A stretch of 64,000 bases of DNA, taken from Ranitomeya imitator. Taxonomy: Eukaryota. The DNA lies in NCBI RefSeq assembly GCF_032444005.1, contig NC_091283.1:132184001-132248000 (forward strand), written 5' to 3'. Below the pieces are notes generated by a model, which saw nothing but the letters and a program-made list of their open reading frames with translations, did not search any database and was not told the DNA's origin. Position 1 is the stretch's first letter. Each line of letters begins with the position of its first letter. Both the position numbers and the translations under genes were made by a program. This document shows, piece by piece, positions 1-64,000 of this stretch.

Positions 1-2533
1 CTGCCCTAACAGTAAAGAATCCTCTTCTATGTTGGTGGAAAAACCTTCTCTCCTCCAGACGCAAAGAATGCCCCCTTGTGCCCGTCACCTTCCTTGGTAT
101 AAACAGATCCTCAGCGAGATATTTGTATTGTCCCCTTATATACTTATACATGGTTATTAGATCGCCCCTCAGTCGTCTTTTTTCTAGACTAAATAATCCT
201 AATTTCGCTAATCTATCTGGGTATTGTAGTTCTCCCATCCCCTTTATTAATTTTGTTGCCCTCCTTTGTACTCTCTCTAGTTCCATTATATCCTTCCTGA
301 GCACCGGTGACCAAAACTGGACACAGTACTCCATGTGCGGTCTAACTAGGGATTTGTACAGAGGCAGTATAATGCTCTCATCATGTGTATCCAGACCTCT
401 TTTAATGCACCCCATGATCCTGTTTGCCTTGGCAGCTGCTGCCTGGCACTGGCTGCTCCAGGTAAGTTTATCATTAACTAGGATCCCCAAGTCCTTCTCC
501 CTGTCAGATTTACCCAGTGGTTTCCCGTTCAGTGTGTAATGGTGATATTGATTCCCTCTTCCCATGTGTATAACCTTACATTTATCATTGTTAAACCTCA
601 TCTGCCACCTTTCAGCCCAAGTTTCCAACTTATCCAGATCCATCTGTAGCAGAATACTATCTTCTCTTGTATTAACTGCTTTACATAGTTTTGTATCATC
701 TGCAAATATCGATATTTTACTGTGTAAACCTTCTACCAGATCATTAATGAATATGTTGAAGAGAACAGGTCCCAATACTGACCCCTGCGGTACCCCACTG
801 GTCACAGCGACCCAGTTAGAGACTATACCATTTATAACCACCCTCTGCTTTCTATCACTAAGCCAGTTACTAACCCATTTACACACATTTTCCCCCAGGC
901 CAAGCATTCTCATTTTGTGTACCAACCTCTTGTGCGGCACGGTATCAAACGCTTTGGAAAAATCGAGATATACCACGTCCAATGAATCACCGTGGTCCAG
1001 CCTATAGCTTACCTCTTCATAAAAACTGATTAGATTGGTTTGACAGGAGCGATTTCTCATAAACCCATGCTGATATGGAGTTAAACAGTTATTCTCATTG
1101 AGATAATCCAGAATAACATCCCTCAGAAACCCTTCAAATATTTTACCAACAATAGAGGTTAGACTTACTGGCCTATAATTTCCAGGTTCACTTTTAGAGC
1201 CCTTTTTGAATATTGGCACCACATTTGCTATGCGCCAGTCCTGCGGAACAGACCCTGTCGCTATAGAGTCCCTAAAAATAAGAAATAATGGTTTATCTAT
1301 TACATTACTTAGTTCTCTTAGTACTCGTGGGTGTATGCCATCTGGACCCGGAGATTTATCTATTTTAATCTTATTTAGCCGGTTTCGCACCTCTTCTTGG
1401 GTTAGATTGGTGACCCTTAATATAGGGTTTTCATTGTTTCTTGGGATTTCACCTAGCATTTCATTTTCCACCGTGAATACCGTGGAGAAGAAGGTGTTTA
1501 ATATGTTAGCTTTTTCCTCGTCATCTACAACCATTCTTTCCTCACTATTTTTTAAGGGGCCTACATTTTCAGTTTTTATTCTTTTACTATTGATATAGTT
1601 GAAGAACAGTTTGGGATTAGTTTTACTCTCCTTAGCAATGTGCTTCTCTGTTTCCTTTTTGGCAGCTTTAATTAGTTTTTTAGATAAAGTATTTTTCTCC
1701 CTATAGTTTTTTAGAGCTTCAATGGTGCCATCCTGCTTTAGTAGTGCAAATGCTTTCTTTTTACTGTTAATTGCCTGTCTTACTTCTTTGTTTAGCCACA
1801 TTGGGTTTTTCCTATTTCTAGTCCTTTTATTCCCACAAGGTATAAACCGCTTACACTGCCTATTTAGGATGTTCTTAAACATTTCCCATTTATTATCTGT
1901 ATTCTTATTTCTGAGGATATTGTCCCAGTCTACCAGATTAAGGGCATCTCTAAGCCGGTCAAACTTTGCCTTCCTAAAATTCAGTGTTTTTGTGACTCCC
2001 TGACAAGTCCCCCTAGCGAAAGACAGGTGAAACTGCACAATATTGTGGTCGCTATTTCCTAGATGCCCGACCACCTGCAGATTTGTTATTCTGTCAGGTC
2101 TATTAGATAGTATTAGGTCTAAAAGTGCTGCTCCTCTGGTTGGATTCTGCACCAATTGTGAAAGATAATTTTTCTTGGTTATTAGCAGAAACCTGTTGCC
2201 TTTATGGGTTTCACAGGTTTCTGTTTCCCAGTTAATATCCGGGTAGTTAAAGTCCCCCATAACCAGGACCTCATTATGGGTTGCAGCTTCATCTATCTGC
2301 TTTAGAAGTAGACTTTCCATGGTTTCTGTTATATTTGGGGGTTTGTAACAGACCCCAATGAGAATTTTGTTACCATTTTTCCCTCCATGAATTTCGACCC
2401 ATATGGACTCGACATCCTCATTTCCTTCGCTAATATCCTCCCTTAAAGTGGACTTTAGACAAGACTTTACATAGAGACAAACCCCTCCTCCTCTCCGATT
2501 TTTACGATCCTTTCTAAACAGACTGTAACCCTG
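1..2533 (-). mobile_element. CR1-clade LINE, 5'-truncated ORF2 (endonuclease C-terminal part + reverse transcriptase); 3' end lies outside the window
   Basis: Reverse complement is nearly identical to 30405-30493 plus 31758-~34200. It carries the uninterrupted empty site CACTTTAAGGGAGG (revcomp near 2435-2450) that is split by a MITE in the second copy. Confidence 0.95.
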
Positions 2534-2986
2534 ATACAGTTTATTGTGTTTTCCTTGTAGACAAGAAATAATTAACTTAAAAAATGTTTGCTGAATAAAA
2601 TTAGCTGTTTAATGATTCACATTTCTAAAGATAGATGTAATGACAGTCATTAAAATGAATTTAAGATCAAAATATGAAAAAAAAACTGTTGTGCTGCTGC
2701 CCTAAAAATACAAGACCTCAATGAAAATAAAATTATACATTTTGACAAAAATGTACACAAGGAGCAAAAAACAAACACCTTCACCAAGTAAGTCAATAGC
2801 ACTAACCCCATGAAATAAGGTAATGTGAAGTATCAATATGGAAGTACAATTACTGCATCAAAGCGGCCGTATTACGAACTCAGAAGTTATAGCCACAGAT
2901 AAAGCTTTGTATTCTTCTTTTACTTACAGAGATATTAGTTCTTTTGAGTGTTAAATTGAATTGATTCACTCAGTTATTGGCCTCAC

Positions 2987-3026
2987 AAAAAAAAATCCAG
3001 GACATTTTTTTACATAGATAGCCACA

Positions 3027-3065
<39 letters not shown>

Positions 3066-3104
3066 GTAGCTATCTATGTAAAAAAAAATGTCCTGGATTT
3101 TTTT
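2987..3104. repeat. Palindrome (fold-back) with a (TA)n centre
   Basis: AAAAAATCCAGGACATTTTTTTACATAGATAGC ... (TA)n ... GCTATCTATGTAAAAAAAAATGTCCTGGATTTTTTT; the arms are reverse complements. Confidence 0.9.
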
Positions 3105-3112
3105 ACTATATA

Positions 3113-3360
3113 CTACGTGGCTGGGCAATATACTACATGGCTGGGCAATATACTACGTGGACATGCATAATCTAGAATACCCGATGCGTTAGAATCGAGC
3201 CACCATCTAGTGTATTCTAGAATATGCATGTCCACGTAGTATATTGCCCAGCCATGTAGTATATTGCCCAGCCACGTAGTATATTGCCCAGCCACGTAGT
3301 ATATTGCCCAGCCACGTAGTATATTGCCCAGCCACGTAGAATATTGCCCAGCCAGTATAT
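3113..3360. repeat. 20-bp minisatellite (ACGTAGTATATTGCCCAGCC), in both orientations around the hairpin/CTAG spacer
   Basis: Direct reading: about 3 units reverse-oriented at 3113-3170 and about 6 units at 3234-3360. Confidence 0.92.
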
Positions 3361-3414
3361 TGCTCAGCGGAATAATAGAGGCTGGAACAGTTGGCAGGTG
3401 GATGTGATGGCATC

Positions 3415-4320
3415 ATGGCTGAGATGAAGACCCTGCTGGACAATTTGGACCAATTTCTAGAAGTTCTGGCGTTGTCTCAGAGTGTTCATGCCGAAGATTG
3501 GGATATCCTTCATGTCCAGCGAGCTCTTGAAGGGGGAACCTATTTTCAGCATGTCCACCATCAGTACAAGGCATATAAACCTCTTAGAAACCCAATAGAA
3601 GCTCATCTTACCAGGAAAAACCAAGAACTTTCTGAATATCTGAAAACTTACCATCACGTTACGTTTGATGACCTAAGTAAAGGTCGGAATCTCCTGTGTA
3701 TGTCTCTCCTCCAGAACAAGGCTCTTCCTGATCCTGTATTCAAGTACGTGAACGAACTGCTCCGAAACTCCGAATCCAAAGGTGCTGAGTCTACGAGTGT
3801 AACCCATGTGATATTCCAAAAAGTGACCTCACAACTAATTCTAGCTCTTCCTATATTGGCGTCTGAAGGATTTTACGAGTTATCGGACAACCCTATACTG
3901 ATGACACAATCCAACCTCCTGAAAAAACGTTTAGAAGGACGATTGGAGGTGTCAGAAGACAACCAGAAGTCCTCCATCGTGTCAGATATTCTTGGCCGGA
4001 TATCCAGAACACATGTCTACCACCTGCTAGTAGCTGTTCTGTTATCTAACAAAGCATCCGAACACCAGGACCTCATATCTGATCTTCTCCTGGATTGGGT
4101 TCTGTCAGATGAGGATCTCTCTGGTGGCCTTTTCATGAATGTAAGATGCCAGGTCCTGGTGAGGTTAAGCTTCATGTCCTTCAAGTTCAGGAACATCTAC
4201 TTGGAATATTTGGTTAAGATGAGTAGTAGTATGGAACCAGACCTGAGTTGTCGGAAATGGGTGAGTGACTCCTTTAACTTGACTTTTGACAGATTGATGG
4301 ATCATTGCCCAGCCATGTAG
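3415..4320 (+). pseudogene. FANCF: FANCF-derived coding sequence, C-terminally truncated, embedded in the Helitron minisatellite
   Basis: MKTLLDNLDQFLEVLALSQSVHAEDWDILHVQRALEGGTYFQHVH resembles the FANCF N-terminus as I recall it (human MESLLQHLDRFSELLAVSSTTYVSTWDPATVRRALQWARYLRHIH). Intronless like FANCF. Homology stops at ~4306, where the frame runs into satellite; roughly 60 C-terminal residues are missing. The conserved Trp of RALQW is Gly here. Confidence 0.85.
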
Positions 4321-4965
4321 TATATTGCCCAGCGACGTAGTATATTGCCCAGCTACGTAGTATATTGCCCAGTGACATAGTATATTGCCCAGTGACATAG
4401 TATATTGCCCAGCCATGTAGTATATTGCCCAGTGACGTAGTATATTGCACAGCGACGTAGTATACAGCACAGAGCCACGTAGCATATTGCCCAGCCACGT
4501 AGTATATTGCCCAGTGACGTAGTATACTGCCCAGTGACGTAGTATACAGCACAGAGCCATGTAGTATATTGCCCAGTCACGTAGTATATTGCCCAGTCAC
4601 GTAGTATACAGCACAGAGCCACGTAGTATATTGCCCAGCCACGTAGTATATTGCCCAGTCATGTAGTATATTGCCCAGACACGTAGTATATTGCACAGCA
4701 ACGTAGTATATTGCCCAGCCACGTAGTATATTGCCCAGTCACATAGTATATTGCCCAGCCACGTAGTATATTGCACAGCGACGTAGTATATTGCCCAGTG
4801 ACGTAGTATATTGCCCAGCCCTGTAGTATATTGCCCAGCTACATAGTATATTGCCCAGTGACGGAGTATATTGCACAGCGACGTAGTATATTGCCCAGCT
4901 ACATAGTATATTGCCCAGTCATGTAGTATATTGCCCAGCTACGTAGTATATTGCCCAGCCACGTA
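4304..4965. repeat. 20-bp minisatellite array, ~30 units including longer variant units
   Basis: Tandem ACGTAGTATATTGCCCAG(CC/TG/TC) with interspersed ACGTAGTATACAGCACAGAGCC variants. Confidence 0.95.
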
Positions 4966-5581
4966 TGTCACAGGTTACAAAATAAAAAATAAGCATACTC
5001 ACCTTCCGATCCGAGGGCTCCTTGTAGTTCTAACATACTCACCATCCAATCAGAGGGCCCCTTGTAGCGCACGGCTGCCGCCATCTTCCGTTCCCAGGAT
5101 GCATTGCGAAATTACCCAGATGACTTAGTGGTCTCACGAGGCCGCTAAGTCTTTTGGGTAATTTCGCAATGCATCGCCGGGAATGGAAGATGGCGGCCGG
5201 CTCGGCGGACAACGGAGGGTGAGTATAGCAGGTTTTTTATTAGGCAGCATCAATAGTAAAAAGTTGGGGACACACAGGGTTAATAGCGGCGGTAACGGAG
5301 TGCGTTACCCGTGGCATAACACGGTCCGTTACTGCCGGCATTAACCCTGTGTTAGCGGTGGCTGGAGGGGAGTATGCGGGCGCCGGGCAGTGACTGCGGG
5401 GAGTAAGGAGTGGCCATTTTCTTCCAGACTGTGCCCGTCGCTGATTGGTCATGGCTGTTTTGCCGCGACCAATCAGCGACTTGGATTTCCATGATAGTCA
5501 GAGGCCGCGACCAATGAATATCCGTGACAGACAGAAAGACAGACAAACAGAAGTGACCCTTAGACAATTATATAGTAGATA

Positions 5582-6096
5582 TACTGCTCAAAAAAATAAA
5601 GGGAACACTAAAATCCCACATCCTAGATATCACTGAATGACATATTCCAGTTGTAAATCTTTATTCATTACATAGTGGAATGTGTTGAGAACAATAAAAC
5701 CTAAAAAATTATCAATGTTACTCACAACTAATATACCACGGAGGTCTGGTGTTGGAATGATGCTTAAAATCAAAGTGGAAAATGAAGTTACAGGCTGATC
5801 CAACTTCAGTGGAAATGCCACAAGACAAGGAAATGATGCTCAGTAGTGTGTGTGGCCTCCACGTGCCTGTATGACCTCCCTACAATGCCTGGGCATGCTC
5901 CTGATGAGGCGGCAGGTTGTCTCCGGAGGGATCTCCTCCCAGACCTGGACTAAAGCATCCGCCAACTCCTGGACAGTCTGTTTTGCAGCGTGACGTTGAT
6001 GGATGGCGCGAGACATGATGTCCCAGATGTGTTCAATCGGATTCAGGTTTGGGGAACGAGCGGGCCAGTCCATAGCTTCAATGCCTTCATCTTGCA
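5582..6096 (-). mobile_element. Tc1/mariner DNA transposon fragment (one TIR + transposase C-terminus)
   Basis: TA then TACTGCTCAAAAAAATAAAGGGAACACT terminal repeat. The minus-strand peptide DWPARSPNLNPIEHIWD...ARGGHTHY* is a typical Tc1 DD34E C-terminus. Confidence 0.9.
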
Positions 6097-6366
6097 GGAC
6101 TATAAACATAAGGATGAACGACCTCGGGGAGATCAAAACATCCAACACCGCGGAGACACCATCACGTGTTTCTCAACGCAGTTATCCAGAACACTGCTCC
6201 CATCCCTCATGGGAAATATGCAAATGCATGTAGAAAAGCCGCAGAGACACCATCACGTGTTTCTCAACACAAGCAATAAATAGCCAGGTCTTTCACCAGG
6301 AAGGAACAACCATGGGAAGGGCAGCATCCAAAAGGAAAACCACCTATGCCAAAACATGGTATCCAT

Positions 6367-6409
6367 CCACAGACACCTGTTTCGGGGTATTTTCCCCTCA
6401 TCAGTGTGG
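6367..6409 (-). ncRNA. Minimal type I hammerhead ribozyme, stem III palindrome broken by one substitution
   Basis: CCACA-CUGAUGA-GGGG(AAAAUA)CCCC-GAAA-CAGGUG-UC-UGUGG. Confidence 0.8.
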
Positions 6410-6718
6410 AGTAGGAAACTGGCTATTAGGAGCAGTGCCTGGTAAAAGGACTATAAACATAAGGATAAATGACCTCGGGGAGATCAAAACATCCAACACC
6501 GCAGAGACACCATCACGTGTTTATCAACGCAGTAATCCAGAACACTGCCCCCATACCTCATGGGAAATATGCAAATGCATGTAGAAAAGCCGTGGAGACA
6601 CCATCATATGTTTCTCAACGCAAGCAATTAATAGCCAGGTCTTTCACCGGGAAGGAACAACCACGGGAAGGGCAGAATCCAAAAAGGAAAACCACCTATG
6701 CCAAAACATGGTATCCAT

Positions 6719-6761
6719 CCACAGACAGCTGTTTCGGGGTATTTGCCCCTCATCAGTGTGG
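6719..6761 (-). ncRNA. Minimal type I hammerhead ribozyme, intact core
   Basis: RNA: CCACA-CUGAUGA-GGGG(CAAAUA)CCCC-GAAA-CAGCUG-UC-UGUGG. Stem I CCACA/UGUGG, 4-bp stem II, palindromic stem III ACAGCUGU, GUC cleavage triplet. Confidence 0.9.
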
Positions 6762-7103
6762 AGTAGGAAACTGGCTATTAGGAGCAGTGCCTGGTAAAAG
6801 GACTATAAACATCAGGATGAATGACCTCGGGGAGATCAAAACATCCAACACCGCGGAGACACCATCACGTGTTTATCAACGCAGTGATCCAGAACACTGC
6901 CCCCATCCCTCATGGAAAATATGAGGGGCAAATGCCACGAAACAGCTGTCTGTGGATGGATTTTTTGGTCTATTGTTTTTGTCAAGAAGTATCTAACAGT
7001 GGAATACCACAATATTCCACATTAACCATATATTTCTAATAAATAAGTTCCTTGCATTTGCTAAATCTTCTAACATATCTCGCACTTGCTTCCTGATTTG
7101 CGG

Positions 7104-7356
7104 TGGAATTTCCAGGACCGGATCTCACCACAATGAAGTCACAATCATGCTGTGATGATGCAAGGAGGACAGAACAAGGAAATTCTGGTCTCTGAGTTTC
7201 AGAATGTGATGTATTCATGAGACTTCAGAATGTATAACTCAGGGCTATGATATTTACTATGCCATGCAGGAAACGAAAACATAAAAATTAAAATAACCAG
7301 TTCTTAGAAATCGCGTCCTGGGTTGGGCAGCTATCAGATGTGGAGTAGTATATAAG
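7104..7356 (+). promoter_or_regulatory. Putative proximal promoter of the dioxygenase gene: kB site, ISRE-like site, GAS site, TATA
   Basis: TGGAATTTCC 7104-7113; GGAAACGAAAAC 7269-7280; TTCTTAGAA 7301-7309; TATATAAG ~7349-7356, about 80 nt before the ATG at 7436. Confidence 0.5.
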
Positions 7357-7435
7357 TCAGTGTGATACGCTCACAGTTATCCGCTCAGGGTGTAGGCATT
7401 CTCGCTACAGCTGAAAGCATCCCACTAAATACACT

Positions 7436-9634
7436 ATGAAGACTGACACTAACCAGATGAAGGATGTCTATGACGCCAATGGTTTCCTGACTGAAGTTGA
7501 TGTATTAGATGAGAAGGAATTGCACCTTGCTCAGAAGGAACATATGAAGCTGGAAGAGAAGTTTGGTAAGTTTCCAGTTTACATTGCATTGAGGGATCTG
7601 TCGGCTTTATTGCACATTTATCCATGATGATCAGAATATTTTTTCAAAAAAGAATATATTTGAGTTGAAGAAATAATATATCTACATATGTGCTAATCAC
7701 TGCGGTCATGATCTAATTCCCATATATCTTATCTTTCAGGTAAAGAGTACACTCAGTACAATCTACACAACATCCACATGCAGTATGAGTGGGTGATGAA
7801 TTTCGCCGCCCATCCCAATCTACTGAAAGCTATCACCGCGGTATTGGGCCCTAACGTCATCCTTTTAGACTCAAGATTTATCTGTAAATATCCCTCCTCT
7901 GAGGTTCCACACAAAGATAACACTCCCCCCTACGTCGCTTGGCATCAGGATATCAAGTGAGTATGGAAGCTGGTAGATAATAATTAAGATCTTCTTATAA
8001 ATATAGACCCAAAACAGTATTTCCTTACATTGTTACAGATACTGGGGGTTTGAAGGAGGACCAGTGGCTTCCGTATGGCTGGCATTTGATGATGTTGATG
8101 CAGAAAATGGAGTCCTACAAATCATTCCAGGTATGCTCTTGCATTGGCTTTTTCTCTAATTGCTAAATGTAAAAATACTAAAACATATTCTTTTTTTGTA
8201 TATGAATTTACATTAAAACTTCTATGCATTGTTTGTCATGTGTAACACCCCAGGGAGTCATAAACAAGGTATTCTGGAGCACAGGATCGCTGAGATCCCC
8301 GGGAACATGCTGACCGCAAACCAGGAGATCCCAGAACACCTGGTGAATGTAGAAGATCTGGTTGAGTGTCCTCTTAAAGCTGGTCAAATGTCTGTAAGTG
8401 CAAAATAATCCTACAGAGTCGTTACACGGATGTGCTTATTAAATGATGCAGAATGGAATTATTGTCATTCGTGTCCCTTAATATTTGACAGTGAAATTCA
8501 TTTTGTGTGGCTGTCTGTACGCAGAGCACCACTGCTTCTGTTACAGATTCATCTTATGTACTGAAACAATAGAAATGTCCTTTTCAGAAATATGTAGTGA
8601 GAAAATCAATCAGTTAAATATAATTTAATGTCTAATAAGCATGAACGGGAATATGCCGTATTGGAGGATACCAGCACTGGATATGTATGAGATGTACGTC
8701 ATGTCCATGATGCTGCCTGCTATATAGATAAATCATCTAGAGTCATCTCGATGGATAAATCCTAATCTCAGAGAAGAATGTATAGATGGACAAATATTAG
8801 AATCTATGACTAGTCAGCAGAAATTGAAACCTGTTGATGAGGAGTTTCCATGTAAAGTTTCCATGTAATTGGCCAAGTGCAATGTGTAAGACTTGTGTAT
8901 TGAACAACCTCTCCATCATCCATACTGACAGGTCCATGATGGTCTGACTGTACATGCCAGTGAACCCAACATGTCAGACAGAAGAAGATGCGGATTTGTC
9001 ATCCGTTATGTTCCTACGACAGCTTATCCTGTTGAGGTAAGCAATCAAACCCAGAAGATTGAATATGATTTCAAAACCACAAGCTAAAAGGAGTAACAAC
9101 AAGCCACAAAAAAGGATATACATATAATATTTATTATAAAAATCACAATAAAATCAGATTAGACATAGTACATATGAACATAGTACATACAAATGGAGGA
9201 GACATGAAGGTAGGCAAGGGATGGGTTCAGGATGAAAATTTGCACCTGGGAAAGCTGGGTAGATAAATATTGTGAATGCAAACAGATATCACCAAATGAA
9301 AGCCTAAATAGCTGCTAATTATGTCTGTAACATGAAAAGCCATAGCACATATCCAGCTGCTTACCCATAATAGGTCCTGACCACTCCTTGCGGCCCCTGA
9401 CGCGCTTTTCGTTCCCTTGCTTTCTCAATGGGGGGTAGATAGCCAATATGAATATGATTGCAGCCTGTAATCCTGCTGAAGAGAAATGATCACTCTTCTC
9501 TTACACCATTTGTGCTTCTTTTCCAGGACCCAGAACGTCCCAGGACTTTTCCTGCAACTGTATTGGTGGCTGGAACAGATGAATATAATCACTTTAAAGA
9601 CAACGCTCCGAATTTCTTCACCAAAACGTTTTAA
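7436..9634 (+). CDS. PhyH-family Fe(II)/2-oxoglutarate-dependent dioxygenase, 263 aa, 6 coding exons
   Basis: Exons 7436-7565, 7740-7956, 8039-8130, 8254-8393, 8932-9036, 9527-9634. All introns are GT..AG, phases are consistent and the total is 792 nt with no internal stop. Motifs: WHQD (HxD), VHAS (distal His), RRCGFVIRY (2OG-binding Arg). PolyA-type signals ATTAAA/AATAAA at ~9920-9970. Confidence 0.92.
9105..9450 (-). mobile_element. Possible Penelope-like pseudo-LTR remnant in intron 5
   Basis: The minus strand near 9395-9435 reads CCCC-AUUGAGAA-AGC..GAAA-AGCGCG-UC-AGGGG, a degenerate hammerhead-like layout. Confidence 0.3.
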
Positions 9635-10141
9635 GAGCTTAGTAACACTGTGCTGTATTATGTCTGTGAGGTCCATAACCATTTATTCATACGGTCGTAA
9701 TTCACATCAATCTGCGGAATAATACATAGAATCCGTTGTATCAGTCATTACAGAAGTGTCTTATGTTCCTCATGTATATTCTGTGACTCCTCTCGGACAT
9801 TCTGCACATCACTTTATAATCTTATTCGCACTTATGAAGATAAACATTGTTCTAATCTGTAATATTTCCAGACTGAGCTGGAATATGTGAATGTGACATT
9901 GTGATGTAAAATGTTAACTTATTAAACTTTATTGTTTTGTTACTTTTTATAACCTGCTGTAAAATAAACTGTGTGTGAAGTAAATGGAGACAATTGTGGT
10001 ATTTACTTTCTAGAACAATTCATGCAAATGGGAGAGAAATAGATTCTGAGACTCCATTGCAGCACACTGGCCGGTGCGGTGACTACACTGCGAGGCTGAC
10101 TAATTGCTGGCAAACAGGAATAATCGCCGGCTCCACCTTTA

Positions 10142-10610
10142 GGCCGGCGTCACACTAGCGTATTGCATCCGATGCGAGATCATCGGATGCGATATGCTAA
10201 TGACCCTCGGCTCCTGCTCACAGCAGAGCAGGGGCCGAGTGTCATGCGTCTGTGCTCCGATTCTCTCGCACAGGGAGGATCGGAGCACAGCTGCGGAGGA
10301 GGCGGAGAAATGAATTTCTCCATCTCCTCCATTGCTGGGGTCCGCTTATAGCGCACATCACTCGGATGTTATCCGAGTGGTGTGCGCTGTCTCACTCGCA
10401 CCCATAGGCTTATATGGGTGCGAGTGAGCCGAGAGTTTTCCTCGGTCCAAGACAATCGCAGCATGCTGCGATTGTCTCGGACCGAGGAAAACGGCCGACA
10501 AAAAGTCGGCTGCTGGGAGCGGCCCCATATGTTAACATTGGTCCGAGTGCAATGCGATTTTTTTTATCGCATTGCACTTGGCCGTTTTAAACGCCAGTGT
10601 GACGCCGGCC
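10142..10610. mobile_element. PIF/Harbinger-type MITE
   Basis: TIR GGCCGGCGTCACACT...AGTGTGACGCCGGCC with a 3-bp TTA target duplication on both sides. Confidence 0.88.
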
Positions 10611-11110
10611 TTACTTTCACAATGTGAACATTAGGAAGTATACTTGGTTACATACGCTTTTGGGAACAAATTCAGGGATGATACAAAAAAAAAAAAAAAA
10701 AATCGCATAAAATAAAGAGAATTCCCTGTATAAAATTTAAGGGATTTTCCCCCAAACAAAATACTTATTAATAAAAAGATCTTGGAATAGTAATAATTTC
10801 CACAATTGGATGAGTTAAAAAAATATTAAATAAAATGCACTAGTGCTGAGGTAATCTTATAAATGTGCCGCTGCTGTGTACTGTGTAATGGCCGTGTCTG
10901 ACCGTACAGGAACATGGTCTGATCATACAACAGCTCCAGAGCAGGAGAGGAAGCAAAAGAGAGGATACAGACATTACAGCAGGGGATCACGGCTGATTCT
11001 TCCTGCAAGAAGAAACATTTCCCTGCCTGTTTAAAAATGTATTTTACCTCACAGAGCCCTCTGTTCTCTATCCCTGTTCATCTAATAAGCCGCAGACCAC
11101 TATAAGCCTG

Positions 11111-14100
11111 TGTAACACCCAAGGTAACTGGTTGTTACAGTGAGGTTGCCTTCCCTTCGGGGAGGGTGATATCACGCTTGGAGGCAAGGAGGATTTCCTT
11201 TATCAGGTAAGCACCTACATTCAACACATTCTGACTCCAGGCCAGAAGGGGGAGCTCTGAACCCGGATTCAGGGGAGCTTCCCCAGCTTTAAGTATTCTG
11301 GTCTGGAGGAAGAGTTAGTCAGTTGGAGATAGTCAGTTGTTCAGAGACAGTGGAGGAGAGTGAGCAGAGAGTGGGTCCGTGAAGCCACGTGTGAGCTGCA
11401 GCTCCAGGAAAGGAAGATAACCTGAAAGGTTGGAATGTGAATGTAGAGAGCATCTGAGGAAAGGAGCAAAGGAGAAGGAAAGGGCTTAGAGGGGAACTGT
11501 GACCGAGCACCCTCAGGAACCGGGCACCGGGAGCCCTTAGGTTGTGTTCAACTCTAGGTCGCACAGCAGAACCGGAGGGCAAAGGGCTTTAAGCAACTTG
11601 TCCGCACCCACACTTGGAGGTGAAGCACTATACTAGGAGCCCAGGTCATGATAGTGACCCTATAAAAAGCTTTGCACTGCCCACCATACGGGTAACTGTC
11701 CCAGGACAGGGGAGTGAGGACTTTGTCAGGAAGCCACAGGCAGCAAGGACCTCCCATACGAGCACGAACAGGAAGTCTTACGGACCTCACCTGGGAGAGG
11801 AATCCACCATTGCCTCCAGGCCACCTGTTCCTTGTATCCTGGACTGTAGCCTGCTACCACCAGTAAACCAGGTAAAGACATTACAACCTTGTGTCCTTCG
11901 TTTATTTATTTGCCGATATTCACCACCCTTGCCATACACATTGGGAGAGCTGGGGACCCCGCTTCACCTGTGGGAAGTGTCACCATCTTTGCTGCAGTAA
12001 CATCACCCCAGAAGACCCCTTTAAGCAGCGTCGGTCCCCTCTGACCGAGAACCACAATAGGCGTCATGAACACAAACTTTATTACAACTCCCTTTAAATA
12101 CCTTCCCCTTTTACTTGGGTGCCCAGGGCCACGGACCGGGTGGCCGCCACCATGACATCCCCTTTAAGTACCGGACCCGGTACATAGTACCTTACAGTCC
12201 TGTCGGGCGACTCAACTTGGCGTCATGAACAGGATGGACCGAGCTATTGAAATAAGTCCTGTGCGCCATGGACTGTAATGGACTGTGTAAAATTGTTTAA
12301 TGGCCGCCATTATTGCACCACGAGGCGGATAGAGAACGAGGAGGATGTGTTGCCATGGATGGAGTTCAAGAACCGGCACAAAAGCTGGAGCCGCCCACTA
12401 CATAGACTTTAATGCGAACAAAACATGTCCGTCAGGAGGAGATGGTCGGCAGGAAAGTGGAGCAGAGACCACCCAGGAAAGAAAGAAGGAGGAAGATGTG
12501 GGAAAGCGTGCATGCTACCCAGTAGAAGCGATGGCTCCTCAGCGCAGAGCTGGAGGAGCTGGCCCAACGACTCCTGCGGATCCAGATGACAGCAGTGGCC
12601 GCATGGAAGGAGTCCCTGATCAAAAGGATGACGACTGCACAGCAACAGAACTTACCACCAGCGCTCACAACGTCAGCGGAGCCAGAAAAAGATGGCGGTG
12701 CTGACGAAAGACCTGGAGCCCACACCTTTGAGCCCAGCCTGAAAGTGAGACGCTGCCGAAGGAGACGACAACACCACAGCACCAGGCCCTGCAACCAGCG
12801 CACCTGGCCCCAGCGGAGGCAGAGAAGGACATCGGCAACGGGGAGACAGGTATGCAAACTGTCCCGGTAGCTGAGGAAACCCTGGTGGGACCCCTAGCAC
12901 CCCTGCCAACCTTAACGCCTGGCCAGGTAGCAACCGCTATAAACTGGGACCGCATAACAGACATGGGGAATATACTTACTGATCCACTGGTGCCTGAACG
13001 CTCGCCCCTGAAGGCATGCAGACAAAAAGAGACCATACACTGGAGGCACCCAAAAACAGACTTTATGGGGTTCCCTGAAGAGGCCCAAGCAGCAGCTAAT
13101 CGTCTAGCAATAATAGAAAAAGAAAAATACTGCCGGCGGCAGATTTTGAAATTAGTCGCAGAGGATAATAAACGCAGAGCTAAGTGGGAGGTTTTTGAAG
13201 AAAGAAACATATTAGCTAAAGCCAAGTCTTGCAAATGTAAACCTGCGGGTAGAGGACCAATAAGATCAGGAAGTGTTGTCACCTTTAACCTGGACAGAGG
13301 ATGGGTATTCATAAAAGAACATGGTGAAACTGCAGAACTGTTTGTAAACTGCAGAGACGTATAGTCACACCCCTTAAAGGGACACCCTGACCGTGACCTT
13401 TACCCAGGAGATAAAGTAACTTTTACCCGGTACCATGGTGAAGGGGGGTATTATGACCTACATGTTAAAAGTTTCCCAGGACAATGTACCAATACCCATG
13501 TAGCCACTGAGAGTGGAATGCAAAACCAGGCTACAGAAACCCCTGTTGATGGACTGTTTCCTATGGAGTCACCAGTTGACACATATACCAAAGAATCTCC
13601 CCAGTCAGGAAGCTGTGCACACCAGGACCTGCCCTGGAAAAGAACGTAAAGAGACATTTACCTGTTTAAAAATATTGTTGATTAAGTTTTGACTATGTTT
13701 ATTTGACGTTTCTTACAGTTTAAAAGGACAGTAGGGTAATGAGCAGTGCTTACCTGAGAACGTTCACTTGTAAATAGTTGGCACCTCTTAATGTGCCCCT
13801 TATTGGTTTTACCATGCGATGGCAGCGTGTGTGGAACCTCTGTTTACCTTGTTTGCTTTAACAGAACGAAGAAAAAATGTCTGGCGTGGCTGAAGACAAG
13901 GTCTGGTTGTTATGCCTTGTAGCCCACCAAAGACGTTACAACCTTGTGTCCTCCCTTTATTTGCCGGCATTCACCACCCTCGCCATACACATTGGAAGCC
14001 CTGGGGACCCCGCTTCACCTGTGGGAAGCGTCACCATCTTTGCTGCAGTAACATCCTCCCAGAGGACCCATTTAAGCAGCGTCGGTCCCCTCTGACCGAG

Positions 14101-14265
14101 AACCACAGGTGGCGTCATGAACACAAACTTTATTACAACTCCCTTAAAAGACCTTCCCCTTTTACTTGGGTGCCCATGGCCACGGACCGTGTAGCCGCCA
14201 CTGTGACATCCCCTTTAAGTACTGGACCCGGTACCGAGTACCCCACGGCCCTGGTGGGCGACTCA
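11111..14265 (+). mobile_element. Non-autonomous Gypsy-type LTR element (no pol), 5' LTR 11111-12214, partial 3' LTR ~13915-14265
   Basis: TGTAAC...CTCA ends with a 4-bp TSD CCTG. PBS TGGCGTCATGAACAGGAT (12218-12235) is complementary, with 1 mismatch, to the tRNA-Ser(CGA) 3' end as I recall it. 13915-14265 repeats 11865-12214. Confidence 0.85.
12852..13650 (+). pseudogene. Degenerate LTR-element ORF containing a cold-shock (CSD/OB-fold) domain
   Basis: Reading through one TAG (13362-13364) gives GSVVTFNLDRGWVFIKEHGETAELFVNCRDV*SHPLKGHPDRDLYPGDKVTFTRYHGEGGYYDLHV, which fits the CSD pattern G.V..FN..KGFGFI....DVFVH...I.....L..G..V.F. Confidence 0.65.
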
Positions 14266-14454
14266 CCTGCAGCTTACAAGATATCAGCGTTACACATCCA
14301 CGTGGCGTGATGGGGTAATTGCATTGCACCATCTCTGCAGGCCAGCTATAGAAGTCAGAAGAGGAGACAGAGACCAGGAATAAGGATGAGGTGAGCATAA
14401 TCTTTATTGTTTTTTTATATTATCGGGTTGTGGGGGCCATCATACCATATATGA

Positions 14455-15298
14455 GGCGTCCTTCACACATCTGTGTTTCCAGTACATGTGGTATCTACCA
14501 CAACAAACCCATTATAACCTATAGGGCTGTTCACATGTCTGTGTTTTTACACAGACCGCGTGGCCATACAAAACACGCAGAGACATGTCAGTTTTTTTCT
14601 GGCAGCAGGATGACAAGGGCTAATACAAGTCTATGGGTCCATGAAAAACACAGAGTATGATATACTGTGGGGTACACACAATAATTGTATAGTCTCAAGT
14701 AATAGAAGCTCAGTAATAAGCAACCGCTGCAATAAAAGGTATAAACAACAACATGAAATCATCTGAGAAAATCCTACCACCTGTCTCTATGTGTAGATGC
14801 CGATAATAAATATCCTAAGGAAAGCTGGTAACAAACATCACTGGGCGTCCCCATAACAGGTGCGATATGCATGACGTGATCTAAAGAGTTATATACAAAA
14901 AAGTAGAGAAATAGATCACCAATTTATGGTAGTATCTCCAGAGGGAACAAGATAGAAAGGTACGTGCTATATGCATAACAGGTAAGTATGAGCATAATAG
15001 GACCACTAATAATGCAGGGGGCTGTAACTTGCCTCTTACTCATTCAGGGGAGTTGTCATTTTGCAATTTCTATGTGGTTTTAAATTATTTTATTATGGTT
15101 GTATGTCCCATTGGTGTTCACTAAAATTGTGTATTTTATTGCATATTAGGTGTGCACATGCCATATGCATTGGTCTTTCTCTCTTCCTTATTACTGATAG
15201 TAAAAACGGACACACGGATGACACACTGATGGAAAACAATGATGACACCGGTACTAGTTTTTCACGTATGTGTTTTCTATAGACGTGTGAAGGAGGCC
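14455..15298. mobile_element. Harbinger-type MITE interrupted by unrelated AT-rich sequence (~14660-15200)
   Basis: Ends GGCGTCCTTCACAC...GTGTGAAGGAGGCC, flanked by TGA/TAA. Confidence 0.55.
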
Positions 15299-15364
15299 TA
15301 AGAGGGAGTGTGAGGCATAATTCCATGTATAAGGGCAGTGAGACCATGAGAGAGTATGTAAGAG

Positions 15365-17480
15365 GCTGTGAAGGCCATAATACAGTATACACGTAGATGT
15401 GAAGGCCATAATACAGTATACACGTAGCTGTGAAGGCCATAATACAGTATACACGTAGATGTGAAGGCCATAATACAGTATACACGTAGATGTGAAGGCC
15501 ATAATACAGTATACACGTAGATGTGAAGGCCATAATACAGTATACACGTAGCTGTGAAGGCCATAATACAGTATACACGTAGCTGTGAAGGCCATAATAC
15601 AGTATACACGTAGCTGTGAAGGCCATAATACAGTATACACGTAGCTGTGAAGGCCATAATACAGTATACACGTAGATGTGAAGGCCATAATACAGTATAC
15701 ACGTAGATGTGAAGGCCATAATACAGTATACACGTAGATGTGAAGGCCATAATACAGTATACACGTAGCTGTGAAGGCCATAATACAGTATACACGTAGC
15801 TGTGAAGGCCATAATACAGTATACACGTAGCTGTGAAGGCCATAATACAGTATACACGTAGCTGTGAAGGCCATAATACAGTATACACGTAGCTGTGAAG
15901 GCCATAATACAGTATACACGTAGCTGTGAAGGCCATAATACAGTATACACGTAGCTGTGTGTAACGCTCGCGCCGAGACTGGTTGGCGCGGGCGCCTGGG
16001 GGTGTGGCCCCACTGGACCACAGACCGAACTTCCCTGGAAGGGGCGTAACTAAGTAGCTTCCTAGGTGTTCGCTGGAGCCTCTGATGGTGAGGTCAGACT
16101 TGTGCAATAGGAAGCTACCAGGTACCACTCCAGGGTGGAGTCGGACTGTGGATGCTGATCCCACCGGGGACAAGACACGGGCAGGCAGGCAGGCACGGCT
16201 GTGACACTGGCTGACAGACGGGTATGGCAGAGGCCCTGACGGGCAGACTGGCTTGACGGAGATACAGGCAGGCAGACGGGCGCGGCTGGCACTCAGGCAG
16301 ACAGGCGGGTACGGCTGGCACTGGCAGACAGGACTGATACTCTGGTAGGAACTGGTATTCAGATGGATGTGTGGAAACAGGTAAGAACCTGTTCAGACTG
16401 GAGAATATAAAGGAACAGGTAGAGACCTGTAGGGAAAGTTGCAGAATTAAGATAGAGCAAGAGTGGAAGAAAAGCTGAATCGCAGGAGGCGGAGTACAAG
16501 TAAAAGGTGGAGCTATGAGCAGAGAAGGAGAAGGCAGAGCAGAGAGTAGAGAAGGAGAAGGCAGAGCCAAGAGCGGAGACGCTGGAGGCGGAGCCAGGAC
16601 GCTGGAGGCGGAGCCAAGAGCGGGGACGCTGGAGGCGGAGCCAAGAGCAAAGCCACAGAGAGCGGAGCAAGGTCAGAGAGCAGAGCTGAGAGAAAAGCTG
16701 AGAGACACAGAGCCACAGGTTGTGGTAGAACTGAGCAAAGAGAAGCAGAGCCACAGACAGTGGCGAACAGAGGAGAAAGATAAGGCAGAGGTACACACAG
16801 CTGAGTGGGAAATGACTAATGACAAAGAAGGAGCAGGGACGGACATAGACCAGAGTACAGACAGGAACGGATACACAAACAGAACACAGATGAAGGCCTG
16901 CAATAGTGCAGCCCTCAGAGACAGGAAACACACGACCTGGCAGCTCAGTAGCACATGCTAACTGAGGGGAATAGTTTGCTCAGGCATCCTCCAATGGGTG
17001 AGGATGCCTTAAGTATCAGAGGCCTCAAGGCTATTGGCCAGAAGCACCTTAGGGAGGTGCACACAGTCTCAATAAGAATCCGGAGTGGCTGGCGCCGCCC
17101 CCCTATGCACACAGCCAGGAAGTGTACACAGAGCAGGCCGCCATGAAGCACATGGCATGGAACCAGCAGCAGACAGATCTCACAGCATGGCACTGGGTGA
17201 GTGAGTAGATGTAACAGGCAGGTGGGGAATGGAAGGCCATGCAGTGATGCCGGCAGGGTTGTTACACTGTGAAGGCCATAATACAGTATACACAAAGCTG
17301 TGAAGGCCATAATACAGTATACACGTAGATGTGAAGGCCATAATACAGTATACACGTAGCTGTGAAGGCCATAATACAGTATACACGTAGCTGTGAAGGC
17401 CATAATACAGTATACACGTAGCTGTGAAGGCCATAATACAGTATACACGTAGCTGTGAAGGCCATAATACAGTATACATG
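15365..17480. repeat. 31-bp minisatellite (GCTGTGAAGGCCATAATACAGTATACACGTA), ~19 + ~7 units, split by an LTR-like insertion
   Basis: Direct reading; units at 15551 and 15582 give a period of 31. Confidence 0.95.
15960..17266. mobile_element. Solo-LTR-like element inserted in the minisatellite
   Basis: TGTAAC...GTTACA termini with a 5-bp TSD CTGTG (15955-15959 / 17267-17271); no coding motif. Confidence 0.8.
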
Positions 17481-17599
17481 TAGTTCTGGACTATTGTATC
17501 CTCAGTGTGGTGGATTGTTTCTGGACCTTTTAGTTTTGCCTATAATAAAGGTCTTGGGATTGTTCACACTTCCCTCGCTCTGTTGATTGTGTGGTATCA

Positions 17600-18414
17600 G
17601 AGAAGGACCCTGTGACATAAGGGGCTGTGGGGACCATCATACAGTGTATAGGGAGTTGGATGGGCCATCATGCAGCGTACAGGGCACTGTAGGGACCATC
17701 ATACAGGGAGCTATAGGACCATCATACTATATATAGGGAGCTGTGGGACCATTTATCATACTAAATATAGAGGAGTTATATAAAGGGCTTCATTCTAGAT
17801 GTAGGTAACTGTGGGGGCATCATATAGGGGGCCTCATGCTATACATAGGAGGGCTATGGAAACATCATACTATATATAAGGAGCCCGTGGGTGCTTCATC
17901 ATATTATACATAGGGGTCTGTGGGGACCTCATAATGTATATTGGGGCTGTGGGCGATCATCATACTGTATATAGGGCATTGTGGGGGAAATTATGATATA
18001 TAAGGAGTGTGTTGGCCCTAAAATGTATATAGCGGCTGAGGGGGCATCATTGTATATAGGGGGCTGTGAGGCCCCAAAATATGCATAGGGGTTGTAGTGA
18101 CTAGAGTTGAGTGAATATCTTTGGTTCTCTGCTTATTTGGCGCTAGCCAAATAAGCTGTAGAGGGAACCCGGCTTCCTGGATTGCAGCGGCTGAACATCT
18201 GATCGGTACCACAGCTGAATGTGTCACGACTGTATCACAGTGACAGCACATGCATGGAGAGCCCAACACACAGACTATCCACGTCATAGACGCCCGTATA
18301 GTTGAATGCGACGGCGGCGGCACTGGCGGGGGGAGGGGGGAAGAGTGCAGCGGCCCACTACTGGCACCGGCCCTTCTGGCATTTGCCAGAAGTGCCCGAT
18401 GGCCAGTCCGGCCC
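17600..18414. mobile_element. Right part of a hAT-like non-autonomous element with degenerate internal repeats
   Basis: Degenerate GGGGCTGTGGGG..CATCATACT repeats, ending in CAGTCCGGCCCTG. The same terminus occurs at ~22673. The left end was not identified. Confidence 0.45.
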
Positions 18415-18807
18415 TGCCTAGACCAGTCCATGGCAATTGTTTGTACACATGGAATATAGTCATGCATTGGTGTGTATCATTACTGCACACAAGAATATAC
18501 ACTGCTGTATGTATATACACTCACCAAGTAAATGTACCGTAAATATGATACATGCTCTTTGTGAGTGTCTAGTATAGACCTATTGAATGTAAATAAGTAC
18601 TGTATATTTTCATTAGATAGTGGTTTATTTGTCTTTAGAAGTACCAAGGCTGTGTATATTCTTGTGTAAGCTTCAGGTGCTTTGCTAGGGTCCTAAAACA
18701 TAAGGGACCTAATCTCCCCATATCACACTACCTCTACAATCTATACATATAATTATGGTATTCAACTATTCCTAACGCTAAAATATAATATACAAAGACC
18801 AATATAA

Positions 18808-19590
18808 TATGCTGCAGCCAGGATCATATTCCTCACCAACCGTTACACCGATGCCTCTACCCTGTGCCAGTCATTACACTGGCTACCCATCCACTCCAGA
18901 ATCCAGTACAAAACTACTACCCTCATCCACAAAGCACTCCATGGCTCAGCACCACCCTACATCTCCTCCCTGGTATCAGTCTACCACCCTACCCGTGCCC
19001 TCCGCTCCGCTAATGACCTCAGGTTAGCATCCTCAATAATCAGAACCTCCCACTCCCGTCTCCAAGACTTTACACGTGCTGCGCCGATTCTTTGGAATGC
19101 ACTACCTAGGTTAATACGATTAATCCCCAATCCCCACAGTTTTAAGCGTGCCCTAAAAACTCATTTGTTCAGACTGGCCTACCGCCTCAATGCATTAACC
19201 TAACGATCCCTGTGTGGCCTATTTATAATAAAAAAAAAAAAAAAAAGTTCCTCGCATCATGTTCTCATACACTTTATGCAGTTAATAGCCCTCTGTGTCT
19301 GTACTGCTACATACTGGTTCATGCAGCTTTACATGAACACCTGAGCCTTACACTATAGCTGGTCCGAATAACTAAAGCAATTGTTACCATCCACCTCTCG
19401 TGTCTCCCCTTTTCCCCATAGTTTGTAAGCTTGCGAGCAGGGCCCTCATTCCTCCTGGTATCTGTTTTGAACTGTATTTCTGTTATGCTGTAATGTCTAT
19501 TGTCTGTACAAGTCCCCTCTATAATTTGTAAAGCGCTGCGGAATATGTTGGCGCTATATAAATAAAATTATTATTATTATTATTATAATA
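18808..19590 (+). mobile_element. L2-clade LINE 3' fragment
   Basis: Open frame 18808-19203 NAAARIIF...LHWLPIHSRIQYK...FKRALKTHLF (typical L2 ORF2 C-terminus), followed by a 3' UTR ending GCGCTGCGGAATATGTTGGCGCTATATAAATAAA(ATT)n. Confidence 0.9.
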
Positions 19591-19871
19591 TTACCAAGAT
19601 TACTACTGTACAAGGCCAAAATAATACCGCTACACAATGATGCTCCCTCTCCCATCATTCCCCGCTCTCCCTCTAACACTGTGGGTGCACCTGTGTGTCC
19701 CAGGCAGACTGCAGCCGCCGAGACAGGAGCAGGGAGCAGCGCGGGCAAGAGGAGAGGTGAGGAGAATGTTTTTTTGTTTTTTTTTACTGGACTGTGGGAC
19801 CATTATCGGGGGAGGGGGGGAGAGGAGATATGAGATGTGGGCTGTGCTAGTCTGTCATTGCCTCAGTTACA

Positions 19872-21035
19872 GCTGTGTGGGCAGTGCTGTATATACTACT
19901 GTGTGGGCAGTGCTGTATATACTACTGGGTGGGCAGTGCTGTATATACTACTGGGTGGGCTGTGCTGTATATACTACTGGGTGGGCTGTGCTGTATATAC
20001 TACTGTGTGGGCTGTGCTGTATATGCTACTGTGTGGGCAGTGCTGTATATGCTACTGTGTGGGCAGTGCTGTATATACTACTGGGTGGGCTGTGCTGTAT
20101 ATACTACTGGGTGGGCAGTGCCGTATATGCTACTGTGTGGGCAGTGCTGTATACTACTGTGTGGGCTGTGCTGTATATACTACTGTGTGGGCAGTGCTAT
20201 ATATACTACTGTGTGGGCTGTGCTGTATATACTACTGGGTGGGCAGTGCCGTATATGCTACTGTGTGGGCAGTGCTGTATACTACTGTGTGGGCTGTGCT
20301 GTATATACTACTGTGTAGGCAGTGCTGTATATACTACTGTGTAGGCAGTGCTGTATATACTACTGTGTGGGCAGTGCTATATATACTACTGGGTGGGCTG
20401 TGCTGTATATACTACTGGGTGGGCAGTGCTGTATATACTACTGTGTGGGCTGTGCTGTATATACTACTGTGTGGGCTGTGCTGTATATACTGCTGTGTGG
20501 GCTGTGCTGTATATACTGCTCTGTGGGCAGTGCTGTATATACTGCTGTGTGGGCTGTGCTGTATATGCTACTGTGTGGGCAGTGCTGTATATACTACTGT
20601 GTGGGCTGTGCTGTATATACTGCTGTGTGGGCAGTGCTGTATATACTGCTGTGTGGGCAGTGCTGTATATACTGCTGTGTGGGCTGTGCTGTATATACTG
20701 CTGTGTGGGCTGTGCTGTATATGCTACTGTGTGGGCAGTGCTGTATATACTACTGTGTGGGCTGTGCTGTATATACTGCTGTGTGGGCAGTGCTGTATAT
20801 ACTACTGTGTGGGCTGTGCTGTATATACTGCTGTGTGGGCAGTGCTGTATATACTGCTGTGTGGGCTGTGCTGTATATACTGCTGTGTGGGCTGTGCTGT
20901 ATATACTGTTGTGTGGGCTGTGCTGTATATACTGCTGTGTGGGCAGTGCTGTATATACTACTGTGTGGGTAGTGCTGTATATACTGTGTGGGCTGTGCTG
21001 TATACTACTGTGTGGGCAGTGCTGTATATACTACT
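19872..21035. repeat. 26-bp minisatellite (GTGGGC[A/T]GTGCTGTATATACT[A/G]CTGT), ~45 units
   Basis: Direct reading; degenerate continuation at ~21830-22200, probably inside a hAT-like element ending at ~22673. Confidence 0.95.
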
Positions 21036-21746
21036 GTAGTAAGAAAATATCCGGCACTCAAAAATCATGAAAGATTTTTTTATTTAATTTATACCAGTGA
21101 TTTTTCTTATCTCTGCATCTACTGGTAAGCGTTCTCTCGTTCTTTCTTGTTTTTTTCTTGTTTCTCCTTCTTATTGTAGTCAGGAGGATTTATTATATGG
21201 ATACCATGATGTGCGTCTATGAGACTGTGAGACACATGAGGCACTGATGTTATACTTATTATAGATTTTTGCAAAAAATTTTTTTTCTTTTTTTCCTTTG
21301 GGAATATCATGAAAGGTGATATTTGTTGACAATGTTCATCTATCCATCTATACATTATGTTTATTGTTTCATTGTCTATAGTTTGTATCATTGACTATTG
21401 GATGTCAGTTATGGAAATGATATCAATTTTGTAGTTTTTTCTAAACTAACTGTACATTATGGTAATATAATAAGTATTTTGGAGTTTCTTTTTTGAAAAC
21501 CATGAGATTTATGGAATGATGAATTATGGAATGAAAATCAGTGTATTCTCAATGTATGATCCAGCTTAGTAGAGGAATTACTTATTAATTTGAAATATGA
21601 TCCTGTTGTATATCTGCTTAAAATGAATCGTTTTGTTTCATGTTATTTTTTCTGTTTCTTTATATCCTAGTCTGATGAAGGTCATAAAGACCGAATTAAA
21701 TAAATAAATCTTTCATGATTTTTGAGTGCCGGATTTTTTCTTACTA
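21036..21746 (+). mobile_element. Penelope-like element fragment with inverted terminal copies and a partial hammerhead core
   Basis: The ~55-bp left end TAGTAAGAAAATATCCGGCACTCAAAAATCATGAAAGA is the reverse complement of the right end. CTGATGA-A-GGTC(ATAAA)GACC-GAA lies at ~21671-21694. Confidence 0.5.
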
Positions 21747-22768
21747 TATTTGAATAGGGGTTGGCATCCCTTTTCTGAGCACCTAATTAAAAAGGAGGAG
21801 TGACGTGATTGACAATTTAAAGTATATACTACTGTGTGGGCTGTGCTGTATACTACTACGCGAGCTGTGCTATATACTATGCGGGCTTTGATACATACTA
21901 TGGGGGCTGCATTATATTCTATAGGGGGTTGCAGTATACTCTGTGGTGGCTGCATTATACTGTATCGAGGACTATGGGGAATACGTTATACTATATGAAG
22001 AACTATGGGGTGCATTATACTATGGGAAGTGAATTGTACTACATGGATGACTATGGCGGTGCATTATACTATATGGAGCACTATGAGGAGGGTATTATGC
22101 TATATGGAGGACTGAGCAGTGTATTTTAATATATGGAGGACTATAGGCAGTGTATTATACTATATGGAGGACTGTGGTGCACATTATAATATATGGAGGA
22201 CTGTGGGATGTATTTTACTAAACAAGTAAAATGCTGCATATTCAGATCGTTTTTGCCAGAACAAAAATCCTTGTTCTCAGCAGCACATCGCCGGTGTAAA
22301 CTGCAGATGTGCTGCTGATAACATGATACTGTATGGGGATCTGTTAGTGATCTATTAGTGATGGTTCTGTCCCATCATTCTTTCTCAGACGGTGGAAAGA
22401 GGTTGGGAAACAAGCGTTGAACAACTCCAGTATTGTCAATCAAACTCATTTAGCGGTCTGAACTCAGCACTTGTAAATACAACCGAAATGCTTTTGTGTG
22501 ATGTGCAATATGTTAGCGTTTGGGGCCCCATTTTAAACTTTGCCTAGGGCCTTACTTTGCCTAAAACCGGCCCTGCCTACAAGTGTACAAAGATATTATA
22601 CAGTCACCATGTGACAAGTGGGCCTGTGTAACTTCAAATGCCAGGGCTGAATTTTAGTCCCAGTCCGGCCCTGGATCTAGGTTCTGGATCGGTGAGGTGA
22701 CATTTCTATAGCTAAGTGAAGGGCAGGTGCAACACTAGTTTCTAAAACGACTGCAGTTACAAGTGATA

Positions 22769-23086
22769 GGCTAGGTTCACATTGCGTTAACGGACTCCGT
22801 TGCACGGCAAAAATGTCGCAGTTAACGCCGTGCAACAGGTCCGTTAGCGCACCCATTGACAGCAATGTGATTTGTGCCTGTAGCGCATGCCATTTTCGGC
22901 ACGCGCTAGCGATGTGCCGTTCTTTTGTGACGGACCTCGGACGCTGCTTGCAGCATCCGAGGTCCGTCCCTCGCTAGAGCAGATCGGGGATCTGCGCTAG
23001 TGGGGACGGCGAACACGGACCCAAAATAAACATTGCGTTAGCGGATTGCGCTTAACGGATTGCCCTAACGTAATGTGGACCTAGCC
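22769..23086. mobile_element. Harbinger-type MITE
   Basis: TIR GGCTAGGTTCACATT...AATGTGGACCTAGCC, ATA/TTA flanks. Confidence 0.8.
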
Positions 23087-23415
23087 TTATAATGTTAAGG
23101 CACATCCGGTCCTTCTCCCTGCTAAAAACCTGCGCACATTGTACTGATTGTGTGCATGTGTATCAGGGCATGAGGGGGAAGAGTCATTAGTGTGTTTAGA
23201 GTCCAAAATGGCCTCGGTTCCAAATTTGGACCAGGAACCCCACCTGCATGTTGGTCACAAGTATGACTTCTTATAGCTTTCTAGATTCTATAAAAACATA
23301 TGTTCACACCCCATATGACTGTCCTGGATCCCTTCCAGTATTAATTTCCCCCATCCTGGTCTAACCCAAGAATAGTCACCCATTCCGCTCCTCTTCTCCA
23401 ACACATTTAAAATAA

Positions 23416-23680
23416 GGCAGCACGGTGGCTCAGTGGTTAGCACAGCAGCCATGCAGCGCTGGGGTCATGGGTTCTAATCCCACCTTGGCCAACATCTGCA
23501 GGGAGTTTGTATGTTCTCCCTGTGTTTGCGTGGGTTTCCTCCGGGTTCTCTGGTTTCCTCCCACATACCAAAGACATACTGATAGGGAATTTAGATTGTG
23601 AGCCCTATCGAGGACAGTGATGATAATGTGTGCAAAACTGTAAAGCGCTGCGGAATATGTTGGTGCTATATAAAAATAAA
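23416..23680 (+). mobile_element. tRNA-derived SINE with an L2-type tail
   Basis: A box TGGCTCAGTGG, B box GGTTCTAATCC, tail GCGCTGCGGAATATGTTGGTGCTATATAAAAATAAA. Confidence 0.88.
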
Positions 23681-24371
23681 GATATATATAGAATTTTTTT
23701 TTTTTTTTTAACACACACACACACAATTCTTTTTACCTTCCTTCACTCCCACGACACGTGGCACATTCTTCAATAGTCAGTGAAACCGACTTCGGTGTGT
23801 CCACCACGGGCAGTGAATGACATCACTACCATGCACCGCCCATGACAGGTACGCTGATGTCCGCTACTAGCCTCTGATTGTATTGCAGTGCAGGGAGACG
23901 GCGGGTCTCTGTGCCACAATACATTTCAGCTAAATTTACGCACGAGAAGCTACATCCAGGTGTAATAGACCCTGGGGGTCAATGGTCCCTCCTCATGCAC
24001 AGTTCTGGTCGCACCCTCTGTGCAACTCCTCTAGTGATCGGCGTAACTGGAATTTTTCCAAACACTTATCTAAACTGTAGGGTCAGTATTGTCATCCTGA
24101 ATTACTAATACGGGGCATAAACACAGAATACCAAAGACAACATGAACTCTAAGTATGGCCTTCTGCTAAAGGCGACTTTTACTGAAGCCTTCTGTTATTT
24201 AGTTCAGGATTTTATACATTACGTAATAGCAGAATATTAATTTAAACCCTGAGTTGCAATTTAAGATAAAAAAAGTAAATATATATTTTGTAATCACCAG
24301 TCAGGTCTATTTCAAAGATTCTTTATTTCTGTATACAAATAAATATTGGGTTCAATGTTTAATTTTCTCAT

Positions 24372-27300
24372 TTAACTCAACTTGAGCACGGCTTTAACCA
24401 TTTCCCCAATGCCATCAAATATCTCGTGTAGCGGGCTGTTACTCATGAAGGCGCACGTCGTGACCAGCTTATTCTTCACATCTATGTGGACTTCGTGGAC
24501 CTGTTTGTTGACATGTTTACAGCCCAGCTGTTCAATGGCTCCTGCCGTTCCTGCATATGGCCACCTGGAGAATAGACAGAGGTCAGCAAGTTACATCAGT
24601 GACAAAACCAAGGCGACAACAATTCATGTAACTAAAGCTGACCATGCATAGTAGATGGGCGTATCATGCTTCAGCCTATTGTTCTCGGCCATTTCTTCCT
24701 TACACAAGATCGCTCCTGTGTCTTCTACAAGCCACCACCAAGTATCATGTCTGCCGGAGGCCAACCTCCAGGAGGACAAAACAATCTACAGTCTAAAATC
24801 AAACATGCCCGATCGTCAGCTCCTGAGACAATCAGCTGTCTGGCGCCAACATACATAATAGTTGGTCCCCTCAACCTGAAAAGTTCAGTGGGTTTGACCA
24901 ACAATATTCTAATGTATATGGGTGCGGGTGTTTAAGACTCTCCAAAAGGATGAGCACAAGTGACAACTGTACATAGTTGTGGTCAAATCAGGCAAGATCT
25001 AGAAATCAAAGACAAACCACAAAACACACCACTTTAATCCCTTTCTACTCTAGCACTGATGCGCAGGGCTTCCCACTGGTCTTTATTTTTCCTCCAGTGA
25101 GATGCTGTATGTTGCCGCCATAAATAATTACCGGCCTTAGAAATTAAGCCAAGTTGTATGCCAGTAATAAGCTACAGCGGCCACATGGATATACATCACA
25201 TAATTGCTCTAGAAAAAGGTTGCCAATGACCACAGACTCTAGAGTGACAGGGATTCTAGAGTGACACAGAAACAGGTAATGTTAGTTTGTGTTTTTCCCC
25301 TGACATTTCCTGCATATAATCCCCCCACCCTTCAGCTCTTTGACAATGCCTTTAAACCATTTTACAGGGTTTTAACATAAAAAAACCAAAGGCTAAATAA
25401 TCATTAGGTAGAAAGATAGATAAACATTTGTTAGAGTCACTGACTTGTCACACTCTTTATCCGACCCAACCGTGACTTCACATCCTGGTAGAATTTTGGC
25501 AGCTAATACGGGTGAGATACAACACAAGCCAATGGGCTTCTTGGCATCATGAAATCCTCTTATAGCGTCTTCAATGGGTTTTATTACGGAGCAGTCCTTC
25601 CCTTGAGTTGCCCAAGTAGAAAGATTTTTAGCAACTCCAAAACCTCCTGGTAAAGAGAAGAAAAAAAAAAGTGTAAGAAGTCTCTGAAGTATACAACGTA
25701 TTCTTCTTACCATGGTTAGGATAATGCCATACAGTACCTGGTATGATGATTGCATCAAATTGACTGACTTTTAGATCCTTAAGATCTTTCACGTTTCCTC
25801 TTGCAATGCGAGCACTCTCTGTTAGCACGTTCCGTTTCTCCTCGGAGGGTTGGCCTTTTACATGGTCCACCACGTGCATCTGGTCTATGTTAGGTGCAAA
25901 CGCAACGTACTGTGGGAAATAGGAGAACGGGACCTCAGTGAGCCAAACAAAGCGTCCATTGGTTATAGAAAGCAACATATTTAAGGGATATATTGCATTT
26001 TAGGAAATTATTGAAAACCTTATTAGACAAAACCTGTACTCGTATGACTTTTTTTTGACTAGCACAGTAATTTGCAGATGCAAGTTCTCAAGAACACTCA
26101 GAATTCTTCCTCAGTGATGGCACGTTGTTACAGTGATAAGGGGAAAGGCCAGCAGAGAGATTCCCCATGGTTATATTGTTAGAAAAAAGGGCATGCGTTG
26201 TAGACTAAGGGCACAATGCTGTAAAATATATTTCACACAGGAGTTTTGTAAAGGATACAATATTTAAAATGAGTGTATCTTCAAAAGTGTTCCATATCTA
26301 CAGTAATTGTAACACACAGGAACACTAACAAAAGAAAAAAAATGATATATATGTACAACATTAATAAAACAATCCCAACTATTTCTCCCCTTTTTTTCCT
26401 GAGAAATACAGAAATCTTCTGTAGGAGTCTCAGGGCTCGGCCGCATCCCTCCTCATCCGCTTTTGTGTAGCGGATAGGTAAATGGCTGCAGCAGAAGCCG
26501 CTCAGTCAGCAGCTAAGGTTGGGGCTCACAGCGTCAGATTATGTCCTAGTTCTTCAAGAATGACTGAGTGACAACTGCTGCATTTAATTTAAAACGTTCC
26601 TTTCTAAGTCTAGCATCCCTTTAAAGGAACACATTAAAGGAGTCACGATAATATTTATGTGAGGGTCTCAGTGCTTTTACATACATCAATGGATCTTTAC
26701 TGGAAGAACAACTACTTGAAAATTAAAGTGATGTTAGAGGACATCTGCAAGGAGTTTGTATGTTCTCCATGTGTTTGCTCCAATTTCCTCCCACATTACA
26801 AAGATCTACGGATATGGAAATGAGATTGAGAGCCCCAATGAGGACGAGGATTATAATACCTATAATGCACTGCGGAATTAATGGCGCTATATAAGCGAAT
26901 AAAATAAATTAAAAAGATAGAAAGTCTAACGTTTTATTTCACTATGCGTCAGCCATCACTATCATATGTACAGCACATACAGTGACATTACTGGTCTGCG
27001 TCTTCTGCTGTTCCCAGCGCTGCTCCGGTCCCTCTCCTGCATCATGTGACCGCAGCTCTTCCTCGCCGGCTCTCTCACACACCAGACCGTTAGTTCATCT
27101 GTTAATGCAAATCTCTGAGAGCCTCATAAATGTACACCGAGAAAGTGGCTTCTGGTCCACACAGGAGATGTGGTGTGAGGCGGATAGTCACAGCTGTGGG
27201 CATTTGATCCAGGAGAGGAACGAACCAGCGCTGGAAACGGCAGAAGACGGCAAATGGTATTTTATCTTATGAATGCACTGTACATATATTACTAATAGCT

Positions 27301-27745
27301 AACAGATGGTGAAAGAACATGCTGGAACAGTACTATAAAGTTAGATTCAGTGTAGCTATTCTGTGTATATCACATTTACTGCTTTCCATCTAGAATAATC
27401 CATTCATTGACCATTACATACAATGTAAGCCTCTTCCTGCCCTCACTGAGTGTTGGCACATGGCTTCTCCTGTAAGATTTGGAGAAGTAAGTTCGGAAAT
27501 GTAACTACAGAGACTTTTCTCAGACTGTTGTGTAAAGTTACATCACCAGAAAAAACTGTAACAAAGCTCAGTATTTGCTAAGAATCTGCGTTTTGCATGT
27601 GACCCCCACATAAGGCTTCACCCCTCCTCCACCTTACCTGTGCCCCATCTCTGCTCAGGTGGACAAACACTGCAGAGGACTCGTGGATCTCACTGCCATC
27701 ATACACCCCACAGCCACAGAGGATCACAGCCACCTGCCTGCTCAT
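24372..27745 (-). CDS. GATD3: ES1/GATD3-like protein (class I glutamine amidotransferase-like, DJ-1/PfpI superfamily), 224 aa, 4 coding exons, no mitochondrial leader
   Basis: Exons (minus) 27745-27638, 25909-25738, 25646-25445, 24564-24372. GT..AG introns, 675 nt open. Motifs [52 protein letters not shown] at ~24322-24327. It is probably a paralogue rather than the GATD3A orthologue. Confidence 0.92.
26747..26905 (+). mobile_element. Degenerate SINE fragment in intron 1 of the ES1-like gene
   Basis: GAGTTTGTATGTTCTCC..TTTCCTCCCACAT..GAGCCCCAAT..GGCGCTATATAA, matching the body and tail of 23416-23680. Confidence 0.7.
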
Positions 27746-27818
27746 GGTGAATACAGGGGAATGGAGACCTCAGGAGCAGAAGAGTCCAGATAATGAGGGA
27801 GAACTGCTGCTCCTGGGC

Positions 27819-27903
27819 TTTTATAGGCGCAGAGAAGGTGTCAGAGGAGGAAATGGGACCTGCCACTGTGTCATTTACATAAGGGAAGGTGGAGGAAGTT
27901 CCC
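27819..27903 (-). promoter_or_regulatory. Putative promoter of the ES1-like gene: TATA, C/EBP/PAR-type site, kB site
   Basis: Minus-strand CTATAAAAG at ~27819-27826 (about 75 nt upstream of the ATG); TTATGTAA 27875-27882; GGGAACTTCC 27894-27903. Confidence 0.55.
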
Positions 27904-27990
27904 AGGATGAGTAAGACCTGGGGGAGGAGGATGAGGAAGATCCAGGGGAGGAGGAGGAGGAGGAGGAGGATCCAGGGGAGGAGGACTGGT
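27890..27990. repeat. Purine-rich (GAG)n low-complexity tract
   Basis: GGGGAGGAGGA..GGAGGAGGAGGAGG..GATCCAGGGGAGGAGGA repeats. Confidence 0.85.
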
Positions 27991-28403
27991 TACACAGGTT
28001 GCTCCAGTCTGATGGGCACAGTAGTATGGGCAATATACACTGATCTCTCTGCTCTGCTGTAAGCGTTATATGTACACCCCACCACATTAATGTAAAGTCA
28101 AAAACTTGTTTCTGATTTTATCATTCTCCAGTAAAAAAAGCACCGATACCTTCCGGAAAATCTGCAGACGAGGTTAAAAAATATTGAACTAGAGACAAGT
28201 CCAGCTCACCGTAATAGACATCCTTACAAGTGTGTGGTATTCGGCACCGCTCTCGTCAGTTCACAGAAGAAAAACTTTTAAAGATCAACAACATTATTAT
28301 TTATTTCGATAATTTTGTCCAACCTGGAAAGTTCTGAAACTTTGCACATCATTTCATTCGGAGATTTGTCTTATTAGCTATAAGATAAAATAAATCCATG
28401 TAA

Positions 28404-29591
28404 GGCCGGCCTCACACTAGCAAGTTTTACGGACGTAAGAGAGGTGCTGAAAATACGGATTGCATACGGTACAATTATTCTCTATGCCCCAGCTCCAATC
28501 AGCCGTATTTTACTGATCCGTATTATACGGTCTTCTACGGCCGTAGAAAATCACAGCATGCTGCGTTTGTCACCGTATTGCGCCAAAAATCCACCAATGA
28601 AAGTCTTTGGAGGCCAGAAAAATACGGATTACACACGGACCAGCAGTGTGACTTGCGAGAAATTCGCCGGGGTGTTAGAGAGAAAAGCCGGCAATTCAGT
28701 ACAGTAAAATCACACTGACAGCTTACAATAGAATAGGTAGTTTGCATCTCGGCTTTGGGAAAATGGCCGCCGCGATCTCTAATGCGCACGCGTGGCATCC
28801 CGCGGCCATTTTCCTGAAGCCCCGTGCAGCAGAGCACTCGACCTGCGCACGCGTGGCCTCAGGCAGATGGCCGCCCCCACCGATGACAGGGGCAATAGCG
28901 CAGAACGCGCGCTTTTGCTTCACATGCGCGCAGGGGATTCGGAACTCTGGACATGCGCACACCACTACGCCACCAACGGAAAGCTGGGGAAGAAAAGAGC
29001 GATGTCACCACGCCCACCCGACCTGACCAGCCTGATTGACAGGCGAAAACGGCGACTTTGGTAATGTATTTCTCAGCATAGGTGGGGAATCGGGGTACAC
29101 TACATACACCATAGTAACGCACAGCGCAGGCCCTATTTAACAGTATTGATATCTCAATCTCAAAAAACGTGGGGGGGCAGGTTCCCTTTAATATTTTATT
29201 GCTCTCTCAATCCACCTGAAGACCCTCGCTCTGTAACAAAGGAAAAATAGTAAACCAACAATATACATACCTTCCGTTGATCTGTAACGTCCCACAATGT
29301 AAATCCATTTGAAGGGGTTAAAATATTTTACAGGCAGGAGCTCTGCTATAATGCAGCTGTGCTCCTACCAGTAAAACCCCAGCGAATGAAGGTAATGTAG
29401 GTCAATGACCTATAGTTACCTTCAGTCGTGGTGATGCGCCCTCTGCTGGTTGTCCTCATATGAACTCGAGCGTGGGAACTTTCCTGGAAGACCGGAGCGT
29501 GCGGCTGCATGTATTTCTATGGCAGTGTCGGGTATTGATGCGAGAGACTCATGCGAGTTTCTCGCATTGCACTCGCAAGTGTGACCCCGGC
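28404..29591. mobile_element. Compound MITE block (Harbinger-type ends with an internal Kolobok/T2-like fragment)
   Basis: TAA-GGCCGGCCTCACACT ... AGTGTGACCCCGGCC-TAA; an internal segment ends CAGGTTCCCTTTAA at ~29190. Confidence 0.55.
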
Positions 29592-30493
29592 CTAAGAAAA
29601 AAAGTTGCATATCTGCACTACCCCATAGCAGAACATTGATCCAAGTGCTACCTAATAGCACTCAGCCGTGTTATACGCTCATGTGAATGTGGCCTTAGGC
29701 TACGTTCCCATAATGAGCAATTGGCAAGTTTTTGATGTTGCAGGTTTTCTGTATTTAAGTAAATTAGGTTACTTGCATTTTTTTCATTGCATTTTCAAGT
29801 GAGTTTTTTGCATGTGCTTTTAGGGTATGTGCACAAGTCAGGATTTTGTGCAGAAATTTCCTGAACAAAACCGGAGATTTTCTGCATGAAATCCGCACAC
29901 GTTTTTCTCCTGTTTTACTCGCGGTTTTGTCACGGTTTTTGTGCGGATTTTTTGCGTTTTTTTCCGGAGCTTCCCAATGCATTAAATAGCGGGAAATCCG
30001 CGATAAATCTGCATAATTAATGAACATGCTGCGTATTTTTCTACAATGCGTTTTTATCACAGAAAAATTTGCAGCATTTGCACAAAAATTGTGGAATGCA
30101 TTCAAAATGTTGGGATGCTCAATGTTAAACTAGAAGAAGAGGGGACGGGAAGAAAAACTTTAGACTCGAACAAAGACGACCCAGGAAAACATACTCTGAA
30201 GGGAGGTAAGAACATTTCTAAAACAATCCACAGTGAGGAGATTGGAACAAAACAAAATCCTCTAAACTGCATGCTCGCAAACGCCAGAAGCCTGACAAAC
30301 AAGATGGAAGAACTAGAAGCAGAAATATCTACAGGTAACTTTGACATAGTGGGAATAACCGAGACATGGTTAGATGAAAGCTATGACTGGGCAGTCAACT
30401 TACAGGGTTACAGTCTGTTTAGAAAGGATCGTAAAAATCGGAGAGGAGGAGGGGTTTGTCTCTATGTAAAGTCTTGTCTAAAGTCCACTTTAA

Positions 30494-31754
30494 GGCCATG
30501 TTCACACAGTGCGTTTTTTACCGCGGAACCGCGGCGGTTTTGCCGCTGCGGTTCCGCAGCTGTTTTCCATGCAGGGTACAGTACACTGTACCCTATGGAA
30601 AACAGGACACACTGTGCACATGGTCCGGAAATTGTAAAAAAAAAGCCGCGCTGAATAGCTCCCGGAAAAAAGAAGGAGCATGTCAATTCTTCTTCCTGAA
30701 CCGCAGCGGTTCTGCACCCATAGACCTCCATTGTGAGGTCAAAATCGCAGTAAAACACGCAGATCAAAAATATATCTGCGGGTTTTACTGCGATTTGATG
30801 TGCAGAACCGCTGCAGCAGGAAGTGCGGGGGAGCGGGCGGAAGTGCGTGGGCGGAGTGTGGCTGCCCCCCCGTGCTCCGATCCCGCCCCCGTGCTCCGAT
30901 GCCCCCCTCCCCCGTGCTCCGATGCCCCCCCCAGTGCTCCGATGCCCCCCCCGTGCCCTAATCTCCCCCCCTTATACTTACCCGGCGTCCCGGTGTCCGT
31001 CCGGCCGTCTTCTCCCTGGGCGCCGCCATCTTGCAAAATGGCGGGCGCATGCGCAGTGCGCCCGCCGAATCTGCCGGCCGGCAGATTCGCTCCAAAGTGC
31101 ATTTTGATCACTGAGATATAACCTATCTCAGTGATCAAAATAAAAAAATAGTAAATGACACCCCCCCCACTTTGTCACCCCCATTGGTAGGGACAATAAA
31201 AAAAATTAAGAATTTTTTTTTTTTTTCACTAAGNNNNNNNNNNNNNNNNNNNNNNNNNNNNNNNNNNNNNNNNNNNNNNNNNNNNNNNNNNNNNNNNNNN
31301 NNNNNNNNNNNNNNNNNNNNNNNNNNNNNNNNNNNNNNNNNNNNNNNNNNNNNNNNNNNNNNNNNNNNNNNNNNNNNNNNNNNNNNNNNNNNNNNNNNNN
31401 NNNNNNNNNNNNNNNNNNNNNNNNNNNNNNNNNNNNNNNNNNNNNNNNNNNNNNNNNNNNNNNNNNNNNNNNNNNNNNNNNNNNNNNNNNNNNNNNNNNN
31501 NNNNNNNNNNNNNNNNNNNNNNNNNNNNNNNNNNNNNNNNNNNNNNNNTAGCCCTAAAAAGCTTCCTAGAAAACACAGTCTCTGCATAGAAAACTGCATA
31601 AAAAAAGGATAAAAAAACGCATCAAAAAACGCATCAAAAAAGGACAAAAAAAGGACCAAAAAAAGGACCTGCGTTTTCTGCCAAGAGCTGCAGTTTTTTA
31701 AAAAAACTGTCCTGAAAAAAAAAGGATGGAAATCCTGAACGTGTGAACATACCC
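30494..31754. mobile_element. Compound Harbinger-type MITE insertion containing an assembly gap
   Basis: TAA TSD (30491-30493 / 31755-31757), TIR GGCCATGTTCACAC...GTGTGAACATACCC. An unrelated GC-rich repeat fragment lies at ~30810-31233. Confidence 0.8.
31234..31548. other. Assembly gap (315 N)
   Basis: Run of N. Confidence 1.
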
Positions 31755-34645
31755 TAAGGGAGGATATTAGCGAAGGGAATGAGGATGTCGAGTCCATATG
31801 GGTTGAAATTCATGGAGGGAAAAATGGTAACAAAATTCTCATTGGGGTCTGTTACAAACCCCCAAATATAACAGAAAGCATGGAAAGTCTACTTCTAAAG
31901 CAGATAGATGAAGCTGCAACCCATAATGAGGTCCTGGTTATGGGGGACTTTAACTACCCGGATATTAACTGGGAAACAGAAACCTGTGAAACCCATAAAG
32001 GCAACAGGTTTCTGCTAATAACCAAGAAAAATTATCTTTCACAATTGGTGCAGAATCCAACCAGAGGAGCAGCACTTTTAGACCTAATACTATCTAATAG
32101 ACCTGACAGAATAACAAATCTGCAGGTGGTCGGGCATTTAGGAAATAGCGACCACAATATTGTGCAGTTTCACCTGTCTTTCACTAGGGGGACTTGTCAG
32201 GGAGTCACAAAAACATTGAACTTTAGGAAGGCAAAGTTTGAACAGCTTAGAGATGCCCTTAATCTGGTAGACTGGGACAATATCCTCAGAAATAAGAATA
32301 CAGATAATAAATGGGAAATGTTTAAGAACATCCTAAATAGGCAGTGTAAGCGGTTTATACCTTGTGGGAATAAAAGGACTAGAAATAGGAAAAACCCAAT
32401 GTGGCTAAACAAAGAAGTAAGACAGGCAATTAACAGTAAAAAGAAAGCATTTGCACTACTAAAGCAGGATGGCACCATTGAAGCTCCAAAAAACTATAGG
32501 GAGAAAAATACTTTATCTAAAAAACTAATTAAAGCTGCCAAAAAGGAAACAGAGAAGCACATTGCTAAGGAGAGTAAAACTAATCCCAAACTGTTCTTCA
32601 ACTATATCAATAGTAAAAGAATAAAAACTGAAAATGTAGGCCCCTTAAAAAATAGTGAGGAAAGAATGGTTGTAGATGACGAGGAAAAAGCTAACATATT
32701 AAACACCTTCTTCTCCACGGTATTCACGGTGGAAAATGAAATGCTAGGTGAAATCCCAAGAAACAATGAAAACCCTATATTAAGGGTCACCAATCTAACC
32801 CAAGAAGAGGTGCGAAACCGGCTAAATAAGATTAAAATAGATAAATCTCCGGGTCCGGATGGCATACACCCACGAGTACTAAGAGAACTAAGTAATGTAA
32901 TAGATAAACCATTATTTCTTATTTTTAGTGACTCTATAGCGACAGGGTCTGTTCCGCAGGACTGGCGCATAGCAAATGTGGTGCCAATATTCAAAAAGGG
33001 CTCTAAAAGTGAACCTGGAAATTATAGGCCAGTAAGTCTAACCTCTATTGTTGGTAAAATATTTGAAGGGTTTCTGAGGGATGTTATTCTGGATTATCTC
33101 AATGAGAATAACTGTTTAACTCCATATCAGCATGGGTTTATGAGAAATCGCTCCTGTCAAACCAATCTAATCAGTTTTTATGAAGAGGTAAGCTATAGGC
33201 TGGACCACGGTGAGTCATTGGACGTGGTATATCTCGATTTTTCCAAAGCGTTTGATACCGTGCCGCACAAGAGGTTGGTACACAAAATGAGAATGCTTGG
33301 TCTGGGGGAACATGTGTGTAAATGGGTTAGTAACTGGCTTAGTGATAGAAAGCAGAGGGTGGTTATAAATGGTATAGTCTCTAACTGGGTCGCTGTGACC
33401 AGTGGGGTACCGCAGGGGTCAGTATTGGGACCTGTTCTCTTCAACATATTCATTAATGATCTGGTAAAAGGTTTACACAGTAAAATATCGATATTTGCAG
33501 ATGATACAAAACTATGTAAAGCAGTTAATACAAGAGAAGATAGTATTCTGCTACAGATGGATCTGGATAAGTTGGAAACTTGGGCTGAAAGGTGGCAGAT
33601 GAGGTTTAACAATGATAAATGTAAGGTTATACACATGGGAAGAGGGAATCAATATCACCATTACACACTGAACGGGAAACCACTGGGTAAATCTGACAGG
33701 GAGAAGGACTTGGGGATCCTAGTTAATGATAAACTTACCTGGAGCAGCCAGTGCCAGGCAGCAGCTGCCAAGGCAAACAGGATCATGGGGTGCATTAAAA
33801 GAGGTCTGGATACACATGATGAGAGCATTATACTGCCTCTGTACAAATCCCTAGTTAGACCGCACATGGAGTACTGTGTCCAGTTTTGGGCACCGGTGCT
33901 CAGGAAGGATATAATGGAACTAGAGAGAGTACAAAGGAGGGCAACAAAATTAATAAAGGGGATGGGAGAACCACAATACCCAGATAGATTAGCGAAATTA
34001 GGATTATTTAGTCTAGAAAAAAGACGACTGAGGGGCGATCTAATAACCATGTATAAGTATATAAGGGGACAATACAAATATCTCGCTGAGGATCTGTTTA
34101 TACCAAGGAAGGTGACGGGCACAAGGGGGCATTCTTTGCGTCTGGAGGAGAGAAGGTTTTTCCACCAACATAGAAGAGGATTCTTTACTGTTAGGGCAGT
34201 GAGAATCTGGAATTGCTTGCCTGAGGAGGTGGTGATGGCGAACTCAGTCGAGGGGTTCAAGAGAGGCCTGGATGTCTTCCTGGAGCAGAACAATATTGTA
34301 TCATACAATTATTAGGTTCTGTAGAAGGACGTAGATCTGGGTATTTATTATGATGGAATATAGGCTGAACTGGATGGACAAATGTCCTTTTTCGGCCTTA
34401 CTAACTATGTTACTATGTTACTATGTTACTACGTATGCAAACGCGAAAAATCCGGAACGTGTGCACATACCCTCACTGCCGAGGTTTTTGTCTCTTGTTA
34501 GCATGTTTTTTTGTTGTTGTTTTTTTTTAAAATCTGCTTTCTTTTTTATTCTTCCTTTTATTTGGGTTTGACAAAACTTAATTGATACAGTCATATGTGG
34601 ATTACATGTGCTTTGATGCATTTCCGCTGGGAAAACACACTGTTA

Positions 34646-35666
34646 GGCCAGTCTCACACGTCCAGATAATTCCGGTACCGGAATTATCCGTGTCCATGTG
34701 CCCGTGCGTTTATGTGGCACATCAGTGTGGCACACGTGCGGCACACGTGTGCCGCCCGTGTGCCAACTAGGTACCACACGGAGTGTGCAAGAGACAGCTC
34801 TAGAGATAAGCGCTGTACCCTGCATCTGGTGCTGAAGCCGCCATTCATATCTTCTCTCCAGCAGCGTTTGCTGTAGAGAAGATATGAAAAATCCTTTTTT
34901 TTTTTTTTGTTCGTGTTTAAAATAAAGATCCCTGTCCCCATCCCCCTCCCACCCCCTGTGCGCCCTCCCGCTGTAAATAAAATACTCACCCGGCTCCCTC
35001 GCAGTGTCCTGTCCTCGCCGCACCTTCTCCTGTATGAGCGGTCACGTGGGGCCGCCCATTACAGTAACGAATAAGCGGCTCCACCCCTATGGGAGGTTGA
35101 GCCGCATATTCATGACTGTAATCGGCGGCCCCACGTGACCGCTTATACAGTAGAAGGTGTGGCCAGGACAGGAAGCAGCGCCAGCCAGTGAGGGAGACGG
35201 GTGAGTATTTTAAGAACAGCGGGCGGGCGCACAGTGGGTGGGAGGGGGTGGGGACATGGAGCTTTATTTTAAACACGAGAAACAAAAAACAAAAAAGAAT
35301 ATTCATATCTTCTCTACAGCAAACGCTGCTGCAGAGAAGATATCAATGGCGGCTTCAGCACCAGTGGGGGGGACAGCGTTTACTGTAGCGCTGTCTCCTG
35401 CACGGCAAACGGACTGCACATGGACAATGTCCGTGTGCGGTACGTGTTTTACACGGACCCATTGACTTTAATGGGTCCGTGTAATTCGTGCGCTCCCACG
35501 AACACTGACATGTCTCCGTGTTTGGCACACAGAGACACGGTCCGCAAAAAATCAATGACATCTGCACGGATGCATTAATTTCAATGTGTCTACGTGTGTC
35601 AGTGGCTCCGGTACGTGAGGAAACTGTCACCTCACGTACCGGAGCCACTGACGTGTGAAACCGGCC
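34646..35666. mobile_element. Harbinger-type MITE family X, copy 1 (reverse orientation)
   Basis: GGCCAGTCTCACACGTC...GACGTGTGAAACCGGCC; shares internal blocks with copies 2-4. Confidence 0.85.
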
Positions 35667-35910
35667 TAAGCCAAAACCAGGAGTGGGTGATAAATGCAGA
35701 AGTGGTGCATATGTTTCTATTATACTTTTCCTCTACAATGAGTGCAGAATTATTCAGCAAGTTGTATTTTGATCATATGATACTTTTTATACATGTTGTC
35801 CTACTCCAAGCTGTTTAGGCTTGAGAGCCAACTACCAATTAAGTAAATCAGGTGATGTGATCTCTGTAATGAGGAGGGGTGTTGTCTAATGACATCAAAA
35901 CCCTATATAA

Positions 35911-36801
35911 GGCCGGTTTCACACGTCAGAGACATGTCAGTGTTCATGGGAGTGCACGGATTACACGGACCCATTAAAGTCAATGGGTCTGTGTAAAACA
36001 CGTACCGCACACGGACGCTGTCCATGTGCAGTCCGTGTGCCGTTCAGGAGACAGCGCTACAGTAAGCGCTGTCCCCCAACATGGTGCTGAAGCCGCCATT
36101 CATATCTTCTCTCCTGCAGCATTCGCTAGAGAAAAGATATGAATAATTCTTTTTTTTCTTCTCGTGTTTAAAATAAAGATCCCTGTCAACACCCCCCTCC
36201 CACCCCCTGTGCGCCCGCCGGCTGTTAATAAAATACTCACCCGGCTCCCTCGCAGCTTCCTGTCCTGGCCGCAGCTTCTCCTGTATGTGCGGTCACGTGG
36301 TGCCGCCGATTACAGTCATGAATATGCGGCTCCACCTCCCATAGGGGTGGAGCCACATATTCATCACTGTAATGGGTGGCACCACGTGACCGCTCATACA
36401 GGAGAAGGTGCGGTGCGAAGAGGACGCTACGAGGGAGCCGGGTGAGTATTTTATTAACAGCGGGCGGGCGCACAAGGGGTGGGAGGGGGGAGGGGACAGG
36501 GATCTTTATTTTAAACACGAGAAAAAAAGAAAAAAAAGGATTATTCATATCTTCTCTCCAGCGAACGCTGCTGGAGAGAGGATATGAATAGCGGCTTCAG
36601 CACCAGATGCAGGGGACAGCACTTATCTCTAGCGCTGTCTCCTGCACGCTCCGTGTGGTACTCAGTCGGCACACGGGCGGCACACGTGTGCCGCACATGT
36701 GCCACACTGATGTGCCACATAAACGCACGGGCACATGGACACGGATAATTCCGGTACCGATTTTTCCGGTACCGGCATTATCTGGACGTGTGAGACTGAC
36801 C
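35911..36801. mobile_element. Harbinger-type MITE family X, copy 2
   Basis: TAA TSD; GGCCGGTTTCACACGTC...GACGTGTGAGACTGACC. Confidence 0.88.
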
Positions 36802-37485
36802 TAAGGTATGCTTAATTATTAGGCAACTTCCTTTCCTTTGGCGAAATAGGTCAGAAGAGAGATTTGACGGGCTCTGAAAAGTCCAAAATTGTGAGATGTC
36901 TTGCAGAGGGATGCAGCAGTGTTGAAATTGCCAAACTTTTGAAGCGTGATCACCGAACAATCAAGCGTTTCATGGCAAATAGCCAACAGGGTCGCAAGAA
37001 GCATGTTGGGCAAAAAAGGCGCAAAATAACTGCCCATGAATTGAGGAAAATCAAGCATGAAGCTGCCAAGATGCCATTTGCCACCAGTTGTGCCATATTT
37101 CAGAGCTGCCACATTACTGGAGTAACAAAAAGCACAAGGTGTGCGATACACAGGGACATGGCCAAGGTAAGGAAGGCTGAAAAACGACCACCTTTGATAA
37201 AAAAACATAAGATAAAATGTCAAGACTGGGCCAAGAAATATCTTAAGACTGACTTTTCAAAGGTTTTATGAAATGAGAGTGACTCTTGATGGGCCATTGT
37301 CTGGATCAGTAAAGGGCAGAGAGCTTCACTCCGACTCAGATGCCAGCAAGGTGGAGGTGGGGTGTGGTATGGGCTGGTATCATCAAAGATGAACTTGTGG
37401 GACCTTTTCAGGTTGAGGATGGAGTAAAGCTCAACTCCCAGACCTACTGCCAGTTTCTGGAAGACAACTTCTTCAAGCAGTGGTA

Positions 37486-38510
37486 GGCCGGTTTCACACG
37501 TCAGTGGCTCCGGTACGTGAGGTGACAGTTTCCTCACGTACCGGAGACACTGACTCACGTATACACATTAAAATCAATGTGTCTGCACATGTCAGCGTGT
37601 ATTCACGGACCGTGTGTCCGTTTGGAAAACACGAAGACATGTCAGTGTTCGTGGGAGCGCACGGATCACACCGACCCATTAAAGTCAATGGGTCCGTGTA
37701 AAACACGTACCGCACACGGATGTTGTCCGTGTGCAGTCCGTGTGCCGTGCAGGAGACAGCGCTACTGTAAGCGTTGTCCCCCCCGCCTGTGGTGCTGAAG
37801 CCGGAATTCATCCCTTCTTCCCAGCAGCATTCGCTGGAAAGAAGGAATGAATAATCTTTTCTTTTTTTTTTTAAATAAATTTGCCATTAATCTGCCCCCT
37901 CCCACCCACTGTGCGCCCACCCGCTGGCATTAAAATACTTACCCAGCTCCCTCGGCGCTTCCATCCTCTCAGCGTCGCTGCTTGTCCTGTATGAGCGGTC
38001 ACGTGGTGCCGCATATTACAGTGATGAATATGTGGCTCCACCTCCCATAGGGGTGGAGCCGCGTATTCATTACTGTAATAAGTGGCACCACGTGACCGCT
38101 CATACAGGAAGAGCTGCGACGCTGAGAGGATGAAAGCGCCGAGGGAGCTGGGTAAGTATTTTAATGCCAGCGTGCGGGCGCACAGGGGGTGGGAGGGGGC
38201 AGATTAACGGCAACTTTATTTTAAAAACAAAAAACATTTTAAAAAAAGATTATTCATTCCTTCTTTCCAGCGAACGCTGCTGGGAAGAAGTGATGAATAC
38301 CGGCTTCAGCACCGCACGCAGGGGACAGCGCTTAACTGTAGCGCTGTCTCCTGCACAGTCCGTGTGGTCCTCAGTCGGCACACGGGCGGCACACGGCTGC
38401 CGCATGTGTGCCACACTGATGTGCTCCGTAAGCACACGGACACACGGACACGGATAATTCCGGTACCGATTTTTCCGGTACCGGAATTATCTGGACATGT
38501 GGGACAGGCC
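37486..38510. mobile_element. Harbinger-type MITE family X, copy 3
   Basis: GTA TSD; removing it restores Tc1 CAGTGGTACAGGAAG. Confidence 0.88.
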
Positions 38511-39264
38511 GTACAGGAAGAAGTCGGTATCGTTCAAGAAAAACATAATTTTCATGCAGGACAATGCTCCATCACATGCCTCCAACTACTCCACAGTGTG
38601 GCTGGCCAGTAACAGTCTCAAATAAGAAAAAAATAATGACATGACTCCCTTCTTCACCTGATCTGAACCTCATAGAGAACCTGTGGTCCCTCATAAAATG
38701 TGAGATCTACAGGGATGGAAAACAGTCCACCTCTCGAAACAGTGTCTGGGAGGCTGTGGTGGCTGCTGCACGCAATGTTGGTCATAAACAGATCAAGCAA
38801 CTGACAGAATCTATGGATGGAAGGCTGCCGAGTGTCATCATAAAGAAAGGTGGCTATATTGGGGTTTTGTTTTTGCATGTCAGAAATGTTTATTTCTAAA
38901 TTTTGTGCAGTTATATTGGTTTACCTGGTAAAAATAAACAAGTGAGATGGGATTATATTTGTTTTTTTATTAAGTTGCCTAATAATTGTGCACAGTAATA
39001 GTTACATGGACAAACAGATATCCTCCTTAGATATCCAAATTAAAAAAAAAAAACACTTCAACTTTCAAAAATATTAAGCTTTGATATTTATGAGTCTTTT
39101 GGGTTGATTGAGAACATAGTTGTTGATCAATAATAAAAATAATCCTCCAAATTACAACTAGCCTAATAATTCTGCACGCAGTGTATTTGTTCCACTCCTG
39201 GTTTTGGCTTACAAATCCTTATGTAAAATACTGACCAAATACTGCTAGTGTGACGGCAGCCTAA

Positions 39265-39646
39265 GGGTATGTGCACACGTAGATGGAACCTCTGCTGATT
39301 TTTCTGCACCTGTTTTGAGAAATCCGCAGGTAGAAAGCACTGCATTTTACCTGCGGATTTACCGCAGATTTGATGCGGGTTTTGTGCGGATTCCACCTGC
39401 GGTTTTATACCTGCGGATTCCTATTATGGAGCAGCTGTAAACCGCTGCGGAATCTGCACAAAGAACAAATATGCTGTGGAATAAACAATGCAGCGTTTCC
39501 ACGCGTTTTTTCCGCAGCATGTACACTGCGGATTTTATTTTCCATAGGTTTACATGGTACTGTAAACTCATGGAAAACAGCTGCGAATCCGCAGCATCAA
39601 AACCGCTGCGGATCCGCAGCAAAATTCGCAACGTGTGCACATAGCC
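39265..39646. mobile_element. Harbinger-type MITE (GGGTATGTGCACACG family)
   Basis: TIR GGGTATGTGCACACGT...ACGTGTGCACATAGCC, TAA/TTA flanks. Confidence 0.85.
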
Positions 39647-39860
39647 TTAACATCTTTTCTGGCTGAAGCTTGGCTAGCTTAACACAGGTGTTCTTCATTT
39701 ACGCTGTTTGTCCTATCAGCTTTTGGGTGCAGCTTTAAATACCTTCCCCTACTGGTGTTTCCTGCTGGTGATAGACTTTGTTGGATTCATTCACTGTGCT
39801 GTAGTTTGTGTTGTATGTCATCCCTTTATTTCTTAGGGAACTGCTACTCTAGCAATCTTA

Positions 39861-40617
39861 GGCCGGTTTCACACGTCAGTGGCTTCGGTACGTGAGGTGA
39901 CAGTTTCCTCACGTACCGGAGACACTGACTCACGTAGACACATTAAAATCAATGTGTCTCTGCACATGTCAGCGTGTTTTCACGGACCGTCTGTCCGTTT
40001 GGAAAACACGGAGACATGTCAGTGTTCGTGGGAGCGCACGTATTATACGGACCCATTAAAGTCAATGGGTCCGTGTAAAACACGTACCGCACACGGATGT
40101 TGTCCATGTGCAGTCCATGTGCCGTGCAGGAGACAGCGCTACTGTAAGCACTGTCCCCACCGCGTGGTGCTGAAGCCGCTAATCATTTCTTCTCTCAGCA
40201 TCGTTCGCTGGAGAGAAGATATGAAAACTCTTTGGGAGTTGGAACTCCCTACGGGAGGTGGAGCCGCATATTCATCCCTGTAATGGGCGGCACCACGTGA
40301 CCGCTCATACAGGAGAAGCTGCGGCGAGGACAGGAAGCAGCGCCAGCGAGGGAACCGGGTAAGTATTTACGGGGGGGGGGGAGGGGAGGCGCACCGGGGG
40401 TAGGAGGGGGTTGGGGACAGGAATCTGGAGAGAAGAAATGATTAGCGGCTTCAGCACCAGATGCAGGGGACAGCGCTTAACTCTAGCGCTGTCTCCTGCA
40501 CGGTCCGTGTGGTCCTCAGTCGGCACACGGATGCCGCACGTGTGCCACACTGATGTGCCACATAAACGCACGGACACACGAACACGGATAATTCCGGTAC
40601 CGATTTTTTATCTGGCC
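39861..40617. mobile_element. Harbinger-type MITE family X, copy 4 (internally deleted)
   Basis: TTA TSD on both sides; left TIR GGCCGGTTTCACACGTC, right end shortened. Confidence 0.82.
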
Positions 40618-41470
40618 TTAGGAGCTGCTAAGGACATTCAGGGTAAGCCGCTGTCGAGTGGGAGCGCCATTGCGTTATTTTAGGGTGCCAACCTTTGCGG
40701 TCAGGTAGGGACAGACCAGCGCAGAGTAGGGTTTTACCTAGTAGGGAACTGTCCAGTTCAGGTATTTGTCTCCCTGATTTGTACATTACCTCTGTGATTG
40801 TGCTTTGGAAGTCATAACAATTAAGTTACTTGTGTTTTTTTATTGCGTTTTTGAGTGTGTCTGTTTTATATGAGTTCTCCTTTTTTCATTTTTGACACTG
40901 CAGTTTTTTGGTGTGTCATGTATAAGGAGATGGACATATTGCACATATTCCCCCTTGAAGAACAAGTGTGTTATTGTAAGGTGTAACATGAATAGTGATA
41001 TGCATTAATGATGTATGCTGCTTGACAGTAGGAAAAGCAAGAGTTAATGGTTGGGACTAGCCCAAAGTAGGAAGGGCTAAGTTGAAGGGACAGTGACACT
41101 TTCCTGTCAGGAGTTTAGAAAGGGTCCAGTGTGAATAGAAAGAAGACCTAAGGTCTAATGTGAGCATTGTGTGTCCTTATCCTGAGAGGAGACAGAGGCA
41201 AAGGATAGTGAGATCCTAGTGGAAGTGACTGAAAGAACAGAGTGATCAGAGAGGGGTCCTGTGTCCGGATGCCTAGCAGTATGGCCCAGAGTTCATTACT
41301 CACACAGGTAACGAGCCTCAGAAGGACAGAGTACATAAGATGAAGAGAGAGCGTCAGGTAGGAGTTCCAGAGCGTCAGAGACAGGGAAGATAAGCACCTG
41401 CCATACTGTCAATATAGTCTTCTAGAGGGGAATCAAGATGTGGAACCGCGGGTTGAGAATCGGACTCTTA

Positions 41471-41843
41471 GGGTATGTGCACACGTTGCAGATTTCCTGC
41501 TGATCCGCAGCGTATTTTGCGGTGCAGAAACGCTGCGGATCCTCAAGTGATTTACAGTACAATGTAAATCAATGAGAAAAAAAAAACGCTGTGCTAATGG
41601 TGCGGAAAGTTCCGTGCGGAAACGCTGCGGATTAAAAGAAGTAGCATGTCACTTATTTTTTGCGGATCTGCAGCATTTTTGTACCCATTCCACTATAGAA
41701 AACCGCAGGGGTAAAAAAACGCAGTAAATCCGCACAAAATCTGCACAAAATACGCATCAAATCCGCACCCGCGTTTTCTGCCAAGAGATGCAGAATCCAC
41801 ACCAAAAATTCCTAAGCCTAATCCGCAACGTGTGCACATGGCC
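41471..41843. mobile_element. Harbinger-type MITE (GGGTATGTGCACACG family)
   Basis: TIR GGGTATGTGCACACGTTG...CAACGTGTGCACATGGCC. Confidence 0.85.
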
Positions 41844-42657
41844 TAACTATCTCTTACCCTTTCCTCTTCCCCCACTGTTTTATTTCCTGTTGTGTTGTAA
41901 AATTGGTTCCCCGCATGAGGATTTAATGCTTTCTTCTGTTGTAGAGGTGCACTGCAACATTTACATAATTCAACTAATTATGTAATTATTATTAGGATAC
42001 TAAAAAGAACTGACATAAAGAATAAAAGTTGTATATTAAGAACTTTATGAAAAAACTTTATTTAATAACTTAATGTACATAAAAAAAATCATTGTTGTAA
42101 ATATGCTAATGGAGAACTTTGTGATTGGGCACATACATCAGCAGAGTTCACCAACTTTTCCAGGCTGAACATAAACTGATGAATCATTTATCGAATTCTG
42201 TTAACCAGAAAATACAGTACATAAATGATTAGTAACTGTACAAATAAAGCCCAACTATCATTTTTTTTTCTTCCAGAAGCCACATCCTTGTGCTTGATCC
42301 AACATGAGAAAGATCCAAGTGGTGTTCCGCAGTCTCCATTGACTCAGGATATGTGCACCCAGCGCACATGATTCACTTGCATATCTTTCTTTGACAGATG
42401 TTGCCTTGTAATCCCAGTCTGACGGCTATCCCCACAATGATGAATACACTCAGACAATAACCTTACACAATATAAATATACATAAATATTCACACCAAAC
42501 TAAGACCTATTGAACATACACTATACACTCTCATTTGTTGAGGCTTTCACCACCATTTTGCATTGGGCGGATTATAAGACTCTTTGTAAATATCTGAATT
42601 CACAGTTTTTTCTTCTCTCGGCTACAAAATATTGCAAATAATAAGAATGTTTTGCCT

Positions 42658-45600
42658 TTATTGGAGCAGTAGTGGAAGCTGTGAGCTATCTCTGATACTT
42701 TCTAGATTTTCTACCATCTGTATTACAGCCTGAATTTGGTCTTTCTGTAGGATATCTCCAGCATTGGACAAGAATTTCTTCAGCAGAGATTCTCGGCTCA
42801 AAGGTTTCCTCCAGTGCCCATAAAAAGTGTCACATTTTCCTATGATCACATCTCCATTTTTGAGCAGGAGGGCCACTTCTCCATACATCTTATCAAAGTT
42901 GGCTTCATTGTCCTGTGGGTGCTCCACTACCACTTTGCTCAGGAGATTATGGATTTCCTTACGAAACATTTTGTCGTCGTGGAAAGACTTAATGTTGACT
43001 TCTCCATCCAGTAGTGCCGTACAGGCATTGTACTGGAAGGAGTGACGAGCCTGATGTTCAGAGTCAGGGTAGGGTCTATTGATGTATTTGGAGACTGGAA
43101 TTTTAAGAACAATAGTCTGAATGGCAGATGGGTTGAATGATCCATACTGCTCTTCAAACCTGCTCCTCACCGAGACGGCAGCATTCACTATCCAGTGCAT
43201 TCCGAGATGGGCTGGGAAAGACTTGAAAGCAATGTCTTGCTTCTCAAGAAGAAACTTGTACTGCTTTCCAGGTGAAGCAAGAGCTTTAGGCTGGTAATCA
43301 CCATAAAAAGCACTAAAACCAGAGCATCCAGGCACATCATCAAGTATGAGAGAGTTGGCCTCCATACCATTAGCAGCCAGAATGGCGGCTTCCAGACCTA
43401 ATCTAGTAGCATTGCCGATGTGTAATGGCTTAGCTAGAGTGGCAGCATTTGCCATCGGAGCACCAGCAAGAGAGGCTGCGATCGCCAGGGCATGGGTACA
43501 TTGATCTTTGTCTAGTGCAAGAAGTTTGGCTGAAGCTGCTGCACTTCCCATGGTGCCAACGACAGAAGGTGGATGAAACCTGTAGTAAGAAAACAGCAGT
43601 TCATGAATTATTTCCAATATATTAAGCAATGTAACATAATTTTCTTAACCAGTAGGGCTAACTACTCACTTTTTAGGAATATTCTTTGCTTCACTGGAGA
43701 AACTCATCAGTCTTCCTTGAATTTCAATCCCCACATTGAAAGCTGTCAGGAGATCTTCACCACTGACTCTTCTGTCATTTGAAAGCATCTGAGACAGCGC
43801 CAGGATGGCAGGAAGCACAGCGCCTGATGGGTGGGTGGCAGGGTGCCATGTATCATCAAAGTCCATAGAGTGTACCTGGGAGAATGGGCAGATTAGCTAT
43901 ATAAGCTTTATTTTGTGCTGTGATTCAAAGGGTTCTCCAGTATTGTGATAAGTCTGCAGTCACTTCTGAATCCTTACAGCGCTCACACTGCATGCTGTCA
44001 GGATTCTCCGGTGTTACCAGTAAAAGCAGGCGGTCATGTGACCGTATGTGTGTAATTAGCATACTTCCAGCCACATTCTAACTAGACGTACTTGACTTCG
44101 TTCAATACAAGTCAATTGTGCTAGGCCGTGCATCTAGTCGGCATGTGAGCACATTTGTGCAAATCGCATACTCGTGGTCACATGCCTGCCTGCTTTTACC
44201 GGCAACATCGGAGAATCCTGACATTGTAAAGTGTGTACGGCGTTAGGATTCAGACATCTGAAGTCACATATCCATGTCTCAGCCCCTACCTCATCTTGCC
44301 CTCAGATTACGTTGCAAAATCCTGCTGACAGATACCTTTTATTGAGATAATAAAATCAGAGTGACTGCAGACTTTTATTACAAGATCAGACAATCCCTTT
44401 CATAATTGATTAATAATTAATACTGATTATTATCTAAGAGTTCCGATTACTATGCCTCTTTTTTTTTATATATATGTGGCGCCCCAGGGTCCTGGTCATC
44501 ACAGTGGCATTGCTTTCCTCACGGGGAGAGTGATGTCAAGCTTGGAGGCAAGGAAGTATAACTTTCACCAGGTAAACACAAACATGCAACATGTTCACAC
44601 TCCAGGTCACAAGGGGGAGCTCTGATCCTGCTTATGGGTGGCTCCCATATATATATATATTGTGGTTTGGAGGAAAAGTGAGTCAGATAGTGCCAGACAG
44701 CAGACTGGCAGACTGGATCAGTCTGAGGCAGGAAGACGTGTGAGGGGCCGTTCAGCCTGATGTGTTGCAGCCCCTGGGTAGTGAGACTTAGAAAGACGAA
44801 CAGACTTGCAGTGAATGTGCAGGAGAGGGAAGCACGGGCGAGTGACATCTGGGGAGGACAGCTGCGACTGGGCTACCTCCCTGACATAGCGCAGATACCA
44901 GTAGCTGGAAGACCGAGGTTGTGAGGGACTCTAAGACTTACAGCAGAAACCGGCAGGACAGCTAGATTATTACAAGTAACCTGTCCACCCTAACACCCAG
45001 GAGACACAGTGGCACATAGAGCCCGGGTCGTGATAGAGACCCTGTAAAAAGGCTCGAGTCACCTGTCATACGGGTTTGTGTCCTAACCTTCATGGAGGAC
45101 AAAGAGAACTGTGAGGACCTTGCCAGAAGCCATAGGCAGTAAGGGACTACAATACCACCACGCTTAGAGGAAGGCTTTCATCTCCACCTGGTGAAGGGGA
45201 CTCCCAACTTGCTTCCAAGCCGGCCGGACCCTGCCTGTACCTGTGATCTGGTGTCCTGGAGTGCGGTTGCCTGAAGCTACAGTAAATCAGGTAAAGAGAC
45301 TGCAAACCTGTGTACTCATTCTTTACTGCATCATTCACCATTTCCATCTACACATGGGAGCCCTGGGGACCTACTTCACCTGTGGGAAGTTATACCATCT
45401 AGCTGCCATACCATTACCCCAGAGGACCCCTTTAAGCAGCGTCGTTTCCCACTGACCGAATACCACAGGTGGCGTCACATAAACTTTAATCAATATCCCT
45501 TTTTCATGGGCGCCCAGGGCCACGGACCGGGTCGCCACCGTAACACGTCCCCTTAAGTACTGGACCCGGGACCTAGTGCCCCACGGCTCTGGCGGGCGTT

Positions 45601-46646
45601 CCATATACTTACAGCAACACCATTAGCATAGGCCGCCAGGGTCGGTGAAAGCTTTAAACCTTTTTGACCGTAGACAGAACAAAAGGCAGAATTTCCAAAG
45701 GATGAGAAGTGCAGGTCCTACAATATGGAATAATGCACAGAATCATGTAACCATTACAATATTTCTATGATAAATATACAATTATAGATACAACCTCTGT
45801 CACACTTGTGTAATGAAGAATGACAGACCTGATACATGTTCTTCAATACTTCCAACATTTACAATATAACACTACCTTACACCTGTGTCTGGGGAGCATC
45901 TATTTCAGTATAATTTGGAAAGTATATTACAAGAATATATTGTTCTTGTAGAAAGGTCTAGGTCTATTGCGGTCACAATCTGCTGTATTTGTGTTTAGCC
46001 TTTGCTCCTTCTACGTGCTCCTTTACAATCCCATAGGTCGCGGTTGTTGCTTTACCTGGCAGTATTTCACCACAATCTTGAAGACGTGTGTGTTGCTTCC
46101 AACCAGTCCCACACCAATGTTGTCCAGTATCATGCGTTTACTTCTGTGACGGACAACATCCGACAGATGCTCCGGGCGGATCCCATCGATAAATGATGCA
46201 AAACTGCCGGTTACTGAGTCTTCCAACTGGTTTCCAACAATCACTGGAATTAAACGTATCACATTATTAGCAGTGCGCCGATCCTCTGCTGGTCAGTGGG
46301 ATTCTTACTTTCTTCTTACATTGGTTTAATCTGTGTGTGATACAACGTCTCAGAAAGTCGCTGTCAGCATTACCATCATTCTGGCCGCACGATACAAGGG
46401 CACATGGAGGCAAAGATACAACTTTGGGGGTAACATGAGAACTATTTTATTTACCTTTCACAGCAGACTTGTGAATATGTCTTGATAGTTTATGAACTTT
46501 CTCAGTGTTCTAGAAGAAAGAGAAAACATTGTGACTAGAATATTTGTGGAGAGCACGCGACATTCATATATTTATGCCACATTGGTATAGAATATGCAGG
46601 ATAACTCCTCCAGTGTGAGAAACTGACAACTATGATTCTCCAATTT

Positions 46647-46686
<40 letters not shown>

Positions 46687-47837
46687 TCACATACAACTAA
46701 GTGTTGTGTCGTCCATCTATTATTCTGCCATTATTCTTTTTGTAATTGTAGGAGTCTATTGAGAATTGAGTGTTATCACCCAATAGGACACGTGGTCCAT
46801 GCACGGTGTGACACTGTCAGCACTGACTGAACAGTATCTGGCTGTGTAGAGTTACTCCTTATCAGAGGAATGGTAGCAATAAGTTTTATGCCAGAATTCT
46901 GGCACAAAAATTGCGCAGCAGGGACCTCACTCCTTTTGGTATCTGAGTTATGTTTATTCGGTAATGCCTTTATTGTCTGTACAAGTCTCCCCTAAATTTA
47001 TGTAGCGCTGTGTAATTTGCTGGTGCTATAGAAATAAAAATTATTATTGTTATTATTTTCATGTTTTAATATAAAAATGAAAACAACTGCAATATATCTA
47101 AAATAATAATTATATTAATTATAATTAATCATTCATATATATTAAGTATATATAAATAAGTATACAATAGTATATATTATATACTTAATTATGAAATAAT
47201 TAATATATACAAAATGTATGTAAAAGTATTGCGGATTATTTAGTAAAGTGACAATGATGGTATAGGAAAATCAAGAGACTAGTTAATTTGCTCTAAATTT
47301 AGAAAACTGAATTTGAGTGTAACACTTGATCCGACCAAAGAGGGCGCTCCATCTTCACACCACTTGTAAAATGCAAGTGATTGACATATAAAAAAAATTG
47401 CAATGTATTTGTATACAATTACGGTAGATGAATTTATTTTAACAAAATAAACATTGAATATTTTGGTTAAAATGTTTCAAAATAGCCTGAATTTCCCAAA
47501 TGATTGCAGAAGAAAAAAACGTAGTAAAACAAAATAAATGTGGGAAAATGTGATCTCTTGCTGAAACGCAATTGTGGCATGCATAAAATGATATAACACG
47601 AAACAATGATAATTATACCATGCTGTTTTTGCAAGTTTGAAATATAATATATTTATAGCATGTACACAGGTGCATTTCAGTGTTAGAGAATGAAAATGTG
47701 AAAAATAAGTACATCTATCTAAATATGTATGCATGTCCTTATGGGAAGAAATGTGGGAGAAGAAAGAAAGAAAGTTTTAAGGAAATGAATTGAATACTCT
47801 CATATGTCTCACTTACATTGACGAGTGCAGAAAGCAT
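42658..47837 (-). CDS. ACOD1: cis-aconitate decarboxylase-like (ACOD1/IRG1-like, MmgE/PrpD family), 498 aa, 6 coding exons
   Basis: Exons (minus) 47837-47817 (MLSALVN), 46509-46455, 46243-46056, 45717-45613, 43875-43670, 43579-42658. GT..AG introns, 1497 nt open. Motifs SMDFDDTWHPATHPSGAVLP, FHPPSVVG, AKPLHIGNA, AFKSFPAHLGMHW, KYINRP. The first two small exons are the least certain. It is probably the irg1-like paralogue. Confidence 0.93.
44475..45603 (+). mobile_element. Solo LTR (same family as 11111-12214) in intron 4 of the ACOD1-like gene, antisense to the gene
   Basis: TG...CA termini with a TATA 4-bp TSD; shares GGGGACC..CTTCACCTGTGGGAAG and GACCCCTTTAAGCAGCGTC blocks with the 11111 element. 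Confidence 0.88.
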
Positions 47838-47930
47838 TGTGAGGACTCTTGAGTCGTCTGCGCTGTGATTTTTGAGGTCCTGTTTTGCTGTCTGGTGTCT
47901 CTAGTTCTGTCCAGAGATTTTTATTTGGTC

Positions 47931-48209
47931 CATATATATCACCTGTATCCTTACATCATTGTCATACCAAAGGAAATAGGTGGAGTCCACGTAAGAATTT
48001 ACACCCAGGAAACACAGGGAATAATTCTCTGATTCTCTGTAGGAAGTGGAGTAGCTGACACCATAACAAGTTTTCACTCTTCAGTACGTCACTATAATCA
48101 TTATCTTGTAAGTCTCTGTTTTTCCAGATCCAGTTCCTGCTCAAGAGTCACAGTCTGATGTAACCATCACCATAATGGAGTCGTGTGATTAGCCTCAGGG
48201 GAGCTTTCT
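47931..48209 (-). promoter_or_regulatory. Putative promoter of the ACOD1-like gene: TATA-like site and two C/EBP-ATF composite motifs
   Basis: TATATAT 47932-47938; TGATGTAA at 47951-47958 (minus) and 48156-48163 (plus); weak kB-like GGGGAGCTTTC at ~48199-48209. Confidence 0.35.
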
Positions 48210-48857
48210 AATTAGAAGGCAATAACACTTTACAGTAAACTCATGAAACTTTTCTTGCAAACTTGTTTATCAGGTTATTTTGAATTTTACCTATGACTAG
48301 TATGACTAGTGATGGGCGAACATGTGGATGTTCAGGTCTGGCGGATTTATCCAAACATCTTAAAATGGTTGCTTTTGGTACCCTAACAGTACCCGAACCC
48401 ACACCCCACTCAGATGTATAGGGGACCCAAACATTCGTTGTTTGCTATGCTGTCATCTGCATGACAGTGCAGCAAATATAGGTTCTGAATGGCTGTAAGA
48501 TTGTTACCACCAGTCAAAAACCTATGGTTCCCCCTCTGTCAGATGACACTGTGAGTCAGCAGCTGTGACTAGCGGTAAAAAGGTTACCTTCGGTCACACG
48601 CGTTGGTTGATGAGATAGTACTACTCCCATCAGCCTAAGCCTGCTGTTGCTGAAAACAGCAAGAGCAAGCACTGCTGATGGGAGTATTCATCAGCCGACA
48701 CCTGTGCTATAAAAAAATAAAAATGATGTGGGGTCTCTTATATTTTTGATAACCAGCACAGGAAAAACTTACAGCTACGGGCTGCAACCCACAGCTGTCA
48801 GTTTTATCATGGCTGGTTATCAAAAATAGAGGAGTCCTCATGTTTTTTCAATTTAAA

Positions 48858-48975
48858 TTTATTTTTATATAGCGCTAACATATTCCGCAGCGCTTTACAG
48901 TTTTGCACACATTATCATCACTGTCCCCGATGGGGCTCACAATCTGCATTCCCTATCAGTATGTCTTTGGAATGT

Positions 48976-49006
<31 letters not shown>

Positions 49007-49119
49007 ACGCAAACATGGAGAGAACATACAAACTCTTTGCAGATGTTGTCCATGGTGGGGTTTGAACCCAGGACTCCAGCACTGCAAGGCTGCAGTGCTA
49101 ACCACTGCGCCACCGTGCC
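48858..49119 (-). mobile_element. tRNA-derived SINE with an L2-type tail
   Basis: Reverse complement of the 23416 family: GGCACGGTGGCGCAGTGG..GGTTCAAACCC..tail. Confidence 0.88.
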
Positions 49120-49560
49120 AAAAACGCCGCGGGGTCCCCTCCATTTTTTACTACCAGTCAAGTTAAAGGAGACAGCTGGGAGCTGGTATTCTCAGGTTGG
49201 TGAGGGTCCATGGATATTGACCCCCCAGCCTAAAAATAGCAACCATCCTAGAAAAGGTGCATCTATTAGATTCTGGTGTTAATTATGGTGATTTGCTCGG
49301 CTCTTCCGACTTGCCCTGGTGCAATGCCAAGTGGGGTAATATTTGTGGGGTTGATGTCAGCTGTTTTTTGGCTGCTGACATTAAGCCCACAAGTTAATAA
49401 TGGAGAGGGGTATATAAGATGTCTCTCCTTTTCTAACCCCATAGTTAGATTGTTAAAAGGACACAGCCAGAATAAAATCCTTTATTTGAAAAAGACACTG
49501 GCTCTTTTATTTGAATTAAAAATAAAAATAAGCACAGTTATACTCATCTATTCCATTGAA

Positions 49561-49622
49561 GGCACGATGGCGCAGTGGTTAGCACTGCAGCCTTTCAGTG
49601 CTGGAGTCCTGGGTGTTTGCGT

Positions 49623-49653
<31 letters not shown>

Positions 49654-49791
49654 ACATTCCAAAGACATACTGATAGGGAATTTAGATTGTGAGCCCCATC
49701 GGGGACAGTGATGATAATGTGTGCAAAAATGTAAAGCGCTGCGGAATATGTTAGTGCTATATAAAAATAAAGATTATTATTATTATTATTA
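49561..49791 (+). mobile_element. tRNA-derived SINE, internally deleted
   Basis: GGCACGATGGCGCAGTGG head, shared body and (ATT)n tail. Confidence 0.85.
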
Positions 49792-49954
49792 TTGAAGCCC
49801 TTGTCCCCTGTAAAAAAAAGTAGATAATAAACAACCATAATACTCTCCTGTCCAAAGTGAAGATTAGCAATACTGTCCCATGCCGTAATCCATATCTGCG
49901 ATATGTGGTTTACAACCTGAACTGTGGCATGATGCGACCGTCCAGGCTAAAAAC

Positions 49955-52900
49955 TGTTGTGAATTCTGTGGCTGAGTTCACTTCTGTGGTCACAAGTGGT
50001 ATTGCAGTCTCTGGGCTTCCTCCCTCAGGTGTTTTGGTGAGCTCGTTGGCTGCCTTGCTATTTAGCTCCACCTGAGTCTGTCTTCCTTGCTCCTTGTCAA
50101 TGTTCCAGTGTTGGATCTGAGCTACTGCATCTTTCCTTGGGCCTGCTGCTCTGCTAGATAAGTGCTTCTAGTTTGTTTTCTGTTTTTTCTGTCCAGCTTG
50201 TTATTATCTTTTGCTGGAAGCTCTGAGAAGCAAAGGGGTACACCGCCGTGCTGTTAGTTCGGCACGGTGGGTCTTTTTGCCCCTTTGCGTGGTTTTCGTT
50301 TTAGGGTTTTTTGTAGACTGCATAGTTCTCTTTGCTATCCTCGCTCTGTCTAGAATATCGGGCCTCACTTTGCTGAATCTATTTCATTCCTACGTTTGTC
50401 TTTTCATCTTGCTAACAGTCATTATATGTGGGGGCTGCCTATTCCTTTGGGGTATTTCTCTGAGGTAAGTCAGGCTTGTATTTCTATCTTCAGGCTAGTC
50501 AGCTCCTCAGGCAGTGCCGAGTTGCATAGGTAGTTGATAGGCGCAATCCACTGCTGCTTCCAGTTGTGTGAGGATAGATCAGGTACTGCAGTCTACAGAG
50601 ATTCCACGTCTCAGAGCTCGTCCTATTGTTTTGGGTTATTGCCAGATCTCTGTATGTGCGCTGATTACTGCACGCTGTGTTGCCTGATTGCCAGCCATAA
50701 CAGTACAAGGAGCCATTCAATGATTTCCAATAGAGGGAAAAAAGAAATCCTGACATCATTTTTTTTTCTTAGCTCTGTCTTCAGTCTTTTTTTTCCCCTA
50801 GACATTAGAGTGCTTCAGGACACAGCTGTGGACATGGATATTCAGGCTCTGTGCTCCTCAATGGATAATCTCGTTGTAAATGTACAAAAGATTCAAGATA
50901 CTATTGATCAGAAATCGATGCTAGAACCAAGAATTCCGATTCCTGATTTGTTTTTTGGTGACAGAACTAAGTTCCTGAGCTTCAGAAATAATTGTAAACT
51001 ATTTTTGGCCTTGAAACCTCATTCTTCTGGTAATCCTATTCAACAGGTTTTGATTATTATTTCTTTTTTGCGCGGCGACCCACAGGACTGGGCGTTTTCT
51101 CTTGCACCAGGAGATTCTGCATTGAGTAATGTTGATGCATTTTTCCAGGCGCTGGGATTGCTTTACGATGAGCCTAATTCAGTGGATCAAGCTGAGAAAA
51201 ATCTGCTGGCTTTATGCCAGGGTCAGGATGATGTAGAAGTATATTGTCAGAAATTTAGAAAATGGTCAGTACTCACTCTGTGGAATGAATCTGCACTAGC
51301 GGCTTTGTTCAAAAAGGGTCTCTCTGAAGCTCTTAAGGATGTAATGGTGGGATTTCCTATGCCTGCTGGTTTGAATGAGTCTATGTCCTTGGCCATTCAG
51401 ATCGGTCGTCGCTTGCGCGAGCGTAAATCTGTGCACCATCTGGCGGTATTGTCTGAGAGTAAGCCTGAGCCTATGCAGTGCGACAGGACTATGACTAAAG
51501 TAGAACGGCACGAACACAGACGTCTGAACAGACTGTGTTTCTATTGTGGTGATTCTACTCATGCTATTTCTAATTGTCCTAAACGCACTAGGCGGTTCGA
51601 TAGCTCTGCCGTTATTGGTACTGTACAGTCCAAATTCCTTTTGTCCATTACCTTAATGTGCTCTTTGTCATCATATTCTGTCATGGCGTTTGTGGATTCA
51701 GGCGCTGCCCTGAATCTGATGGATTTGGATTATGCTAAACGTTGTGGATTTTTCTTGGAGCCTTTGCGGTGTCCTATTCCGTTGAGAGGAATTGATGCTA
51801 CACCTCTGGCCAAGAATAAGCCTCAGTACTGGGCCCAGCTGACCATGTGCATGGCTCCTGCACATCAGGAAGTTATTCGCTTTTTGGTACTGCATAATTT
51901 GCATGATGTGGTCGTGTTGGGGTTGCCATGGCTACAAACCCATAATCCAGTATTGGATTGGAACTCTATGTCGGTAACCAGCTGGGGTTGTCAGGGAGTA
52001 CATGGTGATGTTCCATTTTTGTCTATTTCGTCATCCATTCCTTCTGACATCCCAGAGTTCTTGTCGGACTTTCAGGATGTATTTGAAGAGTCCAAGTCTG
52101 ATGCCCTTCCTCCGCATAGGAATTGTGATTGTGCTATCGATTTGATTCCTGGTAGTAAATTCCCTAAGGGTCGTTTATTTAATTTGTCCGTACCTGAACA
52201 CACCGCTATGCGCAGTTATGTGAAGGAGTCCCTGGAGAAGGGACATATTCGCCCATCGTCGTCACCATTGGGAGCAGGGTTCTTTTTTGTAGCCAAGAAG
52301 GATGGTTCGCTAAGACCGTGTATTGATTACCGCCTTCTTAATAAGATCACTGTTAAGTTTCAGTATCCCTTGCCATTGATTTCTGACTTGTTTGCTCGGA
52401 TTAAGGGGGCTAGTTGGTTTACTAAGATTGATCTTCGTGGTGCGTATAATCTGGTGAGAATCAGGCAGGGAGATGAATGGAAAACGGCATTTAATACGCC
52501 CGAGGGTCATTTTGAGTATCTGGTGATGCCGTTCGGACTTGCCAATGCTCCATCTGTTTTTCAGTCTTTTATGCATGACATTTTCCGTGAGTATCTGGAT
52601 AAATTCCTGATTGTTTACTTGGATGACATTTTGATCTTCTCAGATGATTGGGAGTCTCATGTGAAGCAAGTCAGAATGGTTTTCCAGGTACTGCGTGCTA
52701 ATTCCTTGTTCGTGAAGGGATCAAAGTGTCTCTTCGGTGTGCAGAAAGTTTCATTTTTGGGGTTCATCTTTTCCCCTTCTACTATCGAGATGGATCCGGT
52801 TAAGGTTCAGGCCATCCAGGATTGGACTCAGCCGACATCTCTAAAAAGTTTGCAGAAATTCCTGGGCTTTGCTAATTTTTATCGTCGCTTCATCTGTAAT

Positions 52901-55642
52901 TTTTCTAGCATTGCCAGACCATTGACCGATTTGACCAAGAAGGGTGCTGATTTGGTTAATTGGTCTTCTGCTGCCGTGGAAGCTTTTCAGGAGTTGAAGC
53001 GTCGTTTTTGCTGTGCCCCTGTGTTGTGTCAACCTGATGTTTCTCTTCCGTTCCAGGTCGAGGTTGATGCTTCTGAGATTGGTGCAGGGGCGGTTTTGTC
53101 ACAGAGAGGTTCTGGTTGCTCAGTGTTCAAACCATGTGCTTTCTTTTCCAGGAAATTTTCTGCTGCTGAGCGTAATTATGATGTGGGCAACCGAGAGTTG
53201 CTGGCCATGAAGTGGGCATTCGAGGAGTGGCGTCATTGGCTTGAGGGTGCTAAGCATCGCGTGGTGGTTTTGACTGATCATAAGAACCTTACTTATCTTG
53301 AGTCTGCCAAGCGCTTGAATCCTAGACAGGCCCGTTGGTCGTTATTTTTTGCTCGTTTTGATTTTGTGATTTCATACCTTCCGGGCTCTAAAAATGTGAA
53401 GGCGGATGCTCTGTCTAGGAGTTTTGTGCCCGACTCTCCGGGGTTATCTGAGCCGGCGAGTATCCTCAAGGAAGGAGTCATTGTGTCTGCCATCTCCCCT
53501 GATTTGCGGAGAGTGTTGCAGAAATTTCAGGCTAATAAACCTGATCGTTGTCCGGCCGAGAAACTGTTCGTCCCTGATAGGTGGACTAGTAAAGTTATCT
53601 CTGAACTTCATTGTTCGGTGCTGGCCGGTCATCCAGGAATCTTTGGTACCAGGGAGTTGGTTGCTAGATCCTTCTGGTGGCCATCTCTGTCACGGGATGT
53701 GCGTGCTTTTGTGCAGTCCTGTGGAATTTGTGCTAGGGCTAAGCCCTGCTGTTCACGTGCCAGTGGGTTGCTTTTGCCCTTGCCGGTCCCGAAGAGGCCT
53801 TGGACACATATTTCGATGGATTTCATTTCTGACCTTCCCGTTTCTCAAAAGATGTCTGTCATTTGGGTGGTCTGTGATCGCTTTTCTAAAATGGTCCATC
53901 TGGTGCCCTTGGTTAAATTGCCTTCCTCCTCTGATTTGGTGCCTTTGTTCTTCCAGCATGTGGTTCGTTTACATGGCATTCCTGAGAATATTGTTTCTGA
54001 CAGAGGTTCCCAGTTTGTCTCGAGGTTCTGGCGAGCCTTTTGTGGTAGGATGGGCATTGACCTATCTTTTTCCTCGGCCTTCCATCCTCAGACTAATGGC
54101 CAGACCGAACGAACCAATCAGACCTTGGAAACATATCTGAGATGTTTTGTTTCCGCTGACCAGGATGATTGGGTGTCATTTTTGCCGTTGGCTGAGTTCG
54201 CCCTTAATAATCGGGCCAGCTCGGCTACCTTGGTCTCTCCATTTTTCTGCAATTCTGGGTTCCATCCTCGTTTCTCTTCAGGACAGGTTGAGTCTTCGGA
54301 CTGTCCTGGTGTGGATTATGTGGTGGACAGGTTGCAGCAGATCTGGACTCAGGTAGTGGACAATTTGACCTTGTCCCAGGAGAAGGCTCAGCTTTTCGCT
54401 AATCGCAGACGCCGTGTGGGACCCCGACTTCGTGTTGGGGATCTGGTTTGGTTATCTTCTCGTCATATACCTATGAAGGTTTCCTCTCCTAAATTTAAAC
54501 CTCGTTTTATTGGTCCGTATAGGATTTCTGAGATTCTCAATCCGGTGTCTTTTCGTCTGACCCTCCCAGACTCCTTTTCCATACATAATGTATTCCATAG
54601 GTCGTTGTTGAGGAGATACGTGGCACCTATGGTTCCATCTGTGGAGCCTCCTGCCCCTGTTTTGGTGGAGGGGGAATTGGAGTATATTGTGGAGAAGATT
54701 TTGGATTCTCGTGTCTCTAGACGGAAACTCCAGTATCTGGTCAAATGGAAGGGTTATGCTCAGGAAGATAATTCCTGGGTTTTTGCCTCTGATGTCCATG
54801 CCCCAGATCTTGTTCGTGCCTTTCATGTGGCTCATCCTGGTCGGCCTGGGGGTTCTGGTGAGGGTTCGGTGACCCCTCCTCAAGGGGGGGGTACTGTTGT
54901 GAATTCTGTGGCTGAGTTCACTTCTGTGGTCACAAGTGGTATTGCAGTCTCTGGGCTTCCTCCCTCAGGTGTTTTGGTGAGCTCGTTGGCTGCCTTGCTA
55001 TTTAGCTCCACCTGAGTCTGTCTTCCTTGCTCCTTGTCAATGTTCCAGTGTTGGATCTGAGCTACTGCATCTTTCCTTGGGCCTGCTGCTCTGCTAGATA
55101 AGTGCTTCTAGTTTGTTTTCTGTTTTTTCTGTCCAGCTTGTTATTATCTTTTGCTGGAAGCTCTGAGAAGCAAAGGGGTGCACCGCCGTGCTGTTAGTTC
55201 GGCACGGTGGGTCTTTTTGCCCCTTTGCGTGGTTTTCGTTTTAGGGTTTTTTGTAGACTGCATAGTTCTCTTTGCTATCCTCGCTCTGTCTAGAATATCG
55301 GGCCTCACTTTGCTGAATCTATTTCATTCCTATGTTTGTCTTTTCATCTTGCTAACAGTCATTATATGTGGGGGCTGCCTATTCCTTTGGGGTATTTCTC
55401 TGAGGTAAGTCAGGCTTGTATTTCTATCTTCAGGCTAGTCAGCTCCTCAGGCAGTGCCGAGTTGCATAGGTAGTTGATAGGCGCAATCCACTGCTGCTTC
55501 CAGTTGTGTGAGGATAGATCAGGTACTGCAGTCTACAGAGATTCCACGTCTCAGAGCTCGTCCTATTGTTTTGGGTTATTGCCAGATCTCTGTATGTGCG
55601 CTGATTACTGCACGCTGTGTTGCCTGATTGCCAGCCATAACA
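49955..55642 (+). mobile_element. Full-length chromoviral Gypsy (sushi/Tf1-like) LTR retrotransposon, copy A
   Basis: 748-bp LTRs 49955-50702 and 54895-55642 (TG..CA; I see 2 differences). PPT AAGGGGGGGG before the 3' LTR; AAAAAC on both flanks. Confidence 0.97.
50834..55015 (+). CDS. Gag-Pol polyprotein (Gag-CCHC, protease, RT, RNase H, integrase, chromodomain), single ORF, 1393 aa
   Basis: CFYCGDSTHAISNC, FVDSGA, YLDDILI, HCSVLAGHPG..CGIC, SMDFI..DRFSK, EYIVEKILDSR..YLVKWKGY; no stop or frameshift. Confidence 0.95.
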   Translation: MDIQALCSSMDNLVVNVQKIQDTIDQKSMLEPRIPIPDLFFGDRTKFLSFRNNCKLFLALKPHSSGNPIQQVLIIISFLRGDPQDWAFSLAPGDSALSNVDAFFQALGLLYDEPNSVDQAEKNLLALCQGQDDVEVYCQKFRKWSVLTLWNESALAALFKKGLSEALKDVMVGFPMPAGLNESMSLAIQIGRRLRERKSVHHLAVLSESKPEPMQCDRTMTKVERHEHRRLNRLCFYCGDSTHAISNCPKRTRRFDSSAVIGTVQSKFLLSITLMCSLSSYSVMAFVDSGAALNLMDLDYAKRCGFFLEPLRCPIPLRGIDATPLAKNKPQYWAQLTMCMAPAHQEVIRFLVLHNLHDVVVLGLPWLQTHNPVLDWNSMSVTSWGCQGVHGDVPFLSISSSIPSDIPEFLSDFQDVFEESKSDALPPHRNCDCAIDLIPGSKFPKGRLFNLSVPEHTAMRSYVKESLEKGHIRPSSSPLGAGFFFVAKKDGSLRPCIDYRLLNKITVKFQYPLPLISDLFARIKGASWFTKIDLRGAYNLVRIRQGDEWKTAFNTPEGHFEYLVMPFGLANAPSVFQSFMHDIFREYLDKFLIVYLDDILIFSDDWESHVKQVRMVFQVLRANSLFVKGSKCLFGVQKVSFLGFIFSPSTIEMDPVKVQAIQDWTQPTSLKSLQKFLGFANFYRRFICNFSSIARPLTDLTKKGADLVNWSSAAVEAFQELKRRFCCAPVLCQPDVSLPFQVEVDASEIGAGAVLSQRGSGCSVFKPCAFFSRKFSAAERNYDVGNRELLAMKWAFEEWRHWLEGAKHRVVVLTDHKNLTYLESAKRLNPRQARWSLFFARFDFVISYLPGSKNVKADALSRSFVPDSPGLSEPASILKEGVIVSAISPDLRRVLQKFQANKPDRCPAEKLFVPDRWTSKVISELHCSVLAGHPGIFGTRELVARSFWWPSLSRDVRAFVQSCGICARAKPCCSRASGLLLPLPVPKRPWTHISMDFISDLPVSQKMSVIWVVCDRFSKMVHLVPLVKLPSSSDLVPLFFQHVVRLHGIPENIVSDRGSQFVSRFWRAFCGRMGIDLSFSSAFHPQTNGQTERTNQTLETYLRCFVSADQDDWVSFLPLAEFALNNRASSATLVSPFFCNSGFHPRFSSGQVESSDCPGVDYVVDRLQQIWTQVVDNLTLSQEKAQLFANRRRRVGPRLRVGDLVWLSSRHIPMKVSSPKFKPRFIGPYRISEILNPVSFRLTLPDSFSIHNVFHRSLLRRYVAPMVPSVEPPAPVLVEGELEYIVEKILDSRVSRRKLQYLVKWKGYAQEDNSWVFASDVHAPDLVRAFHVAHPGRPGGSGEGSVTPPQGGGTVVNSVAEFTSVVTSGIAVSGLPPSGVLVSSLAALLFSST

Positions 55643-57019
55643 AAAAACAATGGGAGAATGAGGTGCTGCAAGTGCAGCTTCTGTGACTAACGGTGATGTC
55701 ATCGAAGTTGCCACAGGACTCTGAGGCTGAGGTCTGATCTTCACTTCACTGTGAGCAAGGATGATGAACTGCGGTGACCACAATGAGATCATTATGAGCA
55801 TAGTGAGAATTTGACTGCTGAATCATGATATAGTGAGTTGGTGATATTCAAATGAGAAACATTTTAATTTTAACAATGATAGTATTTTTTTTGTCATTTT
55901 GCTTTAGAAATCACTTGTCTTTCCACTTGTTCGCTCTGCTAATGACTAGCATGCGGCTGTTTACAGGAGGGAATAAAACGTTGACAAACTAAAGTTCTTA
56001 CCACATTATAAAACAAAGTGACCAATATTTTATTCCTTCAGACTCCATTTTGATTCCTAGCTATCATTCCACATTTTGTTCCTACTGTACTTTTCTATCA
56101 ATCCCATAATACATCAGTACAGTTTCACATTGGAAGAAAGATTGGCCTGCTAAGAGGATATTGTTATTATTGTTATAACCTACCTTATTTAGAAGAATGT
56201 AAAGTAAGCAGTCAAGGAGGCTGAATTGTCATTAAAACTATGTGACAGGAGCTGTAGAATCATCACCATTACCTGTGATAGGAGTTTCTGTGCCTCCTTT
56301 GTGGAAACAAATATTAGGTTCAGCCAATACAGGATCATCATACAGTACAGACCAAAAGTTTGGACACACCTTCTCATTTAAAGATTTTTCTGTATTTTCA
56401 TCACTATGAAAGTTGTACATTCACACTGAAGGCATCAAAACTATGAATTAACACATGTGGAATTAAATACTTAACAAAAAAGTATGAAACAACTGAAATT
56501 ATGTCTTATATTCTAGGTTCTTCAAAGTAGCCACCTTTTGCTTTGATGACTGCTTTGCACACTCTTGGCATTCTCTTGATGAGCTTCAAGAGGAAGTCAC
56601 CGGGAATGGTCTTCCAACAATCTTGAAGGAGTTTCCAGAGATGCTTAACACTTGTTGGCCCTTTTGCCTTCACTCTGCGGTGCAGCTCACCCCAAACCAT
56701 CTCGATTGGGTTCAGGTCTAGTGACTGTGGAGGCCAGGTCATCTGGCATAGCACCCCATCACTCTCCTTCTTGGTCAAATAGCCCTTACACAGCCTGGAG
56801 GTGTGTTTGGGGTCATTGTCCTGTTGAAAAATAAATGATGGTCCAACTAAATGCAAACTGGATGGAATAGCATGCCGCTGCAAGATGCTGTGGTAGCCAT
56901 GCTGGTTCAGTATGCCTTCAATTTTGAATAAATCCCCAACAGTGTCACCAGCAAAGCACCATCACACCTCCTCCTCCATGCTTCACAGTAAGAACCAGGC
57001 ATGTAGAGTCCATCTGTTC

Positions 57020-60000
57020 TGTTATGGCTGGCAATCAGGCAACACAGCGTGCAGTAATCAGCGCACATACAGAGATCTGGCAAAAACCAAAAACAATAGG
57101 ATGAGCTCTGAGACGTGGAATCTCTGTAGACTGCAGTACCTGAACTATCCTCACACAACTATAAGCAGCAGTGGATTGCGCCTATCACTACCTATGCAAC
57201 TCGGCACTGCCTGAGGAGCTGACTAGCCTGAAGATAGAAATACAAGCCTGACTTACCTCAGAGAAATACCCCAAAGGAACAGGCAGCCCCCCACATATAA
57301 TGACTGTTAGCAAGATGAAAAGACAAACGTAGGAATGAAATAGATTCAGCAAAGTGAGGCCCGATATTCTAGACAGAGCGAGGATAGCAAAGAGAACTAT
57401 GCAGTCTACCAAAAACCCTAAAACGAAAACCACGCAAAGGGGCAAAAAGACCCACCGTGCCGAACTAACAGCACGGCGGTGCACCCCTTTGCTTCTCAGA
57501 GCTTCCAGCAAAAGTTAATAGCAAGCTGGACAGAAAAAACAGAAAACAAACTAGAAGCACTTATCTAGCAGAGCTGCAGGCCCAAGGAAAGATGCAGTAG
57601 CTCAGATCCAACACTGGAACATTGACAAGGAGCAAGGAAGACAGACTCAGGTGGAGCTAAATAGCAAGGCAGCCAACGAGCTCACCAAAACACCTGAGGG
57701 AGGAAGCCCAGAGACTGCAATACCACTTGTGACCACAGAAGTGAACTCAGCCACAGAATTCACAACAGTACCCCCCCCTTGAGGAGGGGTCACCGAACCC
57801 TCACCAGAACCCCCAGGCCGACCAGGATGAGCCACATGAAAGGCACGAACAAGATCTGGGGCATGGACATCAGAGGCAAAAACCCAGGAATTATCTTCCT
57901 GAGCGTAACCCTTCCATATGACCAGATACTGGAGTTTCCGTCTAGAGACACGAGAATCCAAAATCTTCTCCACAATATACTCCAATTCCCCCTCCACCAA
58001 AACAGGGGCAGGAGGCTCCACAGATGGAACCATAGGTGCCACGTATCTCCTCAACAACGACCTATGGAATACATTATGTATGGAAAAGGAGTCTGGGAGG
58101 GTCAGACGAAAAGACACCGGATTGAGAATCTCAGAAATCCTATACGGACCAATAAAACGAGGTTTAAATTTAGGAGAGGAAACCTTCATAGGAATATGAC
58201 GAGAAGATAACCAAACCAGATCCCCAACACGAAGTCGGGGTCCCACACGGCGTCTGCGATTAGCGAAAAGCTGAGCCTTCTCCTGGGACAAGGTCAAATT
58301 GTCCACTACCTGAGTCCAGATCTGCTGCAACCTGTCCACCACAGAATCCACACCAGGACAGTCCGAAGACTCAACCTGTCCTGAAGAGAAACGAGGATGG
58401 AACCCAGAATTGCAGAAAAATGGAGAGACCAAGGTAGCCGAGCTGGCCCGATTATTAAGGGCGAACTCAGCCAACGGCAAAAATGACACCCAATCATCCT
58501 GGTCAGCGGAAACAAAACATCTCAGATATGTTTCCAAGGTCTGATTGGTTCGTTCGGTCTGGCCATTAGTCTGAGGATGGAAGGCCGAGGAGAAAGATAG
58601 GTCAATGCCCATCCTACCACAAAAGGCTCGCCAGAACCTCGAGACAAACTGGGAACCTCTGTCAGAAACAATATTCTCAGGAATGCCATGTAAACGAACC
58701 ACATGCTGGAAGAACAAAGGCACCAAATCAGAGGAGGAAGGCAATTTAACCAAGGGCACCAGATGGACCATTTTAGAAAAGCGATCACAGACCACCCAAA
58801 TGACCGACATTTTTTGAGAAACGGGAAGGTCAGAAATGAAATCCATCGAAATATGTGTCCAAGGCCTCTTCGGGACCGGCAAGGGCAAAAGCAACCCACT
58901 GGCACGTGAACAGCAGGGCTTAGCCCTAGCACAAATTCCACAGGACTGCACAAAAGCACGCACATCCCGTGACAGAGATGGCCACCAGAAGGATCTAGCA
59001 ACCAACTCCCTGGTACCAAAGATTCCTGGATGACCGGCCAGCACCGAACAATGAAGTTCAGAGATAACTTTACTAGTCCACCTATCAGGGACGAACAGTT
59101 TCTCGGCCGGACAACGATCAGGTTTATTAGCCTGAAATTTCTGCAACACTCTCCGCAAATCAGGGGAGATGGCAGACACAATGACTCCTTCCTTGAGGAT
59201 ACTCGCCGGCTCAGATAACCCCGGAGAGTCGGGCACAAAACTCCTAGACAGAGCATCCGCCTTCACATTTTTAGAGCCCGGAAGGTATGAAATCACAAAA
59301 TCAAAACGAGCAAAAAATAACGACCAACGGGCCTGTCTAGGATTCAAGCGCTTGGCAGACTCAAGATAAGTAAGGTTCTTATGATCAGTCAATACCACCA
59401 CGCGATGCTTAGCACCCTCAAGCCAATGACGCCACTCCTCGAATGCCCACTTCATGGCCAGCAACTCTCGGTTGCCCACATCATAATTACGCTCAGCAGC
59501 AGAAAATTTCCTGGAAAAGAAAGCACATGGTTTGAACACTGAGCAACCAGAACCTCTCTGTGACAAAACCGCCCCTGCACCAATCTCAGAAGCATCAACC
59601 TCGACCTGGAACGGAAGAGAAACATCAGGTTGACACAACACAGGGGCACAGCAAAAACGACGCTTCAACTCCTGAAAAGCTTCCACGGCAGCAGAAGACC
59701 AATTAACCAAATCAGCACCCTTCTTGGTCAAATCGGTCAATGGTCTGGCAATGCTAGAAAAATTACAGATGAAGCGACGATAAAAATTAGCAAAGCCCAG
59801 GAATTTCTGCAGACTTTTTAGAGATGTCGGCTGAGTCCAATCCTGGATGGCCTGAACCTTAACCGGATCCATCTCGATAGTAGAAGGGGAAAAGATGAAC
59901 CCCAAAAATGAAACTTTCTGCACACCGAAGAGACACTTTGATCCCTTCACGAACAAGGAATTAGCACGCAGTACCTGGAAAACCATTCTGACTTGCTTCA

Positions 60001-62708
60001 CATGAGACTCCCAATCATCAGAGAAGATCAAAATGTCATCCAAGTAAACAATCAAGAATTTATCCAGATACTCACGGAAAATGTCATGCATAAAAGACTG
60101 AAAAACAGATGGAGCATTGGCAAGTCCGAACGGCATCACCAGATACTCAAAATGACCCTCGGGCGTATTAAATGCCGTTTTCCATTCATCTCCCTGCCTG
60201 ATTCTCACCAGATTATACGCACCACGAAGATCAATCTTAGTAAACCAACTAGCCCCCTTAATCCGAGCAAACAAGTCAGAAATCAATGGCAAGGGATACT
60301 GAAACTTAACAGTGATCTTATTAAGAAGGCGGTAATCAATACACGGTCTTAGCGAACCATCCTTCTTGGCTACAAAAAAGAACCCTGCTCCCAATGGTGA
60401 CGACGATGGGCGAATATGTCCCTTCTCCAGGGACTCCTTCACATAACTGCGCATAGCGGTGTGTTCAGGTACGGACAAATTAAATAAACGACCCTTAGGG
60501 AATTTACTACCAGGAATCAAATCGATAGCACAATCACAATTCCTATGCGGAGGTAGGGCATCAGACTTGGACTCTTCAAATACATCCTGAAAGTCCGACA
60601 AGAACTCTGGGATGTCAGAAGGAATGGATGACGAAATAGACAAAAATGGAACATCACCATGTACTCCCTGACAACCCCAGCTGGTTACCGACATAGAGTT
60701 CCAATCCAATACTGGATTATGGGTTTGTAGCCATGGCAACCCCAACACGACCACATCATGCAAATTATGCAGTACCAGAAAGCGAATAACTTCCTGATGT
60801 GCAGGAGCCATGCACATGGTCAGCTGGGCCCAGTACTGAGGCTTATTCTTGGCCAAAGGTGTAGCATCAATTCCTCTCAACGGAATAGGACACCGCAAAG
60901 GCTCCAAGAAAAATCCACAACGTTTAGCATAATCCAAATCCATCAGATTCAGGGCAGCGCCTGAATCCACAAACGCCATGACAGAATACGATGACAAAAA
61001 GCACATTAAGGTAATGGACAAAAGGAATTTGGACTGTACAGTACCAATAACGGCAGAGCTATCGAACCGCCTAGTGCGTTTAGGGCAATTAGAAATAGCA
61101 TGAGTAGAATCACCACAATAGAAACACAGTCTGTTCAGACGTCTGTGTTCTTGCCGTTCTACTTTAGTCATAGTCCTGTCGCACTGCATAGGCTCAGGTT
61201 TACTCTCAGACAATACCGCCAGATGGTGCACAGATTTACGCTCGCGCAAGCGACGACCGATCTGAATGGCCAAGGACATAGACTCATTCAAACCAGCAGG
61301 CATAGGAAATCCCACCATTACATCCTTAAGAGCTTCAGAGAGACCCTTTCTGAACAAAGCCGCTAGTGCAGATTCATTCCACAGAGTAAGTACTGACCAC
61401 TTCCTAAATTTCTGACAATATACTTCTACATCATCCTGACCCTGGCATAAAGCCAGCAGATTTTTCTCAGCCTGATCCACTGAATTAGGCTCATCGTAAA
61501 GCAATCCCAGCGCCTGGAAAAATGCATCAACATTACTCAATGCAGAATCTCCTGGTGCAAGAGAAAACGCCCAGTCCTGTGGGTCGCCGCGCAAAAAAGA
61601 AATAATAATCAAAACCTGTTGAATAGGATTACCAGAAGAATGAGGTTTCAAGGCCAAAAATAGCTTACAATTATTTCTGAAGCTCAGGAACTTAGTTCTG
61701 TCACCAAAAAACAAATCAGGAATCGGAATTCTTGGTTCTAGCATCGATTTCTGATCAATAGTATCTTGAATCTTTTGTACATTTACAACGAGATTATCCA
61801 TTGAGGAGCACAGAGCCTGAATATCCATGTCCACAGCTGTGTCCTGAAGCACTCTAATGTCTAGGGGAAAAAAAAGACTGAAGACAGAGCTAAGAAAAAA
61901 AAATGATGTCAGGATTTCTTTTTTCCCTCTATTGGGAATCATTGGTGTGGCTCCTTGTACTGTTATGGCTGGCAATCAGGCAACACAGCGTGCAGTAATC
62001 AGCGCACATACAGAGATCTGGCAAAAACCAAAAACAATAGGACGAGCTCTGAGACGTGGAATCTCTGTAGACTGCAGTACCTGAACTATCCTCACACAAC
62101 TATAAGCAGCAGTGGATTGCGCCTATCACTACCTATGCAACTCGGCACTGCCTGAGGAGCTGACTAGCCTGAAGATAGAAATACAAGCCTGACTTACCTC
62201 AGAGAAATACCCCAAAGGAACAGGCAGCCCCCCACATATAATGACTGTTAGCAAGATGAAAAGACAAACGTAGGAATGAAATAGATTCAGCAAAGTGAGG
62301 CCCGATATTCTAGACAGAGCGAGGATAGCAAAGAGAACTATGCAGTCTACCAAAAACCCTAAAACGAAAACCACGCAAAGGGGCAAAAAGACCCACCGTG
62401 CCGAACTAACAGCACGGCGGTGCACCCCTTTGCTTCTCAGAGCTTCCAGCAAAAGTTAATAGCAAGCTGGACAGAAAAAACAGAAAACAAACTAGAAGCA
62501 CTTATCTAGCAGAGCTGCAGGCCCAAGGAAAGATGCAGTAGCTCAGATCCAACACTGGAACATTGACAAGGAGCAAGGAAGACAGACTCAGGTGGAGCTA
62601 AATAGCAAGGCAGCCAACGAGCTCACCAAAACACCTGAGGGAGGAAGCCCAGAGACTGCAATACCACTTGTGACCACAGAAGTGAACTCAGCCACAGAAT
62701 TCACAACA
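57020..62708 (-). mobile_element. Full-length chromoviral Gypsy LTR retrotransposon, copy B
   Basis: 748-bp LTRs 57020-57767 and 61961-62708 (about 1 difference); CTGTTC duplicated on both flanks. Confidence 0.97.
57647..61828 (-). CDS. Gag-Pol polyprotein, single intact ORF, 1393 aa
   Basis: Nearly identical to copy A with a few substitutions (e.g. chromodomain YLVIWKGY vs YLVKWKGY). Confidence 0.95.
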   Translation of the reverse strand: MDIQALCSSMDNLVVNVQKIQDTIDQKSMLEPRIPIPDLFFGDRTKFLSFRNNCKLFLALKPHSSGNPIQQVLIIISFLRGDPQDWAFSLAPGDSALSNVDAFFQALGLLYDEPNSVDQAEKNLLALCQGQDDVEVYCQKFRKWSVLTLWNESALAALFRKGLSEALKDVMVGFPMPAGLNESMSLAIQIGRRLRERKSVHHLAVLSESKPEPMQCDRTMTKVERQEHRRLNRLCFYCGDSTHAISNCPKRTRRFDSSAVIGTVQSKFLLSITLMCFLSSYSVMAFVDSGAALNLMDLDYAKRCGFFLEPLRCPIPLRGIDATPLAKNKPQYWAQLTMCMAPAHQEVIRFLVLHNLHDVVVLGLPWLQTHNPVLDWNSMSVTSWGCQGVHGDVPFLSISSSIPSDIPEFLSDFQDVFEESKSDALPPHRNCDCAIDLIPGSKFPKGRLFNLSVPEHTAMRSYVKESLEKGHIRPSSSPLGAGFFFVAKKDGSLRPCIDYRLLNKITVKFQYPLPLISDLFARIKGASWFTKIDLRGAYNLVRIRQGDEWKTAFNTPEGHFEYLVMPFGLANAPSVFQSFMHDIFREYLDKFLIVYLDDILIFSDDWESHVKQVRMVFQVLRANSLFVKGSKCLFGVQKVSFLGFIFSPSTIEMDPVKVQAIQDWTQPTSLKSLQKFLGFANFYRRFICNFSSIARPLTDLTKKGADLVNWSSAAVEAFQELKRRFCCAPVLCQPDVSLPFQVEVDASEIGAGAVLSQRGSGCSVFKPCAFFSRKFSAAERNYDVGNRELLAMKWAFEEWRHWLEGAKHRVVVLTDHKNLTYLESAKRLNPRQARWSLFFARFDFVISYLPGSKNVKADALSRSFVPDSPGLSEPASILKEGVIVSAISPDLRRVLQKFQANKPDRCPAEKLFVPDRWTSKVISELHCSVLAGHPGIFGTRELVARSFWWPSLSRDVRAFVQSCGICARAKPCCSRASGLLLPLPVPKRPWTHISMDFISDLPVSQKMSVIWVVCDRFSKMVHLVPLVKLPSSSDLVPLFFQHVVRLHGIPENIVSDRGSQFVSRFWRAFCGRMGIDLSFSSAFHPQTNGQTERTNQTLETYLRCFVSADQDDWVSFLPLAEFALNNRASSATLVSPFFCNSGFHPRFSSGQVESSDCPGVDSVVDRLQQIWTQVVDNLTLSQEKAQLFANRRRRVGPRLRVGDLVWLSSRHIPMKVSSPKFKPRFIGPYRISEILNPVSFRLTLPDSFSIHNVFHRSLLRRYVAPMVPSVEPPAPVLVEGELEYIVEKILDSRVSRRKLQYLVIWKGYAQEDNSWVFASDVHAPDLVRAFHVAHPGRPGGSGEGSVTPPQGGGTVVNSVAEFTSVVTSGIAVSGLPPSGVLVSSLAALLFSST

Positions 62709-64000
62709 CTGTTCACCTTTTCTGCTTTGCACAATGACACGGTGGTTGGACCCAAAGATCTCAAATTTGGACTCATCAGACCAAAGCACAGATTTCCACT
62801 GGTCTAATGTTCATTCCTTGTGTTCTTTAGCCCAAACAAGTCTCTTCTGCTTGTTGCCTGTCTGTAGCAGTGGTTTCCTAGCAGCTATTTTACCATGAAG
62901 GCCTGCTGCACAAAGTCTCCTCTTAACAGTTGTTGTAGAGATGTGTCTCCTGCTAGAACTCTGTGTGGCATGCATTGACCTGGTCTCTGATCTGAGCTTC
63001 TGTCAACCTGCGATTTCTGAGGCTGGTGACTCGGATAAACTTAGCCTCAGAAGCAGAGGTGACTCTTGGTCTTCCTTTCCTGGGGCGGTCCTCATGTGAG
63101 CCAGTTTCTTTGTAGCGCTTGATCGTTTTTGCCACTGCACTAGCGGACACTTTCAAAGTTTGCCCAATTTTTCGGACTTACTGACCTTCATTTCTTAAAG
63201 TAATGATGGCCACTCGTCTTTCTTTACTTAGCTGCTTTTTTCTTGCCATCATACAAATTCTAACAGTCTATTCAGTAAGACTATCAGCTGTGTATCCACC
63301 AGACTTCTGCACAACACAACTGAAAGTCCCAACCCCATTTATAAGGCAAGAAATCCCACTTATTAAACCTGACAGGGCACACCTGTGAATTGAAAACCAT
63401 TCCCAGTGACTACCTCTTGAAGCTCATCAAGAGAATGCCAAGAGTATGTAAAGCAGTCATCAAAGCAAAAGGTGGCTACTTTGAAGAACCTAGAATATAA
63501 GACATAATTTCAGTTGTTTCACACTTTTTTGTTAAGTATATAATTCCACATGTGTTAATTCATAGTTTTGATGCCTTCAGTTTGAATGAACAATTTTCAT
63601 AGTCATGAAAATACAGAAAAATCTTTAAATGAGAAGGTGTGTCCAAACTTTTGTTCTGAACTGTACATGCAGTTGTGCTTACTGAGATGGTAACCTCCGT
63701 GAGAAAATCTAAAAGTAGGGGGAGTGGTCACCATGTGATCATATCACCTACACGGAAATGAAATATTTATGAATTTCCTTATAGAAAAACAAATAAACAA
63801 CTACATAAAGTAATACTAGGTGATTTTTATGAATTACAGGACTTCTAACAGAATGAAAGAAGCTAAAAATATATGTGATACCTTATGGGTATATGCACAC
63901 ATTCAGTATTTGCTACAGAAAAATCTGCTGCAAATACTGACGTGATGGCAGGAAAAATGCAGCATAAATTACATGGGTTTTTGACATATTTTATCATGCA

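What the first reader, a model, noticed from the sequence alone, without database searches (positions are those of the whole stretch)
7436..47837. Candidate vertebrate immune-metabolic (biosynthetic) gene cluster: PhyH dioxygenase + ES1/DJ-1-like + IRG1-like decarboxylase
Seen: the only intact host genes in the window are three unrelated small-molecule enzymes in series, with only transposons between them. All are spliceable without stops and keep their catalytic motifs (HxD..H..R; Glu and Cys of the DJ-1/PfpI fold; the ACOD1 His/Lys/Tyr motifs). Established: ACOD1/IRG1 makes the antimicrobial itaconate in inflammation; DJ-1/PfpI proteins act on reactive carbonyls; PhyH enzymes hydroxylate or halogenate small acids. 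Inference: a decarboxylase, a tailoring oxygenase and a nucleophilic-Cys enzyme side by side, with inflammatory promoter motifs, look like a co-regulated pathway making or modifying a defensive metabolite. Such clusters are rare in vertebrates. I recall irg1-like and ES1-like transcripts being infection-induced in fish and chicken, but I have not verified this.
Basis: partly seen in the sequence, partly recalled or inferred. Interest (0 to 1): 0.88.

Follow-up and report, generated by a model that had tools for sequence, protein, structure and literature searches.

The report
Conserved infection-induced itaconate gene neighbourhood
Three intact enzyme genes in this poison-frog window (a PhyH-type oxygenase, an ES1/DJ-1-like protein and the itaconate-making decarboxylase IRG1L) belong to an ancient gene neighbourhood that has stayed together from lamprey and sharks to frogs and birds, and whose zebrafish counterparts are switched on together by bacterial infection, so it is a credible, biochemically untested animal metabolic gene cluster.

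Summary
The window, from a dendrobatid-like frog, carries three intact, GT-AG-spliced genes. They are a 263-aa PhyH-type Fe(II)/2OG oxygenase (7436-9634, +), a 224-aa ES1/ElbB-like DJ-1-fold protein (27745-24372, -) and a 498-aa IRG1L cis-aconitate decarboxylase (47837-42658, -). Only transposons lie between them. The N gap sits inside a nested transposon, its flanks are collinear, and no gene is touched.

The trio is part of a larger neighbourhood that also holds a YrdC-domain membrane protein and a VOC/glyoxalase gene. I found members linked within 7-82 kb in lamprey, shark, a teleost, Xenopus and birds, with order and orientation shuffled. In zebrafish infected with Shigella sonnei the orthologues irg1l, zgc:174917, si:ch211-153b23.4 and .5 are induced 8- to 56-fold and sit among the top 50 genes.

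A bioRxiv preprint already drew this synteny but saw "no obvious functionally related gene clustering". No shared product is shown. Two side claims fail: inflammatory promoter motifs are not enriched, and a FANCF ORF also lies in the window. The scan had not reported this before on other DNA.

The parts
7436..9634 (+). PhyH-type Fe(II)/2-oxoglutarate oxygenase gene (orthologue of zebrafish zgc:174917), 263 aa. CDS exons: 7436-7565, 7740-7956, 8039-8130, 8254-8393, 8932-9036, 9527-9634 (stop included).
   Evidence: tblastn with the Ranitomeya, Pseudophryne and Xenopus orthologues. Splice model with GT-AG at all 5 introns. The HxD...H triad and Arg cluster are conserved in the family alignment. 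Closest solved structures are ThoJ 6zyk/6zyl (E 8e-30), then SyrB2 and PHYH. RNA runs hold 0.40-0.45 of the sampled words of the gene span, which fits exons plus UTRs.
24372..27745 (-). ES1/ElbB-like DJ-1/PfpI-fold gene (clade of zebrafish si:ch211-153b23.5), 224 aa, with no N-terminal presequence. CDS exons: 27745-27638, 25909-25738, 25646-25445, 24564-24372 (stop included).
   Evidence: PDB matches to E. coli ElbB (1vhq, 1oy1) and an Es1 family protein (3l3b), E about 1e-12, with the elbow Cys conserved. tblastn with frog orthologues and a GT-AG splice model. In the tree it groups with teleost and chimaera si:ch211-153b23.5 and the sparrow YrdC-adjacent gene (support 87/87), sister to canonical GATD3A/ES1.
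42658..47837 (-). IRG1L (cis-aconitate decarboxylase-like, MmgE/PrpD family) gene, 498 aa. CDS exons: 47837-47817, 46509-46455, 46243-46056, 45717-45613, 43875-43670, 43579-42658 (stop included).
   Evidence: Pfam MmgE_PrpD_N and MmgE_PrpD_C on the exons. 96% identity to Phyllobates 'cis-aconitate decarboxylase-like'. Exon 1 was found by its MLSALVN peptide followed by a GTAAGT donor. The junctions were read directly from the DNA. E 4e-160 to solved CAD structures, with the active-site residues conserved. RNA runs hold 0.62-0.87 of the last-exon words.
30495..31758 (.). TIR (hAT-like or MITE-like) element that contains the assembly gap (N at 31234-31548), inserted into a LINE ORF2. It is intergenic, between the ES1-like gene and IRG1L.
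   Evidence: Terminal inverted repeats ATGTTCACAC / GTGTGAACAT, with similar flanking octamers ACTTTAAG / ACCCTAAG. Excising the element restores the LINE reading frame.
30007..34312 (+). LINE ORF2 (endonuclease plus reverse transcriptase), split by the TIR element above. It shows that the sequence is collinear across the gap.
   Evidence: The left ORF matches Exo_endo_phos profile positions 10-114. The right ORF matches positions 121-225 plus Exo_endo_phos_2 and RVT_1.

Best explanation
The window holds three members of an ancient, loosely packed, infection-inducible gene neighbourhood centred on IRG1L, the mitochondrial paralogue of ACOD1/IRG1 that makes itaconate from cis-aconitate.

The full neighbourhood has five unrelated gene families:
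- IRG1L;
- a PhyH-type Fe(II)/2OG hydroxylase;
- an ES1/ElbB-like DJ-1-fold enzyme without a presequence;
- a large membrane protein with an N-terminal Gpr1/Fun34/YaaH-like (acetate/succinate channel-like) region fused to a YrdC domain;
- a small VOC/glyoxalase-fold protein.

Shown here: the three frog genes are intact with catalytic residues kept. Members stay linked within tens of kilobases from lamprey to birds, although order and orientation change. The zebrafish orthologues are strongly co-induced by bacterial infection.

Shown by others: zebrafish IRG1L is a mitochondrial-matrix cis-aconitate decarboxylase.

Inferred: the genes form a co-regulated functional module around itaconate. IRG1L would make itaconate, the channel-like YrdC protein would move or activate a carboxylate, and the oxygenase, VOC and ES1-like enzymes would modify itaconate (for example by hydroxylation and further conversion) or protect the producing cell from this electrophile and related carbonyls. 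This resembles the way fungal itaconate clusters combine a decarboxylase, transporters, an oxygenase (Cyp3) and a putative ring-cleaving dioxygenase (Rdo1).

My confidence of 0.68 is for 'conserved and co-regulated module'. For 'one biochemical pathway acting on itaconate' I would give about 0.35-0.4.
For: Gene models and motifs.

Linkage in other species:
- Astyanax CM033901.1: IRG1L 1.770-1.776 Mb (-), YrdC-like 878 aa 1.778-1.784 Mb (+), ES1-like 1.809-1.814 Mb (+), PhyH-like 1.816-1.821 Mb (-).
- X. laevis CM030354.1: IRG1L.b 36.589-36.593 Mb, YrdC-like 36.622-36.629 Mb, two PhyH-like genes 36.631-36.642 Mb.
- Heptranchias CM068651.1: VOC ending near 29.752 Mb, PhyH-like 29.761-29.769 Mb, IRG1L 29.828-29.833 Mb.
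- Lamprey: PhyH-like, then YrdC-like (912 aa) 7 kb downstream.
- Chicken: YrdC-like, IRG1L, VOC, EXOC1.
- Elephant shark: YrdC-like, IRG1L, EXOC1.
- Song sparrow: YrdC-like next to ES1-like.
- Phyllobates: a 224-aa DJ-1_PfpI gene about 9 kb downstream of IRG1L.

Co-induction in S. sonnei-infected zebrafish larvae (log2 fold change): si:ch211-153b23.3 +6.04, irg1l +5.81, zgc:174917 +5.68, si:ch211-153b23.4 +4.05, si:ch211-153b23.5 +3.08, all with padj below 1e-12. Four of them are in the top-50 heat map (PMC6980646).

Other expression evidence:
- The hub genes of one WGCNA module are irg1l, si:ch211-153b23.3 and si:ch211-153b23.5 (PMC11140123).
- Across 18 exposure conditions r = 0.86-0.90 with irg1l (PMC8877790).
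- The same frog RNA runs X1, X2, X4 and X7 hold both the IRG1L and the PhyH-like exons.

The preprint 10.1101/2022.06.17.496652 reports VOC, YrdC, 2OG-Fe(II)-oxygenase and GAT genes syntenic with IRG1L and with invertebrate pIRG1. It also shows that zebrafish IRG1L is a matrix enzyme that makes itaconate.

YrdC-like gene: the YrdC domain is on the 3' exons. The N-terminal 506-aa exon looks like Gpr1/Fun34/YaaH: atlas score 0.86 with 202 shared features, and weak precomputed Pfam hits.

Fungal analogy: PMC6064134.
Against: - No biochemical link between the enzymes is known. The substrate of the PhyH-like enzyme is unknown, and the ES1/ElbB family has only vaguely defined activities.
- The authors of the only synteny study saw 'no obvious functionally related gene clustering'.
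- EXOC1, an unrelated housekeeping gene, is also a conserved neighbour in chicken and elephant shark, so some passive synteny retention occurs here.
- Co-induction is shown in whole zebrafish larvae, where 283 genes go up, and not in this frog. Unlinked genes such as sult5a1 correlate equally well.
- Compartments may differ. IRG1L has an N-terminal extension (matrix-located in zebrafish), while the ES1-like and PhyH-like proteins start directly at the catalytic core.
- The composition varies. No PhyH-like gene was seen in the bird loci sampled, and the nearest X. laevis IRG1L copy has no partner within 10 kb.
- Phyllobates has the ES1-like gene on the opposite strand relative to IRG1L.
- No enrichment of NF-kB, ISRE, STAT, AP-1 or C/EBP motifs upstream of the three genes.
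Confidence: 0.68

Rival explanations
1. Shared regulatory landscape without a shared pathway. The genes stay together and respond together only because they sit in one inflammation-responsive chromatin domain, with shared or interdigitated enhancers. Each enzyme would then do an unrelated job: itaconate synthesis, generic carbonyl detoxification, or hydroxylation of some other substrate.
For: EXOC1, which has no metabolic link, is part of the conserved block in chicken and elephant shark. Co-induced genes include many unlinked inflammatory genes. The preprint authors found no functional clustering. The predicted compartments differ.
Against: Order and orientation have been reshuffled repeatedly while membership was kept. 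That is not what enhancer-interdigitation constraints usually give. According to the preprint, the same four partner domains accompany pIRG1 in invertebrates. Three neighbourhood genes are among the ten most induced genes of the zebrafish infection response. A decarboxylase, a channel-like protein, an oxygenase and a VOC enzyme together mirror the fungal itaconate clusters.
Confidence: 0.27
2. Chance adjacency in this frog: three unrelated enzyme genes happen to lie within 40 kb, with no wider meaning.
For: The genes are separated by 15 kb stretches of transposons. In this window there is no operon-like packing and no shared promoter.
Against: The same families are linked in lamprey, sharks, a teleost, other frogs and birds, and they share a chromosome in 17 species.
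Confidence: 0.02
3. Remnant of a bacterial operon: the whole neighbourhood entered an early animal genome in one horizontal transfer and has simply not yet dispersed.
For: All five families are typically bacterial enzyme families. The frog PhyH-like protein is 41% identical over its full length to a bacterial protein. The preprint argues for a prokaryotic origin of animal IRG1.
Against: The bacterial PhyH homologue has no MmgE/PrpD, ElbB, VOC or YrdC neighbour within 10 kb. The only bacterial IRG1L relative recovered (28% identity) has no partners either. Only two kinds of bacterial locus were sampled, so this is a weak test.
Confidence: 0.03

Closest known systems
IRG1L / pIRG1 synteny block drawn by Szeligowski et al. 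(bioRxiv 10.1101/2022.06.17.496652, Fig. 2)
   Same: The gene families next to IRG1L are the same. That paper labels them VOC, YrdC, 2OG-Fe(II) oxygenase and GAT. The last two correspond to the window's PhyH-like and ES1-like genes. It reports IRG1L loss in therian mammals, and shows that zebrafish IRG1L makes itaconate in the mitochondrial matrix.
   Different: The authors used synteny only to establish paralogy and state that they saw no obvious functionally related clustering. Co-induction by infection, the channel-like N-terminus of the YrdC protein, and the reshuffling with retained membership are not discussed there. This frog locus is not in their sample.
Fungal itaconate gene clusters (Ustilago maydis tad1/adi1/mtt1/itp1/ria1 with adjacent cyp3 and rdo1; Aspergillus terreus cadA/mttA/mfsA)
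   Same: An itaconate-forming decarboxylase lies beside transporter genes, an oxygenase that modifies itaconate (Cyp3 makes 2-hydroxyparaconate) and a putative ring-cleaving dioxygenase (Rdo1). All are co-induced during host colonisation (PMC6064134).
   Different: The protein families differ: a 2OG oxygenase instead of a P450, an AceTr-like/YrdC fusion instead of MFS and mitochondrial carriers, and an extra ES1-like enzyme. No cluster-specific transcription factor was seen. The genes are tens of kilobases apart and interspersed with transposons. No product beyond itaconate is known in animals.
Mammalian ACOD1/IRG1 locus
   Same: A paralogous enzyme with the same reaction and active-site residues, which is also infection-induced. 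Zebrafish acod1 rises by log2FC +3.79 in the same data set.
   Different: According to the preprint, the ACOD1 paralogue has a different set of neighbours and usually lacks a mitochondrial presequence. It is a stand-alone gene, not part of this enzyme neighbourhood.
ThoJ / SyrB2 / proline- and leucine-hydroxylase branch of the PhyH family, and E. coli ElbB / vertebrate GATD3A (ES1)
   Same: The PhyH-like protein shares the fold and the 2-His-1-carboxylate motif with these bacterial tailoring oxygenases. The ES1-like protein shares the ElbB/ES1 core and the elbow Cys.
   Different: The PhyH-like protein is only 24-26% identical to ThoJ and has HxD, so it is of the hydroxylase type and not the SyrB2 halogenase type (HxA/G). 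The ES1-like protein lacks the presequence of mitochondrial GATD3A and falls in a separate gnathostome clade.

Membership tests
MmgE/PrpD family, cis-aconitate decarboxylase, IRG1L clade | MmgE_PrpD N- and C-terminal domains | tested here: met
   PF03972 and PF19305 match the exon translations, E 1e-9 to 3e-37.
MmgE/PrpD family, cis-aconitate decarboxylase, IRG1L clade | The eight CAD active-site residues (human numbering D93, T97, H103, H159, K207, K272, H277, Y318; the list is recalled from the published CAD structure paper) | tested here: met
   The alignment of the 96%-identical orthologue to solved CAD (7br9, 6r6t) places all of them in conserved motifs. The same motifs are present in the window protein: MDFDDTWHPATHP, KFHPPS, AKPLHIGN, AFKSFPAHL, KYINRP.
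MmgE/PrpD family, cis-aconitate decarboxylase, IRG1L clade | Orthology to IRG1L rather than ACOD1 | tested here: met
   The best matches are 'cis-aconitate decarboxylase-like' or 'immunoresponsive gene 1, like' proteins from frogs to sharks, at 61-96% identity. The neighbours are the YrdC/VOC/PhyH/ES1 set that the preprint assigns to IRG1L. I built no tree for this gene.
MmgE/PrpD family, cis-aconitate decarboxylase, IRG1L clade | Decarboxylation of cis-aconitate to itaconate | not testable with these tools
   Shown in vitro for zebrafish IRG1L by the preprint, not for the frog enzyme.
PhyH family of Fe(II)/2-oxoglutarate oxygenases | PhyH domain and double-stranded beta-helix fold | tested here: met
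   The single exons gave no Pfam hit. All orthologues carry PF05721. The family profile hits ThoJ at E 8e-30, then SyrB2, PHYH and EctD. The AF2 model (pLDDT 67, pTM 0.72) matches ThoJ, SyrB2 and SnoN.
PhyH family of Fe(II)/2-oxoglutarate oxygenases | HxD...H iron triad and the Arg that binds 2OG | tested here: met
   H112, D114, H201 and R211/R212 are invariant in 18 sequences and present in the window protein. Assigning H201 as the distal iron ligand is by analogy with EctD and PHYH.
SyrB2-type halogenases (the name NCBI gives some orthologues: 'L-threonyl-carrier protein 4-chlorinase') | The carboxylate ligand replaced by Ala or Gly (HxA/G) | tested here: not met
   The motif is WHQD, with Asp invariant. 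The chlorinase name is an annotation artefact.
DJ-1/PfpI superfamily, ES1/ElbB subfamily | ElbB/ES1 core with the nucleophile-elbow Cys and the N-terminal GxGxxDGSE motif | tested here: met
   E 2e-12 to ElbB (1vhq, 1oy1) and 7e-12 to an Es1 family protein (3l3b). The Cys in GLCCISP aligns with the Cys of ElbB GFMCIAP, and exon 1 carries [13 protein letters not shown].
Canonical mitochondrial GATD3A/ES1 | N-terminal mitochondrial presequence and membership of the GATD3A clade | tested here: not met
   The protein starts at the core ([13 protein letters not shown]). In the tree it sits in the sister clade with si:ch211-153b23.5-type genes, support 87/87. No targeting predictor was run.
Metabolic gene cluster (non-homologous enzyme genes of one pathway, adjacent and co-regulated) | Physical adjacency of three or more non-homologous enzyme genes | tested here: met
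   Three genes within 40.4 kb with only transposons between them. The adjacency is loose, with 15 kb spacers.
Metabolic gene cluster (non-homologous enzyme genes of one pathway, adjacent and co-regulated) | Adjacency conserved across lineages | tested here: met
   Lamprey, two cartilaginous fishes, a teleost, three other frogs and two birds.
Metabolic gene cluster (non-homologous enzyme genes of one pathway, adjacent and co-regulated) | Co-regulation | tested here: inconclusive
   Strong for the zebrafish orthologues in published data. For this frog I can only say that the same RNA runs contain IRG1L and PhyH-like transcripts. The read-laying run failed.
Metabolic gene cluster (non-homologous enzyme genes of one pathway, adjacent and co-regulated) | The enzymes act in one pathway | not testable with these tools
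   No product beyond itaconate is known. The pathway is an inference from the mix of enzyme families and the fungal analogy.

The most novel reading that the evidence does not exclude
Non-mammalian vertebrates, and perhaps bilaterians generally, keep a five-gene, infection-induced metabolic gene cluster that turns mitochondrial itaconate into an as yet undescribed derivative, such as a hydroxylated or lactonised product, or exports it. On this reading the pathway was lost as a unit in therian mammals, leaving only stand-alone ACOD1. The cluster might even descend from a single bacterial gene-cluster transfer.
Probability: 0.25. Interest if true: 0.9.

Novelty: new variant of a known kind. Interest (0 to 1): 0.72.

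Why it matters
Itaconate is one of the most studied immunometabolites, but nearly all of that work is on mammals, which have only the stand-alone ACOD1 gene. If the IRG1L neighbourhood is a working module, fish, amphibians, reptiles and birds have extra, unexplored itaconate chemistry or itaconate-handling machinery. That machinery would comprise an oxygenase, a VOC enzyme, a DJ-1-fold enzyme and a channel-like YrdC protein, all switched on within hours of infection.

This would be one of very few metabolic gene clusters in animals. It would assign functions to four orphan gene families. It would also point to candidate new antimicrobial or signalling metabolites, which matters for amphibian skin defence and fish health.

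The hypothesis is directly testable with existing zebrafish and Xenopus genetics and LC-MS.

Tried and rejected
- Pfam on single PhyH-like and ES1-like exons gave nothing. Family assignment needed PDB and homologue searches instead.
- The YrdC-like and VOC genes were sought in the window with exon translations from Astyanax, Xenopus, chicken and sharks. There were no hits, so they lie outside the 64 kb.
Splicing and expression of that gene in this species are therefore not shown by reads.
- Bacterial-operon origin. The neighbourhood of a bacterial PhyH homologue and the one bacterial IRG1L relative found by the genome-contig scan contain none of the partner families. The idea is not supported, and the sampling was thin.
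- Promoter motif enrichment (NF-kB, C/EBP, AP-1, STAT, ISRE/IRF) within 1 kb upstream of each gene was not above the window background.
- A literature search by PDB code 6ZYK/6ZYL was useless. The name ThoJ came from the fold search.
- Searches for 'hypophosphite dioxygenase' together with aconitate decarboxylase, and for chytrid-infection data, gave nothing usable.
- My first automatic splice optimiser for IRG1L fell into a wrong frame. The junctions were then read by eye from the DNA and verified.
- Chance adjacency was rejected on the synteny evidence.
- The halogenase reading of the PhyH-like gene was rejected because the HxD motif is present.

Full report
**What is in the window**

The best protein matches are to dendrobatid frogs. 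The spliced IRG1L product is 480/498 identical to Phyllobates terribilis and 471/498 to Ranitomeya imitator. The window is therefore a piece of a poison-frog-like genome rich in transposons. Six-frame ORFs and tblastn with orthologues gave three complete gene models.

1. A PhyH-type oxygenase on the + strand. It has six exons from the ATG at 7436 to the stop at 9634, every intron is GT-AG, and the product is 263 aa. It differs at only a handful of residues from the Ranitomeya protein P0367.
2. An ES1/ElbB-like DJ-1-fold gene on the - strand. It has four exons from 27745 to 24372, the introns are GT-AG, and the product is 224 aa.
3. IRG1L on the - strand. It has six coding exons from the ATG at 47837 to the stop at 42658, and the product is 498 aa. 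The seven-codon first exon (MLSALVN followed by GTAAGT) was found upstream, because the second exon begins right after a polypyrimidine tract and an AG.

**Catalytic residues**

- The IRG1L protein keeps the motifs that hold all eight active-site residues of mammalian cis-aconitate decarboxylase. I mapped them through the alignment of the 96%-identical orthologue to solved CAD structures (E about 4e-160). The residue list itself is from my memory of the CAD structure paper.
- The oxygenase keeps an invariant WHQD...VHAS...RRR pattern across 18 vertebrate and bacterial relatives. It is therefore a hydroxylase-type enzyme (HxD). It is not the chlorinase that some automatic names suggest.
- The ES1-like protein keeps the DGSE motif and the elbow cysteine that aligns with E. 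coli ElbB.

**The assembly gap**

The N run at 31234-31548 is intergenic, between the ES1-like gene and IRG1L. It lies inside an element with terminal inverted repeats (ATGTTCACAC ... GTGTGAACAT) and similar flanking octamers. That element is itself inserted into a LINE ORF2.

Removing positions 30495-31758 joins the LINE frame exactly (..SCLKSTL|REDISEG..). The LINE pieces to the left and right of the insertion match profile positions 10-114 and 121-225 of the same endonuclease domain. The two sides of the gap are therefore collinear and in the same orientation, and the gap affects none of the three genes.

**What lies between and around the genes**

The spacers are transposons and repeats:
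- the LINE described above;
- a Tc1-like HTH fragment;
- repeat arrays near 15-17.5 kb and 19.8-21 kb;
- two Ty3/gypsy elements beyond IRG1L.

The claim that the three are the only host genes is not quite right. A 309-aa FANCF ORF lies at 3391-4320 (Pfam E 6e-57), which another first-stage note had flagged.

The claim of inflammatory promoter motifs did not survive a count against the window background. There is no strict NF-kB or ISRE site within 1 kb upstream of any gene, and only single STAT-, AP-1- or C/EBP-like matches at about the background rate.

**Which families the genes belong to**

- IRG1L is the 'immunoresponsive gene 1, like' paralogue found from sharks to monotremes.
- The oxygenase belongs to a small family. 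Only 89 cluster representatives reached E 1e-3 among 1.8 billion. The family is present in lamprey, sharks, ray-finned fishes and amphibians (zebrafish zgc:174917) and carries inconsistent automatic names. Its closest solved relative is ThoJ, a bacterial tailoring monooxygenase (profile E 8e-30; Foldseek E 1e-13, TM about 0.6, on a model of only moderate confidence). SyrB2, SnoN/SnoK and the proline and leucine hydroxylases follow. PHYH (1e-16) also matches, and PHYHD1 only weakly (2.5e-11).
- The ES1-like protein has no presequence. In a tree of 32 sequences it sits with teleost and chimaera si:ch211-153b23.5-type genes and a sparrow gene (87/87 support), as sister to canonical GATD3A/ES1.

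| Species | Arrangement |
|---|---|
| Astyanax (teleost), one chromosome | IRG1L 1.770-1.776 Mb (-); an 878-aa YrdC-domain gene 1.778-1.784 Mb (+); ES1-like 1.809-1.814 Mb (+); PhyH-like 1.816-1.821 Mb (-). All within 51 kb, with PhyH and ES1 convergent as in the window |
| Xenopus laevis | One IRG1L copy 36.589-36.593 Mb; YrdC-like 36.622-36.629 Mb; two tandem PhyH-like genes 36.631-36.642 Mb |
| Sevengill shark | A VOC/glyoxalase gene, then PhyH-like (29.761-29.769 Mb), then IRG1L (29.828-29.833 Mb), on one chromosome |
| Elephant shark | YrdC-like, IRG1L, EXOC1 |
| Chicken | YrdC-like, IRG1L, VOC, EXOC1 |
| Song sparrow | YrdC-like next to ES1-like |
| Lamprey | PhyH-like 7 kb from a 912-aa YrdC-like gene |
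| Phyllobates | A 224-aa DJ-1_PfpI gene about 9 kb downstream of IRG1L, on the opposite strand to the window arrangement |

This includes a 714-kb Ranitomeya contig. The one mismatch is the polyploid sterlet.

The window trio is thus part of a five-family neighbourhood. Its YrdC-like and VOC members lie outside this window. The YrdC-like gene is odd. Its 3' exons encode the YrdC domain. Its 506-aa first coding exon resembles Gpr1/Fun34/YaaH acetate/succinate channels (weak precomputed Pfam hits; atlas score 0.86 with 202 shared features). That resemblance is a lead and is not established.

**Co-regulation**

I could not test this in the frog.

Published zebrafish data are clear.
- In larvae infected with Shigella sonnei (PMC6980646), the DESeq2 table gives these log2 fold changes: si:ch211-153b23.3 +6.04, irg1l +5.81, zgc:174917 +5.68, si:ch211-153b23.4 (YrdC-like) +4.05 and si:ch211-153b23.5 (ES1-like) +3.08. 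All have padj below 1e-12. Three of them are among the ten largest fold changes listed. The top-50 heat map holds irg1l.4.5 and zgc:174917.
- An independent WGCNA study names irg1l, si:ch211-153b23.3 and si:ch211-153b23.5 as hubs of one module (PMC11140123).
- Across 18 chemical-exposure conditions the .3.4 and .5 genes correlate with irg1l at r = 0.86-0.90. Two unlinked genes do as well (PMC8877790).
- I did not identify what si:ch211-153b23.3 encodes. Its BAC-clone name suggests that it is a neighbour.

**What was already known**

A bioRxiv preprint (10.1101/2022.06.17.496652) analysed IRG1 evolution. It reports the following:
- IRG1L was lost in therian mammals.
- Zebrafish IRG1L is a mitochondrial-matrix enzyme that makes itaconate.
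- Genes with VOC, YrdC, 2OG-Fe(II)-oxygenase and GAT domains are syntenic with IRG1L and with the invertebrate pIRG1 of oyster, amphioxus and lamprey.

[quoted passage not shown] The synteny is therefore not new. I found no paper that joins it with co-induction or proposes a functional module.

**Most likely mechanism**

Shown:
- the three frog genes are intact, with conserved catalytic residues;
- the families stay linked across roughly 500 million years (my estimate from the taxa compared), with order and orientation reshuffled;
- the zebrafish orthologues are strongly co-induced by infection.

Inferred: these genes form a co-regulated module around itaconate. IRG1L would make itaconate in mitochondria. 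The channel-like YrdC protein would move or activate a carboxylate. The 2OG oxygenase, VOC and ES1-like enzymes would either modify itaconate or protect the producing cell from this electrophile and related carbonyls.

The make-up parallels the Ustilago itaconate cluster. There a P450 (Cyp3) converts itaconate to 2-hydroxyparaconate, a putative ring-cleaving dioxygenase (Rdo1) sits next to it, and transporters are part of the cluster (PMC6064134). I give about 0.68 to 'conserved, co-regulated module' and about 0.35-0.4 to 'one pathway acting on itaconate'.

**Rivals**

- Shared inflammatory chromatin domain without shared chemistry (about 0.27). The unrelated EXOC1 is also a conserved neighbour, the predicted compartments differ, and many unlinked genes are co-induced.
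- Chance adjacency is excluded by the synteny.
- An origin by transfer of a bacterial operon has no support in the two kinds of bacterial locus I could inspect, but it was barely tested.

**Verdict**

The finding is incomplete, since it covers three of five families, and the synteny half is anticipated by a preprint. The functional-cluster reading is not in the literature I could search and is readily testable. I rate it a new variant of a known kind of system (a metabolic gene cluster centred on itaconate, known from fungi), with interest about 0.72.

Noticed in passing
window 3391-4320 (+): A 309-aa ORF matches Pfam FANCF over profile positions 1-302 of 346 (E 6e-57). FANCF is intronless in vertebrates as far as I recall, so this could be a real host gene or a retro- or captured copy. 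Another first-stage note calls it Helitron-captured. It contradicts the claim that the three enzymes are the only host genes in the window.
   Followed up: partly
window 50534-55015 (+) and 57647-61975 (-): Two long Ty3/gypsy (chromovirus-type) gag-pol ORFs of 1493 and 1442 aa. They have the same domain order (gag, protease, RT, RNase H, integrase, chromodomain) and lie in inverted orientation about 2.6 kb apart, upstream of IRG1L.
   Followed up: partly
window 15100-17540 and 19830-21070: Long arrays whose translations repeat the same peptide-like unit (for example ..YVYTVLWPSQLRVYCIMAFTATCILYYGLHS..) in several frames and on both strands. This is probably a tandem satellite and not coding sequence. 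The region 20-22 kb has strong GC and AT skew.
   Followed up: no
Phyllobates terribilis locus (no DNA served): The 224-aa DJ-1_PfpI gene lies about 8.7 kb downstream of IRG1L on the opposite strand. In the window the ES1-like gene is 14.9 kb downstream on the same strand. This points to an inversion between related frogs or an assembly difference. The LINE continuity across the window's gap argues that the window orientation is right.
   Followed up: partly
L009:5995-7512 (-) (Astyanax), and the YrdC-like genes in L002, L004, L007 and L015: The 870-960-aa 'YrdC-like' neighbour of IRG1L has a large N-terminal exon resembling Gpr1/Fun34/YaaH acetate/succinate channels, fused to a C-terminal YrdC domain. 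I do not know of this fusion being described. It has no counterpart in the window.
   Followed up: partly
L007:10001-12136 and 18693-21302 (X. laevis): There are two tandem PhyH-like genes (263 aa each) plus a stray match to the first exon at 13511-13642. The preprint reports four IRG1L copies in the same species. The neighbourhood has therefore been locally amplified in Xenopus.
   Followed up: no
L011/L012:10001-10783 (uncultured bacterium with planctomycete-like neighbours): A bacterial PhyH protein is 41% identical over its full length to the frog oxygenase, which is unusually close for a vertebrate-bacterium pair. A second, more distant PhyH gene lies 1.3 kb away.
   Followed up: partly
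L002:18908-21028 (chicken), L010:1-653 (sevengill shark): A small VOC/glyoxalase-fold gene (150-162 aa) is next to IRG1L in chicken and upstream of PhyH-like in the shark. It is the fifth family of the neighbourhood and is absent from the window.
   Followed up: partly
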